Shown here: piece by piece, positions 1-64,000 of the stretch
Position numbering within the stretch: the first letter of the stretch is position 1
Layout: each line of letters starts with the position of its first letter
From: Cyanidioschyzon merolae
Lineage: Eukaryota
DNA length: 64,000 nt
Assembly (NCBI GenBank): GCA_000091205.1
Contig: AP006499.2
Reading direction: 5' to 3' (one strand)
Position numbers and translations under genes: made by a program
Notes under the pieces: generated by a model
What the model saw: the letters and a program-made list of their open reading frames with translations, nothing else
The model's database searches: none
Told to the model about the DNA's origin: nothing

Positions 1-789
1 CGCAAACGCAGATCTTCCAGAGACACCGCAACGTCTTCACTTGATGCGCGAATCATGAACACAGCAGCATAAACTCAAGGTTGCAGCCCAACCTAGATGA
101 TATCCCAAAGCAGACTTACAAAGTGTAACCAGTCCTACCACAGGGCCGGCACTTGCCCTCCCGAACACAACCCAGACCGAACAATACGAATTGATTGTAT
201 AGAGCAGGCCGTTGGAGCCGACTACGAGGTTTGGCTTCGCCAATCGCGCGCGCCAGCTCAACGCGCATTCGGTTACCGCAAGTGCATCGCAGAAATCAGA
301 CAAAGGCGACGTCGCACGGAGCACACTTCAAATGAAACGGCGTCGTGATTGGAGCAGTGCCAGGAGCGCCGCGCACACCTCAGATGAAACGCATTCGCAT
401 GCGTGTGTGGCTGCGTGTGTTCGGATCGACGAGCGTCAGGCGCACTGCGATGCGCCTCAGTGCAGCAGCAGCAGCAACGAGATCGGCACAAGATTACGAA
501 GCGATGCGTGCCGGCGCGCGCGTTGTTTCCGAGATCCCAGGCGTCGACGCGTCGATGGTGGTGGTGGTGGCAGGCGGGCGCCTGGATCTCCATGTATGTC
601 AGGGCGGTACTGCGATGGGCAGTAGCGTCGGCACCAGCGACAGAGCCTATAGCAAGAGATTATTCTACGTGAGTTTCCGATCTACGAGACTTTATTTCAG
701 CTGCAGCACGATGCGAACACGCATGTGCCAAGGCGGGGTCTTGGACACGTGTCCTTCATCGATCGGTGAGGCGTCTCGCGCGGTGCACG

Positions 790-3545
790 CATCTCGCGAA
801 GTGAGCGCATCTGGGGGATCAGGCAGTCAATTGGAGCGACGCGCGTGTCGCCGTTGTTGAAGGGAAACGCGATGTTGATCTCTAGTGTGTTGTTCAGCTG
901 TAAAAGTTGTATTTGCGTTGGAGTCGAACAAAAATATAGTTTTCAATTCATTTGTGTTTCAGCCCTCAAACAAGTCTAGTCAAGTGTTCTTTCGCAGTAT
1001 ATAACAGAAGGGTTCACAGAGCGTTCTTTCTCAAGAAACTGAAAAAAGAAAAGTTATGAAAAGCAAGTCCACGATCCTGGAGGCCCAGGGCCGCCGGCTG
1101 CCAGACAAAAAAAACGAAAAACAGTGCCGAGTCCAGAAGAAAAGGAAGAGAAGAAGAACCGAAATGGGGAGGCCCTACGTCGAAGGCTGCAAGAAAGACG
1201 ACAGTACAACGAGATGGTGGTGAAAGCCTTTCTTCTTGGACATATCAAGGATCCGTACAGGGAAAAGTTGCGAGACGCTATCGAAAAACTTGTCGACTCG
1301 TACTCCAAGAGTACTGTCAAGGCGTCGTCAGGACTGATGCATTTGGCGAGGGAGATGTACGAAGACGTGGCGCACATGGAAACGGTCGAGATTCCGGACG
1401 AGTTTTTCGACAAGACGTTTATTCGTCACCTGATGCTTGGTACAGCGGAAACGCGGAGGGAAAATGAGCGGGTTCACGCTCTTCACGAAAACTTCGCGGA
1501 GCTCCGCTTCGAGAGTAATCGATACAGGGGTGATCGGGATATTTAGACAAACGGAGCGAAAAAGCACATCACCAGTCTGAAGTACCATTTGACAGTGAAC
1601 ATCGAACGTTTCGTGATACGGGCCGTGTTTCCACTCTACTCGAGCCTATCTCGCAATGGAAAATGGGCGATTATCAATGACATCACGAACGATCGTAATC
1701 ATGAAGATGAGGTCGAATTTGTCGACAAGAAGGCGGCAAACCAGAGCACGAATGAAGCTTCTGAAATCCGTGCGGTTATACAAGAGCACCGTGCGGTACT
1801 AGGGTTGGCGAATCCAACAGAAAAGATATCAGAGCTGAAAAAAGATAAGGAAAGATGCTATCGCCTCGTCTTACGGTATTTCGCGTTTTCGTTCCGAGAA
1901 CTCGAACCCAAGACCGAAAAGCGTCTGAGTAGGGGAAAAATGCAGAGTCGGAGAGACGGAAGGTTTTTGCAATGGGGAAGCGCTTCAACGTGGTTCCAAT
2001 GTGCAACATTAAGTCACATTTTGTGAGTATCGACTCCGGCGTCCTTTACGGCATCATGAAAGAGATCTGTCGGAGTTCAGTGTCAGCAGGGAGGAATTCA
2101 CCGGCGAAAACCGGGAGACGTACTGGAGGATTAACTTCAATTTCAAACGTCTGGAAGCGAGCAAACAGCAGGTATTCACTGGAATGATCGAAACCGATGG
2201 AGTAGCCTTGCGTGTACACTATCGGCGGTTGAAGAAAGATCGTCCAGTTCCGCCCTCGGCGAACCATGAAGATGAGAAGGAGGCGGATCCTGTGACGCAG
2301 GAGGTGGAGGATAACGACTTTATGGTTGGCGCGGCGAAGCATAAAGATGGGAAGGAGGCGGGTCCTGCGACGCAGGAGGTGGAGGATAACGACCTTGTCG
2401 TTGACGTAACGAAGGATGAAGATAAGAAGGAGGCGGATCCTGCGATGCAGGAGGTGGAGGATAGCCACATTGTCGTTAGCGCTACGAAGCATGAAGAAAA
2501 GAAGGAGGCGGGTCTTGAGACGCAGAAAGTGCATGATGACGACTTTGTCGTTGGCGCTGACCCCAGAAACACAAATATCATCACCATCGCAGCACCGAAG
2601 CGCGCAGAAGATAGTACTGACGGTAACTTGCGTCAGAAAGACATGCGTCTGCTGAGGTTCTCGAGAGCGAGATACGGCCGAGAATCGGGAATCATGAATG
2701 CAAGGAACAAAATCGAGACTTGGAATACAGGAATGAAGGATCTCCTGGAAGCTATGAGCAAGGTGACGAGCCGAGGAGCGGACTTTCATGCTTTTCGGGA
2801 GTTTATGCAAGTTCGTGTTGCTCATTGGGATGCACTGTGGGAGGAGTATACAAAGCCCCGGTGGGCTCGGTTGCGTATGAATTTGTACAGTGGGAAGCAG
2901 CGGGAGTTCGCGATCTTTTTCAATCACTTGAGTGCCCTCAAAGAGGACAAGACTCAAAGGCTCGTAGTAGCATACGGAGCAGGGCGCTGGGCGCCCAAGA
3001 AAGGTACTACGCCAGCTCCAACGACGAGGATGTACAAGTCGTGTGCACGGCGTTTTCTTACAATACCTGTAGATGAGTTTCGAATGTCCTACACACACCT
3101 CGAGCTGGTTTGTACACTTCAGAGGGTCGAGATGGAAAAGTGCCAGCCGAGCCCTGAGGAAATAGCAAAGTACGGACCGCTGACGGAGGAGCAAATGGAA
3201 AGGAGAGCGAAATTTCGTGGACTACTGGCACTGGTGAGTACAACTCCCAACGGCACGAATCGTATGGAGTTTGTTAACCGAGACTTTAACGCCGCTCTCA
3301 ATATAAGGAAATGTGCGGTGCTGGAGACGAGACCTCCAGAGTGGACAAGAGGGAACTTTTTTGGACAACCTCTTCAAGTTCAGTTATATGAGAAGAAGTT
3401 GGAAGCAGCAGTAGGTGGCCGGTCGAAAGAAACTGGAAGGCGTCTGTACGTCAGTTGGAGACTTCTTGGCTAGGGCACGGTTGCCGCCACTACTGTACAC
3501 CGCTGGCGTCGTTCGACTTTCGAACGGCGTTCGGATGCGGCGGAC
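790..3545 (+). mobile_element. TnpB/Fanzor-like (RuvC-nuclease) transposon, copy 1; pseudogenised
   Basis: About 2.7 kb homologous over its whole length to the reverse complement of 23445-26065 and 53700-56530. The 5' non-coding leader 'gcatctggggg..gtcgccgttg(ttg)aagggaaacgcgat..' is shared. The ORF encodes RuvC-I '[20 protein letters not shown]', '[25 protein letters not shown]' and RuvC-III 'NRDFNAALNIRKC'. A conserved tail 'ccactactgtacaccgctggcgtcgttcg' continues past the stop codon. Boundaries are approximate (+/-30 bp). Confidence 0.7.
1056..3473 (+). pseudogene. Fanzor/TnpB-like nuclease ORF of copy 1, interrupted
   Basis: Pieces 1056.., 1124..1546 (in-frame TAG where copy 3 reads YIYGAMKY), 1589..2026, 1972..2187 and 2184..3473 (429 aa intact C-terminal RuvC-like core). 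Frameshifts and the nonsense codon were found by comparison with the other two copies. Confidence 0.7.
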
Positions 3546-3567
3546 TCTTCGGCAGTTTTCGCTCACC

Positions 3568-5271
3568 ATGACACAGGTAGTCAAGAGAAGTGATGCGGAA
3601 ACCGAGTCCTCGTTGGGCGCATACGAGCGCGAGCGACTCGCGCGGATGGAACGGAATCGTATGCTCATGGAAAAGCTGGGTGTCACCTCACTTTCGAACC
3701 GGCTCGAGACGATCACGACTGTTCGGGAGCAAGCCCTCAAACCCATAGGTTACTCGAAACGCACGCCAAAGGCGGAGAAAAGGGCGCGCAATTCTGAAAA
3801 CGAAGTAGACCGTGGAGAGCTGGAGCCACGGCGTCGTTCGCTTCGTGTGCGGGGAATCGCCCCGGCCGGAGCTGGAACATCAGCAGAGGAACCGAAAAAT
3901 AGCCAGCTACAGCTGAAGGAAGAGGAAACATCAAGAGGTCCGTTTTTGGAAGACCAGACGTTCGCAGAGGTTGCCCTAGAAAACTATGGTGCCACTAGCG
4001 AAAGCTCCATGGTCAACGACGACTACGACCGCAGCGACGTAGACGACGTCGATGGTAACAAAGACGACGGAGACCAGAAGAGCTTGTGTACGCGGCGCGC
4101 CAGGTTGTTCCAGCGAGCCTGGTGCGGTGCAATGGCATGCACTTCCTTGTCGACAAGTGAGCATCTCGCGAAGGATCCAAGCCGTTTTCACCGCTGGGTG
4201 CTGGACGAGGCCTCGGGCTTCTTCAAGCTTGTTCCAGCACGTATTTATTCCGCAACCATGCATCCGCGTCTCGATGCATGGACCATGATGGTTGGCGACA
4301 AGGCAGGTCATGTGGGCCTTGCTGTTGTACCACGGGAACGCGTCGCAGAACATGCTGTTCAGGTGCTGTGTATGCGAGTTCACCGCGACACAACCGCTGG
4401 CATGGCACCACGTGCGGGTTCCGCCAACTCCCAACAGCTGCTAACAGTGTCCTACGACGGCAGTGCGCGCTTGCTAGATATCGAAAAACAAACAATTCAG
4501 ACAGTCCTCGTCGATGAGCGAGAACGAATTTTCAAGAGCATAGCGCTCAGTACAGAGAACGACAACGTCTTTTGGACCACTGCCAGCCATCGCTCACTTG
4601 GTGGATTCCTGGTTCGCCACGACCTTCGACAGAGCCAGAAATCGTTCGATGCTTTCGGTATCTCTGACAGCAGAGTCTACTCTGTTAGTTTACAGCATCA
4701 GGGCGCTGCAGGAGCAGTCCCCGGCCATGACGGTCTGCTGGCGGTCACGACGGCGCGAGATGGTGTTCTCATTTTTGATCAGCGTCGAATCGAGACTGGC
4801 GCTACTCGCCGATCAACATCAAAACCGCTTTTTGCTCTACCACACGAGCGCGCAACAACTGCAGCAACTTGGTCTCCGTCGGCGACGCGGCTGCTGACCA
4901 CCTGCTACGATGACTTGCTACGCATATGGCATTACGACGGCAGCGAGTGCTCGCTCGAACACCGCTTTGTACACAACAATCACACCGGTCGATGGGTTAC
5001 GCCTTTTGAGGCATGCTGGGACCCAGCTACGGACCACAAGATTTTTGCGTGTGGATCCATGAATCATAACCCGGTCCATGGCGTGGACCTCTTCCACGTG
5101 GAGCTCAACAAACGATCAGTCTGGAATCGGTTGACTGGCGAGCCCATGACGGCGATTGCGGCTGTCCTGGCCTGGCACCCGGCAGGGCATGCGCTCATAG
5201 GCGGGACTGCATCAGGCAGGGTATATCTATGGGGCGAAGCTCACGGATCTGAGGGCGTCCTCGCAGCGTGA
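3568..5271 (+). CDS. WD40-repeat protein (possibly WDR76/Cmr1-like)
   Basis: The ORF 3415..5271 begins inside the transposon tail, so the likely start is the ATG at 3568 (MTQVVKR). The C-terminal half has WD-like segments (LLAVTTARDGVLIFD, TCYDDLLRIWHYDGS) and the N-terminal part is acidic low-complexity. Confidence 0.45.
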   Translation: MTQVVKRSDAETESSLGAYERERLARMERNRMLMEKLGVTSLSNRLETITTVREQALKPIGYSKRTPKAEKRARNSENEVDRGELEPRRRSLRVRGIAPAGAGTSAEEPKNSQLQLKEEETSRGPFLEDQTFAEVALENYGATSESSMVNDDYDRSDVDDVDGNKDDGDQKSLCTRRARLFQRAWCGAMACTSLSTSEHLAKDPSRFHRWVLDEASGFFKLVPARIYSATMHPRLDAWTMMVGDKAGHVGLAVVPRERVAEHAVQVLCMRVHRDTTAGMAPRAGSANSQQLLTVSYDGSARLLDIEKQTIQTVLVDERERIFKSIALSTENDNVFWTTASHRSLGGFLVRHDLRQSQKSFDAFGISDSRVYSVSLQHQGAAGAVPGHDGLLAVTTARDGVLIFDQRRIETGATRRSTSKPLFALPHERATTAATWSPSATRLLTTCYDDLLRIWHYDGSECSLEHRFVHNNHTGRWVTPFEACWDPATDHKIFACGSMNHNPVHGVDLFHVELNKRSVWNRLTGEPMTAIAAVLAWHPAGHALIGGTASGRVYLWGEAHGSEGVLAA

Positions 5272-6965
5272 TTAGATCCACACGGTCGAGAATTCTAGAG
5301 CGAAACCACAGATCGCTTTGTAAGGATTCGCAGCGAGTACTCGGCCGCGACGACGATATCGAGAAAGAAAAGGGTAACAGCACGGCACTGGAATGACGTT
5401 GGCATGCGTTATGCCACGAATGACAGCACCAGTCGACAATGAGATGTTTGTCTGCTCGAGCGTTGGCGAAGAGAGAGACTTGATGATGATGATGATGATG
5501 ATGATGACGGGCCTGGGTCCTGAGCTGAAGAGCATCGTTGCCACCGCCGAATCTCTAAGTAAAAAAGGGCACAGCCGAAGACTTCAACAAGAACGCAGAT
5601 GCTGCTGCTCAACTTTTCCAGTGCTCGGTATCATCGACACTCGGGTATCATGGACGCCAGGAGGCATACCATCAAGAGGAATAGAGACGTCAGGTCCCAT
5701 TCCGACGCTCCGAACACCGTATCGAGCAGAGGATGGCGCTGTGTTCGCTTCATTGAGAGCGCTTCTGTATGCGTCCAAATCGCATATGCAGACGATTTAA
5801 GGCAGAAGTACATGAGATCCTGGTGCGGTTAGCAACGGTTGCAGTTTTATGGAGCCAAGAGGCGTAAATTCACCAACTTATTGAAAAGGGCATCTTAAGA
5901 AATGACCTACGATTCGCGTCGTTCGCTGGTATCCTATACCGTTGGACGCGCTATGCCAAGCCAAACCTGCACTGCTGTTCCTTCGAAGAGCACGTCTAGT
6001 GAGTGCAGGGATCGATGCAGCACGATTTCCATCCATGCGTTCAGTGCGAGACGGACGCCTCGCGAGCGAGGGTGCAGCTCGAAACATAGAGAGAAAAAGA
6101 ACGCGGAATAGAAAAGGATGCACGAGATCGTATACAGTATGCTGACGAAACGGCCATTTGCGCGGAAATCGCAAGTCAGCGACTTGCTATGATGTGATTC
6201 CATCGGCAAACACGTACACAAGCAGTTCCTGCACCCAGGCATCAAGGACTCGATCTCCATACGGGTGTGTCTCGTGCATCGGGAGGGTCCACGGGCTTTA
6301 TGCTGAGCGGAATTTCGAGAGAATGATGTAACATGCAGTATGGGTATTGTGCTGAATCGCCCAATAACTGCGATGATGAAACAAATCAATGGCGAGGAGA
6401 AATGGGATTTGATTCTGAACTGCAGCGAGGCACCGGTTTGGTGCGCTTCAGTAACCGAGAAAGTCTGCGTCCCTAAAGGAATACATCGGGGAGAAAGTTC
6501 CGGTAAAGCTGGTGAGCAATAATGGTGCTCCATAATTCGATATTCAGAGTTCTGCGAAAATGATCACAGCATACGACTTGGTTGAATATACGCACCGAAG
6601 ATGTGCAGCTGCCGCGATGTCAGCAATGTATCCTTCTGTGGCAAATCGCCAGGTCAGCGCCCAAGCTGCTTTTCAACGTGTTCCTGACTCGACAAATCAA
6701 TCACGAATCAAGTAGGCGGTTCTCTGTGGTCGTATCCATGAACTGAAGACAGTGAAACGCTCAAACAGCGACGATTTTGAGGACGATGATAGCTACTACA
6801 GCCTCGACGCCTCGCGGCATGAGATGCGGACGCAATCGAGCGAAGCAAACTTCTTCAGCGCTGTTCATCCAGCCATGGGAAGAGCGCCAGCCAGCGGCTT
6901 ACTCAACTGCGAAAGCGATCCGAGGATGTATCGCGCAGCCCGCCGACGTGACGCCTCAACAGACG

Positions 6966-8357
6966 TCACGTCGGAAGTTCGCTGACCACGGACTGCAGAC
7001 CCCAGTGCATGCGAATGGTATCACGAATCCAAGTGCGTCGAGCCTTCTCGATACGTTCCATGAAACGCGCACCATAGGTTCGTCTAAGCCTACTCCGGGC
7101 GATCCAGCGAGAGAACTCTGGCAAGGTCAATGGTGCTTTGCTCGTTAGACGACCACGCTTCCTGGTCGGCGATAACGGACCAGGATCTACGCCTGGAGAA
7201 CCTGTCGCCGCTGCATACTCTTGTTCGCGTCGTCTCCACTCCTTCGCTAGCAAATGTACGTCCGCAATTACTTCGGGTGCTTTGGCTCGAGCGAGAATCA
7301 ATGGCCCATATTCCGATACAAATGCAAAGTAGAGGGCAGGATCTGCTAGCGCGCGACGCTCCTGCTCCAAAACCATAGTGTAATGTGCGATCACGAACGC
7401 GTCGCTCTCGTCGTAGCCAATCGAGTCACTGGTAAGCTCCACAGACCCACGTGTATCGTGCCCGGCAGCTTGTGCGTCTGGCAACGCTACACCGGGCGAC
7501 AGCGGCCTGCTGGAACGTTCGAGCCAGGGTCGTACACGTTCGAGCACCACCGCCTTGACGGAGTGCTCATCGGAAGCAGCGTCCGAGTACAGGGCACGCC
7601 CGGTGAGTCCGAACCATCCTCGGGCTTCGGATGGATGGATGCTCAGCGGTTCGTGCACACAACCCAGCCGTCGACTCATTTCGTAGGCAATGAGCGTGTT
7701 CAGTTCGGCAAGCCGGAAGAGGCTGTTGGTGCGAAAACGACCGGGGGTGTAACAGCGCATGTAGGCCTCCACACCGATCACAAACGGGCAGCCAGCTGTG
7801 TCTTCCTGTTGCAGACGCTCGTGGGCAGCAGCAACAGGAGCCGCTGCTGATACCTGATCGCATATCTGCGCCACCTTCGCGTAGGTGCCAGTTGTGCGCG
7901 TTGTCGAAACCTGCCCAAGAGCTATCAAGTGGTTTATCTGCGATGCAGAAGACACGTACGCGTAGCCGGTATTCTGGGTGCTGATGTCCAGCCCGAGCGC
8001 CACAAACGGCACTCGCAGCAACGCCTCCAAACGAGCAGCTGCCTCGCAGCTCTCGCCAGCACTGCACTCGCTCCAAGCGCTCGTCGTCGAAGAGTCTTTC
8101 TCGACCTCTGTCAGACCGCAGCTCCCAAAACTTCGCCCTTTCTTGAGCACACCAGGAAATATTTGTTTCTGCTTTAGATCGGAAAGTGCAAGAGCGGCTG
8201 CAGGCAGCGTCGCTCGCGACTCGAGATCACCCCAGAGGCCACAGCGCGAAACTCGCAACGCATGTAAAGCTCGTAATCGACACCTGGAACCTATTTTGTT
8301 GCATGCTTGAGCCAAGGAGCATTTCTGACAATTTCCACGAGGGATCACGACCCACAT
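6966..8357 (-). CDS. RuvC/Ydc2(Cce1)-like RNase-H-fold nuclease; putative mitochondrial Holliday-junction resolvase
   Basis: 463 aa ORF. The motif 'VALGLDISTQNTGYAYVSS' resembles the first catalytic motif of Cce1/Ydc2 and YqgF (hydrophobic-x-D-x-G-x-x-N-x-x-YA). Confidence 0.35.
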   Translation of the reverse strand: MWVVIPRGNCQKCSLAQACNKIGSRCRLRALHALRVSRCGLWGDLESRATLPAAALALSDLKQKQIFPGVLKKGRSFGSCGLTEVEKDSSTTSAWSECSAGESCEAAARLEALLRVPFVALGLDISTQNTGYAYVSSASQINHLIALGQVSTTRTTGTYAKVAQICDQVSAAAPVAAAHERLQQEDTAGCPFVIGVEAYMRCYTPGRFRTNSLFRLAELNTLIAYEMSRRLGCVHEPLSIHPSEARGWFGLTGRALYSDAASDEHSVKAVVLERVRPWLERSSRPLSPGVALPDAQAAGHDTRGSVELTSDSIGYDESDAFVIAHYTMVLEQERRALADPALYFAFVSEYGPLILARAKAPEVIADVHLLAKEWRRREQEYAAATGSPGVDPGPLSPTRKRGRLTSKAPLTLPEFSRWIARSRLRRTYGARFMERIEKARRTWIRDTIRMHWGLQSVVSELPT

Positions 8358-9088
8358 GACGCGATAGGCGAAAACCTGCTCCTACTACACTCGGCAAGCA
8401 GGGACTTGGGGCCGCCTCACAGCTTCCCGCGTGCCGCTGCATGCGGGAGCGCACGCGAGGTTTGGCGCCACATCGCCATGGTGTTGCTGTAGAAGCTGTA
8501 TAAAAAGGACATCCCCCCACGCGTGCCACTGCATGCTCGTTTCCGTGCTGCCTTGCATGCCTCCCTCATTCCCTAGAAAGCATTTCCAGTAGAGGCTGTG
8601 CGAGTCGCGGATGCAACTCGTGATCGTCTCTCAGCCTGCTTACTCTGGGCACTGGGTGTCACGGAAGCACATCCCAGGCCGAGGATGCGAACTCGACTCG
8701 ATGTACACCGTGTGTCATGACAGCAGCACGAGCGGCAGTGCGTGCCTTTGCGAACAGATCCCCAGCAAGGCGCTGCATGCAACCAGGTTTTCAGTGCTCA
8801 GTCATCGATAGGTCGATACTGAAGCGTTCAAAGCCTAAGTGGACGTGTTTTACCGTAGGAACAGTTCGGAGCAGCGTACAAGTGGCGGGAGGCCTTTCAT
8901 CGGCGCCCATTGGAACCGTGCGCACCTCGTGAGCGCTCTCTGGAGCCTTGCACACCACTGGGGAGCTCAGGAGCTGCAGTCCAGCACGGTGTTGTGCCAG
9001 TTCTGCTGCACGATAGCAGCAGCGGCGGCGTTGACAGCGCCCTGCAGTTGGAGCATACGAAACGGCGGACATCTGTCAACGATGCACT

Positions 9089-11365
9089 CTATGCCCTGTC
9101 AGCACTCAAGCGGGTGCGTGCTAGTGTTTCCTCCAGCAGCGCGATGAGTCGATCGATGTCGATCATCTTCTGGGATCCAGAGCAGGCAAAGTCGCGCTCC
9201 TCGAAACCTGCAATGCACGCATCCGTTTTTGGCTCTGTGCTGGAAGCTTGGGATTGCAGAGCATTCCTCACGTGCATCTGAATCTGCAACTCAAGCGCGT
9301 CCAGCAGCTGAAGACACGTGGTAACCTGGCCTTGCGCAAGAACATGCCCCCCGGCAGGCAGGCTGTTGCGAATGCGAGCTGCAACTTCCCTGAGAAGGGC
9401 TCCGAACGTACGCTGCGTACCTGGAAGGGTCAGACCAGACTCGGGCGGGTGAATGCGCGGACGCAGTACGAGCAAGGCCAAGTCCGGCTCAACAATGGCT
9501 TCTACTGCAACGTGTTCCGAATGAACGACCCTGCCGTCATCGCGTAGCCGGCGCCACCAGTGACAAAGGTTCCGCTCTGCGTAGCGAGCTCCCGGCGGGT
9601 ACACAACGACCATTTCGAAAACCGTATCTGGCGGTGCGAACCTGTCCGAGTGCGATGCCCCGTCGCTGTGCGTCTTGTCGTGGTCCAGCATGGTCTCTGG
9701 AACACGTATGGATTGAACGCTATGGCAACGAACAGTTGGTACGTCAGAGACGAGGCCGCATATGATGAGATGTCCACTGACCTGGTGCGCTGGTGCGGCA
9801 ACGCTAAAAAGATGGTCCACGCTAGCCGGGCCTACCGCTGGAGTGTAACACCGAACAAAAGCGTCCAGATTGCGCTGTGGTGTGCTGAGAACCAGCCGAA
9901 GGCGACGCGAATTCGCAAGCGCCGTCAGTGGCTCACGAGCATCCCGCCAATCTCTCACGACAAGCAACGCATGCCACCAGTCCAGCGACCAGAGCAGCTT
10001 CTGCCGGAGAATATCCACACATGGTATTTTTCGATAGCGCGGTGACGTAGCGCCTGGACGCTCACCATCGCGAGACTCAGCTGCTTCCTCAGTGAGCGTC
10101 CGTGGGGATGCGCGCGGCCTCTTCGCCATCGAGGCAGTACCCGAGACCGTGCATGGTGCTCGCTCCGAGTCCAGCATGATATCCGTAACATCGGACTGCT
10201 CCGCATTCATCGACGCTGATGACGCATCGATAACTCGTGTTTCATGGAACATATCTAGCTCCGAAGCGGGGCACATCGGTATCATCTGTGCAGTCTCGGG
10301 AATGGAGTCGCACTGGCCAGGCGCATGCCCATCCGGCATGGTCGCGGTCGAGTCCAACGTGCTGCTGCTGTCGATATCCAGCGCTGCTCGCATTCGCTCC
10401 ATTTCTCTGCGATCCATGGTGGCAACCCATGCAGCTGCACGCCGTGCGACTGCTTCTTTGAGCATAAGCGAACGCTTGGAATCTATCCAAGCTTCGATTT
10501 CTGCCTCTAGACGATGCTGTAGCTGTTGCAGGAACACGCCAGCACCGGAGCCATTCTCCTGCGAAGCCGCTCGCCGTGCCGGGGTTTCCAACGCAGCCGC
10601 AGCCTCTGATGGTGCCAGACCGCGCTCATGTGCGTCGACGTCTGCATCGCCGGACTCGTGTACTCCTGGTTCCAAGTGAGCTGCGCGTGTACGTTGCTGC
10701 TGTTGCGGTTGCTGGAGTGAGCGCTTTGTTCCAGATCCGACTATCCCAGCGTGCGCGACGAAGAGCGCACCCTCCACAACAACTCGGTAGTTCCAGCTCT
10801 TTGCACCTGTAGCTGGCGTCCGAATCACCTGAATACACGAAGACACTAGCAGGCTATCCGAAGTGGTCGCTTGCACGCGCCACAGTGGCGATACTTTCGA
10901 GGCAGCGACGTACGTCGTTCGCTGCAAGTGCTCCCCTTCAAACGCGTCGTCGTCCGTGAACGGCAGCAAGATCCAGCACGTCTGACCTTCGTCGGTCGAG
11001 ACCTGTACTCCGTGACGGTAGAGGCCGCACCAGCGCACCCAGCCAGCGCTGAGCAGGCAGTGCACACCAACGGCATGTGCGCAAGGTGCGGAGCTCGCGC
11101 TTCCGTTCGCTGTCGCTTCAGAGAAACTCAAAAGCGCGCTTTCCTCCAGTGCAACTCCGTCAGCCTCTTTCTGTTGTCTATTCAAAACTGCACGATCAAA
11201 CCGTTCATCACGCTCGTCGGTCGTCGACAGATGAACCACGACGTAGTGCAGCGCGAGCCTAGCGGACACCCCGTTCTCTATGCAGGGCAGACTCGCGACC
11301 CAAACGACGACTTGTTGCGGATTGGCAGTGATGCACGGTTGCACAACTGCAACCCAAGCGGTCAT
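9089..11365 (-). CDS. hypothetical protein (758 aa), function not recognised
   Basis: Long uninterrupted ORF with coding-like composition and a Q-rich stretch. Divergent from the PEX19 promoter, ~270 bp apart. Confidence 0.45.
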   Translation of the reverse strand: MTAWVAVVQPCITANPQQVVVWVASLPCIENGVSARLALHYVVVHLSTTDERDERFDRAVLNRQQKEADGVALEESALLSFSEATANGSASSAPCAHAVGVHCLLSAGWVRWCGLYRHGVQVSTDEGQTCWILLPFTDDDAFEGEHLQRTTYVAASKVSPLWRVQATTSDSLLVSSCIQVIRTPATGAKSWNYRVVVEGALFVAHAGIVGSGTKRSLQQPQQQQRTRAAHLEPGVHESGDADVDAHERGLAPSEAAAALETPARRAASQENGSGAGVFLQQLQHRLEAEIEAWIDSKRSLMLKEAVARRAAAWVATMDRREMERMRAALDIDSSSTLDSTATMPDGHAPGQCDSIPETAQMIPMCPASELDMFHETRVIDASSASMNAEQSDVTDIMLDSERAPCTVSGTASMAKRPRASPRTLTEEAAESRDGERPGATSPRYRKIPCVDILRQKLLWSLDWWHALLVVRDWRDAREPLTALANSRRLRLVLSTPQRNLDAFVRCYTPAVGPASVDHLFSVAAPAHQVSGHLIICGLVSDVPTVRCHSVQSIRVPETMLDHDKTHSDGASHSDRFAPPDTVFEMVVVYPPGARYAERNLCHWWRRLRDDGRVVHSEHVAVEAIVEPDLALLVLRPRIHPPESGLTLPGTQRTFGALLREVAARIRNSLPAGGHVLAQGQVTTCLQLLDALELQIQMHVRNALQSQASSTEPKTDACIAGFEERDFACSGSQKMIDIDRLIALLEETLARTRLSADRA

Positions 11366-11632
11366 TCAAGCGGACACCGCAGCACGCAACTCCAGCGCCC
11401 TATCGTGTCCCATACAAGGGGCAGGAAGCCAGCGCGGCCCTCATTGGGCGCCAAACACCAAGTACGATACAGTATATGTGGACGTTGCAGAGCCGCGCAA
11501 GGCATCGCTTTTGTTCGGAGCTGGCGTCCGCACGCTGGAGGCCGAGCGACCGGGTTCCCTGCACCGGTTCAAAAACCCAAGGTTGCAGAGCAGCAGGCTG
11601 TTCCGAACCAGTAGTGCACCCTACCAGGGGTC

Positions 11633-12610
11633 ATGTTGCCACCAGCGTCACCAGACGAGTGCCGGGTGCTGGACGAGTTCGAACGGCTCCTGGTGGAAAC
11701 GCGGCCCTCAGGCAGCTCGACTCTTGCGGAGGCGGAAGCGGAGCAGTCTCCAGACGCTGAGCAGAGGACGGCTCCCTGCCCAGACGACGACTGGGAACAT
11801 ACAATCGAAGCGGTTCTTGGTCAACTGCAGCAGACTGGTGTCGCTGAGAAGCTTCCGCTCGGTGTCGGCGACGAGGATGTGCACAGGCCCGCCGACAGCT
11901 CCGCGCGTGCCGAGTCAACCGAGCAGCGCGAGGACGAGCGCGCTGATGCTGAACTCGACGCAGCCCTCACCCAGTTTGTAACCGAACTGGGGGCTGTTCC
12001 CGGACCCACCGCAGCGGGAACGGGTGGCAAGGCATCCACCTCGAATGGGACAGGCGCGAGCGAAGCGAATTACGCGGCTGGTAACGAAGTCGAGTCGCTG
12101 ATCAGCAACCTCGTGCAGACGATTCTCTCGAAGGATGTGCTGTACGCACCAATGCTGGAAATCAGAGGCCTCTACGAGTATTATCTGAACAAAGAGGAGT
12201 GCACAGCCGGCACCGATGGCGAAGCTCATCTGGCGCAAGCCGACCTGGAACGCTACCAAGCCCAGTATACGTGCGTGAATGAAATCATTACGTGTTTAGA
12301 AGACGAGAGTCTGTCACCCGGAAAGCAGACTGAAATGCTCATGGATCTCATAGCGCGGATGGAGAGCATGGGTGATCCGCCACCGGGCGTGCTTGAGACC
12401 ATGAACGTGGCTCGAGAGCGCCAGAGTCACGAAGCTGCCCTGGATCAGAGCCGCACGGACAACAACGCAGACCCCGAACAGGTTATGGCGATCCTGGAGA
12501 AACTTCTCCAAGAAGTAGCCGAATCACCAAGCGATGCTTCGGCAATGGCGAAACTGCAGCGCGCTTTACAGGATGCGCCACCAACTTCCAGCGATTGCCG
12601 ACAACAATAG
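11633..12610 (+). CDS. PEX19: peroxin PEX19 (peroxisomal membrane protein import receptor)
   Basis: Acidic 325 aa protein. 'LSKDVLYAPMLEIRGLYEYYL...ERYQAQYTCVNEII' matches the conserved PEX19 core (human 'SKDVLYPSLKEI...KYQEQ'). The C-terminus is a CaaX farnesylation box 'CRQQ*'. Confidence 0.8.
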   Translation: MLPPASPDECRVLDEFERLLVETRPSGSSTLAEAEAEQSPDAEQRTAPCPDDDWEHTIEAVLGQLQQTGVAEKLPLGVGDEDVHRPADSSARAESTEQREDERADAELDAALTQFVTELGAVPGPTAAGTGGKASTSNGTGASEANYAAGNEVESLISNLVQTILSKDVLYAPMLEIRGLYEYYLNKEECTAGTDGEAHLAQADLERYQAQYTCVNEIITCLEDESLSPGKQTEMLMDLIARMESMGDPPPGVLETMNVARERQSHEAALDQSRTDNNADPEQVMAILEKLLQEVAESPSDASAMAKLQRALQDAPPTSSDCRQQ

Positions 12611-13532
12611 CTTTCATGCGCGGTTGCCAGTGGAGTGCACTTTCATGCAAGGTTTATTCAAGAGCGTGGCTCTCGGTATATGAGCGAGCTCAGGCGGCGT
12701 TGATGAAGGACGCGGCCGCCACTGTCCGGCGTATACGAAAGTGGAGTACGCGTGGCTCATGCGCTGCCCATGTTCCATCAATGCAATGGTGCAAGTTCGG
12801 GTTCCGAGAGCCCTAACACAGCGCTATCCAGCTTTTGCTCCAATCAGAACTGAAAGCGAATGCTGGACTTGCCTTTTTTTGGATAGTGTTCGAAGGACAA
12901 GCGACCGCGAAGCGGCCGCATGAAGCACGCGGTCGGATCGCAGGCCTCGAGACACTTGAAGACGCGGCGGTGACGTCCACCTGGCGTTGCAGCAAGCGCC
13001 TCTGGTGCACTCGCCTTCCGCAGGGTCGCTGTTTCGGGTCTCATTTCTCCAGGGCAGCACGATTTGAGAGCAACACAAACGCCGACGCATCTGCCGACGA
13101 GATGGGCGCGCTGCCCAGCCAATGGCTAAACCTGCGTATCCGAAGGAATCTGGTTCAATGCATCGATCGCAGAGTGTGTGCAAAGCATTTGCTACGCGCC
13201 GCAGCCTTGCCTTGGGGTGCAGCGTATGTGCCAAAGCGTGCTCTGCGTCGTGCTAGCCTCGGATATACATAACAATAAATCGATTTAGAAACACAGATGG
13301 ACAATATGCACCGACATACGCATGTACAACGATGTCTGGCGTACATACGGTTATGGAACGCTCGTGTCCGTGCAGTAGACGAGCGCAACGCGCTGCAAAC
13401 CGCTCAAGACTCGTGATATCGAGGCGCTGGCTCCCCTGGAACCCTGCTGCTGTCACTTTTGCAGCAGCACATAGCGTTCATTTTTCCACGACATACTGCG
13501 ATGATGCGCTTCACCGCGTGCCAATGCTAGCC

Positions 13533-14009
13533 TCAACGGTTAATGCCAAATATGCGTACTCCGTGCATAAATGGCAACTTTGCGACAAAGACAACGAGAA
13601 ACGCAATCAGGTTCACGGCGTGTACGAAAAAGAATTGTCGTTCGAAAGGCGTGCTGTGCACCGCGGCCAGATAAAGGAAGACCACAACGCAGATGAGAAA
13701 CTTTCGTGACGGCGTATTCTGGACGCTGCCGTCAATCTGCTCCCACCAGGTTTGTTTTTCGCCCTTCCCCATCATATCTACCCAAGGCGTATGGAAGGGG
13801 TTCCCCTTGATCCAGTGAAACACAATAAAAGTCACACCCGCATGCACAACGTTCATAATTGTCCAGGACTCCATCGGGCTGAGCGAGAGACCCAGGCCAA
13901 AGAATATCCGAAAACTCGCAAGGAGCATAATGTAGAACGTCCAGCTTCCCTTGGCACGCAGCCACTCGACACCAACGTCGAAACGCGTCTCGCCGTGACC
14001 CGACTGCAT
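13533..14009 (-). CDS. ORMDL/Orm1-like ER membrane protein (sphingolipid biosynthesis regulator)
   Basis: 158 aa. 'WEQIDGSVQNTPSRKFL...KLPFMHGVRIFGIN' aligns almost residue-for-residue with human ORMDL ('WEQMDYGVQFTASRKFL...LPQLHGVRIFGINKY'). Confidence 0.9.
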   Translation of the reverse strand: MQSGHGETRFDVGVEWLRAKGSWTFYIMLLASFRIFFGLGLSLSPMESWTIMNVVHAGVTFIVFHWIKGNPFHTPWVDMMGKGEKQTWWEQIDGSVQNTPSRKFLICVVVFLYLAAVHSTPFERQFFFVHAVNLIAFLVVFVAKLPFMHGVRIFGINR

Positions 14010-15256
14010 CGCGGCGAAACGACGTTGACCACGACTTTGGCGACGATGACGATGACGCTGATAACGAACAGCGCTCTCTGAACGCCAGTTTCAAGTGCCT
14101 CGTCACGCCAGAAGCTCTAAGGAAACGTTCACGACAACGACGACGACAACAACAACAGCAACGACAACCACGAAGGAGCGTTAGACGTTCGCCAGCACAC
14201 CAGCGTCGCGAATGCTCCGAAACGGAACGCCGGAGCGGAGCGCGCCAGCCCGTCCAGATTCGGCAACGCGACGTCGGGCGAATCGCGCAGGCAGCAGCAC
14301 GGCGCGCCAGCGCCCAGAGGCCTCCGTATGGATGTGTTCCGATTTTGCTCAGATTTTACAGGATGTTGACACAGGCCAGCGTGCCGCCACGGGGTGGTGC
14401 GCGTGCGATCCGCGCGCGGTGAAGAAGCATCCAGCATACGACATCGGAGAACGCTGGCCTAAGTAAACGTTTTGTCAATGAAAAAAATCCAGCATTCGAC
14501 GCCCTATGTCCAAATTCTATAATCCATGCTTCCTTCCGAACGGACTGGCCGTTCCATACGCTCTATCGTGCGCCGAGTGCGTGCGTTGCTGCATCCGCAA
14601 TAGAGCATATATCGCAGGTGCTTGTGCAGCTCGGAGATAGAACGGCTCTTCGATACCACCTAGGGCGCTTCGGCTCGAGGTATCATGCATTCAACACCGG
14701 ATCGCGTCTCTCCATCATTCTGGGGGCCTGCAAGCTGCGCAGCGAGACTGACTGCCCACGACAGCGCGAAACGATACGCAAGGAGATAACTGCAACCGGG
14801 GCGATACCTGGATGCATGCTACCCGCCCCTAGTCTCAAAATGAACCGCGTTACGGATGAGTCGCTGAGAGCTGACTACAGCTCCCGCCACTGTAGAAGAA
14901 TACGGAGCGATAGCCCGGTAGATGCGTCCATCTCGGGGGATCTTACGCCTAGCAGCTAAACATTCGACAATACGGAACGCTTCCCGCCCCTTTTCAACGC
15001 TTACCACGAAGGTGTAACGAAAAAATGGTCGCGTTGCTCGTTCATGATTCGTTGCTGTTCTCGGTTTTGGGTAGCCAGTCGCGATCGATCGCGGATCGCT
15101 GGCGGCCGCACGTTGCCGGCGGGCATGAACGGCCGCCGCACCTGCATCCGCTTACGGAGGCGGCTTCTGGCCACTCGGGCATATCTTGAAATATTTCAGA
15201 CGCAGAGACTAGCACTTTGCGCTGAAGAGTTGGTTGACCGAAGAGACGTGAACGGC

Positions 15257-16996
15257 ATGGAATATTCGAGTGCTCATTCCGAAAGAGGAACGACCGTAAC
15301 ACATGTGCACTCCAGTGCGAAGCCTGTTACGAGTACGGGTAGCGTGCAGCGAGGCACGCCGTCGCGATCGACGCCGCTGACAACGCCAGTACCGCCAGCA
15401 GCGGTTGCTGCACACCAGCAAACGCTGACGGGCGTCACTTCTGGTCTAGGGAGCTCAACTCTGTCGCATCCTGGTACACAACCGACGGCGGCGGTGACGG
15501 TGCAGGGCGTCAGCCCGGGGAGCCACCTGGGTGCGACGCAACGAGTTGCGGCTGCAGTTCAGGTCGGATCGCCTGTGGTGCATGTGGGCTCTGTCGGTTC
15601 AACGTCGACGGGAAAGTCACCTATTACTGGAGAGAAACTTGTCGCAGCGTCGCTTGATGCGCTGTCAGACTTGGGGCGAGATGTCGCACCGCACGCAACC
15701 CCCACAGTACCTGCGGGTGGCGACCTCGACGCCCCCTGTGTCGTTATTAAAATCGGGACCAGCACCATCATGCGCTACGATTCCGAAGGAGAGGCCGGAG
15801 AACTCGCGCTCTCGACCCTGGGCAAGCTGGTCGACTCCATCGTTGCGTTGCGGCGGCTGAACCACAATGTCGTGTTGGTCACATCCGGGGCAGTTGGGGT
15901 CGGCTGTCGGGAGCTAGGTCTCCGGAAGCGCCCCGATTCCCTTCGGACGAAACAGGCTATGGCAGCTATTGGACAGTGTAAGCTAATGCGCGTTTACGAT
16001 GATTTGTTTCGCTTCTCCGGTCAGACGATTGCCCAAATTCTCCTGACCAGGGAGAATCTGAGCCAAAAGCACCAGTATTTCAACGCTCGAAACACCATGC
16101 GTGAGTTGCTGCGACTAGGTGTCGTTCCAATCGTGAACGAAAACGATACGGTGGCCACCGAGGAATTGCGCTTTGGTGACAACGACCGCCTGAGCAGTCT
16201 AGTGGCCGGCATGGTCGAGGCCAAGTGGCTGTTCCTCCTGACCGATGTGGACAAACTGTATACGGCGGATCCGCGCCAGCATCCTGGCGCTGAGCCTATC
16301 GACATCGTCCACGACATGGAGCAGCTGCACGTGCGACTCTCAGCGAACGAGGATGCCGTGTCGAGTGAACAGGAGCAACGCGCGGAAAGCGATACCCATG
16401 CTGCACACGGCCCCAAATCTCAGCTTCAAGGTGGCCAGGTGCCGCGGGGTGGCACCCAGTGGGGCTCGGGCGGCATGGCTACGAAGATTGTTGCCGCGCA
16501 GCTTGCTACTGCGGCCGGTGTCCATGTTTGTATCATGCACGGCCGTCGTCCAGAGGGTATTCTGGAACGTGTTCTGGACAAGAAGGGCTCGTCGCGTATC
16601 GGGACGGTGTTCTTGGCGTCACGCGAACCGATTCGCGGCGGTCGCAAACGGTGGATCGCTCACGGCCTTGCCCCGAAAGGCAAACTCTACGTTGACGACG
16701 GCGCTTGCCGAGCAGTGGCACGCCATAACTCTCTGTTTGCTGCGGGCATTCGTGAAGTTGACGGCGACTTTGAAGCGGATACAGCGGTCTCTATTGTTCG
16801 CCAGAGCGATGGCCTCGAAGTGGGGCGCGGTCTCACGAATTACTCATCGGATGAAATCCGTCGCATCATTGGTCTGCACAGCAAGGAAATTCGTCGGGTT
16901 CTCGGGTACCCTGGTCCAGACGAAGTCATCCATCGTGATAATCTTGTTGATTTGCTGGGCACAATCAGCAGCAGTGATGCCGATGAAACGGACTAG
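15257..16996 (+). CDS. glutamate 5-kinase (ProB-type, with C-terminal PUA domain)
   Basis: 'VVIKIGTSTI...LVTSGAVGVGCRELG' amino-acid kinase motifs, 'GSGGMATKIVAA', then a PUA-like C-terminus. Start taken at ATG 15257. The ORF is open from 15044, with a ~150 aa S/T/G/V-rich N-terminal extension before the kinase core. Confidence 0.88.
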   Translation: MEYSSAHSERGTTVTHVHSSAKPVTSTGSVQRGTPSRSTPLTTPVPPAAVAAHQQTLTGVTSGLGSSTLSHPGTQPTAAVTVQGVSPGSHLGATQRVAAAVQVGSPVVHVGSVGSTSTGKSPITGEKLVAASLDALSDLGRDVAPHATPTVPAGGDLDAPCVVIKIGTSTIMRYDSEGEAGELALSTLGKLVDSIVALRRLNHNVVLVTSGAVGVGCRELGLRKRPDSLRTKQAMAAIGQCKLMRVYDDLFRFSGQTIAQILLTRENLSQKHQYFNARNTMRELLRLGVVPIVNENDTVATEELRFGDNDRLSSLVAGMVEAKWLFLLTDVDKLYTADPRQHPGAEPIDIVHDMEQLHVRLSANEDAVSSEQEQRAESDTHAAHGPKSQLQGGQVPRGGTQWGSGGMATKIVAAQLATAAGVHVCIMHGRRPEGILERVLDKKGSSRIGTVFLASREPIRGGRKRWIAHGLAPKGKLYVDDGACRAVARHNSLFAAGIREVDGDFEADTAVSIVRQSDGLEVGRGLTNYSSDEIRRIIGLHSKEIRRVLGYPGPDEVIHRDNLVDLLGTISSSDADETD

Positions 16997-17379
16997 GTTA
17001 TGGACAGCACGTCGTCACGAACGGTGCTAAATGGAGCGCTGGATGCTAGGCTGTCGCCCATGGACCCGTAGCATTGAAAAGAGTTGAAACCGGTCAAATT
17101 TGACTTGCGTAGAGCGCGCTTTGCCTCGGATCTACTTGGTGCCGCAGGCGAGTGCTTTGCGCGCGTTATACAATGCCAGTGCGCAGTTCGAGCGTCGCGC
17201 TGGTGATCAGCCCGGGACCCGCGACCAGTTCAGTGCACGATACCACGCGCGCTCATAGAGACGTCGGACAGGACGGTGTCGGGGTTCCAGCGAAGATATC
17301 GCCAACACCGATACGCTTGACGTAGAACCCTGATGCGGCCGCAAGTCGGTGCGATTCCCCCGAAACAACGGGTGAACGA

Positions 17380-18720
17380 GGCGGCATCTGGGGTCTGTTG
17401 CCAGCGAACAGAGGCCGTGAGCATGCAATCGTTTCTCTGTACCCGTGTCAGATTAAAATGGAACGCTGGACTGATACAGCTGTTCGTGCACTCCGAGCTC
17501 CTTGCTCCGAAATGCTTCTAAGTGTGCAGTGTCGAGATTCGAAAAGCAACACTTTGGGTTTACGGATCGATCCGCAGCGTTAGGATTCTCGGTCGTCTTT
17601 TCGGATTCTTTTGTTCGACGCTTTGCAGCTGGAATTCGTTACGTCACCGGAATCAAGATGATTCGGGGCGCCTCAAACAAGAGTCCATGAAATAAGCGAT
17701 GTAATTATCCCGTTCACGGGGGGCAAGCCTCTGGGCTGCTCCTTCGGTTACGTGTAGCAGCGCAAATCACGCAGCCTTCAGGTTTTCGATTTTTCGAATT
17801 CATGGCAACTCGTGAGCGGAGCAATGCGAGCCGCTGGGTTCATAGCGACAGCCAGTCGACGTCGGGCGCTGAAGAACTTTTGAAGTCCATGTCGCGACGT
17901 TGCTGTACTTGCTATGTCACATAATCGATTGTGTGCGAAAGCGAAAACCCCTCTCTTTGTGGCCATCGGCGAAACGCCATTCGACATCAGCATCATGCCT
18001 CTCACGCGATATGCTCGCCGAGGTTCGCATCCCAACTATCTAAATGGAAATGCGTCTTGGACTCAGACTTGAGTTATCACGGCGACGGCTTGCAGTGGAG
18101 CGTGTGTCATCGTTTTGCATAACAGGAGCGTAGACGGATCGACATTTCTCGACGTGCTCTCCAGCCTGGGTCTTCCTTCTGGTGCCTTTTTCATCATCAC
18201 GTACACCATCGCGTTCCACAAATCGTCTACCGTATGGAACAGCATGCGCTCGCGTGTTCAAAAAACAGCGAACTCGCTGGGGAGATCGTACAGGAGAGGT
18301 CCGTGATCACAGGGTACGACACAAGGTGCGGAAACCGAGGTGAGCATCGAGAGGCGCCTCTCGTATTTGTCCAGACCACGGACCAGGCGATGATGGAAGC
18401 CTGCACGTCTCACATGGTGCCGGTCGGTGGAGGCGATTTGATGGACGTATAGGAACGAATGACCAGAAGTAAGTGTACCTGCGGTGAGAGGTGCAGCGAG
18501 GCTGTGGACAGAGAACATGAACATGGCAAGCGAATGGTAGATCACAACCTCCGCTTTGCATAAACTGCGTTGACAACATCCGGAAGCAGAAAATGTTCGA
18601 CTCGAACGCTGCCATCAATATTAGACGAGCCGTGAAGACGAGATCCGAAGAGCAGCGTCTGCCGAACATTGTGAGGCAGCCTCGCAGGCTCGAAGTGTGT
18701 CTGGATAAAGCCTGAAGCCG
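17380..18720 (+). repeat. dispersed ~1.3 kb repeat family, copy A
   Basis: Collinear ~70-75% identity to 51490-52790 and 59720-61000. Shared segments include 'aaaatggaacgctg', 'gggtttacgg', 'ggagcgtagacg.atcg..tttctcgac' and 'gaacatggcaagcgaa'. Confidence 0.8.
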
Positions 18721-18805
18721 ATACGAGGCTGCCCGACTCAGAGCCTCGGCGCGTGCGCGGCGTGCCCAGCACGATCGCCCGCGCCAGCGCGTCTGGGGCA
18801 GCGCC

Positions 18806-19696
18806 ATGCGTATGCACGACGCTGGAGTGGGTGTGTACGCAAAGGCTTCACTAGGGAGCGCCGTTTTGGTGTTGATTATGTTTTTGGTGCTCGCTGTAGC
18901 GTTCATTGGTCGCAAACGCTGGCCACTGGCGCGACAAGAGGTCCGATTTCGACCCGTGCGTGCTCGTCACCGCAATTGGTCCAGCGCCGCACCCCGTACC
19001 ACGCCGCAGGTAGCGTGCACGGCAACGGCGTCAACGAACGGCAGTGCGCCGAATGAACACCGAGATCGTCTAGTCCTTGTCGGGTTAGGCAACCCAGGAC
19101 CCAAGTACGAGAAGACGCGACACAATGCCGGGTTCCTCGCAGCTGACGCGGTGGCGCGCGCATACCGGGCACCAGCGTTTCGTCTGAACGAGTCGTGGCA
19201 GGCGCTGCACACCCATATCGACATCGGTCGCCAAGTACATATTCTGAAACCAATAACCTACATGAACCTGTCCGGTCAAGCATTGCGGTCTTTTTTGCGC
19301 GACACTTTCGGTACAGGTTTCGAGCGAGAGACCGAGTGGAGCACTCGGCTTCTCGTCCTGGTGGATGACACTGCGCTTCCATTCGGCAAGCTGCGCCTCC
19401 GCCTACGAGGCAGCGACGGTGGTCACAATGGTTTGAAAAGTATTGCCCAAGCGCTGCGAAGTGAACGCTACAGTCGACTGCGAATAGGCATTGGCGGCGA
19501 TCATCGGGCGGGCAACGGGAGCGCCGTTGACTACGTGCTGAGCGACTTTAGCCGAGCAGAATGGCGCACCATGGAAGAGCAGGTCCTGATCGACTGTGTC
19601 CAGGTTGCACGCCACTGGATTGAGCATGATGATCTGGCCAAAGTTGTGCAATTCTGTAATGCCGCTCGAAGCACGATGCACATGCCGCCAGCTTGA
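18806..19696 (+). CDS. peptidyl-tRNA hydrolase (PTH1 family) with N-terminal transmembrane/targeting extension
   Basis: 'LVLVGLGNPGPKYEKTRHNAGF', 'YMNLSGQA' and 'GGHNGLKS' motifs. The N-terminal ~90 aa contains the hydrophobic segment 'AVLVLIMFLVLAVAFIG'. Confidence 0.85.
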   Translation: MRMHDAGVGVYAKASLGSAVLVLIMFLVLAVAFIGRKRWPLARQEVRFRPVRARHRNWSSAAPRTTPQVACTATASTNGSAPNEHRDRLVLVGLGNPGPKYEKTRHNAGFLAADAVARAYRAPAFRLNESWQALHTHIDIGRQVHILKPITYMNLSGQALRSFLRDTFGTGFERETEWSTRLLVLVDDTALPFGKLRLRLRGSDGGHNGLKSIAQALRSERYSRLRIGIGGDHRAGNGSAVDYVLSDFSRAEWRTMEEQVLIDCVQVARHWIEHDDLAKVVQFCNAARSTMHMPPA

Positions 19697-20194
19697 GCAC
19701 GCATTCGCCACGAGCGCGCTTCCATGTCCAGAAGGATATGCGTGCACGCATCCACACGTGTCCGTCGTGGTGACGTGTCCCCTGAGGTTGCGCGCAATGC
19801 CGGCCGCAGGTACCGCAGATACCGCAGATTCCCTGAGAGACACGGATGCTGTCGCTCGTGACTCTCGCGCAGCACTGCGACATGCTGCGATGCGTACCCC
19901 CGAGCTGGAGTCGTTGTAGCACGGACACGAGTAATGCGAATCGCCAATGCGCTTCTGTCTCTGAGGGCAGCTCTGGTACTGTGCTTTATCATCCGCGATG
20001 CGTGCACATCTTAGCTCTGCCAGTGATCAGAACGGAACCACACAAGGGCAGGCATGCACGAGCGTTCATGACCTTTGTGCTACAACCAGTTGAACGCACG
20101 TGTCAGACGATGAAATCAGATGCAAGATGCGTCTGCGGGACGGTGCATCGGATCCAAGGGCGACGGCGAGATACCAGCGTAAGAACCGGTTCTG

Positions 20195-21535
20195 CTACAA
20201 GCTATCGGTTCGAGCGCACGATGTCGATGGAGCATCATGATTACAGGCTATCGCGGCCCGGGCTCGAGCACGCTGATTTTCAAGCCAAGATTGAACCGGA
20301 GGCAAGCAATCTGCCAGCGCTTCCCCGATCGCCCGCAGATAGTCGCGATGCGGCCGGCTCTGATCCCGCGCGTGATCACGCAGCCAGCGGCGTAAACTGG
20401 TGCGGATCGCCCACCCATCGAGTCGGCAGTGCGCCGCGAGCATTTCCTGCAGTGCAGCCTGGACAGCGTCCAGCGTGGTCTGCGCGGCACGCACGGAACC
20501 TGCAGTGCTTAGCGCAATGTCATCGATCCAACCTCCCTTGCGGCGGGCGCGAAGCTCCACTTCCACGTGCAGGTCAGGGCACAGCGAAACGCCTTCAACT
20601 TTGACTCGAAATGCGGGAGTCTCACCGAGGATCCACTGCGGGTCGGCTAAGCGATCAGCTATCTCACGAACAGCGTCCCAGTCAACTTGGGCAACTGAAA
20701 GTACTTTGGCGTCAAAGTCCATTCGGAATTGCCGCACGCACAGCTGCGCAACTCGGTCGACATCCATCGAAGGCACCATGTCGATAAGATTTCCGACTCG
20801 TGCGCGGACACTCGGCGTACCACGTACATCCGCAAACGTAGTCCTCAAGCCGGCCGACATCGGTGAGTACCAGCGCGTTGACGGGCCGACTTGCCCGGTC
20901 TCAGCAGCGAGTTTCGCCACCGCGTGCCGCCGATGAGCAGCCGCGATGCCCGAACTTTCGCTGCGCGTGGTCGGCGTCAGGAGGCCGCGCAGACGACCCA
21001 AGTCTGACCGGATCAAAAGAGTTCCGTGGTGTAGCGCAACATCGCCGGTCAGCCGATATGCGGAGCCGCTCACCTTGAACCCGTCGCACAGAATATCGTT
21101 ACGCTGGTTAATCTCGAGGTGCAGGTCTCGAAACGCTCCTCGTAGCGTATTCGCCAGCCACTCCACGTTACCCCGCCGGTTAAAGTCACTTTTGGGCGAT
21201 ATGAAGCTAAAGTTTAGGTTGCCGAGATCGTGGACGACTGCCCCACCTCCCGAGAAGCGCCGGGCAAGGAACGGCTGCACCAGTGCGTTCGTGCTTCCGC
21301 TACTAATAGAGCCGTCGGCTGCTTCAAGTTGTGCAAGTAACCAGAGGTTGCTCTCCGTCCAGGGGTTTTGGTTTCTCCCGATCACTACGGACGGACTATT
21401 GCGGTACAGCAAGAGCACGTGGCTAACGTGGTGCTTCTCAAGCGCGTGCCGAAGCAGCCACTCCTCAAGAGCGAGGTTCTCGAAAACACAAGTGCGCTCC
21501 GAGCAGAGCACAGCTGCTGCTCGCCTCAGCGTCAT
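20195..21535 (-). CDS. lipoate-protein ligase / lipoyl(octanoyl)transferase, LplA family
   Basis: 'VVIGRNQNPWTE...ARRFSGGGAVVHDLGNLNFSFI...KVSGSAYR' matches the LplA catalytic core 'RRxSGGGAVYHDLGN'. Confidence 0.85.
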   Translation of the reverse strand: MTLRRAAAVLCSERTCVFENLALEEWLLRHALEKHHVSHVLLLYRNSPSVVIGRNQNPWTESNLWLLAQLEAADGSISSGSTNALVQPFLARRFSGGGAVVHDLGNLNFSFISPKSDFNRRGNVEWLANTLRGAFRDLHLEINQRNDILCDGFKVSGSAYRLTGDVALHHGTLLIRSDLGRLRGLLTPTTRSESSGIAAAHRRHAVAKLAAETGQVGPSTRWYSPMSAGLRTTFADVRGTPSVRARVGNLIDMVPSMDVDRVAQLCVRQFRMDFDAKVLSVAQVDWDAVREIADRLADPQWILGETPAFRVKVEGVSLCPDLHVEVELRARRKGGWIDDIALSTAGSVRAAQTTLDAVQAALQEMLAAHCRLDGWAIRTSLRRWLRDHARDQSRPHRDYLRAIGEALADCLPPVQSWLENQRARARAAIACNHDAPSTSCARTDSL

Positions 21536-21966
21536 TCTGGTGGTAACGCGTCAGTACGCGTAGAATCATCGAAACCCGTTTTCCAAATGAGACCCTACGT
21601 TCATCGACAGGTTCCGGCACTTGCAGGATACGAAGAACGAGCGGAACAGTCAGTGAGTCAGTCTGCGTAGTACCAGGCTGGCCAGCTGGCGAACCAGACA
21701 GATACAAGTCTGGCGGATACCGCACCCCCAGACGCAGGAATGCTCCGCGCGTAGACTGCGGGATCGCCAGATTCTGCGCCCCATTGAGCGCATGCCTTGC
21801 CTTACCTTCCCATACCGTTCTTTTCTGTACTTTATGGAAGCAAGCGGACAGGTTTGTGGCGGATGCGTTTTCGCCTGCCGCGATCTGGCAACGCCGCGCT
21901 GAGCGCGGGCATGAGCACCCAACCGGGCAGACGCTGCGCGCCCGACACTGTGTGCATTCCATGACT

Positions 21967-23439
21967 TTATGACTTGCCATCCGATGCGGAGGCATGCTGC
22001 TGCTGCTGCTGCTGCTGCAGTTGTTGTTGTTGTTGTTGTTGGTTGAGCGCAAACCATTCCGGCCGCCAGCGTGCCGGGATCGCACGATGTGTGAACTGGC
22101 GCGAACCGGCTGCAAACTCTGCCACAGTATGCCCCGCACCGTAGAGACGATATTTGTAGGTGACCAGACCCTCGAGACCAACTGGACCTCGCGCGTGAAT
22201 GCGGTTTGTGCTGATACCCACTTCACTACCGAAACCGTACCGAAAACCGTCGGCGAAACGCGTCGAGGCGTTGTGGTATACGCCAGCGGCATCGACAGCG
22301 GCGAGAAAACACTCCGCTGTGTTCACATCCTCGGTAATGATACAATCGGTATGATGTGAGCCGTGCTCATTGATATGCGAAATCGCCTCGTCCATCGATT
22401 CCACAATCTTGACCGCCAGAATGTAGTCCAGAAACTCGGTATCCCAGTCCTCGGCGGTTGCTCTGCGCAGGAGCTTCTGCTTGGTATCCTGGTTCCGCGT
22501 TGAAACCAGAACCTTTTGGAGATGCGCAAAAGCGTCCTCATCGGCCCGAATTTCCACATTTTGCTTCCAAAGTGCCTGTGCAACCTGCTCCAGAACCCCG
22601 CGTTCCATTGCCAACCGGTGACAGATCAGCGTCTCGAGCGCGTTGCACGCTGCCGGGTACTGCGTCTTCGAGTCGACGACGATGCGCACCGCCTTGTCGG
22701 GGTCGGCATCCTTGTCGATGTAGCAGGCACAGAGGCCGTCCGCGTGACCAAGTACAGGCACCGTTGTATTTGCTTTGATGTACCGAACGAGCGATTGGCT
22801 GCCCCGCGGAACCACAAGGTCCAGGTACTGGTCCAGTTTCAGGAGCTCAGCGATCTCCGCTCGGGTCGTGACCAGCTGCAAAGCGTTCGCGTACCGGGCA
22901 CCGAGCGTGCGTTCAACGCCTAGGCGCATGGCCGCTGTAAGTGCCTGGTTCGTGGCGGTGGCCTCACGCCCGCCTTTCAGCACCACCGCATTCGCAGACT
23001 TGAGACCCAGCGTGCCGATCTGCACGAGCGCGTCCGGGCGCGACTCAAATATCACGCAAATCACGCCAATTGGGCACGTGACTCGGTACAGTTCGAGGCC
23101 GTCCGCTGCAAGCTCTGTCGCCAACGTGACGCGTCCGACAGGGTCCGGAAGCGTGCGCAGCTGGTCGATTCCCGCCAGCAGCGTATCAAACTTTCCAGAC
23201 CCAGAAAGATCGAGGCGTTTCAGTAATACTTTATCGAGTTTGCCTTGTTCGCAAAGTGCCTCAGCCTGACGCAAATCGCTTTGGTTCGCGGCGAGGATCT
23301 CGGCCCGTTGCTCTGCGAGCGCCTCACGAACAGCAAGCAGCGTTCTATCCTTCTGCTGGCTGGAAAGCGTCTGACAAACAAGTGCTGCCTGACGCGCTTG
23401 TTGCGCAACTTGCAAGATACTCTCTGTTTCAGTCGTCAT
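21967..23439 (-). CDS. gamma-glutamyl phosphate reductase (glutamate-5-semialdehyde dehydrogenase, ProA-type)
   Basis: 490 aa aldehyde-dehydrogenase-fold protein with a ProA-like N-terminus (AALVCQTLSSQQKDRTLLAVREALAEQRAEILAANQSDL). The C-terminus is poly-Q, encoded by (CTG/TTG)n at 21996-22042. Confidence 0.88.
   Translation of the reverse strand: MTTETESILQVAQQARQAALVCQTLSSQQKDRTLLAVREALAEQRAEILAANQSDLRQAEALCEQGKLDKVLLKRLDLSGSGKFDTLLAGIDQLRTLPDPVGRVTLATELAADGLELYRVTCPIGVICVIFESRPDALVQIGTLGLKSANAVVLKGGREATATNQALTAAMRLGVERTLGARYANALQLVTTRAEIAELLKLDQYLDLVVPRGSQSLVRYIKANTTVPVLGHADGLCACYIDKDADPDKAVRIVVDSKTQYPAACNALETLICHRLAMERGVLEQVAQALWKQNVEIRADEDAFAHLQKVLVSTRNQDTKQKLLRRATAEDWDTEFLDYILAVKIVESMDEAISHINEHGSHHTDCIITEDVNTAECFLAAVDAAGVYHNASTRFADGFRYGFGSEVGISTNRIHARGPVGLEGLVTYKYRLYGAGHTVAEFAAGSRQFTHRAIPARWRPEWFALNQQQQQQQLQQQQQQQHASASDGKS
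21996..22042. repeat. (CTG)n(TTG)n microsatellite, encoding poly-Gln on the minus strand
   Basis: ctgctgctgctgctgctgcagttgttgttgttgttgttgg; it lies within the proA C-terminus. Confidence 0.9.
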
Positions 23440-23444
23440 TTGTA

Positions 23445-26065
23445 AAGCACGGGTCTGCGTCTTACTTAGCGATGAGCCGCCACGAACGATAAACGTCTTT
23501 CAAAAGAAAAACGCTGTCGCCAGTCGTGTACAGTAGTGGCGACCGGCGCCTTAGACAAACCGTCTCCAACTCAGTGTAGACGCCTCCCCGTCTTTTGGAC
23601 CGGCCACCTACTCCTGCTTCCATTTTTTTCTCATATAGTTCCACTTTGGGAGGTTGTCCAAAAAAATTGTCTCTTGGCAAGTCGTCTCCAGCACCGTACA
23701 TCTCCGTATACTGATAGCGGCATTAAAGTCACGATTCACAAACTCCATACGTTTCTTGCCATCACTGGTTGTGCTAACCAATGCAAGTAGTCCCCGAACT
23801 TTCGCCCTGCTTTCCATTTGCTCTTCCGTCAGCGGTCCATACTTTTTTATATCCTCAGGGCTCCTCTGGCACTTTTCCATATCGACCCTCTGAAGTGTAC
23901 ACCCCAGTTCATGGTGTGTATACGATGTTCAAATTTCATCTACAGGTATCGTAACGAAACGCCTTGCGCACTCCTTGATCGTTCCTGTCGTTGGAGCTGG
24001 CGTAGTCCCTTTTTTCGACGCCCAGCGCCCTGCTCCGTATGCTACAACCAGCCTCTGACTTTCATTCTCCTTGAGGGCACTCAACTCATTGAAAAAATTC
24101 GGAAATCCCCGCTGCTTCTCACAGTATAGATTCATCCGCAGACGAGCCGACCGGAGCTTTGTATACTCTTCCCAAAGTGCATCCCAATGCGCAACATGAA
24201 CTTCCAGGAACTCCCAGAACGCTTCAAAGTCCGCTCCACGGCTCGTCATCTCGCTCAGAGCTTCCAGGTGATCCTTCATTCCATGTCTCGACTTTCTTCC
24301 TCGCATTCATTATACCGGATTCTCGATGGTATCTTGCTCTCGAGAACCTCAAAAGACGCATGTCTTTCTGACGAAAGTTGCCCTCAGTACCATCTTCCGC
24401 ACGCTTCGGTGCTGCGATGGTGATGATATTTGTGTTTCCGGGGTCCGCGCCAACAACAAAGTCGTTCTCCTGCACTTTCTGTGTGGCAGGATCCGCGTCC
24501 TTCTTTTCTTCATGCTCAGCCGCGCCAACGACAAGATCGTTATCCTCCACCTCCTGCATCACAGGATCCTCCTCTTTGTTTTCTTCATCCATCGTTACGG
24601 GCGCAGCCGAGGGCGGAACTGGCCAATCTTTCTTCGACGGCCGATAGTGTACACACAAGGCTACTCCATCAGTTTCGATCATCCCAGTGAATACCTTTTG
24701 TTTGCTCACTTTGAGACTTTTGAAATCGAAGACGTTCTTCCGGTACGTCTCCCGGTTTTCGCCGGTGAATTCCCCCCCTGCTGACACTGAACCCCAGACT
24801 GATCTCCTTCATGATGCCGTAAAGGATTCTGGAATCGATGCTCACAAAATGTGACTTGATGTTGCACACTGGAACGGCACTGAAGCGCTTCCCCATTAGG
24901 AAAGTCTTCCGGTCTAACGACTCTTCATTTTTTCCTCACTCAGATCCATCTCCGCCTTGCGTTCGAGTTCTCGGTCCAAAAATACGAAATCGCGCAGAAT
25001 TAAGGGACCACATCTTTTTCTATGTCTTCTCATATCTGATACCTCTGCTGCTGGATTCGCCAGCCCCAAGACTGCACGTTGCTCTTGTATAGCCTCACGG
25101 ATTGCAGAAGCTTAATTCTTTCTCTTGCGTAATCTCTTCTTGTCAACGAACTCGATCTCATCTTGATACTTTCGATCGTTCGTGATGCCATTGATAATCG
25201 CCCATTTTCCATCGCGAGATAGGCCCGAGTAGAGTGCAAACATGGCGCCTATCATGAAACGTTCGAGGTTTACTGTCAAATGGTTCTTCAGATTCGTGAG
25301 GTACTTCATCGCCCCATAGTCGTAAATATCCCGGTCACCCCTGTATCGAGTACCCTCGAAGCGGAATTCCGCGAAGTTTTCGTGGAGGGCATCCACTAGC
25401 ACATTTTCCTTCAGCGCTTGCGCTGTACCAAGCATCAGTTGACGAGTCAAGGTCTTGTCGAAGAATTCTTCCGGAATCTCGACCGTTTCCATGTGCATCA
25501 CGTCGCCGTACATCTCCCTCGCCAAATGCATCAGCCCTGACGACGCCTTGACAATACTCTTCGAGTCTGAGTTGACACGTTTTTGATAGCATCTCGCAAG
25601 TTTTCCTTCGACGGATCCTTGATATATTTAAGAAGACCGGCGTTCACCACCATCTCGTCGTACTGTCGTCTTTCTTGCCGCCTTCGACGTAGCACCTCGC
25701 CCTTTTGCTTCTTCGCCTTTTCCTGTTCCTCTATATTCGGAACTGGTTCCGTTTTTCTCCGGCAGCTGTCCACGCTACTCCTCCAGGATATTTTACTTCC
25801 TTTTCCATAACTTTCCTTTTTTCAGTATTTTTCGGAAAGAACGCTCTTCGAACGCTTCTGTTATAAACCGCGAAAAATCACTTGAATTATCTAAACCGAA
25901 GTTTGAGACACGATTGAACAGAAAACTATAGTTTGCTATGACTTGAACGCAAATGCAACTTGTACGGCAGAGCAAGATCATAAACATCAGGACCACGTTT
26001 CCCTCCAACGGCAACATGCGCGTAGTATCTCATGCCTGCATGATCTCCCAGGTACGCGTATCGAA
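23445..26065 (-). mobile_element. TnpB/Fanzor-like transposon, copy 2; pseudogenised
   Basis: ORF fragments 25812<-25531, 25531<-25112, 24896<-24669, 24787<-24224 ([17 protein letters not shown]), 24306<-23929, 23880<-23608 (NRDFNAAISIRRC) and 23701<-23462 are homologous in order to copy 1. The stop codon is lost, so the frame reads into the conserved tail. The tail ends ~30 bp from the proA ATG. Confidence 0.7.
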
Positions 26066-27031
26066 CACACTATGTGGAACAAAGAACAGAGACGAACGAT
26101 TCACGAGCTTCGATATATATATATATTTCGTTCCCCCCTCTACGATGAACGTTACAAGGGGGAAAGATTTCGGTATTTTAGAAAGTTTACCTCCTAGGCG
26201 GAAGGTCCATAGAGCCGTACGAGTCTGCTAGGCTGGTGCTCGGTGTGCCTCTAAAGTGGCTGGTGCTTTAGCGAGACCTGAGCAACTCGTCTGCAACGCA
26301 GTTTATACTAGGTCTCGGATAGGGTATGCTGCGTTTGGGCGTCGCCCAGGTCCTAGTGGGCTCCTTGTATATCGCTTCGCGCTACCACAGGCAGAACGTC
26401 TCTCTGTACAGCTTGCAGGCTCCCAGAATGATAATTAACCGTGATTCCGTGTCAGGTGTAGGATTCTGCGAGCCGACGCCCTCAGTGGTATGGCAAAGTC
26501 GTTCTGTCTCCGTGCAGCGTCTGCCCCAGTGGTATACGCGCTACGGCGGGTGCAGCAAGGCAGGCACTCGGCACACGACAGAACATACGAAACGGCCAGT
26601 ATACCCGAGAGGAAGTATAAGTAGTGGAACTTGAATGTAGGTGCTTCATCACTGACGCTTTCCCGCAAGCCATGACCCATCCCGAATTCTGGGATGCATG
26701 GTCAATGTAATCGTTTTGTCATCTGGAAAAACAGCAACATGAACATCGACGACATGCGTCATGAGAAACGTGCCAAGGAATGCTAGTCATATACAAAGCG
26801 GTCATGCGAATCCAGAAATCATGGACATGGGCATCGCAATGCCGGTCCATGATCGACAGCCATGCGAACATGCATGACATGTCCATTGCAATGCGACAAT
26901 CTATGACATGCGGCGATGAAAGAGCGTGCAGCGAACGCGCGCGCCGATCGACATGGCGCGCCGCGATCGAGACGCGCGCGTCGTTCGCGCGGCGGTGACC
27001 TGTTTTCGGTAACGCACAAACGACGACGAGT

Positions 27032-27757
27032 TTGGCTTTCGTACATCTACACATGGCACGAGTTCTCGGGTCGGTGGCTGCCCAACCGAAATGGGTGCCA
27101 CTGGAATCGAACCCAGACTTATGGAATGAATATATGTATCACCTAGGTGTTGAAGGAGGACGTCCAGCGTTCGTGGACGTCCTGTCGCTGACGGAGGCAG
27201 TGGCGCAGCTTCCGCAACCTGTGCACGCGCTGGTGGTGTGTTTCCCACTGGGCGCACGGGAAGCCAGCTCCCCGGTTAGAACTGTAGGGTCTGACGTGTG
27301 CTATTATTTTTGCGCACAAACAGTACAAAACGCGTGTGGAACTATGGCGCTGCTGCACGCTGTCTTGAACAACTGTGAACGCGCGTCCATCCAGCTTCGG
27401 CCGAGCTCCGTACTGGAAAAGTTGCAGGCGCACGCTCGTGACTTTCCAAACGCAACGCCTTTAGAACGAGCAGAGTTTCTAGAAGGTGACGAGGCCCTGG
27501 CTGCAGCGCACGATGCATATGCTGCCGCGGGACAGACAACGGCACCTGCACCAGACACCGACACCGATTTGCACTTCATTTGCCTAATTCGGGACCGCAG
27601 CGGCCGTCGTCTTCTCGAGCTCGATGGCAGGAAACACGGTCCAGTAGACCATGGGGAAACGAACGCCGAAACTTTTGTAGAGGATGCGTGTAGGCTAATC
27701 CAGAACAAATTTGTGCAGCGGGGTCCGTACCTAACTGTCATGGCGCTGTGCGGCTGA
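27032..27757 (+). CDS. ubiquitin C-terminal hydrolase, UCH-L3/L1 family (peptidase C12)
   Basis: 'KWVPLESNPDLWNEY', 'QTVQNACGTMALLHAV' (catalytic Cys) and 'DLHFICLI...LLELDGRKHGPVDHGET' (catalytic His) align with UCHL3. The likely start is the second ATG at 27053. Confidence 0.85.
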   Translation: MAFVHLHMARVLGSVAAQPKWVPLESNPDLWNEYMYHLGVEGGRPAFVDVLSLTEAVAQLPQPVHALVVCFPLGAREASSPVRTVGSDVCYYFCAQTVQNACGTMALLHAVLNNCERASIQLRPSSVLEKLQAHARDFPNATPLERAEFLEGDEALAAAHDAYAAAGQTTAPAPDTDTDLHFICLIRDRSGRRLLELDGRKHGPVDHGETNAETFVEDACRLIQNKFVQRGPYLTVMALCG

Positions 27758-30316
27758 GCTTGCGTATCGTTTGCGCTCTGACCAGTGGGCATCGTTGGAT
27801 TGTGGTGCTCGCAGCCGTGTCTGCCGCGCTGACTTATCTTCTCCTCCAGCAAAAGTGTAGATGTTGCTTAGGCGGCTGCAGAGAGCACGATCGTGAACAT
27901 AGGCACCGGTTCCTGAAAGGTCGTCGCTGTATCTGCGGGTCCTGGCTCCACTGTTGATGCAGCAGTCGCTGGGATTCCGGGCCGGGCGAGAAGATCTGAA
28001 AAGTGTACAAGCGACTTAGGCGCAAGGAGCAAGTTGCGTGGACGGATCGACGCGGTCTTCTTATCGAGAGAACGCGAGCAATCAGGGTACTGTCACTTGC
28101 GCTCGACCAAGACTGGCGGTTCGTTTCCCGCGTGGCATCTGTCGTGCTATCCAGGAGCCGCTGCGCGTCACCGTCACGCTCGGTAGGCTTGATGCGGTAT
28201 TCCGCAAACTGGACTGGTTTGAGCAGCATGACGTAACGTTGTGTGGATGCTGTCGCCTTGTTCGCGTTTCCAGGACACCTGCTTTGGGTAGTCCAGTCGA
28301 GTACACGTAGCTTTCTGATGCTACAAGCTCGATAGACCCGTTACCCACGCGTGCGCATTTTTGCAGCCTTTACTGGCACTCCACAGAGCGTATCTACTTC
28401 GTCGAACGTAGGCGACATGGCGCACGGGCCGAGCAAGTGATCATCTAGGTGCGATCAAAACGGTACATTGCCATCCACGACGCAAGAGCGCTTGGTAGAC
28501 GGCATGCAACCATACCAGCATTTATTGCATAGTGCATAATGCGCATCCAGCGTATATCACTGACGAGAGGCGGGCGTGTCGCAGAGAAGACACGCCAGCT
28601 ACGCAGGTCTGAGATTGCGATTGGAGCAGGGCGTTGCGAGCGGCGACGCTCAATGAAGAGCCAACGGAATCCAGTGGCTGGGCACTAACGATACCCCGCA
28701 CAACGCTGGTTGTACATGGAAACTATCTAGCATATACTCAGCAATAGCGAATAACAGAACGCCATCATGGTTCACAAACTGCACAGGAAAGTTGTTCGCG
28801 GTATATACATACGGCGCTCGTGCTGTACTGCGTTGCGGACCGCACCATACCAGTGCCTTGCTTCGGGCGAGAATTCTAAGGGACTCCTCTCGAGGCTTTT
28901 GGATTTTAGTCATAGAAAGTCTCGAACGTTTCAGCACAATGCCCAGACTGCGTATTAAACGATTTTCTCGTACATTCGCTCGAGCCGAAGCTGCTGCATG
29001 CCACGGATGCATGCCACATTTCCAAATGTTTACGAATACCCAGAGGTCTCGGTGCCGAACGTCAGCACACGCACTGTTGCCGGTGGACGCACACCAGCGC
29101 AAGCCGCTCACCATCGATTGCCACTCCACGTGACGTTCGGTCCGCGTACCGTGCAGTATACTGTGCACTCGTCTCTGTTTCATGCTCTTCTTCTCTAGCT
29201 GTCTCAACGGGCGCCCTCGCTGGTGATGCGTTCATGTCATCCTGGATGCATCGACGGGAATGGTAACGAATCGAATCCTGCATTCGGTGAACGCGCTCGT
29301 CGAAGGTACAGGTGGGCGCCAATGTGTGATGCAGCATCTCCAGCGCCACTGGACAGAACCAAACGACACGAATTATCCGTCATTGCCTTTCCAGACACAT
29401 TGAACAAGCTGATGAGTGCAAGCCTCGTGCCCGAGTATGCCAGGAACCGTTGGCAAGCCGAGCGCTGTCCCGGGCACGCTCTAAAGCGTGCGTTGATACC
29501 TTCCATCGGTGCCCTGTTTTCTGGGCGATTGGCCTCAGGCTGCGATGGGTACAACCCAGACACGGTGCGCTTCATTCAGCGTTCGAGACCGATCCGTATC
29601 TAATTTTTGAGGCTGGTCTGATCATTGGTGGCAGCAGCGAAATAAACTTTTTTTGCGACGGCTGAAATCGCTTGGCGAAGCGTCGAGGTATTCTGGAGAG
29701 CGGGGCTTCGAATCTCTGATCCTTTGATCGGGCCGTCTCGCATCCTCTGTCCAGCACATCCTTCATGCTGTCGCGTGATGCCCTAATCGAGACATGATAG
29801 GGAAATGGGAATAGATGGGAGCTCTGCGTCCGGAAACTCGTACGACCGGTTCGTGGACGGGATATGTCAAGGCGAGCGTAGCCAGGCACGTCTTCTTCGA
29901 GTAAGAAGCTATGCGACTTTTAAAGGTGTCTTGCACCTTTCAGTATTAGGGAAGCGAACGACTCTTGTATGGATTCATGGGCGCTAGAACGGTGTGTGAA
30001 AACAGAGCGAATGCCTTTGACAGGATTCAACCTGGGAGAACATGCTGGCACGACGTCGAGTCGGCGCCAAGCTTAGCTTTGTTCCCAATAACCGATTTTT
30101 AGTGGCCGAAAAAGACGGTGCATAAGAGCAGGACAGAAGAATACGGGAAGCAGACGCCGCAGAATGTGCTTCGGCCAAGGATCCGGGGTTGAATGATTCG
30201 CTTTGTTCGTGGATCCATGGGGAATCACAGGATTGCATGGTCATCAGGGCGGGTATTGTCGGGAAGCACGTTGATCGCTCTCGTTTACGAACAGCAGTGT
30301 TTTATTCTTCGAGTAC

Positions 30317-30742
30317 CTATGCACAGGTGTACCTTTTCTTCCGAATCAAAAGTATCATCGAGAGAAACGAAGACTGGTGTCTTCTGCTGTGTAAGCGTTC
30401 GCTCTTCACTGCGAAATCGATGGTGTCTTGTTTCACATGCAACGCTCTCCCATAGAAGCGCGGGATTTTCTCTGTCCACTTGTGTCCTTTCATCAGCTTC
30501 TGAATCAACGATATGGAAGATTCACATCCTATGGCTTCGTTGATCGTGCTATTTAGTAATTGTATGGAATAAATTGGATTGAACAGGTGAAAGTATATCA
30601 TATAGTGTTTGATTAGCTCTGGTTTAAGTGCACGTCGTTCATGTTGTGGACGACGAGAACAGTTGTTCATCCACCAGGTTACCGTAGAATGACTGACTTG
30701 CATATGGGCGGGTAATTCTTCGCAAGCTCGCAGAGACATCAT
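30317..30742 (-). other. possible Tc1/mariner-like transposase N-terminal (HTH) remnant
   Basis: 141 aa ORF in an AT-richer block. 'VSHSTVTWWMN' and 'AIGCESSISLIQKLMKGHKWTEKIPR' resemble the paired-like HTH and 'H..WT.E.W' region of Tc1-family transposases. No DDE domain follows. Confidence 0.25.
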
Positions 30743-31444
30743 ATGGTCCTTTCGCGACCTTTTGCCCGTCTACAACATTCATTCCCTTTGTTCAATATCT
30801 GAGAGAAAAATAAACGAAATCAAGAAAGACGTCCTGGTACATGTATTCACGAATTCAGCGCTCTGAATATGACCGAGTTCATGGCGATGCAACCGCGTAT
30901 ACCACACCGTAGCTGCAGGTGGTGCAGGTGTTGTTCGCGTCTCCCGAGCGTCGCACGTTCTCAACCAATTCACATGCGAAGAGCGTCCTGTGTCGAGACG
31001 TGCGCTGCGCGCTTGCGACGCAACGTCCTTTCGATAGCGAGTCAGCGCTCGAGACGTTGATGAGTCGAGATGATGACGACCTTGTCGTTTGATTTTACTT
31101 GAATAAAGTAGGCTCGAATTAGAAATGTGCATTCATTCGCGAATGATGTTCGTCGTTCATCGCAGTGTGGAACCGACCATGCCTACTGCGACATGTCCAC
31201 GATGCCACCGATCCGGGGCAACACCCAGGTTCTAGACGACATAAATGGGCAGGTGCAGCACGCTATACCCCAGACCTGTTTCCACTCTGGTACAGTAGCC
31301 ATGAACCGGCACCCAAGGACGACGCTCAAGTGCTCCGTGCGTGAATCGGAGAACCCAGCTAAGCTCCGGCGGCGAGCGAGACCAACGCTAGATGGTTGAA
31401 CGTGTGGTGGCGATATCGCCACATCCCTCGTCTTTGGTGAGCCC

Positions 31445-32002
31445 TCAGATCCAATCCTCCTCGTTTTTCTCCACCTCTTTAAGCGCGATTTTTGCTGTCC
31501 AGTTCCCTTTCCAGTCAGTGCTTAGCTGAACGCGACCTTGTTTCGCGACCCCAATGCACTTACCTGCAGTATCGCAGGCAACCCCGAGTTTGATTGGCGC
31601 GAACTCCTCCGGCTGCCCCTTCAGTCGGAAGGTTTTAATGAGTCCCGCGCGCACCACTGCGTACCGGTAGCGCAGCTTGCTGTGTGAGGTTGCCAGAATA
31701 CCGTGCAAGCGGAAAGTCTCGCCAGAATCCAACACCCAATCCCGTTTGACAGCGACCCGTGAGCTGATCCGGTTATAGCAGTCGACTTTGCCACCCAGCG
31801 TAACCGTAGAAGGGAACCATGCGCCCCTTACGGAAAAGTCCTTCTGGTAGCTCGCCTGGAAGTAAGGGGAGCCCAGTCCGGGCGAAGCGATGCCCAGCAG
31901 CTGCAACACACCGCCGTCACGAAAGCAAAAGTCCCGTGATGCGACCGCATCCCAGTCACGGTTCACTGATTCATAAACGAGAGAAACCTCAGTTTTACTC
32001 AT
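31445..32002 (-). CDS. hypothetical beta-strand-rich protein (~186 aa)
   Basis: The ORF is open to 32641, but the upstream part is Arg/Ala-rich antisense-like sequence and overlaps the 109-bp satellite. The plausible start is MSKTEVSLVYESV at 32002. Alternating hydrophobic/polar pattern. Function unknown. Confidence 0.35.
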   Translation of the reverse strand: MSKTEVSLVYESVNRDWDAVASRDFCFRDGGVLQLLGIASPGLGSPYFQASYQKDFSVRGAWFPSTVTLGGKVDCYNRISSRVAVKRDWVLDSGETFRLHGILATSHSKLRYRYAVVRAGLIKTFRLKGQPEEFAPIKLGVACDTAGKCIGVAKQGRVQLSTDWKGNWTAKIALKEVEKNEEDWI

Positions 32003-32599
32003 TATAAACAAAAAGCCGGTGCGCTTCACCTGATAACTCTGCTCTACGATAACCGTAGCCCGCGAGCGAACAGCACCAACAACGCACAGGCTGCGAGCTG
32101 CACCGATCCCGTTTCGAGCACGTTTAAACCGGCGTGCGGAACGCCCACGTGGCCGTGACCCCCCGTATACCGCACGCGGCTGTGCCTGCACACGCAGCGG
32201 CCGTCGTACGATCGAGCGCAGCCCTTGCGGGCACGCAGGGACGTTGCGCGGGGCGCTTGCCGCCACGGCCTGGGCATCCGCGGGAACACGAGCCGGATCG
32301 CCTGCCGATGCATGCGCCAGGTACGCAAAAGGAGCTTTGTTCTGTTTTCCCCTATTTGTTTGCATAGGACGCATGATTTGTATGCACATGGCAGCGCCGC
32401 TTGGAGCAGCGATACAACGTCTTCGGCGAGCGTCGTCGCGCTGCACAGCAGACAGGGCGCATTCGCGACTAGACGAAGCGCACAGGTGGTATGCGGCTCG
32501 AGGTTCGCGTCTCGTGGCAACGTGTGGGCAGCATCCGGGAGCGAGATACGTCGCCACTGCGATGTTTGCGTTGGTTGCGCGGGCGCTCCGAACTCTTTC

Positions 32600-33155
32600 T
32601 GAATGGACTAGCACTGAAGAACCACGCGTCTGGAGTCGCATCCTCGAACTTGATGGTCATGACTCACCAGTTCATTGCGAGTATCCGTCGAGGACACTAA
32701 AATGTCGGGGATTGGATGCATATCGAGAAACCACGCGTCTGGAGTCGCATCCTCGGACTTGATGGGTATGACTCACCAGTTCATTGCGAGTATCCGTCGA
32801 GGACACTAAAATGTCGGGGATTGGATGCATATCGAGAAACCACGCGTCTGGAGTCGCATCCTCGGACTTGATGGGTATGACTCACCAGTTCATTGCGAGT
32901 ATCCGTCGAGGACACTAAAATGTCGGGGATTGGATGCATATCGAGAAACCACGCGTCTGGAGTCGCATCCTCGAACTTGATGGGTATGACTCACCAGTTC
33001 ATTGCGAGTATCCGTCGAGGACACTAAAATGTCGGGGATTGGATGCATATCGAGAAATCATGCGTCTGGAGTCGCATCCTCGAACTTGGTGGGTATGACT
33101 CACCACTTCATTGCGAGTATCCGTCGAGGACACTAAAATGTCTAGAGGTTGACTC
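32600..33155. repeat. tandem satellite, ~109-bp unit x ~5
   Basis: 'ccacgcgtctggagtcgcatcctcg(a/g)acttgatgg' recurs at 32622, 32731, 32840 and 32949, with a degenerate copy near 33057. The unit contains 'ccgtcgaggacactaaaatgtcggggattggatgcatatcgagaaac'. Confidence 0.9.
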
Positions 33156-34219
33156 CGCGTCTGGATGAGTCACCGGCGGAGCCGCTCATCCCTGGTGGTA
33201 TTTCCTGCGCAAACACTTTCCAGGAAATCATCTGGGAACGTGATTCAGGTCGGTGTCACGCAACATTTTTCAGATGTCTTTTCGCAGGATAGACAGAGTT
33301 GCGGCTCGCTGTTGCCACGACTATCGATAGGGATGGTGCTGAACACCTGGTAAACATCTCCTCGAAACAGGAGTGTTGTTCCGAAGCCACAAGAATGCGC
33401 CGCCGCCGAGCGCCAAAACTCGAACAGCGCACCTCTCCTCGTGATCCAATACAGGCTCAAATTTTGGGGAAAGATGCAGTATGCACGAGAAAACGGCATA
33501 CGCATGCTTGGACTAGATGTTTAAACGGGAAAGCGCGAGGGCCTGCCACACGCGACGTTTTTGAGCGCCACACCGCACGCTCTAATGGCAACACCCCGAA
33601 TATGGCAAAGCAACATGCGCGAAACTATGGCGCTGGACCCGACAGCTACAATGGCGAACAGCTGACTCAGACCTTTGCACTGTACGTTCCGACCTGTGCA
33701 TCGCCGCAGCTACGCAAAAGCTTCCGCTTCTGTTCCGAAACTGTGATCACAGGTCTTGCAGTGCTGCCGATCGCGAAACGCATAGCAGGCTGCGAGTCGA
33801 GGGGCAAGGTACCAGAGGCTGCCCTTCCCGGGCAGCACCAGGCCTCACACACACGGACGAGGGTGAGGTTTCCGTATCGGGCGCGTACAAGAGGCAAGCG
33901 CTTCGCCTGGGCCGTACAGCGTAGAGCCTACGGAGCCACTTGTGTCCCGGTTCTGTGGCGAGTCAGAAGCAGTCGTTTTGGCTGTGAACCCGCGCTGCTG
34001 GGCACTGCGAAGCGTCGAGTGACGCGCACTTCGAACGCCGCGGGTACTCTCCAGGGTGCAGGCGGGCGCTTGTTTTCAATACCTACCGACCGTTCGGAAC
34101 AGGAGCGTAGACACGACGACCAAGTGATCGCTCCCAGTCGGCCAGACGGCTACCAAAGTTTGGCTGCGAACGGCACCTGCTCACAGTACTAGCAGCGCAG
34201 GGGTAGCGACACCCGTGTC

Positions 34220-36844
34220 ATGAACCTGTTCGCAGACCCGCCTTTAACTGCATTCGTGAAGGCGCTTCGTTCGCACCAGCACGAGGAGTTGTCTTTTGTG
34301 CAAAAGCAGCTTGAGCTGCTTCGAAGCGAGTGCGAGGACCGCGATCCGGAAAAGAAAGCCTGGGCCTTGCTGAAGCTGACTCACCTGAACCAGCACCTAC
34401 TAGCAGGCGACCTATCGTTCACCGCTTTTCCTATCGTGGAAACAGCCACTCGGTCTGTTCTATGGCAAAAACAGGTCGGATTGCTTGCTGCGAGTCTGCT
34501 CTTCCATTCTCAGACTCCGGAGACACTGCTACTCGCGAATCAATTGAGAAAAGATCTTCACAGTGGCAACCGCAACGAACAGGCGCTTGCGCTGACAGGG
34601 TTTGCGGGTTTCGCCTCCGCGGACCTCGCTGAGGCTTTGTGGCCCGACGTTGCAGCGCTGTTCACGAGCGCTCGTCCGTACCTGCGTAAGCGAGCAGTGG
34701 TCGCCTTCCATCGCAGCGTTCGTCAGTGCCCAGAGGTGCTGCCAGCGTGCTGGCCTCGCTTTGTCAACCTCCTGCAGGACGCCGACCCTTCCGTGGTCTG
34801 CGCATCAGTCACCGTTGCACTCGAAGAGGTGCATACGTATCCAGAACTGTTTATACAAGTGATTCCCCGTTTTTATGAAATCGCCAGCCAGGGCGGTAGC
34901 AATTGGTTGCTCATCAAAGTCCTGATGGTTCTCGACGCTCTGTGTGCACATGAACCGCGTCTACCAAAGAAACTCGCATCTTTGGTGACAAGCATGATAG
35001 AGGCAACCCAGGCCAAGTCGTTGGTGTTCGAATGTTGCCGAGTCGCATGTCGTCGCTTGGCCGATGACGGCCATTTGCTCTGTGTTGCCATTGCTCGTCT
35101 AATTGCGTTTGTTGAGGGTACCGATCAGAACCTTCGATACTTGGCGCTGAAAGTACTCCGCAATGTTGTCGAGTACCGGCCATCGATCATTTCGCAGAAA
35201 CAGTTGCAAGGCGTTCTCAACGAGTTACAGAACAACGACATCCTGGTGCGGCTTGCAGCGCTAGAATTGCTTTCGAGCAGAGTGCATACTGCCGATGACT
35301 TACGATGCCTGGCTCAGAGCATGGAGCGGATGTCGCTGTTAGAGCCCGCACCGGGGCGGGCCCCGAACCGGGACACATCCGAGGAGCTGCGATTTCGCTC
35401 GATGTTGTTCAGTGAGCTGTGGCGATGCATTCGAAGGGTGTTTCCGGATGGATCCACTGATCTGGCAGAGGCAGATGCAGCGTGGTTGCTTGTGTCCATC
35501 GTTCGCCCGGCGCTTGTTCGGGCATCACAACTCGATGAGAAAAACGTGGAGCGGTTTGCGGTGTTGCTTTGGAAGCTTGTTCAATTACATGAATCGCTAC
35601 GCGGATCTGCAGCGGCTGTGTGTCGTCAGGTTCTCGACCGCTGCCTCTCGGAATCACACGATTGGATCCGGTACTACGGCGCTATTCGAGTTTGTGTTTG
35701 GATACTGGGCACCAGTCTTGAAGGTGTGAACGACTCGTCTCGTGCCGCCAATGACCTGGAACGACTCACGGGACTGTTCCAGCTTTTCGAATGCGTACGC
35801 ACGGGCGACGAGGAATTGGACAGTTTCGCAGCACTCCAGACGACGGTGCTGCGAACATTGCGCTTTTGCTGTGAGCATTTGCAGGCTGACTTTTCCTTGC
35901 AAGTCAGAGAGCGCCTCCAAAGAATCGTTCTATTGAGTCCAAGCGCCTTTGAGGAGCACTGGCGCCTCCTGGGCATCCAGCGAGACGTCCAACGCCGAGC
36001 GGGAGAGATCACTCGTCGCAGCGCCCCGCACCCCGGGGCACTCCAAGCGCTTTTGCGTTCGCTGCCCGCTCTCTCGTCACACGAACTATCCGAGTGTTGG
36101 GCTGATCCGCACGACTTGCCGCCACCGACACCGACACCAGCGATACGTCGACCACGAAAGCATTCGGAATCACAGGGCGCATCTCGGAGTGGCAACAATG
36201 CCGAGGCGGCGCTCCTGCTGCTCGACACCGTCGACGCCAATGATGTCGTACGTGCGCCGCTGACAGCACTGCCGTACAGGTCCGCTGCGCCCGCAAGTGC
36301 AACAAATGAATCCAGGGGCGAAAGAGACGCGAGCAGCGCGCATCCTCTGCAAGCGTCAGCGAGTGCGGGATTCACCACCGCATCTGATGTCTGGGCAGCA
36401 CATCGTTTCGCGAGTGCCCCCGACGACACCTCAACGGATGCCACAGGAATGGAGGCAGCGGGAGCAAGCGCCCGCTCCACCACCGAGCTCGAGCACCTCG
36501 CATTCTACCTCCGTGATGCACCGAGCGCGCACGCACACGCACGACACGCACACGCACCAGCAGCCTCCGTGCCCTCGAATCAGCAGGCTGCTGATGCGCT
36601 CTCGATCGGCGCCAGTCTGCAGGGCAATGCGTGCACCAGGCATGATGCGATGCAGGGCGCACGCATCGCAGGTACCAGCGATGCCCCGGATGATGCCCTG
36701 TTGATTGACTTTTGTGCACCGTATGCAGCAATCGACGGTGGTGATGCTCCTGCAGGTGATGATGCACCATCTACGACCGGGGCTGACAACTTGGGACCGG
36801 GTCGGTGTGTTGCGACCCCGGAGCATACCCAAGCAGCAGTGTGA
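34220..36844 (+). CDS. AP-3 adaptor complex subunit delta (delta-adaptin)
   Basis: Collinear matches to AP3D1: 'TAFPIVETATRS..LLAASLLFHS', 'NQLRKDLHSGNRNEQALALTGFAGFASADLA', 'RPYLRKRAVVAF', 'GGSNWLLIKVLMVLDALCAHEPRLPKKL' and 'TDQNLRYLALKVL'. The C-terminal third is low complexity, as in other delta-adaptins. Confidence 0.85.
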   Translation: MNLFADPPLTAFVKALRSHQHEELSFVQKQLELLRSECEDRDPEKKAWALLKLTHLNQHLLAGDLSFTAFPIVETATRSVLWQKQVGLLAASLLFHSQTPETLLLANQLRKDLHSGNRNEQALALTGFAGFASADLAEALWPDVAALFTSARPYLRKRAVVAFHRSVRQCPEVLPACWPRFVNLLQDADPSVVCASVTVALEEVHTYPELFIQVIPRFYEIASQGGSNWLLIKVLMVLDALCAHEPRLPKKLASLVTSMIEATQAKSLVFECCRVACRRLADDGHLLCVAIARLIAFVEGTDQNLRYLALKVLRNVVEYRPSIISQKQLQGVLNELQNNDILVRLAALELLSSRVHTADDLRCLAQSMERMSLLEPAPGRAPNRDTSEELRFRSMLFSELWRCIRRVFPDGSTDLAEADAAWLLVSIVRPALVRASQLDEKNVERFAVLLWKLVQLHESLRGSAAAVCRQVLDRCLSESHDWIRYYGAIRVCVWILGTSLEGVNDSSRAANDLERLTGLFQLFECVRTGDEELDSFAALQTTVLRTLRFCCEHLQADFSLQVRERLQRIVLLSPSAFEEHWRLLGIQRDVQRRAGEITRRSAPHPGALQALLRSLPALSSHELSECWADPHDLPPPTPTPAIRRPRKHSESQGASRSGNNAEAALLLLDTVDANDVVRAPLTALPYRSAAPASATNESRGERDASSAHPLQASASAGFTTASDVWAAHRFASAPDDTSTDATGMEAAGASARSTTELEHLAFYLRDAPSAHAHARHAHAPAASVPSNQQAADALSIGASLQGNACTRHDAMQGARIAGTSDAPDDALLIDFCAPYAAIDGGDAPAGDDAPSTTGADNLGPGRCVATPEHTQAAV

Positions 36845-37825
36845 AGCGAGCTGCAGGCCGGACGTTCACACGGCAGTTTATGGGAAGCATGTGCTCGGCA
36901 TCCTGGATCATAGCAGACACGAGCGTCGACGCTGCAACAGGGACGTCTTGCTATTGCTATTGCTGTTGCTGGTGTTGGTGTTGTGGTGCGCTGACGTGCG
37001 TCTCGCACCAGTCCAGCATCGCGGAGGCCATTGGCCGGTGCAGAGCGCGCGCTGGGGTGAGGATCAGTCGGCAGCGGACGCAAGGTTACGGACGCGAATG
37101 CACGGGGCTCGTGCGGATTCACTCCAGAGTCTGGGTGCTTGCTGTTCATGGCTGTCGGGCCTGGATGTGTCTGGTATGGGGCTTGCGTCGCAGTTTGCGG
37201 CCGCGGCGACAGCTACAATTGATGACACGAGTGCGTGGATCATCGGCAGACGTGGCTGCTCCATCTGTCACGGTGCGCTGCCACGTGTGCACTGACCGGC
37301 CTTTCGACACACGGACGATCCATGGAAAATGAAAGCGGAGTAGCGAAGTGGACACGGATGCGCTCGAGTGCCTGCAACAGGCGGTAAGGAAGCGGCTGGC
37401 GATGTGCGAACGCTCCCACTGGGCGGCCGTCGGGCGACCCGGGGCTGGTCCATGAGTAGCTACCGCTTCGGGGGTCTACTTGTCATGACGGACACGCCAG
37501 CACAGTGGAAGCGAGGCTGCTTCGTGTAACGCAGAGCGTCCGGACTGCGCCTCCAGGCGGAGCGGCGAGGCCGTCTTTGTCGTCGTCGTCGTCGTCGCTG
37601 CTGCTGCTGCTACTGCTGGTACTCGCTGTGAAGCAGGCGGGTGCTAGCGATCGTCAGGCGTTCATCAATACGAAGCTCGAGGGCGGCGGATGACGTGCTC
37701 GCCGTAAAATCATCTGCTGTAGCAAGTTTGTCAAGCACCTAGTATAGACCCGTGCGTGTTCCGCGTCTTACGCACCGTGGAACAGCCACCAGTGCGGTGC
37801 GCTCGCTGCCCAGCGCGTTTGCAAC

Positions 37826-39433
37826 ATGTTCCTAGGTGCTGGACTTCGGGTTGGCCACGTCTCGAACAAAGTAATTGGGCGCGATCGTCGGCAACCGTAC
37901 GGTTTCCTGCGGTCGGTTCAAGGTGTCGTTTGCGCTTGCGCCGATAACGCCGGCTTCTTGCGTGCGCTGCAGAAGTGTCGAACGCGGATACGCGCTTCGT
38001 TCTGCTGCCCGGGGCACCACGGCCAGCCGGAGAAGCTGTGGCCCCCGCTCCGAGAAGTACTCGATCGAGAGCGGCATGCCCTCGTAACGCTTGATCTAGC
38101 AGAGCAACCCGAACTCGATAACCTGCAACAACCGACCGGCATTCTTCGTGCGGTGCAGGAGCGAGCAGCGGCCGTCTTCGATACCGTACATACCTTCTTT
38201 CTGGTCAATGGCTCGACCAGTGGCATCCTTGCTGCGCTGCTTGCAGTCTGCAGTCAGCTGGGTCAGGATCCGAGTCGCTTTTATGCCCTGGTGCCGAGAA
38301 ATGCCCATCAGTCTGTTTTTCATGCGCTAGCGCTGACTGGACTTCATCCCGTGTATTTAACCCCAGAGGTTGTGGATTCTCGCTACGATATCCTCGGGCC
38401 GGTTTCCGAGTCGACAATAGAGGCGGCACTCGTTGCTTTCGCGCCGCAGGTGGCGGTGGTGCTGCTGACCTCACCAACCTACCACGGGTTTGTGGCGAAT
38501 GTGCGCAGTATCGCAGCTCGATGTCGTCGATACGGGGCGTGGTTGGTTGTCGACGAAGCGCATGGTGCGCATCTGGGCTTCTCTCCCGAGTTGCCGCAGA
38601 GTGCGCGACAGATGGGTGCGGATCTGGTTGTACAGTCGACGCACAAGACCCTGATGGCCCTGACCCAAGCAGCGATGCTGCACGTGCCATGCGGTTCACG
38701 CCTCGCTGTCGAGGATGTGGCCGAAGCAGTCCGCATGGTTTCCAGCACGTCGCCGAACGCGTGGGTGGTGGCGAGTCTCGACGCCACCGTCGCCGCTCTG
38801 GCGGATACGCCCTGGTGTCAGGCGTGGTTCGAGCGAGCCTGCACTCTAGGGCAAGCGATCCGAAGACGACTACCGACGCTTCCGAATGACGACGCAACAC
38901 GTTGCTGTCTCCTGCTGCCGGACGACATCGATGGGTTTCTTTTCGATGCGCACTTGCTGGATCACTACGGGGTTTACATGGAACTTGCTGGACGTGCGAC
39001 GAGCACAGGTATCGTCACCGGGGCCAATGATGCGAGCCATGTTGCCATTTTGGAGGAAGCGTTCACAGCGTTGACCACGGACTCCCGCCTAAGAGGCACT
39101 CGTGAATCCAGGGTGCACACTTTGCGCCCCATGGACAGCTTGCAAGGCGTGTTTCGGGCTGCAAGCTGCACGCTTCGTGTGTCTCTGCATCAACGACGCC
39201 GCTGGTGCCCGCTGCAGCACGCCGCAAACCAAGTCGCTTCCGCGACAATCAGCGTTTACCCACCGGGCATTCCGGTCGTCTTGCCTGGCGAACGCATCGA
39301 TCCGCCACTGGTATCGTACTTGCTCGACGCATCGCGGTGTGGTTGTGCCATATCGGGCGTGCACGGCCCAGAGCAGCACGTTGCCGTCGTTGATGATGAA
39401 CCACCGGCGACACGATGCCACCAGGCGCCTTGA
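37826..39433 (+). CDS. PLP-dependent Orn/Lys/Arg decarboxylase family protein (OKR_DC_1 major domain)
   Basis: 'FCCPGHHGQPEK' (PGHKGG-like), 'FFLVNGSTSGILAAL', 'VVQSTHKTLMALTQAAML' (PLP-lysine region) and 'VYPPGIPVVLPGERI'. Confidence 0.7.
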   Translation: MFLGAGLRVGHVSNKVIGRDRRQPYGFLRSVQGVVCACADNAGFLRALQKCRTRIRASFCCPGHHGQPEKLWPPLREVLDRERHALVTLDLAEQPELDNLQQPTGILRAVQERAAAVFDTVHTFFLVNGSTSGILAALLAVCSQLGQDPSRFYALVPRNAHQSVFHALALTGLHPVYLTPEVVDSRYDILGPVSESTIEAALVAFAPQVAVVLLTSPTYHGFVANVRSIAARCRRYGAWLVVDEAHGAHLGFSPELPQSARQMGADLVVQSTHKTLMALTQAAMLHVPCGSRLAVEDVAEAVRMVSSTSPNAWVVASLDATVAALADTPWCQAWFERACTLGQAIRRRLPTLPNDDATRCCLLLPDDIDGFLFDAHLLDHYGVYMELAGRATSTGIVTGANDASHVAILEEAFTALTTDSRLRGTRESRVHTLRPMDSLQGVFRAASCTLRVSLHQRRRWCPLQHAANQVASATISVYPPGIPVVLPGERIDPPLVSYLLDASRCGCAISGVHGPEQHVAVVDDEPPATRCHQAP

Positions 39434-40558
39434 TCGATCCACGCTATGCGTATCGGATGTACCACATGGGGTGCACCGGTTCAAGGCACGTTGGTCGGGC
39501 AACGAGTTCAGCACGCTGGCATACAATCCATAGCATCGAGAGCGGGAATCGCGATGCCGGTGACACAGCTCGCATTCTACATTTGCGGTGACTTGCACGG
39601 ATGGCACGCATGCGCGGATGCATGGACCTGTCCATACATGTACATGTATAGATCGCTGTGTGGATGTGAGCATGCATGCACACCAACGCCGCTCGCCGCT
39701 GAACTTGCGCGCATGCGTGGCGTTGCTCGACACGCGCGATGCAGATGCATGGCGCTGTGCGTGCGCATGCGTGTCCGCGGGCACAGACAGCGCGCTGCCC
39801 GCATCCGCTGCATCGACAGCGCGTTGGGGTGCGTGCCATGCGCGCGCCACCGGCGACACGTCGGCAGTGGAATCGCCACACAGATACCGCGTAGCTGTTT
39901 CGATGGCGCTGTCGAGATCTGTGACCTGCTTGCGTTTCGTCTGGGGGAAATTTCTTGCTGGCTCGCTGACTGGCGATCGATGCAAAGGCGTGATCCGTCC
40001 ATCCCGGATGCTTGTTGTTGTTGTGGATGCGCTGATGCGCTTGCTTGTCGCGATGACGCGTATACGTTCGGACGGCGCACGAGATGTGCCGGCTCTTTCC
40101 GAATCGATTCATATCGTGCTGGTGCGCTGCGCCTGGCCTACTGGTACGCTGCGACCCACATGGAATCCCGAGAAGGCTACCTTCGGCCCATACGCTCCCT
40201 CTGCTGCCTCGTTCCGAATGGTTTGATATCGGGCAGGTACGGTGCAGCTGACGATACCCGGTGCATGGAGATGCCACGCGGAAGCGCGTGTACCGCAGAT
40301 GCGCCAACGAGAACACAAACGCTTGAGTGATGCGCCACAGCGCACCTCAGCCGAACTCCATATGCATCTGCGGCGCGTGCTTCTCGCGCGTTTCAGTCAG
40401 CGCACGGAGGAGTCGTCTTTCGCGCCATGGATACGGATATGACGGCCGATGGAGTGCGCAAGTCGTCACCGTGGCCGGGCTGAAGCCAGAGGCGGAACCT
40501 GCCTCAACGAACGGCTAGCGGTACGCGGACGTCAGCGAAATGGTCGATCGCGTCTGGT

Positions 40559-41689
40559 TCATGCGCGGTAGTGTTTCTCTGGGAGGCTGCGAAGGCGTTC
40601 CGCAGCCTGCTCGGCAGTGAGATCACGCTGCGATTCGGCGAGCATTTCGAAACCGACCATGAACTTGCGAACGGTTGCACTCCTGAGCAATGGTGGATAG
40701 AAATGGATGTGAAAGAGTAGACCTGGTTCGGCGGTCGCGGCACCGTTCGCCACGGGCGCCTGGTGCAGCCCCATGCTGTACGGAAAACTGGTCTTGAAGA
40801 GATTGTCGTACCGAACTGTGACTCGCTGCAAAATGTCTGCCAGATCATCCTTCTGCGATGCATCTATGTCCAAGAGAGACTGGCACGAGCCAGTGGGAAG
40901 CACCATGACCTCGAACGGCCATACCGCCCAGAAAGGAACGAGTGCAACAAAATGCGGATTCTGGCAAACAATGCGCTCGTTAGGCCGCTGCAACTCTGCT
41001 TTCAAATAGTCCAAGAGTAGTTCTCGGCCCGTGTCAGCGTAATAGGCACTCTGCAGGCGCAGCTCGGTGGCAATCTCGTTCGGGATGAACGAGGATGCCC
41101 ATATCTGGCCGTGCGGGTGCGGGTTGCTGCAGCCCATCGCAGAGCCCTTGTTCTCGAAGATCTGCACGTGCCGGATCTGCGGCATGGTCGCTAGCTCAGC
41201 GTACTGCTCTTGCCAGGCATCGACAACGCGCCGAATCTCCGAACGACTCATCTCCGCCAGCGTCAAGTCGTGCCGAGGCGAAAAGCACACGACGCGACAG
41301 GTACCGGACACGGGCCGCGCTTGGAACAGCGTGGCGTGCGACGCCCGACTGGCCTCAGCGTCGGCACTGTCAGAGGGCCCATCTAACAGAAGCGCAGGAA
41401 AGTCGTTCGTAAACACAAACGTAGCGTCATACTGGGGGTTTCGGTGCGCGCCACCAGCCCGCGTGTTACCAGGGCAGAGGTAGCACTCGGGATCGTAGCG
41501 GGGTCGTTCTTCGCCACCAACCGTCTCCTGGGCGCCTTGCCAAGGCCGTTTCGCTCTGTGCGGGGAGCACAAGACCCACTCCCCTTTCAGAGGATTAAAC
41601 CTACGATGCGGGTGCTCGGTAAAGTCAAACGACGCCATAAAGACGGGAGTAGTGCAATGAAGCAAGCACCAAGCGCAACGACTTGCCAC
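40559..41689 (-). CDS. galactose-1-phosphate uridylyltransferase (GALT, HIT family)
   Basis: '[23 protein letters not shown]', 'CYLCPGN', '[13 protein letters not shown]' and '[11 protein letters not shown]' (HxHxQ). The alternative start is the second ATG at 41638. Confidence 0.88.
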
Positions 41690-41765
41690 CGCCTCAACAC
41701 ATCAGGGGCGCTCGCCGTCGCATGAATCGTCAGACGCCGTGGACATGCGCGAGCCGTACGATGGA

Positions 41766-42543
41766 CGCCTCGCTCGCCCGGAATGCCGATCAGCATCGCG
41801 CAGTCGAGAATCCCTGCTCCATCGCAACGCTCCGTTGATCCGGCGTTCAGGAGCGCCTCGCTCGCCCGGAATGCCGATCAGCATCGCGCAGTCGAGGATC
41901 CCTGCTCCATCGCAACGCTCCGTTGATCCGGCGTTCAGGAGCGCCTCGCTCGCCCGGAATGCCGATCAGCATCGCGCAGTCGAGAATCCCTGCTCCATCG
42001 CAACGCTCCGTTGATCCGGCGTTCAGGAGCGCCTCGCTCGCCCGGAATGCCGATCAGCATCGCGCAGTCGAGAATCCCTGCTCCATCGCAACGCTCCGTT
42101 GATCCGGCGTTCAGGAGCGCCTCGCTCGCCCGGAATGCCGATCAGCATCGCGCAGTCGAGGATCCCTGCTCCATCGCAACGCTCCGTTGATCCGGCGTTC
42201 AGGAGCGCCTCGCTCGCCCGGAATGCCGATCAGCATCGCGCAGTCGAGAATCCCTGCTCCATCGCAACGCTCCGTTGATCCGGCGTTCAGGAGCGCCTCG
42301 CTCGCCCGGAATGCCGATCAGCATCGCGCAGTCGAGGATCCCTGCTCCATCGCAACGCTCCGTTGATCCGGCGTTCAGGAGCGCCTCGCTCGCCCGGAAT
42401 GCCGATCAGCATCGCGCAATCGAGAATCCCTGCTCCATCGCAACGCTCCGTTGATCCGGCGTTCAGGAGCGCCTCGCTCGCCCGGAATGCCGATCAGCAT
42501 CGCGCAGTCGAGGATCCCTGCTCCATCGCAACGCTCCGTTGAT
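41766..42543. repeat. tandem minisatellite, 88-bp unit x ~9, immediately upstream of GALT
   Basis: Unit 'cgcctcgctcgcccggaatgccgatcagcatcgcgcagtcgag(a/g)atccctgctccatcgcaacgctccgttgatccggcgttcaggag'. Copies differ mainly at gagaatcc versus gaggatcc. Confidence 0.92.
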
Positions 42544-42739
42544 CGAGGAAGTACGCCAAGCATCAAGCGGCCGTCACGTGTGCGTGCTGCTCCCGGTCGC
42601 ACGCGCGCTCCTGCCGCCGACCCAGGCGATCTCGCGTCGGGCGCGCACCGCATTATGTCTGTACCATGCTTTGTTTGCTATTTAGGGTATCTTCTCATCG
42701 AAGAAGCGCCCTGGGACCTAACATCCAACTACACCAAGC

Positions 42740-43213
42740 ATGGCATTCGTTCTCTGTGCCGCTAAATATGGAAATCGTAGCTCCAGGAGGCGTTGCATGC
42801 GGAGGTCGCTGAACGCTCTGCACACCCGTCTCGCAGTAGCTGCGCACTTGAAGAAACTTAGGTGGAGTGAGTTCGAGGACCGTGCCGCGTACCAGCCACT
42901 GCCGGCAACGTGGCGAGGCGAGTTTGACTCGGTGTCGCCACTGGACGAGATGAGTGGTGGGCAAGTGAAACCTGTTAAAACCCAGGTTTTCGGACAAGTG
43001 TATGAGGAACCGGTTCCTCTGGAGCTTCGCGCCGAAGACGACGACGCCTTCCGTCGTTTCCAGGCGTTGATGCTCGCCGACCGTGCGGCAGAACTTGAGG
43101 CTTTGCAGCAGCGGCGTGCAGCGTACGGCGACGACGCTGGAGTCATGAGCAACATGCGTATAGAGACGATCTACGCGCAGCCATGTGTGGAATACTGGCG
43201 AGGTCGTTCTTGA
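42740..43213 (+). CDS. hypothetical protein (157 aa)
   Basis: Plausible composition and a clean stop. The overlapping antisense ORF is Ser/Arg-rich junk. No family recognised. Confidence 0.25.
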   Translation: MAFVLCAAKYGNRSSRRRCMRRSLNALHTRLAVAAHLKKLRWSEFEDRAAYQPLPATWRGEFDSVSPLDEMSGGQVKPVKTQVFGQVYEEPVPLELRAEDDDAFRRFQALMLADRAAELEALQQRRAAYGDDAGVMSNMRIETIYAQPCVEYWRGRS

Positions 43214-44842
43214 AACGGCTGGAGCCGTCTGGGCACACGTACTGTCCAGAACCTGTGCACCGGGAATAGTCCCTATGATGAAAAATTCCTATTTTACTCG
43301 GAACGTAAAGCACGGCGCGAATCGCTTTCGCCTTGAGCCGCCGACGCATCCGCGCGCCGTATTTTTTGACTGCGGCCGCATTTGAGTCTGGCGTCTTGTC
43401 CATGCGTTGTGAGCGCGCGATAACGTGCAGGAGAAACGAGTAGTTCCAGAAGGTGCACCAGACACCATTCGGGTCGTAGGCCGATCTCCAAACGGCTTTT
43501 TGCGAGACGCACCTGTGAAGATGGAGGCTGTCGAGAGCGCGCGCCCTGCTCCGCACTGTACCAAATTCCGGGGACGATCGCGTTCGAGCGCGGGAGCAGC
43601 GCCTCCCGTAAGCAATACGGACCCCATCAAGGCAACCGCCGGGGCTGCGATGCGCGCTACCCCTGCGGGTGATGGCTCCTGAACGTGCACCATCACAGCT
43701 GGGCGTACCAGCGAGCGAACAAAGCGCATCAGCGAGCAGAGCACATGATCGTATGGAACATCGGCATCGGGGGAGCTTTTACTCGTATACGCTGTAGCAT
43801 CAAACGAATACTTAAACCCACATATACCAAGCATACCTACAAACCCGACGATTGTTTGCCCCTAACCGCACAAGCGGATGCATCGCAGCGGCGGCGGCGG
43901 CGGCGGCCGGGGCCGCTCCATATTTCTCCAGCAGGGATCCGATCGTTGACGCATCAAGCGGGTATCCCGGGATGGCGCGATCGCTGCCAGCCTCTGGAAT
44001 GCGGCTCCAGTCGGGACGGGGCGGGACCAGCCGGGCGTGCCCGCTGGTGTGGCATTCTCGACGCATGCCCAGTCGATGCTCCTCGGCGGCGCGTAAAATC
44101 GGCATCACCACCCGTCCGTGCGAACGTGCTGTGCGCATGCAAGAACGATGAGCTGCAGCGCTCTCGCAGACAGCGTCAGGCGACGTCGAGTTCGAGTGTG
44201 TGGGTTTTTTTTCATTGAGAAAACGTTTACTTTGGCCAGCGTTCGCCGATCATGCGCATTGTTCTTTTCTTACCTTTTTTTCTCTTTTTTTCCAGTGCGC
44301 GGTAATGTATCTATCAACCCCCCACTCCCAAGTTACATTACCTGCACTTCTTCTCGGATATTCTGGTCGTTTCGTACGTCCAATCGTGTGCCTAGTGCCT
44401 GCCGAACGCGACAGCAATAGCGCCTATAGCGCCGGTACGGTCGCTGCACGGAGACAGAACGGCGTTGCTGTACCACACAAAGGGCGCCGGCTCGAGGTCG
44501 AGTGTGTGGGTGAGCGCGCGCGCGCGCGCGCGCGTGATCAGAGCGAGGCACACCGCACGCACACCTAGAGTCGCTGTCCATGCGCCACGTGTGCATGAAC
44601 CCCGCGCACCGGTCCAAAACGGAGCGTGCGCCGTACCACCCCGGTGATCCAGGCGCGCCAAACTGGGACTAGGCGCGGCATCGCGACGAGCCTCTCGCAG
44701 AGCGCCCGTTAGCGACGTCCCGCACCGGCGCCGCCCAGTCGAGAACGAATGCCGCCCCCCGGTGATGCCAGACGCGCGCGAATGTTCGCCACTGTCGGAA
44801 TGCTTCCTGTTGCTGCGTGCTGGAGCAATACCTCGGACGGGA

Positions 44843-45403
44843 ATGAAGCATTTTTCGTGTGTTTGGAGTTTCATGTTTATGGTTGCCTGCTGGGCGAGCA
44901 TATGCTTTGCCGGCGGTGCAGCCGAGCCGTCGCTGCGATCGGCGCGAGTAACGAACGCGTTTACGCTGCCTGTCGAGGTGCGCGTGACCTACGGGCGCTA
45001 CAGTGCCAGCGCACAGAACGCCAGTCGACAACTGACAAGTGCAACTGTCGTTTTTCCAGGTGACTCTGCTGTTTTTGGAGAGGTTTTCGTACAACTCAGA
45101 GAACCCGCTGTTGTCGGCGCACTGACCGGTACGGGCTCGTCTTCGTGCGTGCAGGTCACGCTACCGATCGATTCCGTGCTAGCGTGTGCGTTTCCGAGCA
45201 ACGACACCAACATACCATACACTTATCCCGATAGTTGTGCATCGGCCAGTGCGCCGTACGGGGCTGAGAACCAGAAGAGAGGCAACTTTTTGGTATTGCC
45301 TGCAACCGCGGGCGGCTCGTCAGGGTCAGCACCTGTTTCGGTGGCGTACGCTGGTGGCGAGCCCGCCGCCAGTGCGCTGATTTCCGAAACCTGTAGCGTA
45401 TAG
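44843..45403 (+). CDS. small secreted protein candidate (signal peptide)
   Basis: N-terminus 'MKHFSCVWSFMFMVACWASICFAGG' is a typical signal peptide, followed by a Cys-containing S/T/A-rich mature region. Poly-T tracts lie upstream (44205-44300). Confidence 0.4.
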   Translation: MKHFSCVWSFMFMVACWASICFAGGAAEPSLRSARVTNAFTLPVEVRVTYGRYSASAQNASRQLTSATVVFPGDSAVFGEVFVQLREPAVVGALTGTGSSSCVQVTLPIDSVLACAFPSNDTNIPYTYPDSCASASAPYGAENQKRGNFLVLPATAGGSSGSAPVSVAYAGGEPAASALISETCSV

Positions 45404-46101
45404 AGAGGTTGTATAGGATTCTAGCATAGGATATAAGTAGCGGAAATAGGTTTGAATGCCGTGAAAGTTGATCGGCTTTCTAGAGAGAACTGGCGATCGC
45501 CTTGATGTTGCACGCAACGATGCCTGACCCAGAGCGCGCTCGCAGGCGCACCAAATCGTCGATTCCTCGGCACGAATACAAACGGGATGCTCAATGTTTC
45601 CGTAAAGATACGGAATACCGACGTTATGCGCACCGTCGCGGATCCACTGTGGACACAAGCGCGATGCATTTCTCGTGCGTTCGTTATCCTTATACGCATG
45701 CACCAGTAGTATCGGCAGTGTCTTGGTGCTGCTCCCGCGGTGTCCAGGCGTGCGCATCGCCTAAACACTGAGTCCATTGTGGCGGCACCTGACGTACAAG
45801 AGAGAGAGTTGTCGCCCACTCCGGATACCGGTAGTATACGTGCACGCAGTAATTTCTAATGCGAGTCGTCGACCTCACATCGTCTATGACTCCATAGGTT
45901 CACGAGATTGACTGACGATCTGTTGTAAAAGGGAACCCCGAATCTGGGATTTTACAAGCACCCGTACAGCAACGCCGGCCTTGGCCACGATCGGTGCCGG
46001 TCGTATATGCGCTCGCTGCAACATCGAATTCGAGTCATCGCTTCCGTACCGTCCATGAGCTCGAGACGCCACCAGTGCCGGCGATATCCCCATACGTGCG
46101 C

Positions 46102-47550
46102 TCACAAGGCGATATGTGCCTGGGGCTTTCCAGCCGGCGGCTCAGCGGCGGACGTCCGCGAATCCGGGATGCTTCCCGTATTCCAGTCACGAAGGAGCGT
46201 TCTCCGTATAATTCCTGCTAAATGGAGCGATCCGATACAAACCACACTGTGCGGTTTTTCTGGACCAGCTGCCGTCGCAGCAAGCTCAACCGCACGGCGA
46301 AGCGCTTCTTCTGGAAGTGCCACTTTGAACACCGGCGTCTGAGACACCGCTGCAGCGTGATTGGCAACAACGCGATGCGCCCGCTCGTGCAGCTCATCAG
46401 CCGGCATGTACGATGGGTCATCACCGACCCGAGTGCAGATGATCGCACGCGGTGCGAAGCGCATCAAGGCCTCGGTAAACTCCTCAACTCGCTTGTCGCG
46501 GCCCATGGCTAAGACGATCCACGCTCCGCAAGGGAGGCGTTGTACGGTTTCAGGAATATGGGCCCCATCGACGAGCACGTTCACCGATAGCGTTCCGCGA
46601 TGGAGCGCAAACCACTCCATGCGTCCGGGAAGCATCTGCTTCATCTGCGGTTGAAGCAGCGACCAATCCGGTGGCTCGCACTGAAGCCAACCATACCGTG
46701 CTGCGAGCTCTTTTATTGCGCGCTCCGCCATCAACTGGTTGCGCTCTTCCCAGGAAGCCGCGTCTACGAAGACAACGGAGCGAGGAGCCGGCGGTGACAA
46801 CTGCTCCACCGTCTCCCGAATGACTTGCCGCAGCTCCGGTTGATGGACGCCCGAGATCAGTATACAACTCGGCCGCCATGCAATACCTGCCTTTTCACGA
46901 GCTATATCGGCTAGACCTGGCCCGATGATCTCCGCATGCTCCAGGGCAACGCTCGTGAGCAGACAGACCTCAGCTCCGAGAACGTTCGTGGAGTCCTTGG
47001 CGCCGCCCATGCCGCACTCGATGACAGCGTACTCGACACCAGCCGTTTTCATTGCTAGGAATCCGGCCGCCGTCATAACGTCAAACCAGGTAGGACGCTC
47101 GACCACCGGTACGCCGTCTTGCAGGAATGGATCAGCCGCAGCAAGGGCGCTCTCGAGGGCGTCTGCGAGCGCTTCGTCTTCGATGCACGCACCCTGCAGC
47201 CTGACTCGCTCTTGGATGCGCTCTACATGTGGTGAGGTATATGTTCCGACTCGGAATCCTTTTTGTTTGACCAGATACGCCGTGAGCATAGCCGCTAGGG
47301 TCCCTTTGCCCTTTGTCCCGGCAATATGAACGGCGCGATAGCAGTGCTGCGGACTTCCAAGCGCGTCCAGCAAACGCTTCGCAGGCTTCACGTCTACACG
47401 CATCTCCCGCTGCCGTTGACCCGTGTTCGCTCTTTGCAACCGTTCCCAGTTCACAAGTTCATCTAAGCGAGTCAGCAACTGTCGCAGACGCTGTGAGACG
47501 GTACCGTCAACGCCACGAGTAAAGACACCGCTGGCAGTGCGCCAAGCCAT
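46102..47550 (-). CDS. folylpolyglutamate synthase / dihydrofolate synthase (FPGS family)
   Basis: 'HIAGTKGKGTLAAMLTAYLVKQKGFRVGTYTSPHVERIQER' matches the Mur-ligase P-loop region of FPGS ('HVAGTNGKGS...GLYTSPHL'). Confidence 0.85.
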   Translation of the reverse strand: MAWRTASGVFTRGVDGTVSQRLRQLLTRLDELVNWERLQRANTGQRQREMRVDVKPAKRLLDALGSPQHCYRAVHIAGTKGKGTLAAMLTAYLVKQKGFRVGTYTSPHVERIQERVRLQGACIEDEALADALESALAAADPFLQDGVPVVERPTWFDVMTAAGFLAMKTAGVEYAVIECGMGGAKDSTNVLGAEVCLLTSVALEHAEIIGPGLADIAREKAGIAWRPSCILISGVHQPELRQVIRETVEQLSPPAPRSVVFVDAASWEERNQLMAERAIKELAARYGWLQCEPPDWSLLQPQMKQMLPGRMEWFALHRGTLSVNVLVDGAHIPETVQRLPCGAWIVLAMGRDKRVEEFTEALMRFAPRAIICTRVGDDPSYMPADELHERAHRVVANHAAAVSQTPVFKVALPEEALRRAVELAATAAGPEKPHSVVCIGSLHLAGIIRRTLLRDWNTGSIPDSRTSAAEPPAGKPQAHIAL

Positions 47551-47699
47551 GGCTTTGTTGAGGCAAGTTAGCAGGTCGATTAACGCTGAGATTTTACTGG
47601 AGGTGAGCAGACACTATTGTCGCGTGGCGAAGGCACTACATAACGGTACGCACTAGCAACAGCAACAGCAGAAACTGCAAGGTGAAGACTGTTCCAAGG

Positions 47700-49259
47700 T
47701 CAGCGCGAACTTTTCGGGTGATAAGGGCGGCGCGAGGACGGCGGCGGTGGCGGCGGTAGTACCGGTACCCTCGCCGCTTGCGTCAGGTCCTGCATCCGAT
47801 CCTCATCTGTCGAGTTGTCTTCGGATGCCGCAGAGGAAATACTATACTCCATGTCAGAGGCGGATGACGCGCGAACTTGGGCCGACGACTCCACCAGAAT
47901 ACCGTCACGATCGACCGGAACATTACAGGCCTCGGTGTCCGACTTCCGCTTGTCCGTCCATGGCAACGGGCTCGTGAACCGGCTCAGCTCGGGATCAGTG
48001 CGGGCGAGATCCATCAGAGAAGACGAGCCCTGCTCGGTAATGGTGGCGGGAGCGATGTCAGGCGACACGCGTGGCGTCAGCACAGCGCTTCGATGACGTG
48101 GGCTTGCGACCTCGGGACTGAGAGGCTGTTGGGTATGTTTCCCGGAAGACAAGTGCTCCGCGGCGAACTCACCGTCGACTTCGGTACGCTCCTGGCCTTC
48201 GCAAAGTCCTGGATGCCCGCGCTCTCCATATGGCGGCTGCTTTGGGCGTCCCGGGATGCCAAGCTGCCCCTGCGCTGCAGTTGGACCCGATGCCAGATCG
48301 GCATCTACACTGGAGCGCGCGCTCTTGACCCCTGTACCATAAGGGGTCTCATCGGAAACAGACCAGCTGGGCGGCTCTATTGGACGTTGTTGCTGTGCAT
48401 TGAGTCGGAGTCTTGTGGAGAGCATTTGCCAGGCGACACGGGCGTCATCGCATGCTCGCAGCACCCAGTGGTGCAGCTTGGATAGCGTCGTCACTGCCGT
48501 GTACATTCCGCCCGCAAGTTGGCGGAGCGCAAGCAATCGCTCATTTTTCACATCGTAGACAACACGGAGACGAGCATGGCAAGCGTTTTCCTCCGCCTGC
48601 GTGGGGTCCAGCACGCAGCATGTCTCTTGAGAGCCTCGATGCTCATCGAAAAACAGAGCATACTCCAGGATCACAGGGTATACTTGCAGCTGCAGCGGGA
48701 CTGGCGGCCGCTCCCTCGGACTGAATAGTCGAACCCGTTCATCGCCATACCCGTGCCGCTCGATGGTAAAGTCTGGACGGCGAAAACGTTGTAGCGAACC
48801 GAGCGCAGCCAGTGACGCGTAAAAGAGCCCGCTACCATCCAGACTTTCGACACAGACTTGCACGGTAACCTGGAACGCGTATTTGCCGGCAACTATGCAG
48901 AGCGACTCGGGGTCAATACATCGAGACTCACGAAGGATGCGCTCTAGAAACACAGCCTCCTCTGAGAAGCTAACAGCGTCGCTTTGTTCGAGCAGCGTTC
49001 GCTCTGAGGCACCCGGCGAGATTCCGTAGACGACGCGGATCCATCCTTCGGTGGGTCGGTGCGGCGGCGGTGCAACCACTCGACAGGTTGTGGTTGCAAA
49101 CGTGATCGCACTCGAGCCGGCGAACACGAGGACGCCGCTCTCGCCTACAAGCTGGAAACGAAGGCGCCGGGCCTCTTCGGGTCGGCGACCATCAACGCGG
49201 AGCGGCAGACTCTGTAGAACGAACAGGAGCTCGTTGCTCGAATAGGGCTCATCTCGCAT
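47700..49259 (-). CDS. exosome complex RNase-PH-like subunit (Rrp45/Rrp42-like) with long C-terminal tail
   Basis: N-terminal 'LPLRVDGRRPEEARRLRFQLV..' RNase PH signature (RxDGR). The domain is ~270 aa, followed by a ~250 aa S/P-rich tail. Confidence 0.55.
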   Translation of the reverse strand: MRDEPYSSNELLFVLQSLPLRVDGRRPEEARRLRFQLVGESGVLVFAGSSAITFATTTCRVVAPPPHRPTEGWIRVVYGISPGASERTLLEQSDAVSFSEEAVFLERILRESRCIDPESLCIVAGKYAFQVTVQVCVESLDGSGLFYASLAALGSLQRFRRPDFTIERHGYGDERVRLFSPRERPPVPLQLQVYPVILEYALFFDEHRGSQETCCVLDPTQAEENACHARLRVVYDVKNERLLALRQLAGGMYTAVTTLSKLHHWVLRACDDARVAWQMLSTRLRLNAQQQRPIEPPSWSVSDETPYGTGVKSARSSVDADLASGPTAAQGQLGIPGRPKQPPYGERGHPGLCEGQERTEVDGEFAAEHLSSGKHTQQPLSPEVASPRHRSAVLTPRVSPDIAPATITEQGSSSLMDLARTDPELSRFTSPLPWTDKRKSDTEACNVPVDRDGILVESSAQVRASSASDMEYSISSAASEDNSTDEDRMQDLTQAARVPVLPPPPPPSSRRPYHPKSSR

Positions 49260-51489
49260 AGAGTACGCTTTCTTCCGAAAGTGTTGGAAACGGGGTCAGC
49301 ACCCCGTCAGACCAGGTGTCCGTCGACTCGTCGGAATCTTGAATGCTGCTGCGCTGCGCTGCTCGACGACGGGGTAGACGCCCAAGCTCTGCAAGGCATT
49401 TGTAAAAGGCGTGCTCAAACGTACTGAGACAGTCGTTTCATCCCAGTTTCCCCTGTGTGACTGTATCAGAATCTAATTCTCGTTATATACGAGACCTAGG
49501 ATACCACATCCTCCATTTTGCATCAAGACACATCGGTCTCGAAGGATGGTGTGGTGTTTTTTGTCACTGAGCTGTGATGTTTGTGTTCCGTCTTACGACA
49601 AAACGGGGCAAGTCGCTGATTCGCTCTGATGCTGATCCTCAACTGCTCCGGATTGATGTGGCACTTGTTGTCATCGCGCTTCCCTTTGATGCCTGGGCTG
49701 GGAGCGTCTTCGACGAATCTAGCACTCTCGTAGCGCAACACATAGTGGATCCGAGATAAACACACGACCTGCTTTCTTTTTCTTTCGTTTCTTTATTGGT
49801 AATGACCCTCGTCGTCATCATTTCGTTCAAATTCGTGAGGCGACTTGCGCAACAAGAATACTCTGTCGACGCCCGGCATTCATAGCTATCCACCACATGC
49901 ACATTCCGCAATTCCCCGCACTACTGTTTGGTGGTTTCTTCCTGCACCGAACGTTGGACAAGAGCTCGGATGCTTGGCTCGCGCATCCCGGTCTCCGAAC
50001 CAGATGGCTGTATCTTGGCCACCTGGCACCAGCATGGGTTGCAGATCCCATGGATTGCATCCTGTTCGAATATGGGGCGGACGGCACCTCAGTCGCTCGT
50101 ACCCGGAACGAGCTCTGCGCTTTAGTCATTCAGGAAGAACGCTTAAATGCGCTCGCAGATACGTTTTGTAAGCCAAGTCCGTCGTCTCGCATCTGGTGAG
50201 ACGAGCAGTCACATGCTCTGTCTGTTGAATCTTGTTTTTTGCGTGTTCCTCGTGCTGTAAACGAGCCTCGCCTCGAGGCCGTATCTTCTGCTTCGGTCAA
50301 CGGCACGTATCTGACCCTGGGCTCGAGTACGCGACGGCGACCAGGTCCAGAATACCTGGCTCTTGGCCCACGAGTCTTTCGTAATTTTTCAGAGGCGGGA
50401 GGCTTTCTTCGTCTGCCATTTGCCCCGAGATATTCGGCGATGCGCTCAGTTGAAAGCTAGAACCGAACCCATCCGAGAGAAAATGGAAACTGAATGCACC
50501 GTTTCTGGTTTCGGCTGCTTAGATATTAAGGTTTTCGCGTTAAACCTTCCTCTTCATTTCCTCACTCGCTTTCCTTTCATTCTCAGCATGCCGTGGCGTC
50601 GTAGAATGCCCACGACACTCAAGTAAGTTAAAGGAACGTAACCAGTGATGAAGCCACGCTTTGTAGACAAGAGAGTGTACGTCGTGGGGCGTAGTGTACC
50701 TCTTCTGTCTTGTGCATCCTATTTTCGCCGGGAATTTGAAGCATTTACACACTTTTCTACCAATTCGTTTCACAGCGAAAGAGGCCAACGCTTCTTGGAA
50801 GAATGTCTCAGAGACATGCCTTGGGGAATGCATCTCTTCACGTCTTCCACGATCTCTGCCGCCAAGTTCAGCTTCGAATTACTTGTTCGGTCACTCGGAC
50901 GGAAGCGAACCTCGAGACTTTCGAACGATCCCGCGGGTACGACACAGGAAATCTCTTTTTCTCTCTCCCGAGGCTCTCTTTATTCATTTTCCATACTCCA
51001 GCTTGATCGAATCCTATCTAGGAACGACCACCCGTTTGTGGCCGCTCCGCTCGCCCGAGCTTCGGCCTTCTTGCATCCGCGTCCTCTCAGTGTCTGTTCG
51101 AAGCGAGATAAACGATCATGTGAACAGCGTCCGTCATCGCAAGCGAGAATCCCCAGAATGTGCAAGATCGCAAGGGCGTAGGGTTCCCTTCCCAGTCAGT
51201 TGCCTAAGGTAACTTTAAAACGGGAACGAGACACTTTATATTTCTTGGCGATGATGGTCTTGCAGGGAAGCAACCAGCTACATCTCGGTGAAGCGAACTT
51301 CCCCTTGGGTCACTCGCTCTCGTTCGTCATCCTCTCTCTCCCCAGCTCGAGTCAGACGGTACATTTTTTCTGTGCACCACAGGATGTGTTACACTGGTCC
51401 CAACAGCATAATGTCTTTCTTCACGTGGAAACATACCTTGAATCTCTAATTTATTCGAGAAAACCGAAGACTCGATACGTCATTTTGTT

Positions 51490-52790
51490 GCTCCAGAGGA
51501 GCTGAACCAGCTTTGCACAAGCGCTGGTGTATGGACGCTGCACTCGGTAACGACGAAATGGAACACACCTGGTCGCAGTGTTGCGATTTCTTTTCCGGGT
51601 TTTTTCAATTGTCCCGCCTTCTTATTCGAAACCCAGAAATAGGAACTTTCGGATTGACACGAACAATACGTATACATGGTTGTCGACTCGGAGAGGCCCC
51701 TTCGATTCGTAGCCATTGGAATTCCGTAGCTCCCGGGAATCACGATGATTCGCGACGCTCTCGAACAAGAATTCGTAAAATAACCTATACCATGATGCAA
51801 TGCATCCGTGCATGCCTCGAGTCATCTTGTATTTGCTAACATGCAGCATGTTCGAATAACGCATGCTTCATGTTTCGATCTTTGTGTCTCGAGGCAACTC
51901 GTCGGCGCTAGAATACGTGCCGCTGGATTGACGACACAAAAAAAAACGCGACATCGTTCATTGACGACTTGTTCGCAAGCTCGTGCTGAAAGTTTGCTGA
52001 GCAATCAAAGTCTAATAATCGATTCCATTCGATTGAAAAATCCTTCTCGGTTTACAATCATCGATGAAACGACATTCCACGTCATCTTGATATCTTGTAT
52101 GATGTATGGTTCCAGATGCTTCCGTCTTCGCATTTTGTACGGAAAACCGTCTTCGACTCGGACTTGAGTTGCCATGGCGATCGCTTCCGCTGGCGAGGTC
52201 GTCATTGCTCTGTATGATGCTTGTGGAACGGATCGAAAGATCTCTGTTTGATCGCCAACCTGGATTTTTCTTCCAGTACTTGTTTCATTGTGGACCAGAT
52301 CTCGTTCCACTAGCCCTCTATCGAATAGAACAGTGTACGCGTCACGGGTATCGCCCAGACGAAGCCCCTGGTTATAGAGTACGGCATCGAACGCGGAAGA
52401 GGAGGGCAGCATCAAGCCGATCCTCGTGCATTCGTCAAAGGAATGTACCAAGCGATAAAACAAGCGTTTACGCGCCACACGGCGACGCCGTGAGCAGGAG
52501 AAAGTGTACTAGACTCCTAGGAACATCTCACCACAGCCAGGTGTCACCAATACGAGGCGCGCACGGAGGCTCGACATCACTTTGTTGAAAATGACAAGCA
52601 GAGCGTAGATCACAACTTCCATATGTGCAAGAGGTAGGTTGACAACAACCGCAAACAGCGAAATCTGGACTTGGACGCTACGATCAATATCTTTCGAACG
52701 TTGCCAACGGAGCTGTAGTGAACGATGAGACCAGCGTTTTGAAAGCTCGAGATATGAGAGAGCATTATGGGGAAAAGTCGATGAAAAAGC
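51490..52790 (+). repeat. dispersed ~1.3 kb repeat family, copy C
   Basis: Collinear with copies A and B. Contains minus-strand ORF 52005..52478 encoding 'FDRGLVERDLVHNETSTGRKIQ', conserved in copy B as 'FDREFLERDLVHDEASTVRINF'. Confidence 0.8.
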
Positions 52791-52912
52791 GAGTATTGGT
52801 TGCTGCTGATGACAGCGGAAATAGATCCAAAGTTGAGCATGTACTCCCGAGTTAGCAGAATGCACCTGTTCCATTTTTATATTAACATTGGCGTAGAATG
52901 GATCAGGTTCAT

Positions 52913-53707
52913 TCAAATTGCTCGATTGGGATCCTGACTGCGCGCAGAAGCTGCACTTTGTTCGCTGGTGAACGCCCTGCCAGAGGCTGGTTTCCGAGGC
53001 ACACCCCGCGTGGCCTCCGTCAGCCAGCCACCACCCGAGTCCTGGCCGTGACCGCTCGAAACCGCACTCGAGTTCATCGTTCGCCGTGAAGATGCGTCAG
53101 TGGTCGGCTCGATGTACTGCGCTGCGGGAGCCGAAACTCCACCCTTCTCCAGTCCGTCTGCCTGGTCGGTGTCCTCAGTGCCGGACGCTTGGCGTTTGCC
53201 CCAGAACCAGCCGCGCCCCGTTTTCGTGGACCCGGACGATGCTGATGCGGCCGCTGTGGTGTGCGTTGGGCCCGCATCCGCCGCAAACTCATGATTCTTG
53301 CCAAAGAAGACGTTGAGGAAACTGAAAGAGACGATGACGGCCCCAGATACAATTAGGAGCACTTTGCTCACGGTATCGCTGTCGCTAACACCAGCCGTGA
53401 TAGCCAGCGAACCGGTGAACATCTCGAACAAGCCACGTCCCCAGCGCCCTTTCAAGAACCCGAACGGGCGGAAAAAGAAACGAGGCCGACCGATTTCACC
53501 AAATATAATCAGCAAACCGAAAAACGCGACATACAGCATCACAATGAAGCCCAGCGGGTTGCGCAGCGCCTGTGCTGCTGTCGTGAAAAGCGTCACGAGC
53601 CCGAAAACTCCGGTGAAAACGAGAAAACCCCCCGAAACCACTGTGCACCACCGGAGCACTGTGCTTACCTTCCGCAGATCAGCCTCAAAGCAAATGCAGT
53701 TCTTCAT
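52913..53707 (-). CDS. hypothetical multi-pass membrane protein
   Basis: Likely start MKNCICFEADLRK at 53707; the longer ORF to 53791 runs into the transposon tail. Four hydrophobic segments are followed by an S/T/G-rich C-terminus. Confidence 0.45.
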   Translation of the reverse strand: MKNCICFEADLRKVSTVLRWCTVVSGGFLVFTGVFGLVTLFTTAAQALRNPLGFIVMLYVAFFGLLIIFGEIGRPRFFFRPFGFLKGRWGRGLFEMFTGSLAITAGVSDSDTVSKVLLIVSGAVIVSFSFLNVFFGKNHEFAADAGPTHTTAAASASSGSTKTGRGWFWGKRQASGTEDTDQADGLEKGGVSAPAAQYIEPTTDASSRRTMNSSAVSSGHGQDSGGGWLTEATRGVPRKPASGRAFTSEQSAASARSQDPNRAI

Positions 53708-56530
53708 CGAAACGAGCCCAAAACGTGCGATGAACGACGCCGACCGTGTACAGCAGTGGCGAACCGTACGCCCTGGACAGACCGTGTCCAACTGACGTGT
53801 AGACGCCTCCCCGTCTTTTCGGACCGGGCATCCACCACTGCTTCCAACTTCTTCTCATATAATTCCACTTTTAGAGGTTGTCCAATAAAGTTCTCTCTTG
53901 TCCAATCTGGAGGTCTTTCCTCCAGCACCGCACATTTCCTTATATGGATAGCGGCATTGAAGTCTCGGTTCACATACTCCATCCGTTTTTTGTTGCCATT
54001 GATTGTACGAACAAGCGCAAGGAGTCCACGAACGTTCGCCCTTCTTTCCATTTGCTCCCCCGTCATCGGTCCGTGCTTTGCTATTTCCTCAGGGCTCCGT
54101 TGGCACTTTTCTATCTCCACTCTCTGAAGTGTACACCCCAGTTCCTGGTGTGTATACGATGTTCGAAACTCATCTACAGGTATCGTAACAAAACGCCTTG
54201 CGCACGCCTTGTACACCCTCGTCGTTGGAGCTGGCGTAGTTCCTTTTTGGGTCATCCATCGTCCTGCCCCGTACGCTACAACCAGCCTTTGACTTTCATC
54301 CTCCTTCAGGACGCTCAACTCATTGAAAAATTCGCGAACGCCCGCTGGTTCCCACAATACAAATTCATTCGGAAACGAGCCCACCGGGGCTTGGTATACT
54401 CCTCCCACAGCGCATCCCAATGGGCAACACGAACTTCCATGAATTTCCGAAAAGCTTCAAAGTCCGCTCCACGGCTCGTCATCTCGCTCAGAGCTTCCAG
54501 GTGATCCTTCATTCCATGTCTCGACTTTCTTCCTCGCATTCATTATACCGGATTCTCGATGGTATCTTGCTCTCGAGAACCTCAAAAGACGCATGTCTTT
54601 CTGACGAAAGTTGCCCTCAGTACCATCTTCCGCACGCTTCGGTGCTGTGATGGTGATGATATTTGTGTTTCCGGGGTCCGCGCCAACAACAAAGTCGTTA
54701 TCCTGCACTTTCTGTGTCACAGGACCTGCCTTCTTGGTTTCTTCATGCTTCTCCGCGTAAACGACATGCACGTTATCCTCCACCTCCTGCGTCGCAGGAT
54801 CCACCTCCTTCTTTTCTTCATCCTTCGCCGCGTAAACGACAAGGTCGTTATCCTCCACCTCCTGCATCGCAGGACCAGCCTCCTCCCTTTCTTCATGCTT
54901 CGTCGTGTCAACGACAAGGTCGTTATCTTGCACCCTCTGCGTCGCAGGATCCGCCTCCTTCTCATCTCCATCCTTCGCCACGTCAACGACATGCACGTTA
55001 TCCTCCACCTCCTGCGTCGCAGGACCAGCCTCCTCCTTTTCTTCATCCTTCGTCACGGGCGCAGCTGAGGGAGGGACTGGCCGATCTGCCTTCAACCGCC
55101 GATAGTGTACACACAAGGCTACTCCATCGGTTTCGATCATTCCAGTGAATATCTTTTGTTTGCCGACTTTGAGCCGTTTGAAATCGAAGATATTCTTCCA
55201 GTACGTCTCCCGGTTTTCGCCGGTGAACTCTGTCCTCCTTACATCGAACTCCGGACTGATCTCCTTCATGATGCCGTAAAGGATTCTGGAATCGATGCTC
55301 ACAAAATGTGACTTGATGTTGCACATTGGAACCACGTTGAAGCGCTTCCCCATTAGGACAGCCTCCCGTCTCTCACACGCTTCATTTTTTTCCTCACTCA
55401 GCTTCGTTTCTGCCTTGCGTTCGAGCTCTCAGTCCAGAAACACGAAATATCGCAGGACGAGGCGATAGTATCTTTTCTTATCTTTTTTCATCTCTGATAT
55501 CTTGTCTGTTGGATTCACGAGCCCCAAGACTGCACGGTGCTCTTGTATAGCCGCACGGATTCCAGAAGCTTCATTCGTGAACTAGTTTGACGCTTTCTTG
55601 TCAACGATTTCGACCTCATCTTCACGCTTGCCATCTTTCGTGATGCCATTGATCATCGCCCATGTTCCTTTGCGAGATAGGCCCGGGTAGAGTGCAAACA
55701 CGGCGCGTATCATGAAACGTTCGAGGTTCACTGTCAAATGGTTCTTCAGGTTCGTGATGTACTTCATCGCCCCGTATATGTAAAAATTCGAGTCGCCCTT
55801 GTATCGAGTACCCTCGAAGCGGATTTTGGCGAAGTTTTCGTGGAGGTGCACTAGCACATTTTCCCTCCGCGTTTTCTCTCCACCAAGCATCAGGTGTCGA
55901 ATAAACGTCTTGTCGAAAAACTCGTCCGGAATCTCGACCGTTTCCATATCCGTCACGTCGCGATACATCTCCCTTGCCAAATGCATCAGTCCTGACGACG
56001 CCTTGACAACAATCTTGGAGTACGAGTCGACACGTTTTTTGATAGCGTCTCGCAACTTTTCCCTGTAGGGATCCTTGATATGTCCAAGACGAAAGGTTTT
56101 CACCACCTTCTCGTCGTACAGTCGTCTCTCGTGACGCCTTCGACGTAGGGCCTCCCCCTTTCGGTTCTTCTTCTCTCCCTGTTCTTCTGGACTCGGCACT
56201 GTTTTTTGTTTTTTTCTAGCAGCCGGCGACCATGGCCCTCCAGGATCGTGGACTTGCTTTTTCATAACTTTCCTTTTATTAGTTTTTTTTTGAAAAAGAA
56301 CCCTCTTTGAACCCTTGTGTTATATACTGCGAAAAAACACTTGACTAGACTTGTTTGAGGTTTGAAGCAAAAACGAACTGAAAGACTGTACTTTGCCACG
56401 TCTTTAACGCAAGTACAGCTTGCACATTAGAGCAGCACGCTATTGATCAGGATCGCGTTTCCCTTCAACGGCGACAAGTGCGTCGCATCAGTTGACTGCC
56501 CGATCTCCCAGATGCGCTCAGTGAGCGCGC
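53700..56530 (-). mobile_element. TnpB/Fanzor-like transposon, copy 3; pseudogenised
   Basis: Collinear with copy 1. Pieces are 56265<-55582 (227 aa basic N-terminus 'RKKQKT..KKNRKGEALRRRRHERR'), 55353<-54457 (298 aa with ~6 acidic repeat units and [17 protein letters not shown]), 54539<-54315 and 54420<-53704 (VDEFRTSYTHQELGC..NRDFNAAIHIRKC). Confidence 0.72.
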
Positions 56531-58094
56531 TGGGCGCATCGCCCCGTTAAAAACGCGCAAAGCACAGTGCCTCGACACAAGTCTACCCGTCGCGCACCGA
56601 GGCTAGGCGCAAGGCCGCTGGCGACGCCTTGGCTGGCCTGGTGTCGCTGCGCTCCGGAGACATCGACTCAGGTACCGAGTGTGGTGCCTGCGCAGACGCC
56701 GAGCGCCCCGTTACGAATAGAGAACGCACCGGTGAGCGTTCAAAGACCCCAGCAGACCGACAAGCATCCGCAAGTAGTCGACCGGCAGGTGTAAATACCC
56801 CAACGATCCAGCGCGTTGTTGTGGCAGCAGCAGTATCAGCGTCTCGTTCGGCTAACGTTGGTTGTAGAGACGCCAGCGGCACATACGGTTCAACACGAAT
56901 CACGCCCGTGCTTCCATACAGGTCGAACAGACCAAAGGAAGTTGTGCTAGTGTGCAGGACGTTACTAGGTCGAGTGCAGCGTCCCGCCCCGAGTTCGGTG
57001 GCGGCTCCAGCCACTCGGCCGGGAAAATACTGGCCAGCGAAAGCACTGCCTAAGCCACGAGCGCGACTGATGACCCAACGACCAAAACGCGCCTTTCTAA
57101 TAAAACGAGTTTGATCAGGCGCAACAAGTCCCGTCGAAGCCGCGTCACCAGCTGTTGGAGACTCGTGTCGCCAATGGCGTCGCGGTCCAGGCACGCTGGT
57201 AGTCGCTGCACTGGCACTGGTGTCGGTACCGGCAGTCGCTGCACTTCAGGGTCGCCCAACGCAGCCGCTTCCTCTTCATCCAGCGTCGTAACCAAGGTCC
57301 CGAAGCAGTCTACCTGCCCAAAGCTATGTTTCGCAAAGTAACTGGCAACCACCGGCTCAAGTCGACTCGCTAGAAGCGCATACAGCGGCCAACGACTCAA
57401 CAGTAGCACAGACTTTTGGACGAGACCTCGGGCTGTTGCAACAGCCTCCTCCTCAGCGCTAGCGATGCGACTGCAGTCCATCTGATGCTATCGGTAACAA
57501 GCTACACCGTACAACGTGTCGACAGTGACGCCCTGCCGAACCGTGAGGTACACCGTGTCGTGCTCGCGTCCATGCGCACCGTCGGGAAGCGCTCGCACGG
57601 CCACCTCGCGAAGCCAGTCGTTGTCAAGGTTCTGCGCTGAAGCTCCGGAGCGATCTTCTGTCTGGTTCACTTGCCAGTTCACCGACAACTCATCCGCTAA
57701 CTCAGCACACTCGACTTGGTACTCGTGCTTGGCGTGAAACCTGAACGCAAACCCGCGTTCACCGAACGGATCCGCAAAGCGCACGGCCGGTCGATCGTCG
57801 AGACGCCGCCCTCCTGCCCCATGCGATCTAGGCAGCGGGTATCGCTCTGTGCACAGAAGCGCGTTAAAACGGGTAGGCGTCGACTTCAGTGCAGCGGTGC
57901 AGCGAGGTATCCGTCTGAGTTGACTGAAAGCAGTTCGTGTCATGGAGACACGGTCGGCGGTCAGCGGGAAGGAAACCACGCAGATAACACCGAGCGGCAG
58001 GGGTGCAACACGCGCACCTGAGGGCCGTCACGCGTCCGTGGGCGCTGCAGCTGCTCGTGACGCGACCCTCGTGTTCCCCGAGGCACCGAAACGC

Positions 58095-58568
58095 ATGAGC
58101 CCTATGGCAACACGTCGTCTGCATAAAGAGCTCTCGGACTGGCACCTTTCGGGGCGGACCGCGGAGAGTAACCCACAGCCGGCCATCTTTCTGGAAACCC
58201 CGGTGACGCGCCTCGACGAGTGGTTTGTCTCCCTGCGCGGCGTCGAGTCGACGCTCTACGCAGGTGAGGTCTACCGTTTACGATTTCGCTTTCCCAGTGA
58301 TTACCCCATCGAAGCACCGGAGGTGGTGTTTCTGGGAAATCCGCCGGTTCACGAACACGTGTACTCGAACGGTCATTTGTGTCTATCGATTCTCTACGAT
58401 AACTGGTCGCCAGCGCTGACTGTCAACTCGGTGGCACTCTCTATTCAAAGCATGCTGAGCAGCGCAACTCAGAAACGACGCCCGCCAGATAACGATGCAT
58501 ACGTGCGAAACTGCCGAGGCAGGTCGCCGAAGCACACGCGCTGGCTCTTCCACGACGATGGGGTTTGA
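58095..58568 (+). CDS. UBE2W: ubiquitin-conjugating enzyme E2 W (UBE2W-like)
   Basis: 'RLHKELSDW', 'HEHVYSNGHLCLSILYDNWSPALTVNSVALSIQSMLSS' and 'KRRPPDNDAYV' are near-identical to the human UBE2W core ([38 protein letters not shown]). The ORF is open from 57942; the likely start is MSPMATRRL. Confidence 0.88.
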   Translation: MSPMATRRLHKELSDWHLSGRTAESNPQPAIFLETPVTRLDEWFVSLRGVESTLYAGEVYRLRFRFPSDYPIEAPEVVFLGNPPVHEHVYSNGHLCLSILYDNWSPALTVNSVALSIQSMLSSATQKRRPPDNDAYVRNCRGRSPKHTRWLFHDDGV

Positions 58569-59285
58569 AACCGGTGCGCATCTCGCTGCTCCGAGCACAG
58601 CAGCGCGCACCATTGTCTCGACCAGGCATGCTCGAGCGGTTGCAAGCGTTCATTCGGAAGACTCGGTATCCATCGTGGATGTGTGTTCGGCGAACCCGGC
58701 TCGATGTCGCCGTCAACGCGCGACGCTCGGGCGCGCACCGCGACATCCAGCGAGCAACACCGGCGCCTATCGAACGCACCGCTCAGGAGCGTATCGTTGC
58801 CAAATCTGGATGCGGGCAGCGAATCGATACTGGGGCATCCGGGGGGCGGGCGGGAACCTGGAACCCCGAACACTGCGACAAGCCGGACATTGGTGTCGTG
58901 AGTGGCGCGGCGAGCGATATCACGCACGCGCGGGATGCTGAGAACGCTCCTGGACATTAGTGGTCAGGGATTTGGAGCTGGCTGCGTTGCTTGATCAGAT
59001 CGGTACCGTTGAACAGCGGGTACGGTGCCCGAATGATCATTGGGTAGCCTGGAACGATGTTCCCGAAGCGACGCTCTGCGACCGCAGCGCGACACGCTTT
59101 GGCACGTCCAGGGCAAGGCATCGTGTCCGGGTCGCCAGTCAATGGTGCCAGGTGCTGACCGCCCGCCGCCTGTGGTGATGTGTGCGGAGTGGCACCTGCG
59201 CCACCGCGTTGACAGCGGTGGCTACGTCAGACGCGGTTGTGGTTTGGAATCACGCGTGCACAAAATGCATCGCGTTGTAAGTGAC

Positions 59286-59330
59286 GGTGGTGGCGGCGGT
59301 GGCGGCGGTGGCGGCGGCGGCGGCGGCGGT
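59286..59330. repeat. (GGC/GGT)n microsatellite
   Basis: ggtggtggcggcggtggcggcggtggcggcggcggcggcggcggt. Confidence 0.9.
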
Positions 59331-59719
59331 TTGAATCTATCGTAAGCATCCGCACTGAACATGCTCAGATGCTTGACGAGTGGCGTCCATGTGCCCGGTG
59401 ATTTGGGATGTAGTTTGTACCTCCATTGCCGCCTAGTCAACTGAGGTCCGTAGTTCGCAGGGATGCGATTCGCGAACGCTGACGTTGCGGATACATTCGA
59501 ACGCGATCGACCCGCGCTCATCTGCAGTTGCAGCGTTTTACGAAATGGTCCCTGGTGAGCCTCGTGCAAGCGCAGTCCGCAAATCCCGAGTTTGCGGACA
59601 CCCTGAAACATCATCGCTGCGCGTAAAACGCACCAGCTTTGCAAATAGCGCTGAGCCGTGTATCGCGTCAGGGTCTGAGCCATGTCAGCGGAAAAGGCAG
59701 GCCTGTGCGATGATGTCGG

Positions 59720-61000
59720 ATATCGTGGATTTGCTGAGACAGTTGTCGCACAGGTACCCGCTGGCATGGAATCACGGCCGCTAGCCCCGTGCCAGATGAA
59801 AATGGAACGCTGAACTGCTCGCTCTGTTCCTGAGCTTCGTCGTTGCTTCTGAAGATTTCATAGATATACAGGATCGATTTTCGAGGTCCAGCGACAGGGG
59901 TTTACGGATTCATGCGTTGATGGAGGATCCTCGGTTGTAGCTTAGGAGTGGCCTCTTCAACGCTTTGCTCCTGAAATTCGATATGTCTCGGGAATCGAAA
60001 TGATTCCTGATGCCCTAGAACAAAGTTTCATAAAATACCCACCATCATGATAAAATTTACAAGTCGAAGCTTCGATTCGACTGCTTTCCTTACGTGTAGC
60101 ATGCTCAGATCACGCTTGCTCCAAGTTTTCGGCCTTTATGATTCAGGGCCAATCGCGGGCACAGCACTGCGCGCCGCAGCATCGATGACCACGAAAAAAT
60201 ACATCGATCTCCTCTCTTGACGGCTTGTCCGGGTGCTCATGCAGAGAGTTCACTGAATCCGCCGGGGGTAAATACCGGATACCATTCGAAAAGAAAATTC
60301 GTTTGTCTTTGTGACGATCGATTGTACGGGATTCGAAAGAGACAGCACGATACTTCTGACGGGATATGCTCCAAAGGGTCACCGTCTCTGCTGGAGCTGT
60401 TGTGAGAGGTCTTACGCTCGGAGTTCGTTCATCGTCGAGATCGCTTCCAGTGGCGATTCCGTCATCGTTTTCCACATAGGGAGCGTAGACGAATCGGGAT
60501 TTCTCGACTTTATTCTCCAGCCGAGAAATTTATCCTTACAGTACTTGCTTCATCATGGACAAGATCGCGTTCCAGAAATTCTCTATCGAATGCGACAGCC
60601 TGCGCTTGGGCGCGCAGCGTACTCGCCAAGGGCTTCGCCCGGAAGATGCCCCCGGTTATAGGGTATTGCGCCAGGTGCGGACGCTGAGGCATGCAGCGGG
60701 TGAGCCTTCTGTTCCTGGCAAAGGCATGCACACAGCACTGAAGCAAGCGTCAACACAGGGCAGTGCTCTGACAAGGAGGATGGAGTGTAGTGTGCATACG
60801 GGAACGCCTAACCAAAGCCATGTGTCATCGTTTCGATTGGCGCACCCAGGCTCTGTACAACGACAATGAACATGGCAAGCGAAGCGCAGATCGGTACCTT
60901 TCCCTGTTCATGAACTACGTTGACAGCAGACGGAAGCTGCGAATTCGGAAGTTGAACGCTGCAGGCAACATCCCTTGAATGCTGATAGCGGCGCTTGAGC
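59720..61000 (+). repeat. dispersed ~1.3 kb repeat family, copy B
   Basis: Collinear with 17380-18720 along its whole length, and with 51490-52790. Minus-strand ORFs 60143..60475 and 60510..60746 are conserved in copy C. Confidence 0.8.
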
Positions 61001-61716
61001 GACAAACGAGACTAGTGTGCTTTAAGACGGAGGCGAGCGAGGAAATGAAAGCAGACTTGGCGGGAAAAAGCCCGCAATGGCTGGTGTTGGTGACACTTGG
61101 ACGAGGCCCGAGCGCCCACATGTAAGCCGGAGCTGGTGCTCACATTCCATTCTGTTCTGGCATCGGCACAGCCGCGACCAATACGTTCCGTTTAATCGTC
61201 GAGTCCCATGTAGTGCATGCCTTCTCGCCAAAACGATTCGTCGTGACGCAACGCCATGCTGCAGGATGGATCATGCGTAATCGAGCACATCCTGGTGCCA
61301 TACAGCCGCGTCATTTCCATAGATTCGACGACGCGGTATCGCCATAGCGACACTACGGCAGTCGGCTGCACGATGTACACGGGAGGCGCCGCGTTCGCAT
61401 CGCCCATCCGTCGAATGCCGCTCACCCCGCAAAATCGTGCGTTTCCAGACGCTCACAGCAAGTAGGACGCGGTCATGTATGGCCATGTGTCAAGCCACGT
61501 GAATCGGAAGCAGGAACTGTGCCACTACACGATTCGAAGCCGAATCCTTGCATGGGGATAAAGACTGCGCCTCGCCTTTAGCTCCAAAAGTGTGGCGTTC
61601 GGTCTGTTCGGCCGCCGTCTCTACTTGCATCTCTGGCGGATGCTCGAATGCACCAGCGAAATTTGACGTAGCTGCCTAGTCTTCAGATAAACGCTCCTGC
61701 AGCGTGCATCTTGCGC

Positions 61717-63336
61717 TTACAGGGTCGGTGCCTGCCGCGATGCTCCGGCCGCAGCCTCGCATCCGAGGCGTGACAACCCACGCTGTGACATGGTTCGTAC
61801 GCACGCGCACATTTCATCCTCCATTTTGTTCTCCTGTACGATTCTAGAGGCCGTCTGTAAAATCTTTTCTTTTGGCAGACTACGGAAAGGTCGAAGTTCG
61901 AAACCAATTCGCTTCGCCTGGACCTGCTCCAGCGCAGTGTCCAGCTCGGAAGGCCACTCGTACGCAGTGTTGTCACCCGTTGTCTGGTCCGCACTGACGC
62001 TTTCCATGCATTTCGCATTCGTATTCGTTTCCGCGGTAGGCAGTGGCGCGGTTCGTTGAGGGCTCGGTCCCGGATGGTAGTGCATCCGAATCTCGGCACG
62101 GAATAGATCTCGCAATCGCTCAGCGTCCAGGCGAGTGTTCTCGAAACCAAAGTCGCCCGCATCCCAGACTGGGACTGTATACGAAGGCGCTCGACCGCCA
62201 TCAACATCATCAAAATATGGATGAGAGAGCGCCTCGGCGGCCGTCAGCCGCAACCGTGGGTTCACGCACAGCATCTGACGCAAAAGATCGACGGCATGCG
62301 GCTCCGCTGTTGGGAACAGGCTCCCCAGATCCACCGGAGGTCGCTCAGGCATACGACGCAGATACTCACGCACCTGAGGAGAACGAAACTCTCGAACAGA
62401 ATGCGCATCCGGTTTGCCAAGCAATCGAGTGATGAGGTCCAGTTGATCCAGTCCGTCTTTGCCGATAAAGAGCGGTCGGCCGCCAGAGAGCATCTCCGCA
62501 AAGATGCACCCAGCCGACCAAATGTCAATTGCAGTACTATAATGGGTGTAGTTGCATAGAAGAAGCTCTGGCGCTCGATACCAGCGTGTTTCCACATAGC
62601 CCGTCCATAGAACGAGATTCTCGGGCTCTCGCAGCTTCGCAGCGCGCGCCAGCCCAAAGTCGCAGATACACAGGCGCACGGTATTCGGCATATTCGTGAC
62701 CAGCAGATTATCCGGCTTCAAATCTCGGTGATATATACCCGCTGCGTGCATGTATTGTAAGCCGCACAACAGGTCGTAAAGCAGCTTCTTGACTAGTCTA
62801 TTGCGATATGCCGTCGTCAACTGCGAGTTGGTGTACAGGATCGCATTCGCGCGCCGCAGTGTCGCCGGCAGATACTCAAGAATAATGAACACGTCATCGA
62901 AGCGCAGCGTGTCCCTGGGCATCAATACATCCAAAATCTGAACGATATTCGGGTGGCCGCGCAACAGACGCAACAACTTGAGTTCCCGGAGTACGCGAAT
63001 CGCCTCGGGTGGGTGCTCAAACACGTTGCGAATGTGCTTGATGGCTACATCTCGGCCGCTGAGCGTATCTCGGGCCCGATAGACCTCACCATAGGCACCG
63101 CGGCCCACGAGGCACTGGAACGTATACCGCTGGGAGGAAAGAGCTGCAACGCCAAGCGCTGCCGCGTTCGGTACGGTTGTTGTTTCGGTTCGAGCACCTT
63201 GCGGCGGTGGCGTTCGCTGCTGCGACATCCGCTTGTCCACTGTATTCGTCAAAGAATATCGTCTAGAGATAGGTGCTGGCTTCCAGAGCCCAGGATCCGG
63301 TGAACGCTTCTCGTTGTTCGTGCAGCGATCGTCCAC
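61717..63336 (-). CDS. MAP-kinase-like Ser/Thr protein kinase (CMGC group, TGY activation loop) with C-terminal extension
   Basis: 'LVGRGAYGEVYRARD...VAIK', 'HRDLKPDNLL', 'DFGLAR', activation loop 'TGYVETRWYRAPELLL' and 'DIWSAGCIFAEM'. Confidence 0.85.
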   Translation of the reverse strand: MDDRCTNNEKRSPDPGLWKPAPISRRYSLTNTVDKRMSQQRTPPPQGARTETTTVPNAAALGVAALSSQRYTFQCLVGRGAYGEVYRARDTLSGRDVAIKHIRNVFEHPPEAIRVLRELKLLRLLRGHPNIVQILDVLMPRDTLRFDDVFIILEYLPATLRRANAILYTNSQLTTAYRNRLVKKLLYDLLCGLQYMHAAGIYHRDLKPDNLLVTNMPNTVRLCICDFGLARAAKLREPENLVLWTGYVETRWYRAPELLLCNYTHYSTAIDIWSAGCIFAEMLSGGRPLFIGKDGLDQLDLITRLLGKPDAHSVREFRSPQVREYLRRMPERPPVDLGSLFPTAEPHAVDLLRQMLCVNPRLRLTAAEALSHPYFDDVDGGRAPSYTVPVWDAGDFGFENTRLDAERLRDLFRAEIRMHYHPGPSPQRTAPLPTAETNTNAKCMESVSADQTTGDNTAYEWPSELDTALEQVQAKRIGFELRPFRSLPKEKILQTASRIVQENKMEDEMCACVRTMSQRGLSRLGCEAAAGASRQAPTL

Positions 63337-64000
63337 TGTGCCCCAGGTACCTCGAAGGCACGAGTCAGTTCAAGGCATGCAATCGATAGTTCAGAATTGT
63401 TCGAACTAGAGATTTGCACTCTTCCTTGGTCTTTTCTCAAAAACAGTATGAAGAGAATCTGCTGCCAAACTCGCCTGGAGCTGGATTCGAGCTAGGTCAG
63501 CATATGCCGTACCGGGGCGAGGTCTGGGGCCCGTTTGAGCCTGCCCACTCGCTGGACAGCACTTGCCAACGAGATGCACTGACACGCCCTACGCTGCTTA
63601 TCAGTTCAGCTCAGGAAATGCGGTTTTGCTGCGAACGCCCCCTGGGCCGTGGCGCAAGTCCACAGGCTGTATGAAGCCACCGGTAACGCTCGTCGTCGCG
63701 CCGGCTGGTGCGCGCATCCCGCACAGCCTCGAGCGACCGTGCGCAAGCGCACAGCGTTGCTGTTCATCGGTCGCTGGAGCGCAACAACAGCGACGGCATC
63801 GACAACGACAACGGCGAGATATACACGGCATTGCTTGTGTTGTGGGCATTTGCGGGATGCTCGAAACTCGGCGTATTGCTGAATCGATAGAGTCTCTACT
63901 TCCGAGAAATACACCGCCCTGCGAACGGAGGTATGCAGGTTTGTTCCGAGATGGACTGCTCCTCCTCTCTGGTCTCCGATAGCATCCGCGCATCGCGAGC

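What the first reader, a model, noticed from the sequence alone, without database searches (positions are those of the whole stretch)
790..56530. A TnpB/Fanzor-like RuvC-nuclease transposon family is present in three copies in a eukaryotic nuclear locus
Three ~2.7 kb homologous elements (790-3545 on +, 23445-26065 on -, 53700-56530 on -) encode one long protein. It has a Lys/Arg-rich NLS-like N-terminus (RKKQKT..KKNRK..RRRRHERR) and a RuvC-I-like '[21 protein letters not shown]'. A 'VDEFRTSYTH.ELxC..C' segment follows, matching the TnpB 'V.p.YTSq.C..CG' bridge. The RuvC-III signature 'NRDFNAA(L/I)NI' is the hallmark D-x-N-A-A-x-N-I of TnpB/Cas12/Fanzor. Eukaryotic TnpB homologues are known as Fanzor, and Fanzor1 is embedded in diverse transposons, but this family shows several non-canonical features. 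There is no glutamate at the expected RuvC-II position ('[11 protein letters not shown]'). The zinc finger is degenerate (C-x9-C only). An acidic repeat is inserted next to RuvC-I. These suggest a divergent, possibly undescribed Fanzor lineage or a partly inactivated derivative.
Basis: partly seen in the sequence, partly recalled or inferred. Interest (0 to 1): 0.85.

Follow-up and report, generated by a model that had tools for sequence, protein, structure and literature searches.

The report
Known Fanzor1 transposon copies, decayed

Summary
The window is Cyanidioschyzon merolae 10D nuclear DNA. It holds three copies, 80-85% identical to each other, of one ~2.8-3.2 kb element. All three are broken by frameshifts or stop codons.

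The copies match the published CMe-1A consensus at 83-87% identity. A protein rebuilt from the three copies matches the published Fanzor1 protein CMe-1 (Bao & Jurka 2013).

A family profile hits solved Fanzor1 structures: PpFz1 at E=2.7e-21 and SpuFz1 at E=7e-12. An AlphaFold model matches SpuFz1 at E=1.3e-15 with TM 0.73.

- **"Missing" RuvC-II glutamate:** this is the normal Fanzor arrangement. The glutamate sits in the invariant VDEFRT motif instead.
- **Zinc finger:** the loss is real and applies to the whole subfamily. None of 94 relatives has the C4 finger.
- **Acidic insert:** it is a 75-bp tandem repeat of variable copy number, predicted to be disordered.

Details I did not find in the papers I read:
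- A sharply defined 3' end carrying a conserved terminal hairpin, a candidate omega-RNA end.
- Several different 5' modules.
- A bias for copies to sit just upstream of same-strand host genes.
- Two older Fanzor1-like relics elsewhere in the window.

Verdict: a real feature that is already known. Interest is low.

The parts
577..3531 (+). Copy A of the CMe-1A-type Fanzor1 element. It is a pseudogene and lacks the TE-N2_CMe 5' module, carrying a different 5' module from 577 to about 815.
   Evidence: blastn to the published CMe-1A consensus: window 816-3529 matches consensus 670-3169 at 83-87%. Homology to seven or more related loci begins at window 577. The 3' end ...GGCGTT falls at 3531. tblastn HSPs lie in three frames.
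2184..3473 (+). Longest surviving ORF of copy A (429 aa). It runs from the end of the WED domain through the acidic repeat to the RuvC and TNB-equivalent region. RuvC-I reads DPR instead of DPG.
2260..2558 (+). Acidic 25-aa (75-bp) tandem repeat between the WED strand and RuvC-I, 4.0 copies in copy A.
   Evidence: TRF. The equivalent residues 374-470 of P0001 are disordered in the AF2 model, with pLDDT about 30. The published consensus has one unit.
3474..3531 (+). Conserved non-coding 3' tail of copy A. It contains a GGCn...CGCC stem, the motif ACTACTGTACAC (3489-3500) and the terminal hairpin (3505-3531). It is a candidate 3' part of the omega-RNA scaffold and/or a transposition signal.
   Evidence: Alignment of 29 distinct copies shows conservation stopping exactly after GGCG(T/G)T. 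The terminal hairpin folds in about 25 of 29 copies, in two sequence variants.
23492..26723 (-). Copy B, a full-length CMe-1A copy (consensus positions 2-3169) that includes the 5' TE-N2_CMe-like module (about 26090-26723). It is a pseudogene.
   Evidence: Frameshifts and a stop codon after VDE are shown. The repeat has 1.9 units at 24445-24588. The terminal hairpin lies at 23492-23516.
53738..56542 (-). Copy C, which lacks the TE-N2 module and has its 3' terminal hairpin truncated. It is a pseudogene, but all three catalytic motifs are still readable.
   Evidence: The repeat has 4.8 units at 54696-55052.
14503..15061 (+). Solo TE-N2_CMe-like element. It matches the 5' 635-bp module of CMe-1A at consensus positions 84-634, 73% identity.
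   Evidence: Bao & Jurka describe TE-N2_CMe as a separate element with about 70 copies.
44328..44497 (-). Fragment of a TE-N2_CMe-like element (consensus positions 91-256, 78% identity).
   Evidence: one search gives the match as reverse-complement.
5551..6354 (+). Old, heavily decayed relic of a second, more divergent Fanzor1-type gene. It spans the REC2/RuvC region, contains stop codons, and the catalytic E and D are no longer recognisable.
   Evidence: tblastn: P0055 at E=2.7e-28 and 33% identity; CMe-1 at E about 1e-19 to 5e-23 and 31% identity. Translation.
28926..29464 (-). Second decayed relic of a divergent Fanzor1-type gene (C-terminal RuvC region).
   Evidence: tblastn: P0055 at E=1.6e-15 and 37% identity; CMe-1 at E=1e-10. 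Translation.

Best explanation
**What it is.** The three elements are old, inactivated copies of CMe-1A. This is the known non-autonomous transposable-element family of Cyanidioschyzon merolae whose single gene encodes the Fanzor1 protein CMe-1.

**How the ancestral protein most likely worked (inferred from characterised Fanzor1s).** It was a nuclear, RNA-guided double-strand DNA endonuclease with WED, REC and RuvC domains.
- Its active site is the Fanzor-type rearranged triad: D of DPG (RuvC-I), the alternative E of VDEFRT, and D of NRDFNAA (RuvC-III).
- Its guide RNA (omega-RNA) would be transcribed from the 3' end of the element. That region overlaps the end of the ORF and the conserved 58-nt tail with its terminal hairpin. 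Transcription would read into the flanking DNA, which supplies the guide.
- Cleavage of sites that have lost the element would favour its retention or spread.

**What differs from the characterised enzymes.** This subfamily has lost the C4 zinc finger of the TNB domain. The C. merolae lineage added a disordered acidic tandem repeat in the linker before RuvC-I.

**Shown here:** identity with CMe-1A; Fanzor1 homology by sequence profile and by fold; conservation of the triad; absence of the zinc finger; the pseudogene state of the window copies; a defined 3' end with a conserved hairpin.

**Inferred, not shown:** omega-RNA expression, nuclease activity, and the way the element is mobilised.
For: **Host.** The ORF at 21967-23439 is identical to C. 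merolae 10D glutamate-5-semialdehyde dehydrogenase BAM81960.1.

**Identity with CMe-1A.**
- The published CMe-1A consensus (3169 bp) aligns to all three copies at 83-87% identity, and to copy B over positions 2-3169.
- The published CMe-1 protein (734 aa) aligns end to end with the protein rebuilt from the three copies, at 76% identity with the repeat difference included.
- Bao & Jurka describe about 150 copies, about 80% identical to the consensus, about 3 kb long, without TIRs. This fits what is seen here.

**Fanzor1 homology.**
- A profile of 37 family members matches PpFz1 9cf0 at E=2.7e-21, SpuFz1 8gkh at E=7e-12 and GtFz1 9cer at E=4e-6. The DPG, DEFRT and NRD motifs align to the corresponding motifs of those proteins.
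- The AF2 model of P0001 has pLDDT 78.9 and pTM 0.76. Foldseek against the PDB gives SpuFz1, PpFz1 and GtFz1 at E=1e-15 to 2e-13, with target-normalised TM up to 0.73. Cas12 and TnpB hits are far weaker.

**Active site.** D, P and G of RuvC-I, E and R of DEFR, and R, N, A, N of the RuvC-III motif are invariant in 37 proteins that are only 26-40% identical to P0001; the RuvC-III Asp is nearly invariant (≥90%).

**Selection.** Third-codon-position divergence among A, B and C (0.20-0.24) exceeds that at second positions (0.11-0.13). Part of the divergence therefore arose under protein-coding constraint.

**3' end.** Conservation in 29 distinct copies ends sharply at GGCG(T/G)T. The terminal hairpin is kept in two different sequence versions.
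Against: - No window copy is intact, so nothing here can be functional now.
- No RNA expression data are available, and RNAalifold on the MAFFT alignment found no consensus structure.
- The hairpin evidence rests on per-sequence folds and essentially two lineages of arm sequence.
- The C4 zinc finger, conserved in SpuFz1 and ISDra2 TnpB, is absent. No zinc-finger-less Fanzor1 has been tested biochemically in the papers I could read, so nuclease activity of this subfamily is an extrapolation.
- A single-sequence search finds nothing significant in Pfam (Cas12f1-like_TNB, E=0.28) or among PDB sequences.
Confidence: 0.92

Rival explanations
1. The elements represent a new, undescribed Fanzor lineage.
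For: Single-sequence Pfam and PDB searches find nothing significant. The precomputed Pfam label for homologues is a domain of unknown function, PF26935 / DUF8286. The zinc finger is missing.
Against: The consensus DNA and protein of exactly this family, from exactly this species, are in the supplementary files of Bao & Jurka 2013. They align over their full length at 83-87% (DNA) and 76% (protein) identity. The Volvox proteins VCa-1 and VCa-2 in the same paper carry the same motifs without a zinc finger.
Confidence: 0.02
2. The family is a catalytically dead derivative, for example an RNA-guided DNA-binding protein or a domesticated host gene. The argument is that it lacks both the RuvC-II glutamate and the zinc finger.
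For: There is no Glu in VVAYGAGRW. No C4 finger is present in 94 of 94 relatives. ApmFz2 needs its alternative Glu for activity, so the active site is sensitive to change.
Against: - The alternative Glu and both Asp residues are conserved (invariant or ≥90%) across relatives only 26-40% identical to P0001. They align with the catalytic residues of PpFz1 and SpuFz1.
- Loss of the canonical Glu is universal in active Fanzors.
- Zinc-finger loss is known in large TnpB branches that are regarded as active.
- About 150 dispersed copies with a defined 3' end is the pattern of a mobile element and does not fit a domesticated gene.
Confidence: 0.1
3. This is a refinement of the best explanation and does not exclude it. 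CMe-1A may be mobilised by a rolling-circle or one-ended mechanism, as Helitron2-type elements are, like the Fanzor1 families CRe-1, -2 and -3 of Chlamydomonas. The terminal hairpin would then be a DNA transposition signal at least as much as an RNA element.
For: - There are no TIRs and no TSDs.
- The 3' end is sharply defined, with a 10-11-bp hairpin 1-2 nt from the end.
- The 5' ends are heterogeneous, with at least three different upstream modules.
- 5'-truncated copies and solo 3'-end fragments of 96 to more than 700 bp exist.
- Bao & Jurka describe the same pattern (intact 3' ends, variable or truncated 5' ends, a 3' hairpin) for the Helitron2-borne Fanzor1 families.
Against: - No RepHel gene was seen in the window or in the loci.
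- The Helitron2 hallmarks were not established: a 5' hairpin and asymmetric terminal inverted repeats. The only candidate is a 9-nt inverted match, which I spotted by reading the consensus sequence. It pairs consensus positions 5-13 with about 3098-3106, lies about 65 nt from the 3' end and not directly upstream of the hairpin, and could be chance.
- G·U pairs in the hairpin favour an RNA role.
- One relative (P0055) travels with a DDE_3 / Tc1-mariner transposase instead.
Confidence: 0.2
4. The resemblance to TnpB/Fanzor is a chance match of short motifs on an unrelated fold.
For: Only an 11-residue sub-threshold Pfam match is found at NRDFNAAINIR (E=0.28).
Against: The profile-to-PDB E-values reach 2.7e-21 over more than 300 aligned positions. 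The whole-chain fold match to SpuFz1 has E=1.3e-15 and TM 0.73.
Confidence: 0.01

Closest known systems
CMe-1A transposable element / Fanzor1 protein CMe-1 of Cyanidioschyzon merolae (Bao & Jurka 2013, Mobile DNA 4:12)
   Same: Same species. DNA identity to the consensus is 83-87%. The single ORF and the protein are the same. There are no TIRs or TSDs. Copies are about 80% identical to the consensus. Copy B also carries the 5' TE-N2_CMe module.
   Different: - Copies A and C lack the TE-N2 module and carry other 5' sequence.
- The window copies have 2-5 units of the 75-bp acidic repeat, against one in the consensus.
- All three window copies are pseudogenes.
Spizellomyces punctatus Fanzor1 (SpuFz1, PDB 8GKH/9CEU-9CEZ), with PpFz1 and GtFz1
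   Same: The overall fold matches (TM 0.73 on the target). So do the DPG RuvC-I motif, the alternative Glu in D-E-[FY]-[RK]-T-S, the RuvC-III Asp and the eukaryotic host.
   Different: - Only 12-15% identity in the structural alignment.
- The CCCC zinc finger of the TNB domain is absent; CMe-1 has a helical insert there instead.
- An acidic disordered repeat precedes RuvC-I.
- The omega-RNA has not been determined experimentally.
Prokaryotic TnpB (ISDra2 TnpB, PDB 8H1J) of IS200/IS605 and IS607
   Same: RuvC fold and RuvC-III signature. The predicted logic is the same: a guide RNA encoded at the right end of the element.
   Different: - TnpB has the canonical RuvC-II Glu, a D-hydrophobic-G motif at RuvC-I and a C4 zinc finger. 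It is about 400 aa long and has a TnpA partner.
- CMe-1 has none of these. The structural match to TnpB is only local (Foldseek E=0.04).
Chlamydomonas Fanzor1 families CRe-1, -2 and -3 on non-autonomous Helitron2 elements
   Same: A non-autonomous element carrying only a Fanzor1 gene. The 3' end is intact and bears a hairpin, the 5' ends are variable or truncated, and copy number is high.
   Different: - The CRe proteins keep CxxC...CxxC.
- Helitron2 ATIRs, the 5' hairpin and the T-rich target were not demonstrated for CMe-1A.

Membership tests
CMe-1A TE family (C. merolae) | Nucleotide similarity to the published 3169-bp consensus over the length of the element | tested here: met
   83-87% identity. 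Copy B covers consensus positions 2-3169, copy A 670-3169 and copy C 646-3145.
CMe-1A TE family (C. merolae) | Encodes the CMe-1 Fanzor1 protein (734 aa) | tested here: met
   The reconstructed consensus protein aligns to CMe-1 residues 1-734 at 76% identity. tblastn of CMe-1 hits all three copies.
CMe-1A TE family (C. merolae) | 5' 635-bp module nearly identical to TE-N2_CMe | tested here: inconclusive
   Present in copy B only. Copies A and C, and most metagenomic copies, start at consensus positions of about 640-690 with other upstream sequence.
Fanzor1 | RuvC-I motif DPG | tested here: met
   Invariant D484, P485 and G486 in 37 relatives. It reads VGADPGNTN in copies B and C and DPR in copy A.
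Fanzor1 | Rearranged RuvC-II: no Glu at the canonical site, and an alternative Glu just before the zinc-finger position (D-E-[FY]-[RK]-[TS]-[TS]) | tested here: met
   The canonical site is AYGAGRW / AYGSAKF. E656 and R658 are invariant. The motif aligns with DEFRTS of PpFz1 and DEYKTS of SpuFz1.
Fanzor1 | RuvC-III Asp in the R-D-x-N-A-A motif | tested here: met
   R724, N727, A729 and N731 are invariant and D725 is nearly invariant (≥90%). The motif is present in all three window copies.
Fanzor1 | C4 zinc finger (CxxC...CxxC) between the alternative Glu and RuvC-III. It is part of Bao & Jurka's motif, but Yoon et al. 2023 say only that 'many' Fanzors have it. | tested here: not met
   None of 94 family representatives has two CxxC motifs, and 93 have none. 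The C-x9-C of CMe-1 lies in a lineage-specific insert and is not conserved. CMe-1 was nevertheless classified as Fanzor1 by the authors who defined the family.
Fanzor1 | Significant sequence and fold similarity to experimentally characterised Fanzor1 proteins, stronger than to Fanzor2, TnpB or Cas12 | tested here: met
   Profile against PDB sequences: only Fanzor1 chains are hit, at E=2.7e-21 to 4e-6. Foldseek: the top seven hits are all Fanzor1, and TnpB or Cas12 hits have E of 0.01 or worse.
Fanzor1 | Omega-RNA encoded at the 3' end of the element, with the guide taken from the flank | tested here: inconclusive
   The 3' tail is conserved and non-coding, carries a terminal hairpin and has a sharp boundary. 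There are no expression data, no Rfam family matches, and RNAalifold was uninformative.
Fanzor1 | RNA-guided, TAM-dependent double-strand DNA cleavage | not testable with these tools
   This needs biochemistry.
Prokaryotic TnpB (IS200/IS605, IS607) | Canonical RuvC-II Glu, D-hydrophobic-G at RuvC-I, and an associated TnpA (Y1 or serine recombinase) | tested here: not met
   The motif is DPG and the Glu is the alternative one. The element has no second ORF. The host is a eukaryote.
Helitron2-type non-autonomous element | 3'-terminal hairpin, plus a 5' hairpin with asymmetric terminal inverted repeats, and a RepHel-encoding autonomous partner | tested here: inconclusive
   The 3' hairpin is present. 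The 5' terminus is unresolved. ATIRs were not demonstrated. I could not search the whole genome for RepHel.

The most novel reading that the evidence does not exclude
CMe-1 belongs to a large Fanzor1 subfamily. An exhaustive search finds 1232 cluster representatives at E of 0.001 or better.
- This subfamily has entirely dispensed with the C4 zinc finger of the TNB domain, yet it keeps the catalytic triad under purifying selection.
- If these proteins are active RNA-guided nucleases, the zinc finger is dispensable for Fanzor function.
- In the compact C. merolae genome, copies sit preferentially within about 200 nt upstream of same-strand host genes. Read-through transcription from the element's 3' end (the omega-RNA unit) may therefore have been tolerated, or used, as a promoter for the downstream gene.
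Probability: 0.3. Interest if true: 0.45.

Novelty: already known. Interest (0 to 1): 0.2.

Why it matters
As it stands, this is a correct re-discovery of a published Fanzor1 transposon family in the genome where it was first reported, so it adds little.

The side observations could be useful to people who mine Fanzors for genome editing or who study how these elements move:
- A whole Fanzor1 subfamily without the zinc finger. Pfam labels it only as DUF8286.
- A precisely defined 3' end with a conserved hairpin, for an element whose ends and classification were left open in 2013.
- A statistically supported tendency to lie just upstream of host genes in the same orientation.

Tried and rejected
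- **Single-sequence searches.** The reconstructed protein, the copy A ORF and P0001 gave only sub-threshold hits in Pfam (Cas12f1-like_TNB, E=0.2-0.3). A narrow profile of close relatives gave nothing against PDB sequences. Homology became visible only with a profile of distant relatives.
- **Word-indexed protein search.** It returned only close relatives (24 hits). The exhaustive HMMER search was needed.
- **RNA structure.** RNAalifold on the MAFFT alignment of 3' ends predicted only four invariant pairs, because the two hairpin variants differ by an indel and are out of register. I used per-sequence folds instead.
- **Rfam.** No family matched anywhere in the window.
- **TSDs and TIRs.** Inspection of the junctions of the three copies found none.
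- **True 5' end.** I could not define it. There are at least three upstream modules. The copy A type continues upstream through a (TGG)n tract, and in related loci it is preceded by a 3'-end fragment of another copy.
- **Empty site.** I looked for an empty orthologous site for copy B in other strains. All contigs examined carry the insertion.
- **Downstream target motif.** A possible G(A/T)TGGTG motif appears in some flanks only, and I did not pursue it.

Full report
**Observation.** Self-comparison of the window finds three homologous segments, 79-85% identical to each other: 780-3514 (+), 23518-26057 (-) and 53732-56542 (-).

ORF lists show that each copy is split into several reading frames. 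A three-way alignment lets a single reading frame be restored by undoing one 1-nt indel, one 8-nt deletion and one TAG codon. This gives an 807-aa consensus protein.

No copy is intact:
- Copy A keeps a 429-aa C-terminal ORF (2184-3473), but its N-terminal half is broken and RuvC-I reads DPR.
- Copy B has several frameshifts and a stop codon directly after VDE.
- Copy C has one stop codon and two frameshifts.

**Host.** The ORF at 21967-23439 is identical to glutamate-5-semialdehyde dehydrogenase of Cyanidioschyzon merolae 10D (BAM81960.1 / XP_005537996.1). The window is therefore nuclear DNA of this red alga. Its close relatives are abundant in hot-spring metagenomes.

**It is a published family.** A literature search for Fanzor plus Cyanidioschyzon leads to Bao & Jurka 2013 (PMC3627910). 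They list one Fanzor1 family in C. merolae, CMe-1A. They describe about 150 copies, each about 80% identical to a roughly 3-kb consensus, with no TIRs and with TSDs undetermined. The 5' 635 bp of the consensus is 95% identical to a separate element, TE-N2_CMe.

Their supplementary files hold the consensus DNA (3169 bp) and the protein CMe-1 (734 aa).
- The consensus aligns to the window at 83-87% identity. Copy B matches positions 2-3169 (window 26723-23494), copy A matches 670-3169 and copy C matches 646-3145.
- Two solo TE-N2-like pieces lie at 14503-15061 and 44328-44497.
- CMe-1 aligns end to end with my reconstructed protein at 76% identity. The lower figure is due to the extra repeat units.

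**Is it really a Fanzor?** Single-sequence searches are nearly blind here. Pfam gives only an 11-residue sub-threshold hit to Cas12f1-like_TNB at NRDFNAAINIR, and PDB sequences give nothing.

An exhaustive HMMER search with the near-intact metagenomic homologue P0001 (752 aa) finds 1232 cluster representatives at E of 0.001 or better. Many are full-length proteins of 600-700 aa at 30-42% identity. A profile of 37 of them hits only Fanzor1 chains among all PDB sequences:
- Parasitella parasitica Fz1, E=2.7e-21.
- Spizellomyces punctatus Fz1, E=7e-12.
- Guillardia theta Fz1, E=4e-6.

In these alignments the family's DPG, DEFRT and NRD motifs align with the same motifs of those enzymes.

An AlphaFold2 model of P0001 (mean pLDDT 78.9, pTM 0.76) matches SpuFz1, PpFz1 and GtFz1 as the top seven Foldseek hits. 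E-values run from 1.3e-15 to 2e-13, and target-normalised TM reaches 0.73. Cas12 and TnpB follow only at E of 0.01 or worse. The protein is specifically Fanzor1.

**The "non-canonical" features.**

1. *No glutamate at [11 protein letters not shown] This is the rule for Fanzors.
   - Jiang et al. 2023 (PMC10530073) and Yoon et al. 2023 (PMC10711439) show that all Fanzors replace the canonical RuvC-II Glu. They use an alternative Glu located a few residues before the zinc-finger position, together with a DPG motif at RuvC-I.
   - In this family the E and R of VDEFRT and the D, P and G of RuvC-I are invariant across proteins only 26-40% identical to P0001.

2. *The zinc finger really is missing.*
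   - Of 94 family representatives that span the Glu-to-RuvC-III segment, none has two CxxC motifs and 93 have none.
   - The family consensus there is ...vRGLLWC.ST...kFVNRD. C. merolae has [10 protein letters not shown] plus a roughly 25-residue helical insert, which holds the non-conserved C-x9-C.
   - SpuFz1 and ISDra2 TnpB share a CCCC finger. Zinc-finger loss is known in some large TnpB branches, and Yoon et al. say only that "many" Fanzors have the finger.
   - I found no explicit description of a Fanzor1 clade without a zinc finger in the papers I could read. However, VCa-1 and VCa-2 of Volvox, in Bao & Jurka's own data, belong to it.

3. *The acidic insert.* It is a 75-bp (25-aa) tandem repeat, with 4.0 units in copy A, 1.9 in B, 4.8 in C and one in the published consensus. 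It lies in a linker between the last WED strand and RuvC-I that is variable across the family. The model predicts it to be disordered (residues 374-470, pLDDT about 30).

**Signs of past function.** Divergence among copies A, B and C is higher at third codon positions (0.20-0.24) than at first (0.135-0.17) or second positions (0.11-0.13). Much of the divergence therefore arose in lineages that were still under protein-coding selection. This agrees with Bao & Jurka's remark on the long-lasting coding capacity of the family.

**Ends of the element.** I fetched 71 related loci from hot-spring metagenomes and mapped them to the consensus.

*The 3' end is sharp.* In 29 distinct copies, conservation stops exactly after ...GGCG(T/G)T, and the flanks are unrelated. 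The 58-nt non-coding tail after the stop codon contains:
- a GGCG...CGCC stem;
- the almost invariant motif ACTACTGTACAC;
- a terminal hairpin of 10-11 bp ending 1-2 nt from the end.

The hairpin exists in two sequence versions, GCGUCGUUCGA-CUU-UCGAACGGCGU and AACGUUUUUC-UUUU-GAAAGGCGUU. Both fold, and about 25 of 29 copies form the hairpin. G-C is exchanged for U-A at the seventh position from the end, and there are several U·G to U-A or C-G changes.

This is what one expects for the 3' part of a Fanzor omega-RNA scaffold next to the guide. Fz1 omega-RNAs are 75-150 nt long and overlap the ORF end. It could equally be a DNA signal for transposition. The evidence is limited in three ways: RNAalifold on the MAFFT alignment was uninformative, Rfam has no match, and I have no expression data.

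*The 5' side is heterogeneous.* The shared core begins near consensus positions 640-650. Upstream sequence falls into several classes:
- TE-N2_CMe in direct orientation, as in the published consensus and copy B.
- TE-N2_CMe inverted.
- A third module shared by copy A and seven or more loci, starting at window 577.
- Unique sequence, as in copy C.

5'-truncated copies and solo 3' fragments also occur. I found no TSDs or TIRs.

The combination of a fixed 3' hairpin end with variable 5' ends resembles the Helitron2-borne Fanzor1 families of Chlamydomonas described in the same paper. However, I could not establish the Helitron2 hallmarks. In addition, one relative from a brine metagenome lies next to a DDE_3 / Tc1-type transposase. 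How CMe-1A is mobilised remains open.

**Position relative to host genes.** In all three window copies the 3' end lies about 3-55 nt upstream of the first ATG of a same-strand host ORF:
- Copy A lies upstream of the ORF that ends at 5271.
- Copy B lies upstream of the dehydrogenase gene, whose ATG is at 23439.
- Copy C lies upstream of the ORF that ends at 52913.

I tested this across 41 distinct insertion sites.
- The nearest ORF of 200 aa or more downstream of the 3' end is on the same strand in 28 cases and on the opposite strand in 9 (binomial p=0.0026).
- A same-strand ORF of 120 aa or more starts within 200 nt in 24 of 41 sites, against 24.6% of random control positions (p=4e-6).

ORFs are only a crude proxy for genes, and the controls include positions inside genes, so the orientation test is the more robust of the two. 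One possible reading, which is inference only, rests on the element having to be transcribed across its 3' end to make a guide. Such an element would be best tolerated, or even useful as a promoter, just upstream of a gene in the sense orientation.

**Other Fanzor relics.** tblastn with CMe-1 and the family proteins also hits 5551-6354 (+) and 28926-29464 (-). Amino-acid identity is 30-37%, with E down to 2.7e-28. Both regions are littered with stop codons, and the catalytic residues are no longer recognisable. They look like fossils of a second, older Fanzor1-type family. Bao & Jurka list only one family for this species.

**Verdict.** The suggestion of novelty is not. This is CMe-1A / Fanzor1 CMe-1, published in 2013 from this very genome, and the missing RuvC-II glutamate is standard Fanzor biology. 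The window copies are pseudogenes.

The residual interest lies in four side observations: the subfamily-wide loss of the zinc finger, the defined 3' hairpin end, the gene-proximal orientation bias and the two older relics. None of them changes the classification.

Noticed in passing
window 5551-6354 (+) and 28926-29464 (-): Two further, much more divergent Fanzor1-like relics. Amino-acid identity to CMe-1 and P0055 is 30-37%, with tblastn E down to 2.7e-28. Both are full of stop codons and have lost the catalytic residues. This suggests a second, older Fanzor1 family in C. merolae, where Bao & Jurka list only one.
   Followed up: partly
3' ends of copies A (3531), B (23492) and C (about 53738); loci L004-L074: Element 3' ends lie just upstream of same-strand host ORFs. 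In the window the first ATG is 3-55 nt away in all three copies. Across 41 distinct sites the nearest long downstream ORF is same-strand in 28 and opposite in 9 (p=0.0026). An ATG-initiated ORF starts within 200 nt in 59% of sites, against 25% of controls (p=4e-6).
   Followed up: partly
window 3474-3531 (+), 23492-23549 (-); alignment A4: The non-coding 3' tail is conserved, with the near-invariant motif ACTACTGTACAC and a terminal 10-11-bp hairpin present in two compensating sequence versions. Conservation stops exactly at ...GGCG(T/G)T. Bao & Jurka left the ends and TSDs of this family undetermined.
   Followed up: partly
window 577-815 (+); loci L006, L037, L059, L064, L071, L074: Copy A carries a 5' module different from the TE-N2_CMe module of the published consensus. 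Seven or more other loci share this module. In several of them a 96-430-bp 3'-end fragment of another copy lies about 600 bp further upstream. In the window, a (TGG)n tract at about 555-575 interrupts the homology.
   Followed up: partly
window 14503-15061 (+) and 44328-44497 (-): Solo copies or fragments of the TE-N2_CMe element (73-78% identity to consensus positions 84-634 of CMe-1A). In metagenomic loci, TE-N2 pieces often sit next to the 5' end of Fanzor copies, in either orientation.
   Followed up: partly
proteins P0054-P0203 (relatives of the window protein): The whole subfamily lacks the C4 zinc finger: none of 94 representatives has it. There are 1232 representatives at E of 0.001 or better. 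Precomputed Pfam labels these proteins only as PF26935 (DUF8286), which is not linked to TnpB or Fanzor.
   Followed up: partly
locus L075 (brine metagenome contig), 541-1449 and 1607-3706: The closest non-Cyanidioschyzon relative, P0055 (41% identity), lies directly downstream of a DDE_3 / Tc1-mariner-type transposase gene. This is the Mariner association known for other Fanzor1s.
   Followed up: no
window 41766-42544 and 32620-33142: Two young tandem arrays unrelated to the Fanzor elements: 88 bp x 8.9 copies and 109 bp x 4.8 copies, both 98% identical between units.
   Followed up: no
window 17442-18612 versus 59786-60962: Three collinear blocks of 66-73% nucleotide similarity on the same strand, probably a pair of paralogous genes within the window.
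   Followed up: no

Follow-up and report, generated by a model that had tools for sequence, protein, structure and literature searches.

The repeat and its coding region

The window analysed here, a 64-kb stretch of the Cyanidioschyzon merolae genome (contig AP006499.2), contains one repeat in three copies, which share pairwise identities of 80 to 85% (BLAST E = 0, far above chance). Copy 1 is located on the plus strand (577..3536) and is delimited by the start of its 5' homology and by the 3' conservation boundary. Copy 2 (23487..26737) and copy 3 (53732..56542) lie on the minus strand, and both are pseudogenes delimited by alignment between the copies and by covariance-model matches. The three-way homology begins at 780-805, and the segment common to all copies spans approximately 795 to 3536 in copy 1. 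Positions 577-795 represent a 5' module confined to one subfamily, the members of which (L016, L073, L035, L009 and L041) share 5' homology with copy 1 from position 577. Copy 2 carries a 680-bp 5' extension (26057-26737), and the 5' boundary of copy 3 is marked by the palindrome GCGCTCAcTGAGCGC (approximately 56514-56530). The 680-bp extension was considered as the left end of the element and discarded, as alternative 5' modules form a mosaic that includes an inverted copy of the same module. A 75-bp tandem repeat (25 codons) inside the coding region comprises four units in copy 1 (2260..2558, plus strand), two in copy 2 and around five in copy 3. A tRNA search found no tRNAs, and a scan with Rfam revealed no rRNA. 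The window also harbors a DDE_3 remnant (30262-30733), and further DDE_3 remnants are present in the same genome. Beyond the window, the family was sampled on metagenome contigs, which yielded about 65 further copies (69 distinct copies in the conservation profile); the state of the ORF was checked at 80 loci and the insertion context at 54 distinct insertions. L001, tried as an orthologous locus for a rate comparison, was left out since its 5' part is unlike the window, due to either a chimeric assembly or a strain rearrangement.

The coding region of copy 1 (1056..3473, plus strand) is a disrupted Fanzor1 gene, the reading frame of which is interrupted by an in-frame stop codon at 1544-1546 and shifted near 1970 and near 2070. 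This leaves no more than the C-terminal 429 codons (2184-3473) open, and this ORF has kept the RuvC motifs, including NRDFNAALNI. Stop codons and frameshifts were found in all three window copies, and none of the 80 loci has an intact ORF, the longest being 722 amino acids and truncated at both ends. The sequence-only reading had spoken of an active system; however, the three copies of the window are pseudogenes and thus dead, and with all examined ORFs disrupted the protein partner is gone. What remains are fossils.

Pfam gave no match for the Fanzor ORFs of the window, and PDB searches with single sequences and with profiles returned only noise; the family was therefore assigned by structure. 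The AlphaFold (AF2) model of the intact relative P0113 has a pLDDT of 90.6, and copy 1 is 48% identical to this protein over 72% of the query. The overall fold of the model (WED/REC/RuvC/TNB) agrees with solved Fanzor1 structures. Foldseek searches against the PDB gave SpuFz, PpFz and GtFz as best matches (E 1.9e-18 to 8e-16, TM 0.53-0.73), headed by SpuFz (9ceu/8gkh; E 1.9e-18 to 5e-17, TM 0.64-0.73), whereas Cas12f matched far more weakly (approximately E 1e-4). Among 68 relatives, D398 and E569 of the RuvC D-E-D triad are invariant and D636 is conserved in at least 90%. PF07282 (zinc-finger/TNB) matches 11 of these 68 relatives, with a best E-value of 1.1e-5, and none of the window Fanzor ORFs or P0113; the precomputed label is DUF8286. 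Judged by the fold match of the modelled relative, the D-E-D triad and the PF07282 matches in relatives, the window ORF is the gene of a Fanzor1-type nuclease.

The right end of the element

Positions 3474-3536 are the non-coding right end of this multi-copy Fanzor1 repeat. In copy 1, the stop codon TAG (3471-3473, plus strand) is followed by a tail of approximately 63 nt (3474-3536), which was delimited by conservation across copies. Copy 2 ends its coding region with TAA (23551-23553, minus strand), and its tail (23487-23550), which contains a type-2 hairpin, is homologous to copy 1 up to approximately 3533-3536. Copy 3 has CAG at the stop position (53773-53775, minus strand) and has therefore lost its stop codon; its tail is recognisable for 41 nt only (53732-53772), with homology to copy 1 ending at 3514/53732, and its terminal hairpin has lost the 3' half. 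The homology downstream of the stop codon, previously put at 70-100 bp in all three copies, thus exists but is shorter, and the ranges proposed for copies 2 and 3 (23445-23560 and 53700-53800) include the tails but overrun into the flanks by about 40 and 30 nt. The sequence quoted for copy 1 is indeed present, and it begins at 3439, within the ORF.

Across the 69 distinct copies, the majority frequency falls from 0.72 at 3529-3536 to 0.37 at 3537-3560. The sharp 3536/3537 boundary recurs at approximately 55 independent insertion sites, which bears out the right end proposed earlier. The last conserved bases (3532..3536, plus strand) have the consensus YGGTG and read CGGAT in copy 1. The tail motif was only found behind Fanzor ORFs, and no solo tails were detected.

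The tail is built of three parts on the plus strand. It is preceded by a further hairpin, stem-loop A, which covers the last codons and the stop codon (3459..3471; family consensus AGAC-nnnnn-GTCT). Stem-loop A is broken in copy 1 (GGCT); family-wide, the stems are conserved, the loop is variable and 87.5% of cells are paired. Stem-loop B (3474..3488), recognized by conservation, has an outer GGCG/CGCC stem with majority frequencies of 0.96 and 0.95, which encloses a hypervariable interior (0.62). It is followed by the near-invariant 12-mer ACTACTGTACAC (3489..3500; majority frequency 0.93), which is predicted to be unpaired. Folding and conservation define the terminal hairpin C (3505..3531), which has a stem of 10-12 bp and a CTT loop and exists in two types: type 1 reads GGCGTCGTTCGA-CTT-TCGAACGGCGTT, while type 2, found in copy 2 and others, pairs over 14 bp in a shifted register. 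Compared to the ORF baseline of 0.88, the stems of B and the 12-mer are more conserved, and the interior of B and the spacer (0.64) are much less so.

This pattern of highly conserved stems and 12-mer next to poorly conserved loops bears on the idea of an ordinary 3' UTR or neutral hitch-hiker, conserved by descent from one master copy and with incidental hairpins. The patterning argues against it, as does the retention of the terminal hairpin in two diverged sequence types. Furthermore, an AATAAA-type signal was found neither between the stop codon of copy 1 and the boundary nor before the ATG of the next gene 31 nt further on. However, the mean conservation values of the tail (0.62-0.96) bracket the 0.88 of the neutrally decaying ORF, which speaks for this idea.

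Folding, covariation and homology of the tail

Compared to shuffles, the tails have a mean folding z-score of -1.60 when read as the sense strand and of -0.70 as the antisense strand, and the terminal hairpin reaches -2.30 and -1.27, respectively; the ORF and flank controls gave +0.25 and -0.10. Hairpin C is stronger on the sense strand because its stem holds G.U pairs. These z-scores are modest, and the tail copies are not independent folding samples owing to their shared ancestry. Covariation across the copies was looked for in two alignments, and none was detected: in alignment A5, 78.2% of cells are paired versus 77.7% in shuffles, with scores of 0.116 and 0.117, and in A8 the values are 85.1% versus 85.2% and 0.086 versus 0.101. 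The power of this test is low, since the copies decay neutrally. RNAalifold predicted only 3 pairs for 66 tails (-2.8 kcal/mol, without covariation), all of them in stem-loop B, and was likewise uninformative for 9 tails of relatives, for which a MAFFT and not a structural alignment was used. Sense-strand folding above the ORF and flank controls, a thermodynamic and strand-specific signal, is the only backing for the structured tail suggested earlier. The conservation among copies, which had been taken as a sign of function, loses this meaning because conservation as far as the end is a property of any repeat; the BLAST similarity points to common descent of the copies, and selection on the tail is not thereby demonstrated.

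A covariance model of the tail (R1) matched copy 2 at 23485-23567 (68 bits) and copy 3 at 53686-53789 (44.5 bits). Searched against 134 kb, including 16 loci of relatives, it recovered only the three window copies and none of the relatives at E <= 10. Local alignments of the tail with those of DDE_3-linked relatives gave p-values of 0.12-0.83, and Rfam returned nothing relevant at gathering and E-value thresholds. A homology to L086/L091 seen by eye (GGCGGG..ACTGTA..GGCGTCG) was rejected, as its alignment was not significant and the covariance model did not recover it. Intact relatives possess structured tails of the same topology and of unrelated sequence. The lack of covariation, the modest z-scores and the lineage-specific nature of the tail are all in line with an ordinary 3' UTR or neutral passenger, but the strand-specific folding above both controls is not, and together with the patterned conservation it makes this explanation rather improbable.

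Element ends and insertion context

The 5' sides of the copies are heterogeneous, and the 3' end is kept by every copy. A target-adjacent motif (TAM) is not derivable from such heterogeneous left ends. The 5' ends cluster at a few positions, some left junctions contain T-rich sequence, and the constant unit begins at the palindrome GCGCTC-nnn-GAGCGC, so that, with the terminal hairpin at the 3' side, hairpins are located at both ends. Comparison of the left end with the reverse complement of the right end revealed no significant terminal inverted repeat (TIR; p 0.02-0.87 versus shuffles). A TIR picked by eye (GACAAAACG on the left, CGTTTGGTG on the right) was likewise not significant against shuffles. 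In 20 copies for which both ends are present, the flanking DNA showed no target site duplication (TSD), of TA or any other sequence. The window copies contain no DDE_3 transposase. Helitron termini (5'-TC/CTRR-3') were not found: the 3' terminus reads ..TTYGGTG, and TC is missing from the start of the left ends. A non-exhaustive look revealed no Rep/Hel gene.

These features could indicate that the tail is solely a DNA-level transposition signal, i.e., a cis-acting right end for a transposase of the DDE_3/Tc1-mariner or HUH/Helitron-like type, with no guide RNA involved. The sharp boundary that immediately follows the 10-14 bp hairpin, the hairpins at both ends, the missing TSD and the constant 3' end with heterogeneous 5' sides would all suit such a role, and G.T pairs are tolerated in top-strand single-stranded DNA as well. 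Bao and Jurka described Fanzor1-only Helitron derivatives with 3' hairpins and variable 5' sides (Bao & Jurka 2013, PMC3627910). Relatives encode a DDE_3 transposase upstream of Fanzor, and DDE_3 remnants exist in the window genome (30262-30733 among them). However, no tail was found at the ends of DDE_3 fragments, neither a significant left/right TIR nor a TA duplication nor Helitron termini were detected, a Rep/helicase gene was not seen, and the near-invariant 12-mer and stem-loop B upstream of the hairpin would be left unexplained. A pure DNA signal is therefore considered unlikely, although it is the most serious competitor; it also partly overlaps with the omega-RNA reading, because the transposon end of Fanzor1 elements belongs to the RNA scaffold.

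In the window, each copy of the repeat stops 2-47 nt short of the first ATG of a host ORF on the same strand: a WD40 ORF starting at 3568 (plus strand) behind copy 1, a ProA ORF starting at 23439 (minus strand) behind copy 2 and a COPI_assoc ORF starting at approximately 53707 (minus strand) behind copy 3. Same-strand ORFs of at least 150 amino acids start within 120 nt at 21 of 54 distinct insertions, compared to 12.5% of random positions. It could be speculated that the 3' end was recruited as a promoter or 5'-UTR donor, or was selected for this role at insertion, and that the tail persists by driving or permitting expression of the downstream gene. The position of the copies and their enrichment upstream of ORFs speak for this scenario. 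On the other hand, around 60% of the insertions have no such neighbor, a look for promoter evidence found none, the tail is conserved within the repeat and not independently of it, and the bias can be explained by an insertion preference for 5' gene regions and selection on orientation. The scenario is thus very improbable.

A proposed relic omega-RNA scaffold

The most likely explanation, to which we assign a probability of roughly 55%, is that 3474-3536, the right end of a decayed Fanzor1 repeat, and the final 15-30 nt of the ORF jointly form a relic omega-RNA scaffold. In SpuFz1, the region from the stop codon to the 3' inverted repeat has 80 nt, the scaffold 75 nt and the guide 14-15 nt (PMC10432273); reRNAs of Fanzor1 proteins contain three stems that encompass the transposon end (PMC10711439), and very small scaffolds are possible (PMC11423790). 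The tail matches these published omega-RNAs in position and size, which supports the reading. The omega-RNA candidate put forward by the sequence-only reading is accordingly plausible by analogy: the Fanzor1 ORF, the location at the right end, the size and the sense-strand folding speak for it, and covariation and homology to the tails of relatives do not.

The Fanzor1 repeat reached dozens of sites in this intron-poor eukaryote and later decayed. Its putative scaffold would consist of stem-loop A at the stop codon, then stem-loop B, the single-stranded 12-mer and a terminal hairpin that reaches the transposon boundary. Transcription of a live copy would continue across this boundary, the resulting RNA would presumably be bound by the nuclease, and the first 15 nt or so of the flank would serve as the guide, as in SpuFz1. 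In copy 1, this guide would correspond to approximately 3537-3552, a position derived from PMC10432273.

A more far-reaching version holds that a minimal, lineage-specific scaffold (approximately 63-80 nt) has taken the place of the 170-250 nt scaffold and TIR seen in the DDE_3-linked relatives. The result would be a hairpin-bounded Fanzor1 unit without TIR or TSD, suggestive of a single-strand or otherwise non-canonical mobilisation, which favors sense-oriented insertion immediately 5' of host start codons. We regard this version as speculative and, taken as a whole, improbable. Fanzor1 nucleases and 3'-encoded guide RNAs are already known, and the locus therefore contributes another family and no new principle. 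Should an intact or reconstructed copy prove active, its scaffold of approximately 63-80 nt would rank with the shortest. With about 65 copies and two hairpin variants, the family alignment provides a ready consensus for reconstruction, and the contrast with the long-tailed, TIR-bearing relatives could shed light on the joint evolution of guide RNA and transposon end in an element that changes its mobilisation machinery.

Comparison with known systems

A close described counterpart is SpuFz1 of Spizellomyces punctatus (Saito et al. 2023, PMC10432273; PDB 8GKH, 9CEU), which shares the protein fold and is also multi-copy. The putative scaffold of the window family likewise comprises a few stem-loops and is similar in size (75 nt in SpuFz1), and by analogy the guide of the window element would be expected just beyond its boundary. 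However, clear 30-nt inverted repeats and a CA+TA motif at the left end characterize the SpuFz1 loci, whereas no significant TIR and no TSD were found in the window family. SpuFz1 copies are intact and expressed, while all examined copies of the window family are disrupted, and the "ghost" loci of S. punctatus, which consist of the omega-RNA region alone, have no equivalent in the form of solo tails.

The Fanzor1 elements linked to Tc1/mariner (DDE_3) transposases, such as PUl-1 and PUl-4 of Pythium ultimum (PMC3627910) and the intact metagenomic relatives P0121, P0122, P0124, P0127, P0128 and P0134, belong to the same protein family (35-65% identity to P0113). They likewise include Fanzor-only derivatives alongside transposase-bearing elements, and the window genome has DDE_3 remnants. 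Their tails, in contrast, are 170-250 nt long with nested stems led by CAAnCGGyGG, and they possess a ATCTATATA box and clear TIRs of around 33 bp (GTGTTCCA..GAGTATA; the 3' TIR reads GGTGTTCCA..GAGTATA), all of which are missing in the window family.

The Fanzor1-only Helitron derivatives CRe-1,2,3 of Chlamydomonas (PMC3627910) are also non-autonomous and share the 3' subterminal hairpin, the constant 3' end and the variable 5' sides, with T-rich sequence at some left junctions of the window family. They differ in that the window termini are not 5'-TC/CTRR-3', no Helitron Rep/Hel was found and the 5' ends are clustered at a few positions rather than scattered. In the bacterial TnpB omega-RNA/reRNA systems of IS200/IS605 elements (ISDra2), the guide RNA is specified by the 3' end of the nuclease gene, as would be the case in the window family, and TIRs are absent. 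The window family encodes a eukaryotic Fanzor1 protein of approximately 700 amino acids, has no TnpA gene and allows neither a pseudoknot nor a TAM to be defined; the reRNA of the ISDra2 type, however, covers or lies behind the stop codon and terminates at a hairpin-bearing right end, as is proposed here for the tail of the window family.

A decayed Fanzor1 gene in three copies

The window looks eukaryotic, with a GC content of 50-62%; it contains no tRNA or Rfam matches, and its uninterrupted long ORFs encode a WD40 protein, a gamma-glutamyl phosphate reductase with a poly-Q tail and a COPI-associated protein. Two nearly perfect tandem arrays (32620-33142, 109 bp x 4.8 copies; 41766-42544, 88 bp x 8.9 copies; 98% matches in both) are unrelated to the tail of the repeat described here, and three collinear same-strand segments shared by 17442-18612 and 59786-60962 (66-73% identity) probably represent diverged paralogous genes.

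One repeat is present in three copies with pairwise identities of 80-85%: copy 1 (plus strand) ends near 3536, and copies 2 and 3 (both minus strand) end at 23487 and 53732. The long ORF of each copy is interrupted by stops and frameshifts at partly shared and partly copy-specific positions. Between its N-terminal half and RuvC-I lies a 75-bp tandem repeat (25 codons, acidic/lysine-rich) with four units in copy 1 (2260-2558), two in copy 2 (24445-24588) and about five in copy 3 (54678-55054); other members of the window family, which includes related copies in metagenome contigs, have up to ~7.

Pfam and PDB sequence searches with the gene product gave no match. Protein searches identified 191 close homologues, of which nearly all come from JGI metagenomes, and beyond these a broad family of intact proteins of 600-730 aa. 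The intact relative P0113 was modelled with AlphaFold from a 68-sequence alignment (pLDDT 90.6, pTM 0.87), and the model was compared with the PDB using Foldseek; the top matches were structures of the Fanzor1 protein SpuFz (9ceu/8gkh; E 1.9e-18 to 5e-17, TM 0.64-0.73), followed by PpFz and GtFz and then, at about 1e-4, by Cas12f and further Cas12 proteins. In the alignment, D398 and E569 never vary and D636 almost never does, with counterpart motifs kept in copy 1, and 11 of the 68 relatives match PF07282 (Cas12f1-like TNB domain). The modelled fold and the D-E-D residues, together with PF07282 in some of the relatives, indicate that the gene previously described as a nuclease is a Fanzor1 gene. 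In the window it is a pseudogene, and the Fanzor system is inactive. A single scan of metagenome contigs yielded at least 337 matching stretches, and none of the best 80 loci, which were retained, has an intact Fanzor ORF (longest 722 aa, truncated). The active system envisaged in the sequence-only reading is supported neither by these loci nor by any of the three window copies.

Extent and anatomy of the 3' tail

In copy 1, the stop codon TAG (3471-3473, plus strand) is followed by a non-coding tail (3474-3536). A three-way alignment revealed homology past the stop over 41 nt between copies 1 and 3, to 3514, and to about 3533-3536 between copies 1 and 2; in copy 3, neither the stop codon nor the distal tail half is preserved. 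After removal of duplicates, 69 tails from about 55 distinct insertion sites were aligned; one metagenome locus, L003, does not differ from the window in the compared stretch (3330-3520). Conservation is kept to 3536 and lost at 3537, the majority frequency being 0.72 for 3529-3536 versus 0.37 for 3537-3560. This limit and the alignments show that the conserved tail is real but has a length of ~63 nt rather than the 70-100 bp initially proposed; likewise, the ranges proposed for copies 2 and 3 (23445-23560 and 53700-53800) contain the tails but overrun their ends. The sharp drop at 3536/3537 confirms that the tail is the right end of the element.

The tail consensus reads, from 5' to 3', GGCG-(variable 7)-CGCC, ACTACTGTACAC, nGY, YGGCGTCG TTCGA CTT TCGAA CGGCGTT and YGGTG, and a small stem-loop, AGAC-n5-GTCT, spans the last codons and the stop. 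In a second tail type, represented by copy 2 among others, the last hairpin is replaced by ..ACAACGTTTTTCTTTTGAAAGGCGTTGTT.., which likewise forms a stem, of 14 bp and in a shifted register. Conservation is strongly patterned by segment: the majority frequency across copies is 0.95-0.96 in the outer stem of hairpin B (3474-3488) and 0.93 in the adjoining 12-mer (3489-3500), compared with an ORF baseline of 0.88, and 0.62 in the interior of hairpin B and 0.64 in the spacer. Neutral hitch-hiking of the tail, to be weighed against this pattern, seems unlikely.

Folding and covariation of the tail

Mean folding z-scores over all 69 copies were -1.60 (sense) and -0.70 (antisense) for the tail and -2.30 and -1.27 for its terminal hairpin (3505-3531), compared with +0.25 and -0.54 for an ORF segment and -0.10 and -0.30 for the flank as controls; since the copies share descent, these values characterise the family and do not count as independent trials. 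The sense-strand bias is caused by G.U pairs and fits an RNA as well as a single-stranded DNA structure of the top strand. A purely DNA-level terminus signal, an explanation which overlaps with that of an omega-RNA, is a less likely alternative.

In the structure prediction suggested earlier as a check, RNAalifold predicted only three GGC/GCC pairs in 66 tails. Explicit tail structures had 78% and 85% of cells paired, which was equalled by shuffles. The covariation analysis suggested as a check in the sequence-only reading showed no covariation, scores being equal to or below shuffled means; this would be expected if most substitutions reflect neutral decay of dead copies. The tail had no Rfam match even at E <= 10, and a tail covariance model matched the three window copies only and none of 16 relative loci.

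Left side, mobility and neighbouring genes

On the left, the window family shows a mosaic of alternative modules. A 680-bp extension module, opening with a T-tract and then GACAAAACGTTTAC, lies 5' of the Fanzor unit in ~18 copies, about half of the Fanzor copies, and is found in the window at 26057-26737 (copy 2), 14544-14988 and 44329-44498. Elsewhere it is solo, inverted relative to the Fanzor unit or located 5' of remnants of DDE_3 (Tc1/mariner/IS630-type) transposase genes, and probably represents the left portion of the partner DNA transposon. The metagenome locus L001 matches the window at 98.4% identity from 904 on and has this module in place of window sequence 1-904, reflecting either a strain difference or chimeric assembly through the repeat. 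Other repeated upstream modules occur in ~22 copies, one of which is shared by copy 1 from 577.

The constant Fanzor unit begins at a palindrome, GCGCTC-nnn-GAGCGC (GCGCTCA-c-TGAGCGC at about 56514-56530, minus strand; degenerate in copy 1, around 795-812), and, given the 3' hairpin, is thus flanked by hairpin-forming sequences on both sides. No significant terminal inverted repeat (TIR) and no target-site duplication were found in the window family, and the 3' end is the sole feature retained by every copy. A degenerate DDE_3 transposase fragment lies at 30262-30733 (minus strand) and is 25-39% identical to transposases adjoining intact Fanzor relatives.

In each window copy, the 3' end lies 2-47 nt short of the first ATG of a host ORF on the same strand, encoding the WD40 protein (copy 1, end 3536, ATG 3568), gamma-glutamyl phosphate reductase (copy 2, end 23487, ATG 23439) and COPI_assoc (copy 3, end about 53710, ATG 53707). 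A same-strand ORF of at least 150 aa with its first ATG no more than 120 nt past the 3' end follows 21 of 54 distinct insertions, versus 12.5% of random positions and strands, a pattern that points to orientation-biased insertion into 5' UTRs or core promoters. That the tail itself acts as a promoter or 5'-UTR donor for the downstream gene is highly improbable.

Relatives linked to DDE_3 transposases

The Fanzor genes of the intact relatives P0121, P0122, P0124, P0126, P0127, P0128 and P0134 are located directly 3' of a DDE_3 transposase gene. The P0121 element is represented by six contigs (L085-L090), which are 98-99.9% identical over their common stretch and comprise about four insertion sites; it consists of DDE_3 and Fanzor1, has exact bounds in L086 (734-4379), a tail of ~185 nt and imperfect TIRs of ~33 bp (TATACTC..GGAACACC). 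At its left end, the putative TA duplication is bordered on the outer side by a conserved GT, and by analogy to the CA and TA of SpuFz1, whose target-adjacent motif is CATA, that of the P0121 element may be GTTA. Around the P0113 gene, right-end-type TIR sequence (GTGTTCCACA..GAGTATAC) occurs on both sides (L002 1-33 and 2294-2325), the upstream one ~90 nt from the gene and in the same orientation as the downstream one, which could reflect a solo right end or elements arranged in tandem.

Ten relative families have in common a tail of 170-250 nt that is led by a conserved CAAnCGGyGG and contains an ATCTATATA box and a 3' TIR (GGTGTTCCA..GAGTATA). When their first 50-100 nt were folded independently (MFE), one nested topology emerged from unrelated stem sequences, which is good informal evidence for a structured RNA in these tails. 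In contrast, lead, box and TIR are all absent from the window family, and the similarity between its tail and those of the relatives is not significant.

Comparison with known Fanzor systems

Neither covariation in the tail nor homology to the tails of related Fanzor elements was found. An omega-RNA appears to be the most likely original function, with a probability of roughly 0.55. In SpuFz1, the region between the stop and the 3' inverted repeat specifies a scaffold of 75 nt, and the flank next to it supplies a guide of 14-15 nt (PMC10432273). Fanzor1 reRNAs have three stems, and the transposon end belongs to the scaffold (PMC10711439); very small scaffolds are possible (PMC11423790). The window tail is similar to these templates in position, size and predicted shape, a resemblance rather than demonstrated membership. 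Fanzor1 genes captured by Mariner and Helitron elements, Fanzor-only derivatives among them, were described in 2013 (PMC3627910). The window family is a new, decayed addition to the Fanzor1 systems already known.

Follow-up and report, generated by a model that had tools for sequence, protein, structure and literature searches.

Copies of the Fanzor1 element CMe-1A stand with a strong positional bias, though not as a rule, just upstream of host gene start codons and in the same direction as the genes, and the geometry of these sites suggests that transcripts of the neighbouring genes now probably begin in the transposon tail. The window analysed was a stretch of 64,000 nucleotides from chromosome 17 of the red alga Cyanidioschyzon merolae 10D (assembly GCA_000091205.1, contig AP006499.2), which holds three copies. 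Fanzors are RNA-guided nucleases, the eukaryotic relatives of TnpB and Cas12. The element was known already, and its placement at gene starts appears not to have been described before: the available portion of the description by Bao & Jurka (2013, Mob DNA 4:12) makes no mention of where the copies lie relative to host genes.

The window repeats and their Fanzor1 protein

The three window repeats are diverged copies, ~80-90% identical, of one element of ~2.8-3.3 kb, with copy 1 on the plus strand and copies 2 and 3 on the minus strand. They are decayed, ancient and mostly dead copies of CMe-1A. The description by Bao & Jurka (2013) gives this element ~150 copies in C. merolae, ~80% identity to the consensus and a length of ~3 kb, and reports that it lacks terminal inverted repeats and a detectable target-site duplication, has a variable 5' part of which the 5' 635 bp is common to TE-N2_CMe, and consists in its majority of degenerate copies with a few near-intact ones. 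Set against this published description, and not the Repbase consensus, the repeats agree in length (~3 kb), in having many ~80%-identical copies, in the absence of inverted repeats and in the variable 5' module. The initial annotation had described the repeats without recognising them as this Fanzor1 family.

Membership in Fanzor1 follows from profile matches to solved Fanzor1 structures together with the D, E and D motifs of RuvC. A profile built from 79 diverse relatives matched the PDB sequences from Parasitella (9cf0, E = 1.8e-22), Spizellomyces (8gkh, E = 2.4e-15) and Guillardia (9cer, E = 2.4e-10), and the regions aligned to these solved proteins take in the three motifs. All 79 relatives have D398 (DPG) and E569 (DEFRT), and the nearly invariant D636 (NRDxNAAxNI) is kept in at least 90%. 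A weak match to PF07282 (Cas12f1-like TNB; E = 0.002) came from a single relative, and a shallow profile and Pfam search of the element protein gave no Fanzor match. The Fanzor ORF is the sole gene in the element, which contains no transposase gene.

Copy 1 (590..3543, plus strand), delimited from repeat pairs and from homology boundaries among 49 copies, has a fuzzy 5' end, with homology to other copies beginning at about 590-612; compared with an intact relative it carries at least two in-frame stops and two frameshifts. Its longest surviving ORF (2184..3473, plus strand, 429 aa) contains the RuvC portion at the C-terminal end of the Fanzor1 protein and keeps the RuvC motifs, NRDFNAALNI among them. 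Repeat families and protein alignment place in-frame 75-nt tandem repeats, with an acidic unit, at 2260..2556 (plus strand) of the Fanzor ORF, and their number varies from copy to copy. Copy 2 (23481..26722, minus strand) bears the left-end (LE) motif ATGACAAAACGATTACATTGAC at 26722-26701 and has at least six stops and a frameshift, while copy 3 (53732..56552, minus strand) is likewise a pseudogene. In-frame stops thus occur in all three window copies and frameshifts in copies 1 and 2; none has an intact nuclease gene, and they are relics rather than working members. An ORF of at least 700 aa was kept in two of the 32 full-length copies examined, pseudogenes making up >90% of the copies examined, and divergence from the consensus was 8-17% in the last 1 kb and rose toward the 5' end. 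One near-intact copy has an ORF of 722 aa.

The 3' end of the element and the neighbouring gene starts

The 3' end of the element (RE) is sharp. It was placed where homology stops among 49 non-orthologous, independent copies, which is 45-61 nt past the start of the motif GCCACTACTGTACAC in 42 of them and at +23..29 in the remaining seven. Mean pairwise identity among copies drops from 0.65 to 0.34 at +57 from the motif, and the homology boundaries of the copy family relative to the motif are -2874 (LE) and +57 (RE). The window copies accordingly end at ~3543, ~23481 and ~53732, positions that the initial annotation had put at ~3545, ~23460 and ~53730. The tail of copy 1 (3474..3543, plus strand) follows the stop codon and contains the motif at 3486-3500 and a hairpin, CGTTCGA-CTT-TCGAACG, at 3510-3526. 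That of copy 2 (23481..23553, minus strand) has the motif at 23540-23526 and then the hairpin CGTTTTTC-TTTT-GAAAGACG. In copy 3 the motif lies at 53760-53746 and the tail is shortened or diverged, its homology ending 28 nt after the motif start.

As had been claimed for the window, all three copies are just upstream of, and co-oriented with, host starts. Copy 1 is separated by a 24-nt host spacer (3544..3567, plus strand) from the WDR76-like WD40 gene identified through its homologs (3568..5271, plus strand), so that ATG 3568 is 25 nt downstream of the RE on the same strand; by analogy with characterised Fanzors, this spacer would be the guide segment of an omega RNA (cf. Saito et al. 2023, PMC10432273). 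The reference annotation of this gene (BAM81952.1, 578 aa) begins at ATG 3535, within the copy 1 tail. Homolog N-termini fit ATG 3568 better, and the annotated start is probably wrong by 11 codons. Downstream of copy 2 is proA, encoding glutamate-5-semialdehyde dehydrogenase (21967..23439, minus strand; exact match to reference protein BAM81960.1), whose ATG at 23439 is the annotated start and lies 42 nt from the RE, co-oriented. The gene beside copy 3 (52913..53707, minus strand) encodes a COPI-associated protein (PF08507) with an M-K-N-C-I start that is invariant in four orthologs; its ATG at 53707 is 25 nt downstream of the last detectable copy 3 homology, giving a distance to the RE of at most 25 nt.

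A null model of random intergenic insertion in random orientation drew on 78 intergenic intervals without the element from the same genomes. Under it, the probability of a co-oriented ATG is 0.025 within 50 nt and 0.072 within 150 nt, and three start-adjacent, co-oriented copies out of three have P ~1.5e-5 to 4e-4. In metagenome relatives, 47 usable unique insertions were scored with the neighbour defined as a co-oriented ORF of at least 100 aa. A co-oriented start lay at most 50 nt from the RE in 14 (30%) against 1.2 expected (P = 5e-12), and at most 150 nt from it in 25 (53%) against 3.4 expected (P = 8e-17). Orientation was also biased, with 34 co-oriented and nine convergent copies (79% co-oriented, P = 1.7e-4). 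Mapped against random expectation, the copies are thus both enriched near starts and biased in orientation. The wider claim that all copies share the configuration of the window was too strong: in ~20% of copies (9-11) the RE abuts the 3' end of a convergent gene, 3-170 nt from its stop codon. The spacers are not of fixed length and spread over 0-140 nt. Seven measure 10 nt or less, namely copy 3 (nominally -6) and six metagenome sites (1-9 nt).

The adjoining starts are real. Genes at the metagenome sites include those for RPL37A (spacer 25 nt), eIF5B, an E2 enzyme (5 nt) and propionyl-CoA carboxylase beta (1 nt), and six neighbouring ORFs have the exact length of annotated C. merolae 10D proteins: RPL37A (92 aa), E2 (170 aa), PCCB (604 aa), an MLO2-like protein (330 aa), a steroid-binding protein (162 aa) and CMS174C (337 aa).

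Comparison with empty sites in a sister genus showed that the insertions are derived, since blastn and tblastn found the orthologous Cyanidiococcus sites of proA, WDR76, the COPI-associated protein, RPL37A and E2 to be element-free (5/5). Cyanidiococcus and C. merolae share the gene order around the three window sites and also the start positions of the proA, WDR76-like and COPI genes. Intergenic length at the orthologous sites is 0.6-1.4 kb in Cyanidiococcus and 3.1-4.2 kb in C. merolae.

The tail is expected, as in the Fanzors studied so far, to encode the guide RNA, and that of copy 1 is presumed to be the end of the omega RNA scaffold. The hairpin and the potential for a 12-bp long-range pairing persist in 79-89% of cells, and the RNA fold z-score against shuffled sequences is -4.4 for copy 2 (nt 23481-23625, tail included) and -1.0 for copy 1; covariation was not significant, and RNAalifold and Rfam returned no consensus structure and no match, respectively, for the tail. 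Conservation among paralogs is lowest in the last 60 nt of the element (pairwise identity 0.65), which speaks against a common sequence-specific promoter located right at the end. In seven orthologous pairs, divergence was 1.0% in the last 57 nt compared with 3.8% in the element body and 0.95% in host coding sequence. This low divergence lends weak support to a function of the tail; it could also be an artefact of metagenome assembly, in which paralogs may be mixed across the body of the element whereas unique flanking sequence anchors its end. Neither a target motif, a target-site duplication nor a defined 5' end was found around the insertions, so there is no direct evidence of site-specific integration.

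Explanations for the placement

A bias that is real, non-random and family-wide implies that targeting, a promoter or 5'UTR supplied by the tail, or both are at work, which are the two possibilities raised in the initial annotation. We infer a preference in integration and a tail that holds an outward promoter or start site and encodes an omega RNA, the promoter or 5'UTR role being read from geometry. Our preferred account, put forward as a tentative one, begins with preferential integration into open DNA at gene 5' ends, which would put elements ahead of start codons by a few to about 140 nt, in many cases within divergent intergenic regions. Copies sharing the direction of the downstream gene would then be retained. 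The guide part of a Fanzor omega RNA is copied from flanking DNA, the guide being the sequence that flanks the 3' side (PMC10432273), so a Fanzor element has to be transcribed outward beyond its 3' end. This outward sense-strand transcription may now give the host gene its transcription start and 5'UTR and replace the promoter cut off by the insertion. Neither a host core promoter nor a leader can fit into spacers of 10 nt or less, so the 5' end of the mRNA would lie inside the element. Look-ups aimed at host transcript starts brought up genomic contigs that break at the repeat, and nothing else. Two observations weigh on the other side: the convergent copies (~20%) are explained neither by targeting of 5' ends nor by promoter donation, and the repressive H3K27me3 reported on C. 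merolae transposons (Hisanaga 2023, as cited in PMC13353863) fits poorly with active transcription starts within them.

Random intergenic insertion could instead have been followed by filtering for tolerated outward drivers and by erosion of the spacer through deletions until the element end touched the gene, an explanation that we consider unlikely while giving it real weight. It would account for an RE that abuts coding sequence both ways, at co-oriented starts and at several convergent stops 3-100 nt off, whereas the LE-side spacers are ~70-700 nt. Divergent intergenic regions bearing an element have a median of 239 nt of non-element DNA, against 736 nt in element-free ones (P = 0.07); residual host DNA is ~350 nt or less at proA and ~175 nt or less at WDR76, where the empty Cyanidiococcus intergenic regions measure 973 and 1365 nt, and the tail is truncated in seven copies. 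However, copy age (8-17% from the consensus) is uncorrelated with spacer length (rho = 0.04, P = 0.81), the residual DNA at the COPI site (~1.4 kb) exceeds the empty ortholog, and C. merolae intergenic regions are reported to be longer, not shorter, than those of relatives. The position directly before an ATG is normally the most harmful in intergenic DNA, and rough arithmetic from genome size and gene number indicates that selection alone would require ~20-fold better survival there than elsewhere in intergenic DNA. This calculation favours targeting of gene 5' ends.

Position and orientation might both be set at integration, either by a Fanzor-omega RNA complex that would cut just upstream of start codons or by a single-strand DNA transposase whose substrate would be the non-template strand in open promoter complexes. 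A strand-specific mechanism would cover position and the 79% co-orientation in one step, the Fanzor guide is the sequence 3' of the RE, which in about half of the copies here falls in a host 5'UTR or start-codon region, and subterminal hairpins without inverted repeats recall IS200/IS605-like single-strand transposons. We nevertheless find such RNA-guided or strand-specific targeting improbable, given spacers spread over 0-140 nt, 20% of copies convergent, an element without a transposase gene, no conserved motif seen in host DNA past the RE and no TAM-like motif definable at the variable 5' end. The activity of Fanzor and TnpB known to us is homing to the original site rather than choice of new ones, which also argues against guided targeting of new sites.

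No more probable, in our estimation, is a single transcription unit of Fanzor 3' end and host gene, with addiction-like retention or gene modulation. A promoter inside the element, close to where the Fanzor ORF ends, would give a precursor of omega scaffold, guide and host mRNA, with the host 5'UTR as guide. Transposon tails would then drive dozens of housekeeping genes (RPL37A, eIF5B, E2, proA and others). Guides matching the empty form of essential-gene starts would be loaded into any surviving Fanzor protein, so that loss of an element would lead to a cut beside an essential gene and retention would be enforced; alternatively, Fanzor complexes could modulate those genes.

Chance or miscalled starts and ends can be rejected: element-free intergenic intervals are indeed short (median ~525 nt) and one neighbour's annotated start, ATG 3535, falls within a tail, but the null gives 2.5% (50 nt) and 7.2% (150 nt) where 30% and 53% were observed, starts were checked against reference annotation and orthologs, and the RE comes from 49 independent copies.

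The placement ties host gene expression to the outward transcription that such elements require, and under the preferred account it suggests an apparently undescribed preference in the integration of Fanzor elements. Many of the C. merolae 'promoters' used in this popular model alga, in which gene targeting is efficient, may be transposon tails. The insertions also explain in part why C. merolae has larger intergenic regions than its relatives, and at least one reference start codon is flagged inside transposon sequence.

Comparison with known systems

CMe-1A as characterised here shares with the element in its published description the organism, the length of ~3 kb, the single Fanzor1 ORF and the many old copies; the sharp 3' end, the conserved motif and hairpin, the start-codon adjacency and the co-orientation are added here. 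With SpuFz1, GtFz1 and Parasitella Fz1 (Saito et al. 2023) it has protein homology and the RuvC D/E/D residues in common. Characterised Fanzors carry the omega RNA at the 3' end, where CMe-1A has a conserved, foldable non-coding tail overlapping and following the stop codon. Unlike them, all three window copies are pseudogenes, and the omega RNA, TAM and cleavage activity of CMe-1A are putative. To our knowledge, the Fanzors studied have not been reported at host gene starts.

IS200/IS605 elements carry a TnpA (Y1 HUH) transposase gene and insert 3' of a fixed short target (TAM). Despite its subterminal hairpins, CMe-1A does not belong to this type, as it has only the Fanzor ORF and no conserved motif could be defined beside its variable 5' end. 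Helitron-like rolling-circle elements begin with 5'-TC, finish in CTRR-3' and carry a hairpin some 10-12 nt before the 3' terminus; CMe-1A has a 7-bp hairpin ~12-17 nt from the RE and fuzzy 5' ends, but its consensus end is ...GTTGATGGTG, not CTRR.

In TldR, the bacterial TnpB-derived transcriptional regulators, a scaffold RNA carries a guide that matches a host gene's promoter or 5' region. A TnpB-family scaffold RNA with a guide matching a host gene 5' region would be a likeness by analogy. Unlike in TldR, the local CMe-1A proteins are broken, with no sign of an intact nuclease-dead protein, and the guide would match the adjacent site because the element sits there.

Transposons that favour gene 5' ends or donate promoters include the P element, Mutator/MULEs, mPing, Tf1 and the bat and maize Helitrons, and bacterial IS elements with outward promoters also fall in this group. 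CMe-1A is like them in its strong enrichment just upstream of genes and in its probable supply of a transcription start or 5'UTR. It differs in its extreme distances (0-50 nt from the ATG), in its strong orientation bias and in having what would be an intrinsic reason for outward transcription, the production of guide RNA; its host has an ultracompact, almost intron-less genome, and its neighbours are core housekeeping genes.

Identity and condition of the element

C. merolae is a red alga with an ultracompact genome that is nearly devoid of introns. Eight of ten long ORFs from the window are identical to C. merolae 10D proteins encoded by CMQ genes, which denotes chromosome 17 in the reference naming. 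A repeat analysis of the window found a single element in three diverged copies, copy 1 on the plus strand and copies 2 and 3 on the minus strand. Its longest ORF (2184-3473) has 191 metagenome relatives, and an HMM search of the whole library returned 1,829 relatives. A profile built from 79 diverse full-length relatives matched the solved Fanzor1 structures of Parasitella (9cf0, E = 1.8e-22), Spizellomyces (8gkh, 2.4e-15) and Guillardia (9cer, 2.4e-10), with the RuvC D, E and D motifs inside the aligned regions of all Fanzor1 structure matches. Nothing useful came from Pfam scans that covered the element's ORFs and ten relatives, a shallow profile of 13 sequences retrieved only noise from the PDB, and an AlphaFold model of the distant intact relative P0113 (10 sequences) was unusable at a pLDDT of 38.6. 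Some relatives of ORF 2184-3473 carry the precomputed Pfam label PF26935 (DUF8286) and, because the profile matches solved Fanzor1 structures, this domain belongs to Fanzor1 proteins.

The element was already known, since it fits exactly the family CMe-1A described by Bao & Jurka (2013, PMC3627910) with approximately 150 copies of about 3 kb and roughly 80% identity to the consensus, no inverted repeats, a target-site duplication that was not determinable and a 5' segment of 635 bp common to TE-N2_CMe. All three window copies are pseudogenes, and of 32 full-length copies examined only two still have an ORF of 700 aa or more. The Fanzor ORF of copies 1, 2 and 3 contains tandem repeats of 75 nt that are in frame and encode acidic units (2260-2556, 24446-24599 and 54679-55057, with about 3-4, 2 and 5 units detected, respectively); more units were seen in relatives and none in P0113. 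A further relative, with 37% identity to the C-terminal part of the Fanzor, lies on a 33.5-kb IMG/VR viral contig (IMGVR_UViG_3300028372_000028, locus L002:1236-2000), consistent with the Fanzors reported in large DNA viruses.

The window also contains two unrelated tandem arrays, one of an 88-nt unit in at least nine copies that are up to 100% identical (41678-42681) and one of a 109-nt unit in five copies (32511-33164). A 61-nt segment occurs three times outside the transposon copies (18490-18550, 52558-52618 and 60839-60899; 61-75% identity) and may reflect a protein motif conserved between paralogous genes, or may recur by chance.

Element ends and placement at host start codons

A metagenome scan gave 80 related loci, which reduce to 49 unique right flanks when those of the three window copies are included. 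The post-stop tail is ordered as stop-GGGCG-n-GCCACTACTGTACAC-nnnnGGCG-TCGTTCGACTTTCGAACGGCG-TTGATGGTG, followed by the flank. In an all-against-all comparison of non-orthologous copies, 42 copies had homology up to 45-61 nt past the start of GCCACTACTGTACAC and seven, copy 3 among them, up to +23 to +29; pairwise identity fell at +57 from 0.65 to the background value of 0.34. Among paralogs, conservation is lowest in the final 60 nt of the element; orthologs diverge by 1.0% in the last 57 nt versus 3.8% elsewhere in the element, a constraint signal that may be an assembly artefact. The 5' side consists of at least three alternative modules, which result in element lengths of about 2.7, 3.15 and 3.45 kb; homology continued upstream, and the search for a 5' end, a target-site duplication, a target motif and a target-adjacent motif gave none that was definable. 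Across 31 aligned full-length copies, paralog identity is about 0.60 at the 5' end and climbs steadily to about 0.88 over the 3' half of the ORF. This gradient could stem from 3'-anchored copying or from gene conversion; together with the alternative modules it recalls the "fuzzy 5' ends" described in other Fanzor1 families.

The 3' end of copy 1 (about 3543, plus strand) lies 25 nt from the WDR76-like ATG at 3568, that of copy 2 (about 23481, minus strand) 42 nt from the proA ATG at 23439, and the last detectable homology of copy 3 (about 53732, minus strand) 25 nt from the ATG of the COPI-associated protein at 53707. These distances bear out the initial annotation, in which all three copies were placed 20-50 bp before a co-oriented ATG. 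The neighbouring start codons are real. The proA product is BAM81960.1, start codon included, the COPI-associated protein has the N-terminus MKNCI in all orthologs, and start positions at all three sites are kept in Cyanidiococcus. The annotated ATG of the WDR76-like reference protein BAM81952.1 (578 aa) is at 3535, within the transposon tail; the N-termini of the Cyanidiococcus and Cyanidium orthologs favour the ATG at 3568 (567 aa), and the first 11 annotated residues (3535-3567) are probably not real. In metagenome contigs, gene calling of the prokaryote style has repeatedly joined the end of the Fanzor ORF or the tail with the host gene that follows, as in an LEA-like protein, a methyltransferase and the WD40 protein (P0028, P0118; window ORF 3415-5271), and thus creates chimeric "proteins" in public collections.

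Placement was compared with a null of random intergenic insertion in random orientation, based on 78 element-free intergenic intervals of the same genomes and with ORFs of 150 aa or longer standing in for genes. The null probability of a co-oriented ATG was 0.025 within 50 nt of the element 3' end and 0.072 within 150 nt; the probability of finding all three window copies so placed is therefore 1.5e-5 to 4e-4. Among 47 usable unique insertions, such an ATG was present within 50 nt in 14 (P = 5e-12) and within 150 nt in 25 (P = 8e-17). The suggested bias towards gene starts and a single orientation is thus strong among the metagenome relatives (34 co-oriented versus 9 convergent, P = 1.7e-4), but it is not absolute, as about 20% of copies are convergent. 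In six cases the neighbouring ORF has the length of the annotated 10D protein (RPL37A, E2 enzyme, propionyl-CoA carboxylase beta, MLO2-like, steroid-binding and CMS174C); eIF5B is a further neighbour. Beyond the 5' side of the element, the next gene is farther away (spacers of about 70-700 nt) and mostly divergent, with divergent pairs enriched at element-bearing intervals (11/20 versus 15/81 other intervals, P = 0.003). We found no prior report of start-codon-adjacent, co-oriented placement of CMe-1A in the searchable literature; the element is known, and its placement is new to the literature searched.

Orthologous sites with and without the element

A comparison with empty sites in related strains had also been proposed. 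Orthologous metagenome loci at 98-99% identity carry the element in every case, but five orthologous loci of the sister genus Cyanidiococcus (C. yangmingshanensis; proA, WDR76-like, COPI-associated, RPL37A and E2) have no trace of it by blastn or tblastn, so the copies were inserted in the Cyanidioschyzon lineage. Cyanidiococcus keeps the gene order around all three window sites, with intergenic lengths of 973, 1365 and about 600-800 nt; their C. merolae counterparts measure 3.1-4.2 kb, 3-5 times longer (L109, L120 and L121 compared with window 23440-27032, about 1-3567 and 53708-57942). The element accounts for the entire difference at proA and at WDR76; at the COPI site, about 1.4 kb of non-element DNA is left besides it. 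These lengths fit the published statement that the larger genome of C. merolae is due to longer intergenic regions. Exact insertion points are unreadable because the intergenic DNA of the two genera does not align.

One candidate empty site, L099:1-394 (contig Ga0506602_000271), was rejected; its junction to the proA locus falls inside the tail, 18 nt past the start of the tail motif, and leads into AT-richer unrelated DNA, so that it is most likely an assembly chimera. P0124, which had been grouped in the proA cluster, was rejected as an unrelated protein.

Possible contribution of the tail to host transcripts

Seven genes have an ATG at most 10 nt from the element end, and that of RPL37A is at 25 nt. 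As a host core promoter and leader do not fit into such spacers, we infer from this geometry that the mRNAs of the seven genes have their 5' ends within the element. In the Fanzors that have been studied, the sequence adjoining the 3' side of the omega RNA acts as the guide (PMC10432273); the element end should therefore be transcribed outward, in sense for a co-oriented neighbour. Look-ups for transcript contigs of proA and RPL37A retrieved only genomic contigs broken at the repeat. Host upstream regions, searched for a promoter motif, are GC-rich and lack TATA boxes, and hence offer no host motif for comparison with the tail. H3K27me3 on C. merolae transposons, reported in work cited by PMC13353863, is a caveat for a promoter role, as are the convergent copies and the low paralog conservation of the final 60 nt.

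The tail shows no more than a potential for RNA structure. RNAalifold found no consensus structure in 41 tails, three hairpins and a 12-bp long-range helix have pairing potential with covariation not above shuffles, Rfam had no match to the window or tail, and folding z-scores were -4.4 for copy 2 and -1.0 for copy 1. The helix would pair the conserved post-stop motif GCCACTACTG with GCAGTAGTAGGTGGC, a coding segment located some 75 nt upstream of it (3485-3496 with 3407-3421; likewise in other copies); it can form in 89% of cells across 41 copies and has no covariation because both strands are conserved. A partial complement, GTGTACACTATCGGC (2212-2226), also lies within the ORF about 1.26 kb upstream.

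We tentatively favour a two-step explanation, in which the element would integrate near gene 5' ends and co-oriented copies would then be retained, their tail now providing a start site or 5'UTR. The main rival, pure selection after insertion with erosion of the spacer, appears less likely. It gains from how little host DNA is left at proA and at WDR76, and from the shorter residual length of divergent regions bearing the element (median 239 nt versus 736 nt when element-free, P = 0.07), but spacer length is uncorrelated with copy age and the survival advantage needed is implausibly high. Preferential integration followed by retention would align CMe-1A, a Fanzor element, with transposons that insert preferentially at gene 5' ends or supply promoters.

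What the first reader, a model, noticed from the sequence alone, without database searches (positions are those of the whole stretch)
2262..2560. Variable-copy acidic 26-29 aa tandem repeat inserted directly before the RuvC-I motif
Units of the form 'K(H/D)E(E/D)KKEA(D/G)[13 protein letters not shown](D/G)' are reiterated. Copy 1 has ~4 units, copy 2 has ~2 (24470-24600) and copy 3 has ~6 (54700-55060), with a DNA period of 78-87 bp. The repeat ends in '[13 protein letters not shown]', which is the RuvC-I strand. The repeat unit itself looks like a reiterated, mutated copy of that strand (compare '[13 protein letters not shown]' and '[13 protein letters not shown]').
Basis: seen in the sequence. 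Interest (0 to 1): 0.5.

Follow-up and report, generated by a model that had tools for sequence, protein, structure and literature searches.

The report
Unstable acidic repeat in Fanzor nuclease
Three decayed copies of a known red-alga transposon gene (the Fanzor1 RNA-guided nuclease of Cyanidioschyzon merolae) carry a 75-base in-frame tandem repeat just before the enzyme's first catalytic residue; its copy number varies, it evolves neutrally, and it looks like an ordinary unstable coding minisatellite, not a new functional module.

Summary
The repeat is real, but the unit is exactly 75 bp (25 aa), not 78-87 bp (26-29 aa). There are 4, 2 and 5 units in the three copies.

The window is Cyanidioschyzon merolae 10D chromosome 17. 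The three copies are CMe-1A Fanzor1 transposons (Bao & Jurka 2013). Their published consensus protein has a single unit, and the paper's main text does not use the word 'tandem'.

A family profile matches solved Fanzor1 structures (E = 4.5e-19 to 3.4e-7). An AlphaFold model of the window ORF matches the same structures. This puts the array between the last WED hairpin and the RuvC-I strand.

Each unit is a 17-aa acidic linker plus the first 8 aa of that strand. DNA homology between units stops after the first base of the catalytic Asp codon. Only the last unit carries that Asp: 48 of 48 terminal units, 0 of 99 internal units.

Internal units are predicted to be disordered, carry a net charge of about -6, and evolve at dN/dS of about 1. 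The adjacent RuvC core evolves at 0.19.

Relatives carry 1-6 units. Near-identical orthologous loci differ by units that are chimeras of their neighbours, which points to out-of-register recombination or slippage.

All three window copies are pseudogenes. Verdict: an undescribed but ordinary coding minisatellite in a known element. Interest is low to moderate.

The parts
802..3508 (+). CMe-1A Fanzor1 element, copy 1. It starts at about position 691 of the published consensus. It is a pseudogene: one in-frame stop and two frameshifts lie upstream of 2184.
   Evidence: Self-BLAST and MAFFT of the three copies; BLAST to the published consensus; frame walk.
2184..3473 (+). Remaining open frame of copy 1 (429 aa): last WED hairpin, repeat array, and the RuvC core with the degenerate TNB region.
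   Evidence: ORF list. AlphaFold mean pLDDT 75.9, core above 90. Foldseek best matches SpuFz1, PpFz1, GtFz1.
2262..2561 (+). Repeat array of copy 1: 4 units of 75 bp (2262-2336, 2337-2411, 2412-2486, 2487-2561). The last unit is the true start of the RuvC-I strand.
   Evidence: TRF; in-phase units and DNA identity matrix. Residues 26-103 have pLDDT below 50; the strand E121-127 is FVVGADP.
2559..2561 (+). RuvC-I catalytic Asp codon (D126 of the ORF). It is the last codon of the terminal unit, and repeat homology ends after its first base.
   Evidence: Invariant column D126; aligned with the D383 position of SpuFz1; codon position; boundary.
3075..3077 (+). RuvC-II Glu codon (E298, in VDEFR).
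   Evidence: Invariant column E298; aligned with the 'LDEYKTS' segment of SpuFz1; codon position. Equivalence to the metal ligand E541 named in PMC10432273 is inferred from motif position; residue numbers were not mapped.
3282..3284 (+). RuvC-III Asp codon (D367, in NRDFNAA).
   Evidence: Nearly invariant column; aligned with 'NRD' of SpuFz1 and PpFz1; codon position.
23494..26723 (-). CMe-1A element, copy 2. It is full length against the published consensus, including the 5' part that resembles TE-N2_CMe. It is a pseudogene.
   Evidence: BLAST to the consensus; ORF fragments; alignment.
24443..24592 (-). Repeat array of copy 2: 2 units (24592-24518, 24517-24443).
53746..56520 (-). CMe-1A element, copy 3. 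It starts at about consensus position 691. It is a pseudogene.
54676..55050 (-). Repeat array of copy 3: 5 units.
24221..24466 (-). Tract in copy 2 that matches copy 3 (54454-54699) at 245 of 246 bases, against about 82% identity elsewhere. It begins inside the terminal repeat unit and carries a shared 8-bp deletion. It is read as ectopic gene conversion.
   Evidence: Sliding identity and mismatch list.

Best explanation
This is an in-frame 75-bp minisatellite (a coding VNTR) in the Fanzor1 nuclease gene of the CMe-1A transposon family of Cyanidioschyzon merolae. It lies in the disordered linker between the last WED hairpin ([14 protein letters not shown]) and the first RuvC strand.

Origin (inferred from the boundaries): a 75-bp segment was duplicated in tandem. 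The segment covered the 17-codon acidic linker plus the first 8 codons of RuvC strand 1 (DNDFVVGA), and it ended one base into the catalytic Asp codon.

Consequences (shown): only the unit that is continuous with DPGNTN supplies the real strand and the Asp. Internal units are extra acidic loop, about -6 net charge each. They are predicted to be unstructured and their residues are not under purifying selection.

Dynamics (shown from sequence): unit number changes through out-of-register recombination or replication slippage between neighbouring units, which leaves chimeric units. Dispersed copies also exchange sequence by gene conversion.

Function: the three window copies are pseudogenes, so here the array does nothing. 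I infer that in intact ancestors the expansion was tolerated because the linker loops out of the fold.
For: - Identity of the element: exact protein look-ups place the window in C. merolae 10D chromosome 17. The copies match the CMe-1A consensus (PMC3627910).
- Fanzor1 membership and position of the array: profile against PDB gives PpFz1 at 4.5e-19, SpuFz1 at 1.1e-11 and GtFz1 at 3.4e-7, with DPG aligned to DPGR/DPNK/DPGK. Foldseek of the model gives 5e-11 to 5e-6 for the same proteins.
- Repeat boundary: shown at nucleotide level.
- Catalytic Asp: position 25 is Asp in 48 of 48 terminal units and in 0 of 99 internal units.
- Disorder: residues 26-103 have pLDDT below 50, next to a core above 90.
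- Selection: dN/dS is 1.25 between internal units within arrays, 0.99 between first units of different loci, 0.80 between terminal units, and 0.19 for the 60 codons after the array.
- Copy number: 1-6 units in 49 protein homologues and in 65 distinct metagenome arrays. The published consensus has 1 unit. The relatives P0113 (48% identical to the window ORF) and P0121 (63% identical to P0113) have none.
- Recent change: loci with 98.7-99.2% identical flanks differ in unit number (3 vs 5, 2 vs 3, 3 vs 4). In the two pairs examined in detail (L027/L022, L057/L043) the extra units are chimeras of adjacent units.
- Linker variability: across 116 distant Fanzor1 representatives this stretch is variable in length (median 35 aa from TDGx to the Asp), with occasional low-complexity inserts.
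- Decay: arrays decay like the rest of the element; 13 of 65 carry stops or frameshifts.
Against: - A nearly intact ORF with 4 units exists (L009). It aligns to CMe-1 residues 18-699 and keeps all catalytic motifs. Multi-unit proteins may therefore have been made, and an effect on activity is not excluded.
- Acidic composition and reading frame are kept in most arrays: 58 of 65 have exact 75-bp spacing. This could reflect constraint on composition only, which dN/dS cannot detect.
- The dN/dS values come from short, non-independent pairs.
- The differences between orthologous loci come from metagenome assemblies of unknown read type. Collapse of near-identical units during assembly would mimic contraction.
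Confidence: 0.8

Rival explanations
1. The acidic units are a functional, copy-number-tunable module of the nuclease. Two versions are possible. They could act as an intramolecular mimic of nucleic acid that damps omega-RNA or DNA binding near the RuvC site. Or they could be a docking loop for a host factor, like the RuvC insertion of PpFz1 that binds cyclophilin.
For: - Each internal unit has a net charge of about -6.3 and is 34% Asp+Glu.
- Composition and frame are kept in most arrays.
- A nearly intact ORF carries 4 units.
- There is a precedent for a lineage-specific functional insertion in a Fanzor1 RuvC domain (PMC11423790).
Against: - dN/dS is about 1 for internal units against 0.19 for the core.
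- Unit number ranges from 1 to 6 with no preferred value.
- The published family consensus has one unit.
- The relatives P0113 and P0121 have none.
- Arrays keep changing in copies that are already dead.
- No fold is predicted.
Confidence: 0.1
2. The internal copies of 'DNDxVV' act as decoy strands. They compete with the true strand 1 for the RuvC sheet. Because they lack the catalytic Asp, they would yield an inactive or switchable nuclease.
For: - Internal units keep a hydrophobic core at positions 20-22 (L/F, V, V in 76-90% of units).
- They never carry Asp at position 25.
Against: - AlphaFold places only the terminal FVVGADP in the sheet, with high confidence, and leaves the others as coil.
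- Positions 23-25 of internal units are free to vary: DVT, GAA, DAA, YAA, SAT and others.
- Codons 18-25 of internal units show no purifying selection (dN/dS 2.3).
Confidence: 0.03
3. The array or its variation is an artefact: low-complexity sequence arising by chance, or an assembly error.
For: The three orthologous pairs that differ in unit number come from metagenome assemblies of unknown read type. The L022 array holds near-identical units that an assembler could collapse.
Against: - TRF scores are 183-502 against 0-86 in shuffles.
- Units within the window differ by 9-29%, enough divergence that I consider assembly collapse unlikely.
- The orthologous loci of copies 1, 2 and 3 in independent metagenomes reproduce 4, 2 and 5 units.
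Confidence: 0.01

Closest known systems
CMe-1A transposon and CMe-1 Fanzor1 protein of Cyanidioschyzon merolae (Bao & Jurka 2013, Mob DNA 4:12)
   Same: It is the same element family. About 150 copies are each about 80% identical to a 3169-bp consensus, with no terminal inverted repeats. The window copies match the consensus at 82-91% in the end segments tested. The consensus protein reads '...[49 protein letters not shown]...'.
   Different: The published consensus DNA and protein contain a single unit, and the paper's main text does not contain the word 'tandem'. The window copies have 4, 2 and 5 units, and relatives have 1-6.
Solved Fanzor1 nucleases SpuFz1 (8gkh), PpFz1 (9cf0) and GtFz1 (9cer)
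   Same: They share the RuvC fold, the motif order TDG hairpin, linker, DPG, then DEF/DEY..TS, then NRD, and significant profile and fold matches.
   Different: Identity is only 12-20%. None has a tandem repeat in the WED-to-RuvC-I linker. The C. merolae clade lacks the CxxC pairs of the TNB zinc ribbon. The extra domain of PpFz1 (the FRI domain, which binds cyclophilin) is inserted inside RuvC, at a different site (PMC11423790).
Coding minisatellites (intragenic tandem repeats), for example those of yeast cell-wall adhesin genes (named from my own knowledge, not looked up here)
   Same: The units are in frame with a length that is a multiple of three. Copy number varies between copies. Chimeric units show out-of-register recombination or slippage.
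   Different: In the yeast cases, repeat number changes a measurable phenotype. Here no function is shown, the units evolve neutrally, and most carriers are dead transposon copies.
Low-complexity inserts in the same linker of other Fanzor1 proteins (for example P0161, P0142, P0263)
   Same: They sit in the same position, between the TDG hairpin and DPG. They are rich in Asp, Glu and Lys and vary in length.
   Different: No repeat periodicity was evident in the longest inserts as listed (no formal repeat scan was run), and they do not duplicate the start of the RuvC strand.

Membership tests
Fanzor1 (eukaryotic TnpB-like RNA-guided nuclease) | Significant sequence similarity to experimentally characterised Fanzor1 proteins | tested here: met
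   A profile of 64 family members against PDB sequences gives PpFz1 at 4.5e-19, SpuFz1 at 1.1e-11 and GtFz1 at 3.4e-7, with no other hit. A shallow profile of close relatives alone found nothing.
Fanzor1 (eukaryotic TnpB-like RNA-guided nuclease) | RuvC (RNase H-like) nuclease fold resembling solved Fanzor, TnpB or Cas12 structures | tested here: met
   The AlphaFold model of window 2184-3470 has mean pLDDT 75.9 and a core above 90. The Foldseek top 7 are SpuFz1, PpFz1 and GtFz1 (E = 5e-11 to 5e-6), followed by Cas12 proteins.
Fanzor1 (eukaryotic TnpB-like RNA-guided nuclease) | Catalytic residues: Asp in 'DPG/DPN', Glu in 'DEF/DEY..TS', Asp in 'NRD' (D383, E541 and D606 in SpuFz1) | tested here: met
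   D126, E298 and D367 of the window ORF are invariant or nearly invariant columns. They align with the corresponding SpuFz1 and PpFz1 motifs. Residue roles are taken from PMC10432273; the match of E298 and D367 to E541 and D606 is by motif position. Codons are given.
Fanzor1 (eukaryotic TnpB-like RNA-guided nuclease) | N-terminal WED and REC portion present and in frame | tested here: inconclusive
   The family profile aligns to PpFz1 over profile positions 144-452, which includes the TDG hairpin. In all three window copies this part is broken by stops and frameshifts. The full-length model of P0113 failed (pLDDT 35.6).
Fanzor1 (eukaryotic TnpB-like RNA-guided nuclease) | TNB zinc ribbon (CxxC...CxxC) between RuvC-II and RuvC-III | tested here: not met
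   38 of 39 scanned members have no CxxC in this segment. Pfam PF07282 gives only sub-threshold hits, E = 0.22 to 0.0012. The segment is present but lacks the cysteines.
Fanzor1 (eukaryotic TnpB-like RNA-guided nuclease) | Omega RNA encoded at the 3' end of the element | tested here: inconclusive
   The 3' 185 nt of 40 copies are well conserved. RNAalifold found only a 3-bp GCG/CGC stem (columns 161-175) with a hypervariable loop just after the stop codon (by eye extendable to a 4-bp GGCG/CGCC stem), and no covariation. No expression data are available.
CMe-1A (Repbase family of C. merolae) | Nucleotide similarity of about 80% to the published consensus, in the C. merolae genome | tested here: met
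   The host was identified by exact protein matches. Only the first 910 and last 89 bases of the consensus were compared with the window. Consensus 2-910 matches copy 2 at 83%. Consensus 691-908 matches copies 1 and 3 at 82-84%. The 3' end matches at 82-91%.
Coding minisatellite (in-frame VNTR) | Head-to-tail units of 10-100 bp with a length that is a multiple of three, in frame | tested here: met
   75-bp units with no gaps or stops in the three window arrays. 58 of 65 other arrays have exact 75-bp spacing.
Coding minisatellite (in-frame VNTR) | Copy-number variation between copies or alleles, with signs of unequal exchange | tested here: met
   1-6 units. Three orthologous pairs differ in number; in the two pairs examined in detail the extra units are chimeras of their neighbours. 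Caveat: these are metagenome assemblies.
Structured or selected repeat domain | Purifying selection on unit sequence and a predicted fold | tested here: not met
   dN/dS is 0.9-1.25 for internal units against 0.19 for the core. Residues 26-103 have pLDDT below 50 and are modelled as coil.

The most novel reading that the evidence does not exclude
The acidic 25-aa units are a copy-number-tunable regulator of the Fanzor1 nuclease. Each unit adds about -6 charge and a catalytically dead copy of the first RuvC strand, right beside the active site. Expansion and contraction of the minisatellite would then tune or silence RNA-guided cleavage, by mimicking nucleic acid or by competing for the strand position. 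That would give the transposon family a rapidly evolving activity dial.
Probability: 0.06. Interest if true: 0.6.

Novelty: new member of a known kind. Interest (0 to 1): 0.22.

Why it matters
The practical value is modest.

- It shows that the WED-to-RuvC-I linker of a Fanzor1 carries insertions of up to 125 acidic residues in natural copies, at least one of them with a nearly intact ORF. If such proteins are active, this would interest people who engineer Fanzor or TnpB enzymes and want a permissive insertion site next to the active site.
- It refines a published consensus. CMe-1 is recorded with one unit, while many copies carry 2-6.
- It gives a clean natural example of how a tandem duplication can cut through a catalytic motif without destroying it, because the last unit stays continuous with the motif.
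- It documents ongoing minisatellite instability and gene conversion among dispersed transposon copies in a very compact algal genome.

It does not reveal a new system or mechanism.

Tried and rejected
- Pfam and NCBIfam scans of the window ORF and of a reconstructed consensus gave no significant family, only Cas12f1-like_TNB at E = 0.22.
- A profile of close relatives against PDB sequences gave nothing. The match to Fanzor1 appeared only after distant representatives were added.
- The AlphaFold model of the repeat-free, full-length relative P0113 with a 15-sequence alignment failed (pLDDT 35.6). The full WED/REC architecture was therefore not modelled.
- A literature search for Fanzor plus 'tandem repeat' returned no listed title or abstract about a repeat inside a Fanzor protein.
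- The search for a conserved omega-RNA fold in the 3' 185 nt found only a 3-bp stem.
- I considered reading the two junction types (…VVDVT|K and …VVGAA|K) as two independent founding duplications. The GCG of 'GAA' can be read as a hybrid of GAC (Asp) and ACG (Thr). But the junction codons form a continuous series of single-base variants, so this is left open.
- Long antisense ORFs across the array (for example 2046-3194 on the minus strand) were dismissed as a by-product of purine-rich codons.
Full report
**1. What is in the sequence**

Tandem Repeats Finder reports three arrays with a period of exactly 75 bp. They lie at 2260-2558 (4.0 copies, 82% matches, score 388), 24445-24588 (1.9 copies) and 54696-55052 (4.8 copies; also read as a 150-bp period).

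Each array lies in one of three mutually homologous stretches of 2.7-3.2 kb that are 80-85% identical. These are copy 1 at about 802-3508 (+), copy 2 at 23494-26723 (-) and copy 3 at 53746-56520 (-).

Phased on the reading frame, the units are 25 codons each, with no gaps. There are four in copy 1 (2262-2561), two in copy 2 (24592-24443) and five in copy 3 (55050-54676).

Dinucleotide shuffles of the window give no comparable array. The best score for a period of 30 or more was 0 in 19 of 20 shuffles and 86 in one.

The finding's coordinates, consensus peptide and quoted strings are right. Its unit length (26-29 aa), its period (78-87 bp) and its count for copy 3 (about 6) are not.

**2. What the host and the gene are**

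Six ORFs of the window are exact matches to annotated proteins of Cyanidioschyzon merolae 10D on a 1,232,258-bp record; four carry CYME_CMQ locus tags or annotated names, including CMQ017C, CMQ018C, glutamate-5-semialdehyde dehydrogenase and the AP-3 delta subunit.

The three repeats of the window are copies of CMe-1A, the Fanzor1-bearing transposon family that Bao and Jurka described in 2013. That family has about 150 copies, each about 80% identical to a 3169-bp consensus. It has no terminal inverted repeats and its class is unknown (PMC3627910).

Only the first 910 and last 89 bases of that consensus were compared with the window. Copy 2 matches consensus positions 2-910 at 83%. Copies 1 and 3 match from about position 691, at 82-84%.

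None of the three window copies is intact. A majority consensus of the three reads through a protein of about 720 aa. Each copy, however, has stops or frameshifts. Copy 1 has one in-frame stop and two frameshifts upstream of the surviving 429-aa frame at 2184-3473.

**3. Is it Fanzor, and is the array directly before RuvC-I?**

Library scans were uninformative, and a profile of close relatives found nothing in the PDB.

An exhaustive HMMER search with a family profile found 1928 cluster representatives. Most of the best 150 listed are 600-700 aa long. A 64-sequence profile built from them hits only Fanzor1 chains in the PDB: PpFz1 at 4.5e-19, SpuFz1 at 1.1e-11 and GtFz1 at 3.4e-7.

In those alignments the family motif 'FTGTIETDGVSVCVHF' pairs with 'FQGTLETDGVGVSIL' of PpFz1. 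The motif 'RVVGVDPGRTNI' pairs with 'VVVIDPNKRDIL' of SpuFz1, and 'VDEFRTT' pairs with 'LDEYKTS' (both in the SpuFz1 alignment). 'NRD' pairs with 'NRD'.

Saito et al. name E541, D383, N385 and D606 as the metal ligands of SpuFz1 (PMC10432273). The window ORF therefore has RuvC-I at D126 (codon 2559-2561). By motif position, E298 (3075-3077) is RuvC-II and D367 (3282-3284) is RuvC-III.

An AlphaFold model of the window ORF with a 72-sequence alignment has mean pLDDT 75.9 and a core above 90. Its best Foldseek matches in the PDB are SpuFz1, PpFz1 and GtFz1 (E = 5e-11 to 5e-6), followed by Cas12 proteins.

One defining feature is not met. The segment at the TNB zinc-ribbon position has no CxxC pairs in 38 of 39 members examined. 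This is consistent with the only sub-threshold PF07282 hits.

**4. Anatomy of the unit**

At DNA level all eleven window units align in register at 71-91% identity.

The terminal units of the three copies are each other's closest relatives, at 84-87%. They share the signature CAGAAAGTGCAG (Q-K-V-Q) where internal units have CAGGAGGTGGAG (Q-E-V-E). The unit next to RuvC is therefore orthologous across copies.

Homology between terminal and internal units runs through GTT GGC GCG G and stops there. The terminal unit continues AC CCC GGA (Asp-Pro-Gly), while internal units continue CG AAG (Ala-Lys). On the left, the flank CCC GT(A/G) ACG (Pro-Val-Thr) resembles the GAC GTA ACG (Asp-Val-Thr) ends of many units.

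A unit is thus the 17-residue acidic linker plus the first eight residues of the RuvC-I strand. The duplication boundary lies one base inside the catalytic codon.

Across 99 internal and 48 terminal units from the window and related loci:
- Position 25 is Asp in 100% of terminal units and in no internal unit. Internal units have Ala in 47% and Thr in 42%.
- Position 23 is Gly in 87% of terminal units. In internal units it is Asp in 60% and Gly in 27%.
- Internal units carry a mean net charge of -6.3.

In the model, residues 26-103 (units 1 to 3 and the start of unit 4) are coil with pLDDT below 50. FVVGADP (residues 121-127) is a confident strand.

**5. Distribution**

Among close homologues the unit number runs from 1 to 6. 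In 49 proteins with both boundaries, the counts for 1 to 6 units are 12, 14, 6, 11, 3 and 2, and one protein scored 0. In 65 distinct arrays from 80 metagenome loci the counts are 8, 15, 13, 18, 7 and 4. The second set is biased upward, because the query had four units.

The published CMe-1 consensus protein and DNA have a single unit. The paper's main text does not contain the word 'tandem'.

Two more distant relatives have no repeat. P0113 (48% identical to the window ORF) reads '...VREDDFVIACDPGG'. P0121 (63% identical to P0113) reads '...VRPNDFVVGCDPGL'.

In 116 more distant Fanzor1 representatives the stretch from the TDG hairpin to the Asp has a median of 35 aa. A few carry Asp/Glu/Lys-rich inserts of 50-80 aa at the same place. 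The 25-aa repeat itself turned up only in two representatives of the Cyanidioschyzon group (P0223 and P0248). No formal repeat scan was run on the other inserts.

The linker is therefore a generally permissive, variable site, and this repeat is specific to one lineage.

**6. Dynamics and selection**

Nei-Gojobori counts over 51 clean arrays give the following dN/dS values:
- 1.25 between internal units within arrays
- 0.99 between first units of different loci
- 0.80 between terminal units
- 0.19 for the 60 codons that follow the array

The nuclease core therefore diverged under purifying selection, as Bao and Jurka inferred for this old family. The repeat residues did not.

Arrays also decay. 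13 of 65 have stops or frameshifts, and 7 have a spacing other than 75 bp.

The loci orthologous to the three window copies in independent metagenomes reproduce 4, 2 and 5 units.

Three other pairs of loci have flanks that are 98.7-99.2% identical over several kilobases, yet differ in unit number: L027 (3) against L022 (5), L057 (2) against L043 (3), and L035 (3) against L025 (4). In the first two pairs the extra units are chimeras. In L022 they consist of the 5' part of one neighbour joined to the 3' part of the other, across the shared CAGAAAGTGCAGGATAACG. In L043 the junction falls at GCGACACAG. This is the signature of out-of-register recombination or slippage.

There is a caveat. These are metagenome assemblies of unknown read type, and collapse of near-identical units during assembly would look the same.

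Separately, copies 2 and 3 of the window share a tract that is identical at 245 of 246 bases (24221-24466 and 54454-54699), inside a background of about 82%. The tract starts within the terminal unit and includes a shared 8-bp deletion. This indicates ectopic gene conversion between dispersed copies.

**7. Interpretation**

The best-supported reading is a neutral, unstable coding minisatellite in a disordered linker of a known transposon-encoded nuclease (confidence about 0.8).

The repeat does not destroy RuvC-I, because the last unit remains continuous with DPGNTN. The internal units are surplus acidic loop.

A functional reading (an acidic autoinhibitor, a docking loop or a decoy strand) is not excluded. 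A nearly intact ORF with four units exists (L009, aligned to CMe-1 residues 18-699), and acidic composition is retained. Nothing positive supports it, however: there is no sequence constraint, no preferred unit number, no predicted fold, and the array keeps changing in dead copies.

**8. Novelty**

The element and its Fanzor1 protein are already known. I found no prior description of the variable tandem repeat, or of its boundary inside the catalytic Asp codon.

It is a new example of a familiar phenomenon, not a new kind of system. Interest is low to moderate. The most useful by-product is evidence that the WED-to-RuvC-I junction of Fanzor1 carries long insertions in natural copies.

Noticed in passing
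window 24221-24466 (-) and 54454-54699 (-): Copies 2 and 3, about 30 kb apart and about 82% identical overall, share a 246-bp tract with a single mismatch. It begins inside the terminal repeat unit and includes a shared 8-bp frameshifting deletion. This looks like ectopic gene conversion between dispersed CMe-1A copies.
   Followed up: partly
Fanzor1 clade of the window protein (alignment A3; window about 3078-3284 in copy 1): The segment between the RuvC-II Glu and the RuvC-III Asp, where Fanzor and TnpB proteins have the TNB zinc ribbon, has no CxxC pair in 38 of 39 members. It is only 42-69 aa long in the 12 members printed. The zinc ribbon seems to be lost in this whole clade.
   Followed up: partly
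L027 vs L022, L057 vs L043, L035 vs L025 (metagenome loci): These orthologous loci have flanks that are 98.7-99.2% identical but differ by one or two repeat units. In L022 and L043 the extra units are chimeras of their neighbours. This could be real VNTR polymorphism between populations, or assembly collapse.
   Followed up: partly
L009:1861-4194: A nearly intact CMe-1 Fanzor1 frame (778 codons, aligned to consensus residues 18-699) carries 4 repeat units and all catalytic motifs. Only the first ~17 residues are out of frame, and the last ~35 residues are cut off by a stop.
   Followed up: partly
window 2562-2567 (copy 1) and orthologues L001, L003, L004, L047: Copy 1 and its orthologues read DPR instead of DPG directly after the catalytic Asp. 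6 of 65 arrays are followed by PRNTNI.
   Followed up: no
window 14503-15003 (+) and 44328-44497 (+): Two further fragments match the 5' part of the CMe-1A consensus, the part said to equal the non-autonomous element TE-N2_CMe, at 74-78% identity. They have no Fanzor gene attached.
   Followed up: no
window 32620-33142 and 41766-42544: Two very homogeneous tandem arrays are present: 109 bp x 4.8 copies and 88 bp x 8.9 copies, both 98% identical. Their periods are not multiples of three, and by coordinates they lie largely outside the ORFs of 300 aa or more (the first overlaps the end of ORF 31445-32641 by 22 bp). Their nature is unknown.
   Followed up: no
window about 3474-3508 (copy 1); alignment A5 columns 161-175: Just after the Fanzor stop codon, a conserved short GC stem (RNAalifold: 3 bp; by eye a 4-bp GGCG...CGCC) encloses a loop that is the most variable part of an otherwise well-conserved 3' end, followed by the conserved CACTACTGTACAC. 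It could be part of the omega RNA or of the transposon end. No covariation was seen.
   Followed up: partly
window 2046-3194 (-), 2219-2587 (-), 54559-55068 (+): Long ORFs run antisense to, or out of frame with, the repeat. I consider them by-products of the purine-rich GAR/AAR codons of the array and not genes.
   Followed up: no

Follow-up and report, generated by a model that had tools for sequence, protein, structure and literature searches.

Three dispersed repeats in a 64-kb stretch of Cyanidioschyzon merolae DNA (the window, meaning the whole stretch that was analysed) were very probably left by a ~1.4-kb cut-and-paste (class II) element of the IS630/Tc1/mariner superfamily that was inserted long ago and is no longer active; the master from which they were amplified was most likely internally deleted and non-autonomous. 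As a family, these dead transposons of the Tc1/IS630 type are old and carry an unusual tail derived from Fanzor; they are not a gene family and are distinct from the CMe-1A element of the same genome. The ancestral element would have carried a single plus-strand gene composed of two parts: a transposase front and a Fanzor1 tail. In the front part, a DDE_3 transposase would be represented by its N-terminal helix-turn-helix (HTH) DNA-binding region and by catalytic aspartates one and two. The tail, joined a few codons past the second aspartate, would be formed by the last ~150 residues of a TnpB-like nuclease of the Fanzor1 type, including the RuvC-II glutamate, the [TS][TS]xxC motif, the zinc ribbon, and the RDxNAAxNI block.

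The window is nuclear DNA: six of its open reading frames (ORFs) are identical to C. merolae 10D proteins BAM81959-BAM81969, and a Pfam scan identified ordinary eukaryotic, intron-free genes on both strands. The three copies, designated A, B, and C, are all intergenic. Copy A takes up the whole spacer that separates the gene for glutamate 5-kinase from that for peptidyl-tRNA hydrolase. Copy B is flanked by the RRP45 gene and an ORF for a COPI-associated protein (52913-53707, minus strand), the stop codon of which is located 18 bp from the end of the copy. Copy C lies between the genes for a ubiquitin-conjugating enzyme (UBC) and a MAP-kinase-like protein (MAPK).

The original prediction of three collinear, same-orientation copies was borne out, as all three lie on the plus strand and align with each other in nhmmer searches with E-values of 1e-85 to 1e-113. 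With relaxed scoring, blastn merged the matches into single alignments that are 1.1-1.2 kb long and 60-62% identical (E 1e-74 to 1e-95), and it placed A at 17442-18621, B at 51624-52814, and C at 59786-61095, so the coordinates first proposed were roughly right. These two sets of alignments demonstrate that the repeat is real and has one orientation. In a self-comparison of the window, the matches between A, B, and C are collinear but weak, and the identity of ~70-75% initially ascribed to them is reached in short blocks only; the overall pairwise value is 57-62%. The DNA strings and minus-strand peptides quoted at that stage are present in the window. No fourth copy was detected when the whole 64-kb window was searched with an nhmmer profile of the family. 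The limits of the copies were refined by mapping A, B, and C onto a consensus of 13 copies (Table 1); in copy A, neither the last ~100 nt on the right nor the inverted repeat of that end can be recognised.

Table 1. Repeat copies of the window and their recognisable parts (TIR, terminal inverted repeat; D1 and D2, blocks of the first and second catalytic aspartates)
Feature	Position	Strand	Remarks
Copy A	17438..18700 (right limit approximate)	+	~73% identical to family consensus
Copy A, left TIR TGTACCCGTGTCAGATTAAAATGGAAC	17438..17464	+	TA just outside CCCGTG core
Copy A, HTH + DDE_3 transposase remnant	17522..18222	+	D1 block FVAIGET 17956-17982; D2 block 18190-18222
Copy A, Fanzor-type C-terminal remnant	18237..18692	+	CxxC (LCINCV) 18554-18571
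Copy A, RuvC-III-like block (..SNAAINI)	18593-18622	+	inside Fanzor-type remnant
Copy B	51539..52895	+	end-to-end complete; ~75% identical to consensus
Copy B, left TIR TGCACTCGGTAACGACGAAATGGAAC	51539..51564	+	
Copy B, transposase remnant	51609..52313	+	D1 TIIDETTF 52051-52077; D2 FIVDQISFH* 52284-52313
Copy B, Fanzor-type C-terminal remnant	52327..52751	+	EHLTTARC ~52515-52544; NLDLDATINI 52662-52691
Copy B, right TIR CCTGTTCCATTTTTATATTAACATTGGCG, then TA	52865..52895	+	
Copy B, antisense reading frame	51480..52949	-	3-4 stops in 443-516 codons; no conserved gene
Copy C	59782..61173	+	complete; ~76% identical to consensus
Copy C, left TIR TAGCCCCGTGCCAGATGAAAATGGAAC	59782..59808	+	
Copy C, transposase remnant	59864..60578	+	D1 60308-60334; D2 FIMDKIAFQK 60549-60578
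Copy C, Fanzor-type C-terminal remnant	60593..61032	+	RERLTKAMC ~60796-60825; ..LNAAGNI 60943-60972
Copy C, right TIR CACATTCCATTCTGTTCTGGCATCGGCACAGCC	61141..61173	+	
First repeat family of the window (CMe-1A-type), three copies	780-3514, 23518-26057, 53732-56542		

In the 13-copy alignment, conservation rises and falls sharply and thereby bounds a unit of ~1.4 kb. Homology ends at imperfect terminal inverted repeats of ~27-30 bp, CAC(T)CGTGTCAGAT(R)AAAATGGAAC, and the flanks of the copies are unrelated. Comparison of left ends with reverse-complemented right ends in 9-10 copies yielded the inverted-repeat consensus CT..AC..TGTCAGA..AAAAT.GGAAC. These repeats were seen in the multi-copy alignment only and were missed by a simple repeat finder applied to single copies. 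The bases just outside the ends are TA at 10 of 17 ends and TG at 3 more, with the outermost repeat bases being uncertain, and the conserved C that precedes TA may be part of the inverted repeat. A TA target-site duplication is typical of the IS630/Tc1/mariner superfamily, and, decayed as the copies are, the TA found here may represent such a duplication; Cyanidiococcus intergenic DNA is unalignable, and hence no empty site is close enough for a direct comparison of TA.

The family extends well beyond the window. In near-identical environmental C. merolae contigs, three further copies of the Tc1/IS630-type family were present in ~43 kb of sequence surrounding members of the window's first repeat family, and 31 more loci came from JGI metagenome contigs scanned with a degenerate 33-nt pattern. 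After collapsing of orthologous copies, 14 distinct paralogous copies were obtained, with a pairwise identity of 50-57%, and those outside the window occupy many unrelated loci in both orientations. Together with 60 ORF fragments recovered from protein data (see below), these further copies indicate that the family is large. Six copies were counted in ~111 kb of DNA not selected for copies, a biased density given that the window itself had been flagged for its three; this count suggests hundreds of copies per genome, amounting to several percent of the genome, and the family is probably abundant in C. merolae. The location of A, B, and C within 45 kb and in one orientation would also agree with segmental duplication of a local intergenic block. 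Such an origin is hardly credible in view of the inverted-repeat boundaries with unrelated sequence on either side, the scatter of loci and orientations, and a star-like divergence with 221, 201, and 184 lineage-specific changes.

The coding content of the family was assessed by domain searches on the 13-copy consensus, which is 1403 nt long. Plus frame 2 matches PF13358 DDE_3 with an E-value of 1.3e-9 and 38.6 bits (cutoff 28.6), and the Pfam domains HTH_33, HTH_Tnp_Tc3_2, and HTH_32 are found upstream of it, which is the Tc1/IS630 layout. Plus frame 1, which begins ~15 nt past the second catalytic aspartate block FIMDNIAFHK, matches PF07282 Cas12f1-like TNB just under the curated cutoff (E 1.1e-4) and reads GQRALARAAD...VIVGYGTGRG...VVDIREHLTTAKC...FRLCMKCV...NRDFNAAINI. 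The consensus thus contains the Fanzor C-terminal motif E ... [TS][TS]xxC, the C4 zinc ribbon, and RDxNAAxNI; the first CxxC of the ribbon is degenerate in the consensus and appears as CNPC in one copy. Comparison of the C-terminal translations with an alignment of CMe-1A-type Fanzor proteins by hhalign gave a probability of 96.9% (E 1.9e-10), and the Fanzor-like proteins P0251-P0257 share 40-53% identity with the C-terminal part over their own C-terminal third (E 1e-27 to 1e-31). By homology, the tail of the element gene appears to be the C-terminal RuvC-II/zinc-ribbon/RDxNAAxNI part of a Fanzor1 (TnpB-like) protein. The RuvC-I (DPGR-type) and SSIETDG blocks of the full-length proteins P0251 and P0253-P0257 have no counterpart in the element, in which transposase sequence fills the place of the Fanzor N-terminal part. 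RNA-binding domains are likewise expected in the Fanzor N-terminal part from published Fanzor structures.

The third catalytic residue of the DDE triad was not identifiable in the consensus or in its intact relative P0250. The DDE_3 profile is covered from positions 3 to 116 of 146 in the former and from 3 to 93 in the latter, and the sequence past the second aspartate is Fanzor-derived. A YSP motif located after this aspartate, which was considered as the third catalytic block, proved to be Fanzor sequence read out of frame. Six copies, A, B, and C among them, were also translated singly with corrected frames; copy E alone matches Pfam, and weakly so (DDE_3, E 0.0056). Since A, B, and C match no Pfam domain singly, the domain calls depend on the reconstructed consensus. 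The Fanzor part is shifted by the same 5 nt against the D2 block, and so lies in another frame, in every C. merolae copy of the alignment. A 90-nt extra segment at the junction of one copy, which was tried as the ancestral linker, was rejected as an unrelated rearrangement.

An intact relative of the whole chimera is provided by P0250, a 449-aa ORF on the 2090-bp Logan contig L048 (assembly of SRR33769809). It is collinear with the entire chimeric consensus (29% identity over 99%, E 3.5e-34; blastp 2e-47) and scores 28.9 bits for DDE_3 (cutoff 28.6), 25.2 for HTH_28 (cutoff 25), and 25.4 for TNB (cutoff 26.3) in Pfam. The sequence upstream of the ORF, GCTACACCTCCCTGACTTTAGAATGGAACA, is clearly akin to the left end of the family; no clear right inverted repeat was found in the contig. 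Because P0250 has the same layout, the joining of transposase to Fanzor is more than a chance feature of the C. merolae copies, whose linker is ~29 codons shorter. P0250 is the only intact chimeric example known. No relatives of it were found in viral and prokaryotic genome collections, and there was no intact copy from C. merolae 10D among the protein matches. The AlphaFold2 model of P0250, based on an 8-sequence alignment, had a mean pLDDT of 43.8 and was unusable.

The minus-strand peptides noted initially are no more than antisense translations of conserved DNA. In tblastx, the six frames score much alike, and each contains stops. In the best minus frame, codon positions one to three mismatch at rates of 0.42/0.42/0.44 (B-A) and 0.40/0.41/0.39 (B-C), and only 2-3 of the 14-19 indels per copy pair are multiples of three. 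The even mismatches, the non-triplet indels, and the six-frame tblastx result together point to mere DNA-level similarity. Lineage-specific changes also show no third-position excess. The strand originally inferred was wrong as well, since the domain homology of the consensus places the ancestral ORF on the plus strand. One observation counts against the main reading, and no full explanation for it was found: the minus frame of copy B has 3 stops in 443 codons, which was matched by none of 3000 dinucleotide shuffles. Codon-usage support for this frame is weak, a frameshift interrupts it in an environmental strain that is 98% identical, and Pfam and a word-indexed homologue search revealed no relative of it outside the repeat family. 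A likeness of the frame to RNase A was dismissed, the matches in the PDB profile search being weak and spurious. A full HMMER search of 1.84 billion representative proteins with the antisense translation of copy B retrieved short repeat-copy ORF fragments only: 60 from other copies and two from copy B itself.

The low stop count of copy B, the seemingly conserved short peptides of B and C, and the 60 fragments matched in the protein library are what can be said for a small paralogous family of protein-coding genes on the minus strand, possibly with introns, the second option of the original prediction. This option is nevertheless extremely improbable. Substitutions carry no codon-position bias, indels are not multiples of three, the six frames score alike, the frame is disrupted in the 98%-identical strain, and its relatives in Pfam, PDB, and homologue searches are confined to the repeat family, whereas transposase and Fanzor homology is recognisable on the plus strand. 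Furthermore, the copies number at least 14 (far more than three), have inverted-repeat ends, and are intergenic in a nearly intron-free genome.

The other option put forward at the outset, a non-autonomous transposon, is essentially right, given the inverted repeats, the TA-flanked ends, the decayed transposase, the unrelated loci, and the absence of copies from the corresponding locus of a sister species. Cyanidiococcus yangmingshanensis retains the gene order GalT, FPGS, RRP45, COPI-associated protein, UBC, and MAPK at its syntenic locus, where no trace of copies B and C was found. The UBC-MAPK spacer is 1732 bp long in this species and 3149 bp long in the window, and the two figures differ by roughly one element length. 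The elements would thus have entered intergenic DNA of the C. merolae lineage once it had split from Cyanidiococcus, by means of a transposase that would bind the terminal inverted repeats, and would later have decayed to ~25% divergence from the master. The decay was apparently neutral, judging by the absent codon-position bias and by SNP densities like those of other intergenic DNA.

It is possible, if unlikely, that the elements were autonomous, the chimeric HTH-DD/Fanzor-C protein being a working transposase and the C. merolae copies merely dead autonomous copies. P0250 speaks for this with its intact ORF, its identical architecture, and its similar left end, and its identity of only 29% to the consensus suggests a long persistence of the chimera as an ORF; however, it is a single known example, and in all aligned C. 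merolae copies the two halves are out of frame by the same 5 nt and the linker is shortened. The common offset and the ~29-codon-shorter linker make a non-autonomous master most likely, namely an internally deleted derivative that would have been mobilised in trans by a full-length relative. A doubtful proposal that reaches further is that the chimeric ORF is a working hybrid enzyme, or that the Fanzor 3' segment and the right end keep a guide-RNA gene. Transposase and Fanzor parents both have RNase-H-like folds, and in such an enzyme the Tc1/IS630 HTH and the two aspartates would be completed by the RuvC-II/zinc-ribbon/RuvC-III half of Fanzor; if real, it would be a transposase of a previously undescribed kind. 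In the guide-RNA version, a full-length Fanzor acting in trans could service non-autonomous copies. Either version would make the C. merolae copies decayed descendants, with a shifted frame, of the hybrid-enzyme or guide-RNA-bearing element.

Co-option of the copies as non-coding elements (3' UTR or terminator, regulatory DNA, or a right-end Fanzor guide-RNA gene) is improbable, although several features of the loci would fit it: copy B ends close to a stop codon, copy A fills its spacer, and environmental contigs 98-99.7% identical to 10D keep A, B, and C in place wherever the sites are covered. Moreover, what has been retained is the 3' end of the Fanzor part together with the element's right end, where the guide RNA of TnpB/Fanzor elements is encoded (PMC10530073). 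On the other hand, SNP density inside the copies among strains (0.1-1.4%) resembles, and is not below, that of neighbouring intergenic DNA. The copies are 40-45% diverged from each other, with a conserved core consisting of the ancestral coding blocks only. Rfam and tRNA scans of the window for non-coding RNA gave no match.

The decayed-transposon reading is in line with what is known of the IS630/Tc1/mariner superfamily (Tc1-/IS630-like, DDE_3 with HTH_Tnp_Tc3_2 or HTH_Tnp_IS630). The size of ~1.4 kb, the inverted repeats of ~27-30 bp, the TA ends, the single ORF, the N-terminal paired HTH, and the two aspartates in DDE_3 context (AIDET..., MDNxxxHK) are all shared. The C. merolae element differs in that the third-residue region and the C-terminal helices are replaced by a Fanzor C-terminus, and in the frame offset of its copies at the junction. 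An association of Fanzor1 with Mariner/Tc1 has been described for the elements PGv-1, PUl-1, and PUl-4 (Bao & Jurka 2013, PMC3627910) and for Fanzor1c (Jiang et al. 2023, PMC10530073), in autonomous as well as non-autonomous forms. In these elements, which have TA duplications, Fanzor1 sequence lies within mariner-type inverted repeats, as it does in the present family with its TA-flanked ends; however, they contain separate transposase and full-length Fanzor genes and measure at least 2 kb (PMC3627910; PMC10530073). The C. merolae element is a 1.4-kb unit in which only the last ~150 Fanzor residues are joined to a truncated transposase, without the N-terminal part bearing RuvC-I and the RNA-binding domains.

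The Fanzor1 element CMe-1A was reported to have ~150 copies of ~3 kb, ~80% identical to their consensus and devoid of inverted repeats (Bao & Jurka, PMC3627910), and a WSV486-like C. merolae repeat was reported in 253 copies (Nozaki et al. 2007, PMC1955436). The ORF of the window's first repeat family contains DUF8286 and has distant relatives among TnpB zinc ribbons. Based on its Fanzor-type C-terminus, ~3-kb size, and ~80% identity, and on the listing of WSSV as a Fanzor1 carrier (PMC3627910), we infer that this first family is CMe-1A / TE-N2_CMe and the same as the 253-copy WSV486-like repeat. The Tc1/IS630-type family shares with CMe-1A the host genome and a Fanzor1-type C-terminus with NRDFNAAI(N/H)I, but it has inverted repeats and a DDE_3 part, is older (~74-76% identical to its consensus, 50-60% pairwise), and its Fanzor part is nearer to P0251-P0257 (40-53%) than to CMe-1A (21%, hhalign). 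No DNA similarity to the CMe-1A-type window copies was detected with the nhmmer profile of the family. With its compact single ORF, in which a Tc1/IS630 transposase is fused to the C-terminus of a Fanzor, the family is a second, older Fanzor-related lineage in C. merolae. Neither the family nor its fused layout was found described in the Fanzor and repeat literature searched, Repbase lying outside its coverage.

C. merolae is cited as a genome almost without transposons: they were estimated at 0.7% of the genome, plus the one 253-copy repeat (Nozaki et al. 2007, PMC1955436), and P-MITE reports no MITEs (PMC3964958). The Tc1/IS630-type family is too decayed for ordinary repeat masking, and if it does comprise hundreds of copies, remains of old transposons make up much of the long spacers between the genes of this "simple" genome. 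Nozaki et al. also mention eight elements weakly similar to bacterial transposases (PMC1955436), which could be the best-preserved members of the family.

The first repeat family of the window is a Fanzor1-type element whose copies are about 2.7 kb long and share 80-85% mutual identity. In its third copy, the ORF is split in strain 10D but intact (611 aa) in a contig from another strain (L008:5753-7588). Relatives contain DUF8286, and more distant ones contain the TnpB zinc-ribbon domain. Judged by ORF type, size and identity level, the family appears to correspond to CMe-1A of Bao & Jurka 2013 (PMC3627910) and to the WSV486-like repeat for which Nozaki 2007 (PMC1955436) gave 253 copies. The 635-bp TE-N2_CMe was described in the literature as the 5' part of CMe-1A, and a third dispersed repeat (~300-550 bp, copies 70-92% identical) may be its counterpart in the window; one copy of this short repeat adjoins the 5' end of one CMe-1A-type copy. 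The near-perfect tandem arrays have units of 109 bp (93-98% between copies) and 88 bp (98-99.5%).

Fanzor-like protein P0252 is encoded at a single conserved locus, represented by 17 contigs, of another alga-like eukaryote. Its well-conserved Fanzor C-terminus (VIIGYGTGRG...RNRDLNAAINI) is fused to a Q/A-rich N-terminal part without the RuvC-I block. P0252 may thus represent a Fanzor that has been domesticated or rearranged in some other way.

Features in the window and the locus of P0252
Feature	Location	Strand
First family, copy 1	780-3514	+
First family, copy 2	23518-26057	-
First family, copy 3	53732-56542	-
Separate 75-bp tandem repeats within CMe-1A-type copies	2257-2558, 54677-55057	
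Third dispersed repeat	14443-14988	
Third dispersed repeat	26158-26633	-
Third dispersed repeat	44203-44498	
Near-perfect tandem arrays	32620-33142, 41766-42544	
Antisense frame of copy B	51480-52949	-
Intact COPI-associated-protein ORF, 264 aa	52913-53707	-
Intergenic polymorphism hot spot directly upstream of copy C	58569-59756	
P0252, 610 aa	L049 5001-6833 (also L050-L052)	

In the decayed Tc1/IS630-type transposon family, the antisense frame of copy B contains just 3-4 stops in 443-516 codons, a low count matched by none of 3000 shuffles; the frame shows no codon-position constraint, and in a sister strain it is interrupted by a frameshift. The COPI-associated-protein ORF beside this copy is 66% identical to its Cyanidiococcus orthologue. 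An exact-sequence look-up matched it in JGI/IMG gene calls only, with no NCBI accession, and the annotated genes on either side have consecutive accessions (BAM81968, BAM81969); the ORF may be absent from the 10D annotation. Upstream of copy C, five of the six covering environmental contigs differ by 3.2-3.5% in the hot spot, versus 0.1-1.4% in the neighbouring genes and repeat copies. A G-rich run lies within the hot spot near 59300. Outside the window, two copies of the transposon form a head-to-head inverted pair (L042 10635-12578), and another is split at model position ~560 by a ~1.5-kb insertion (L022 4238-7165).
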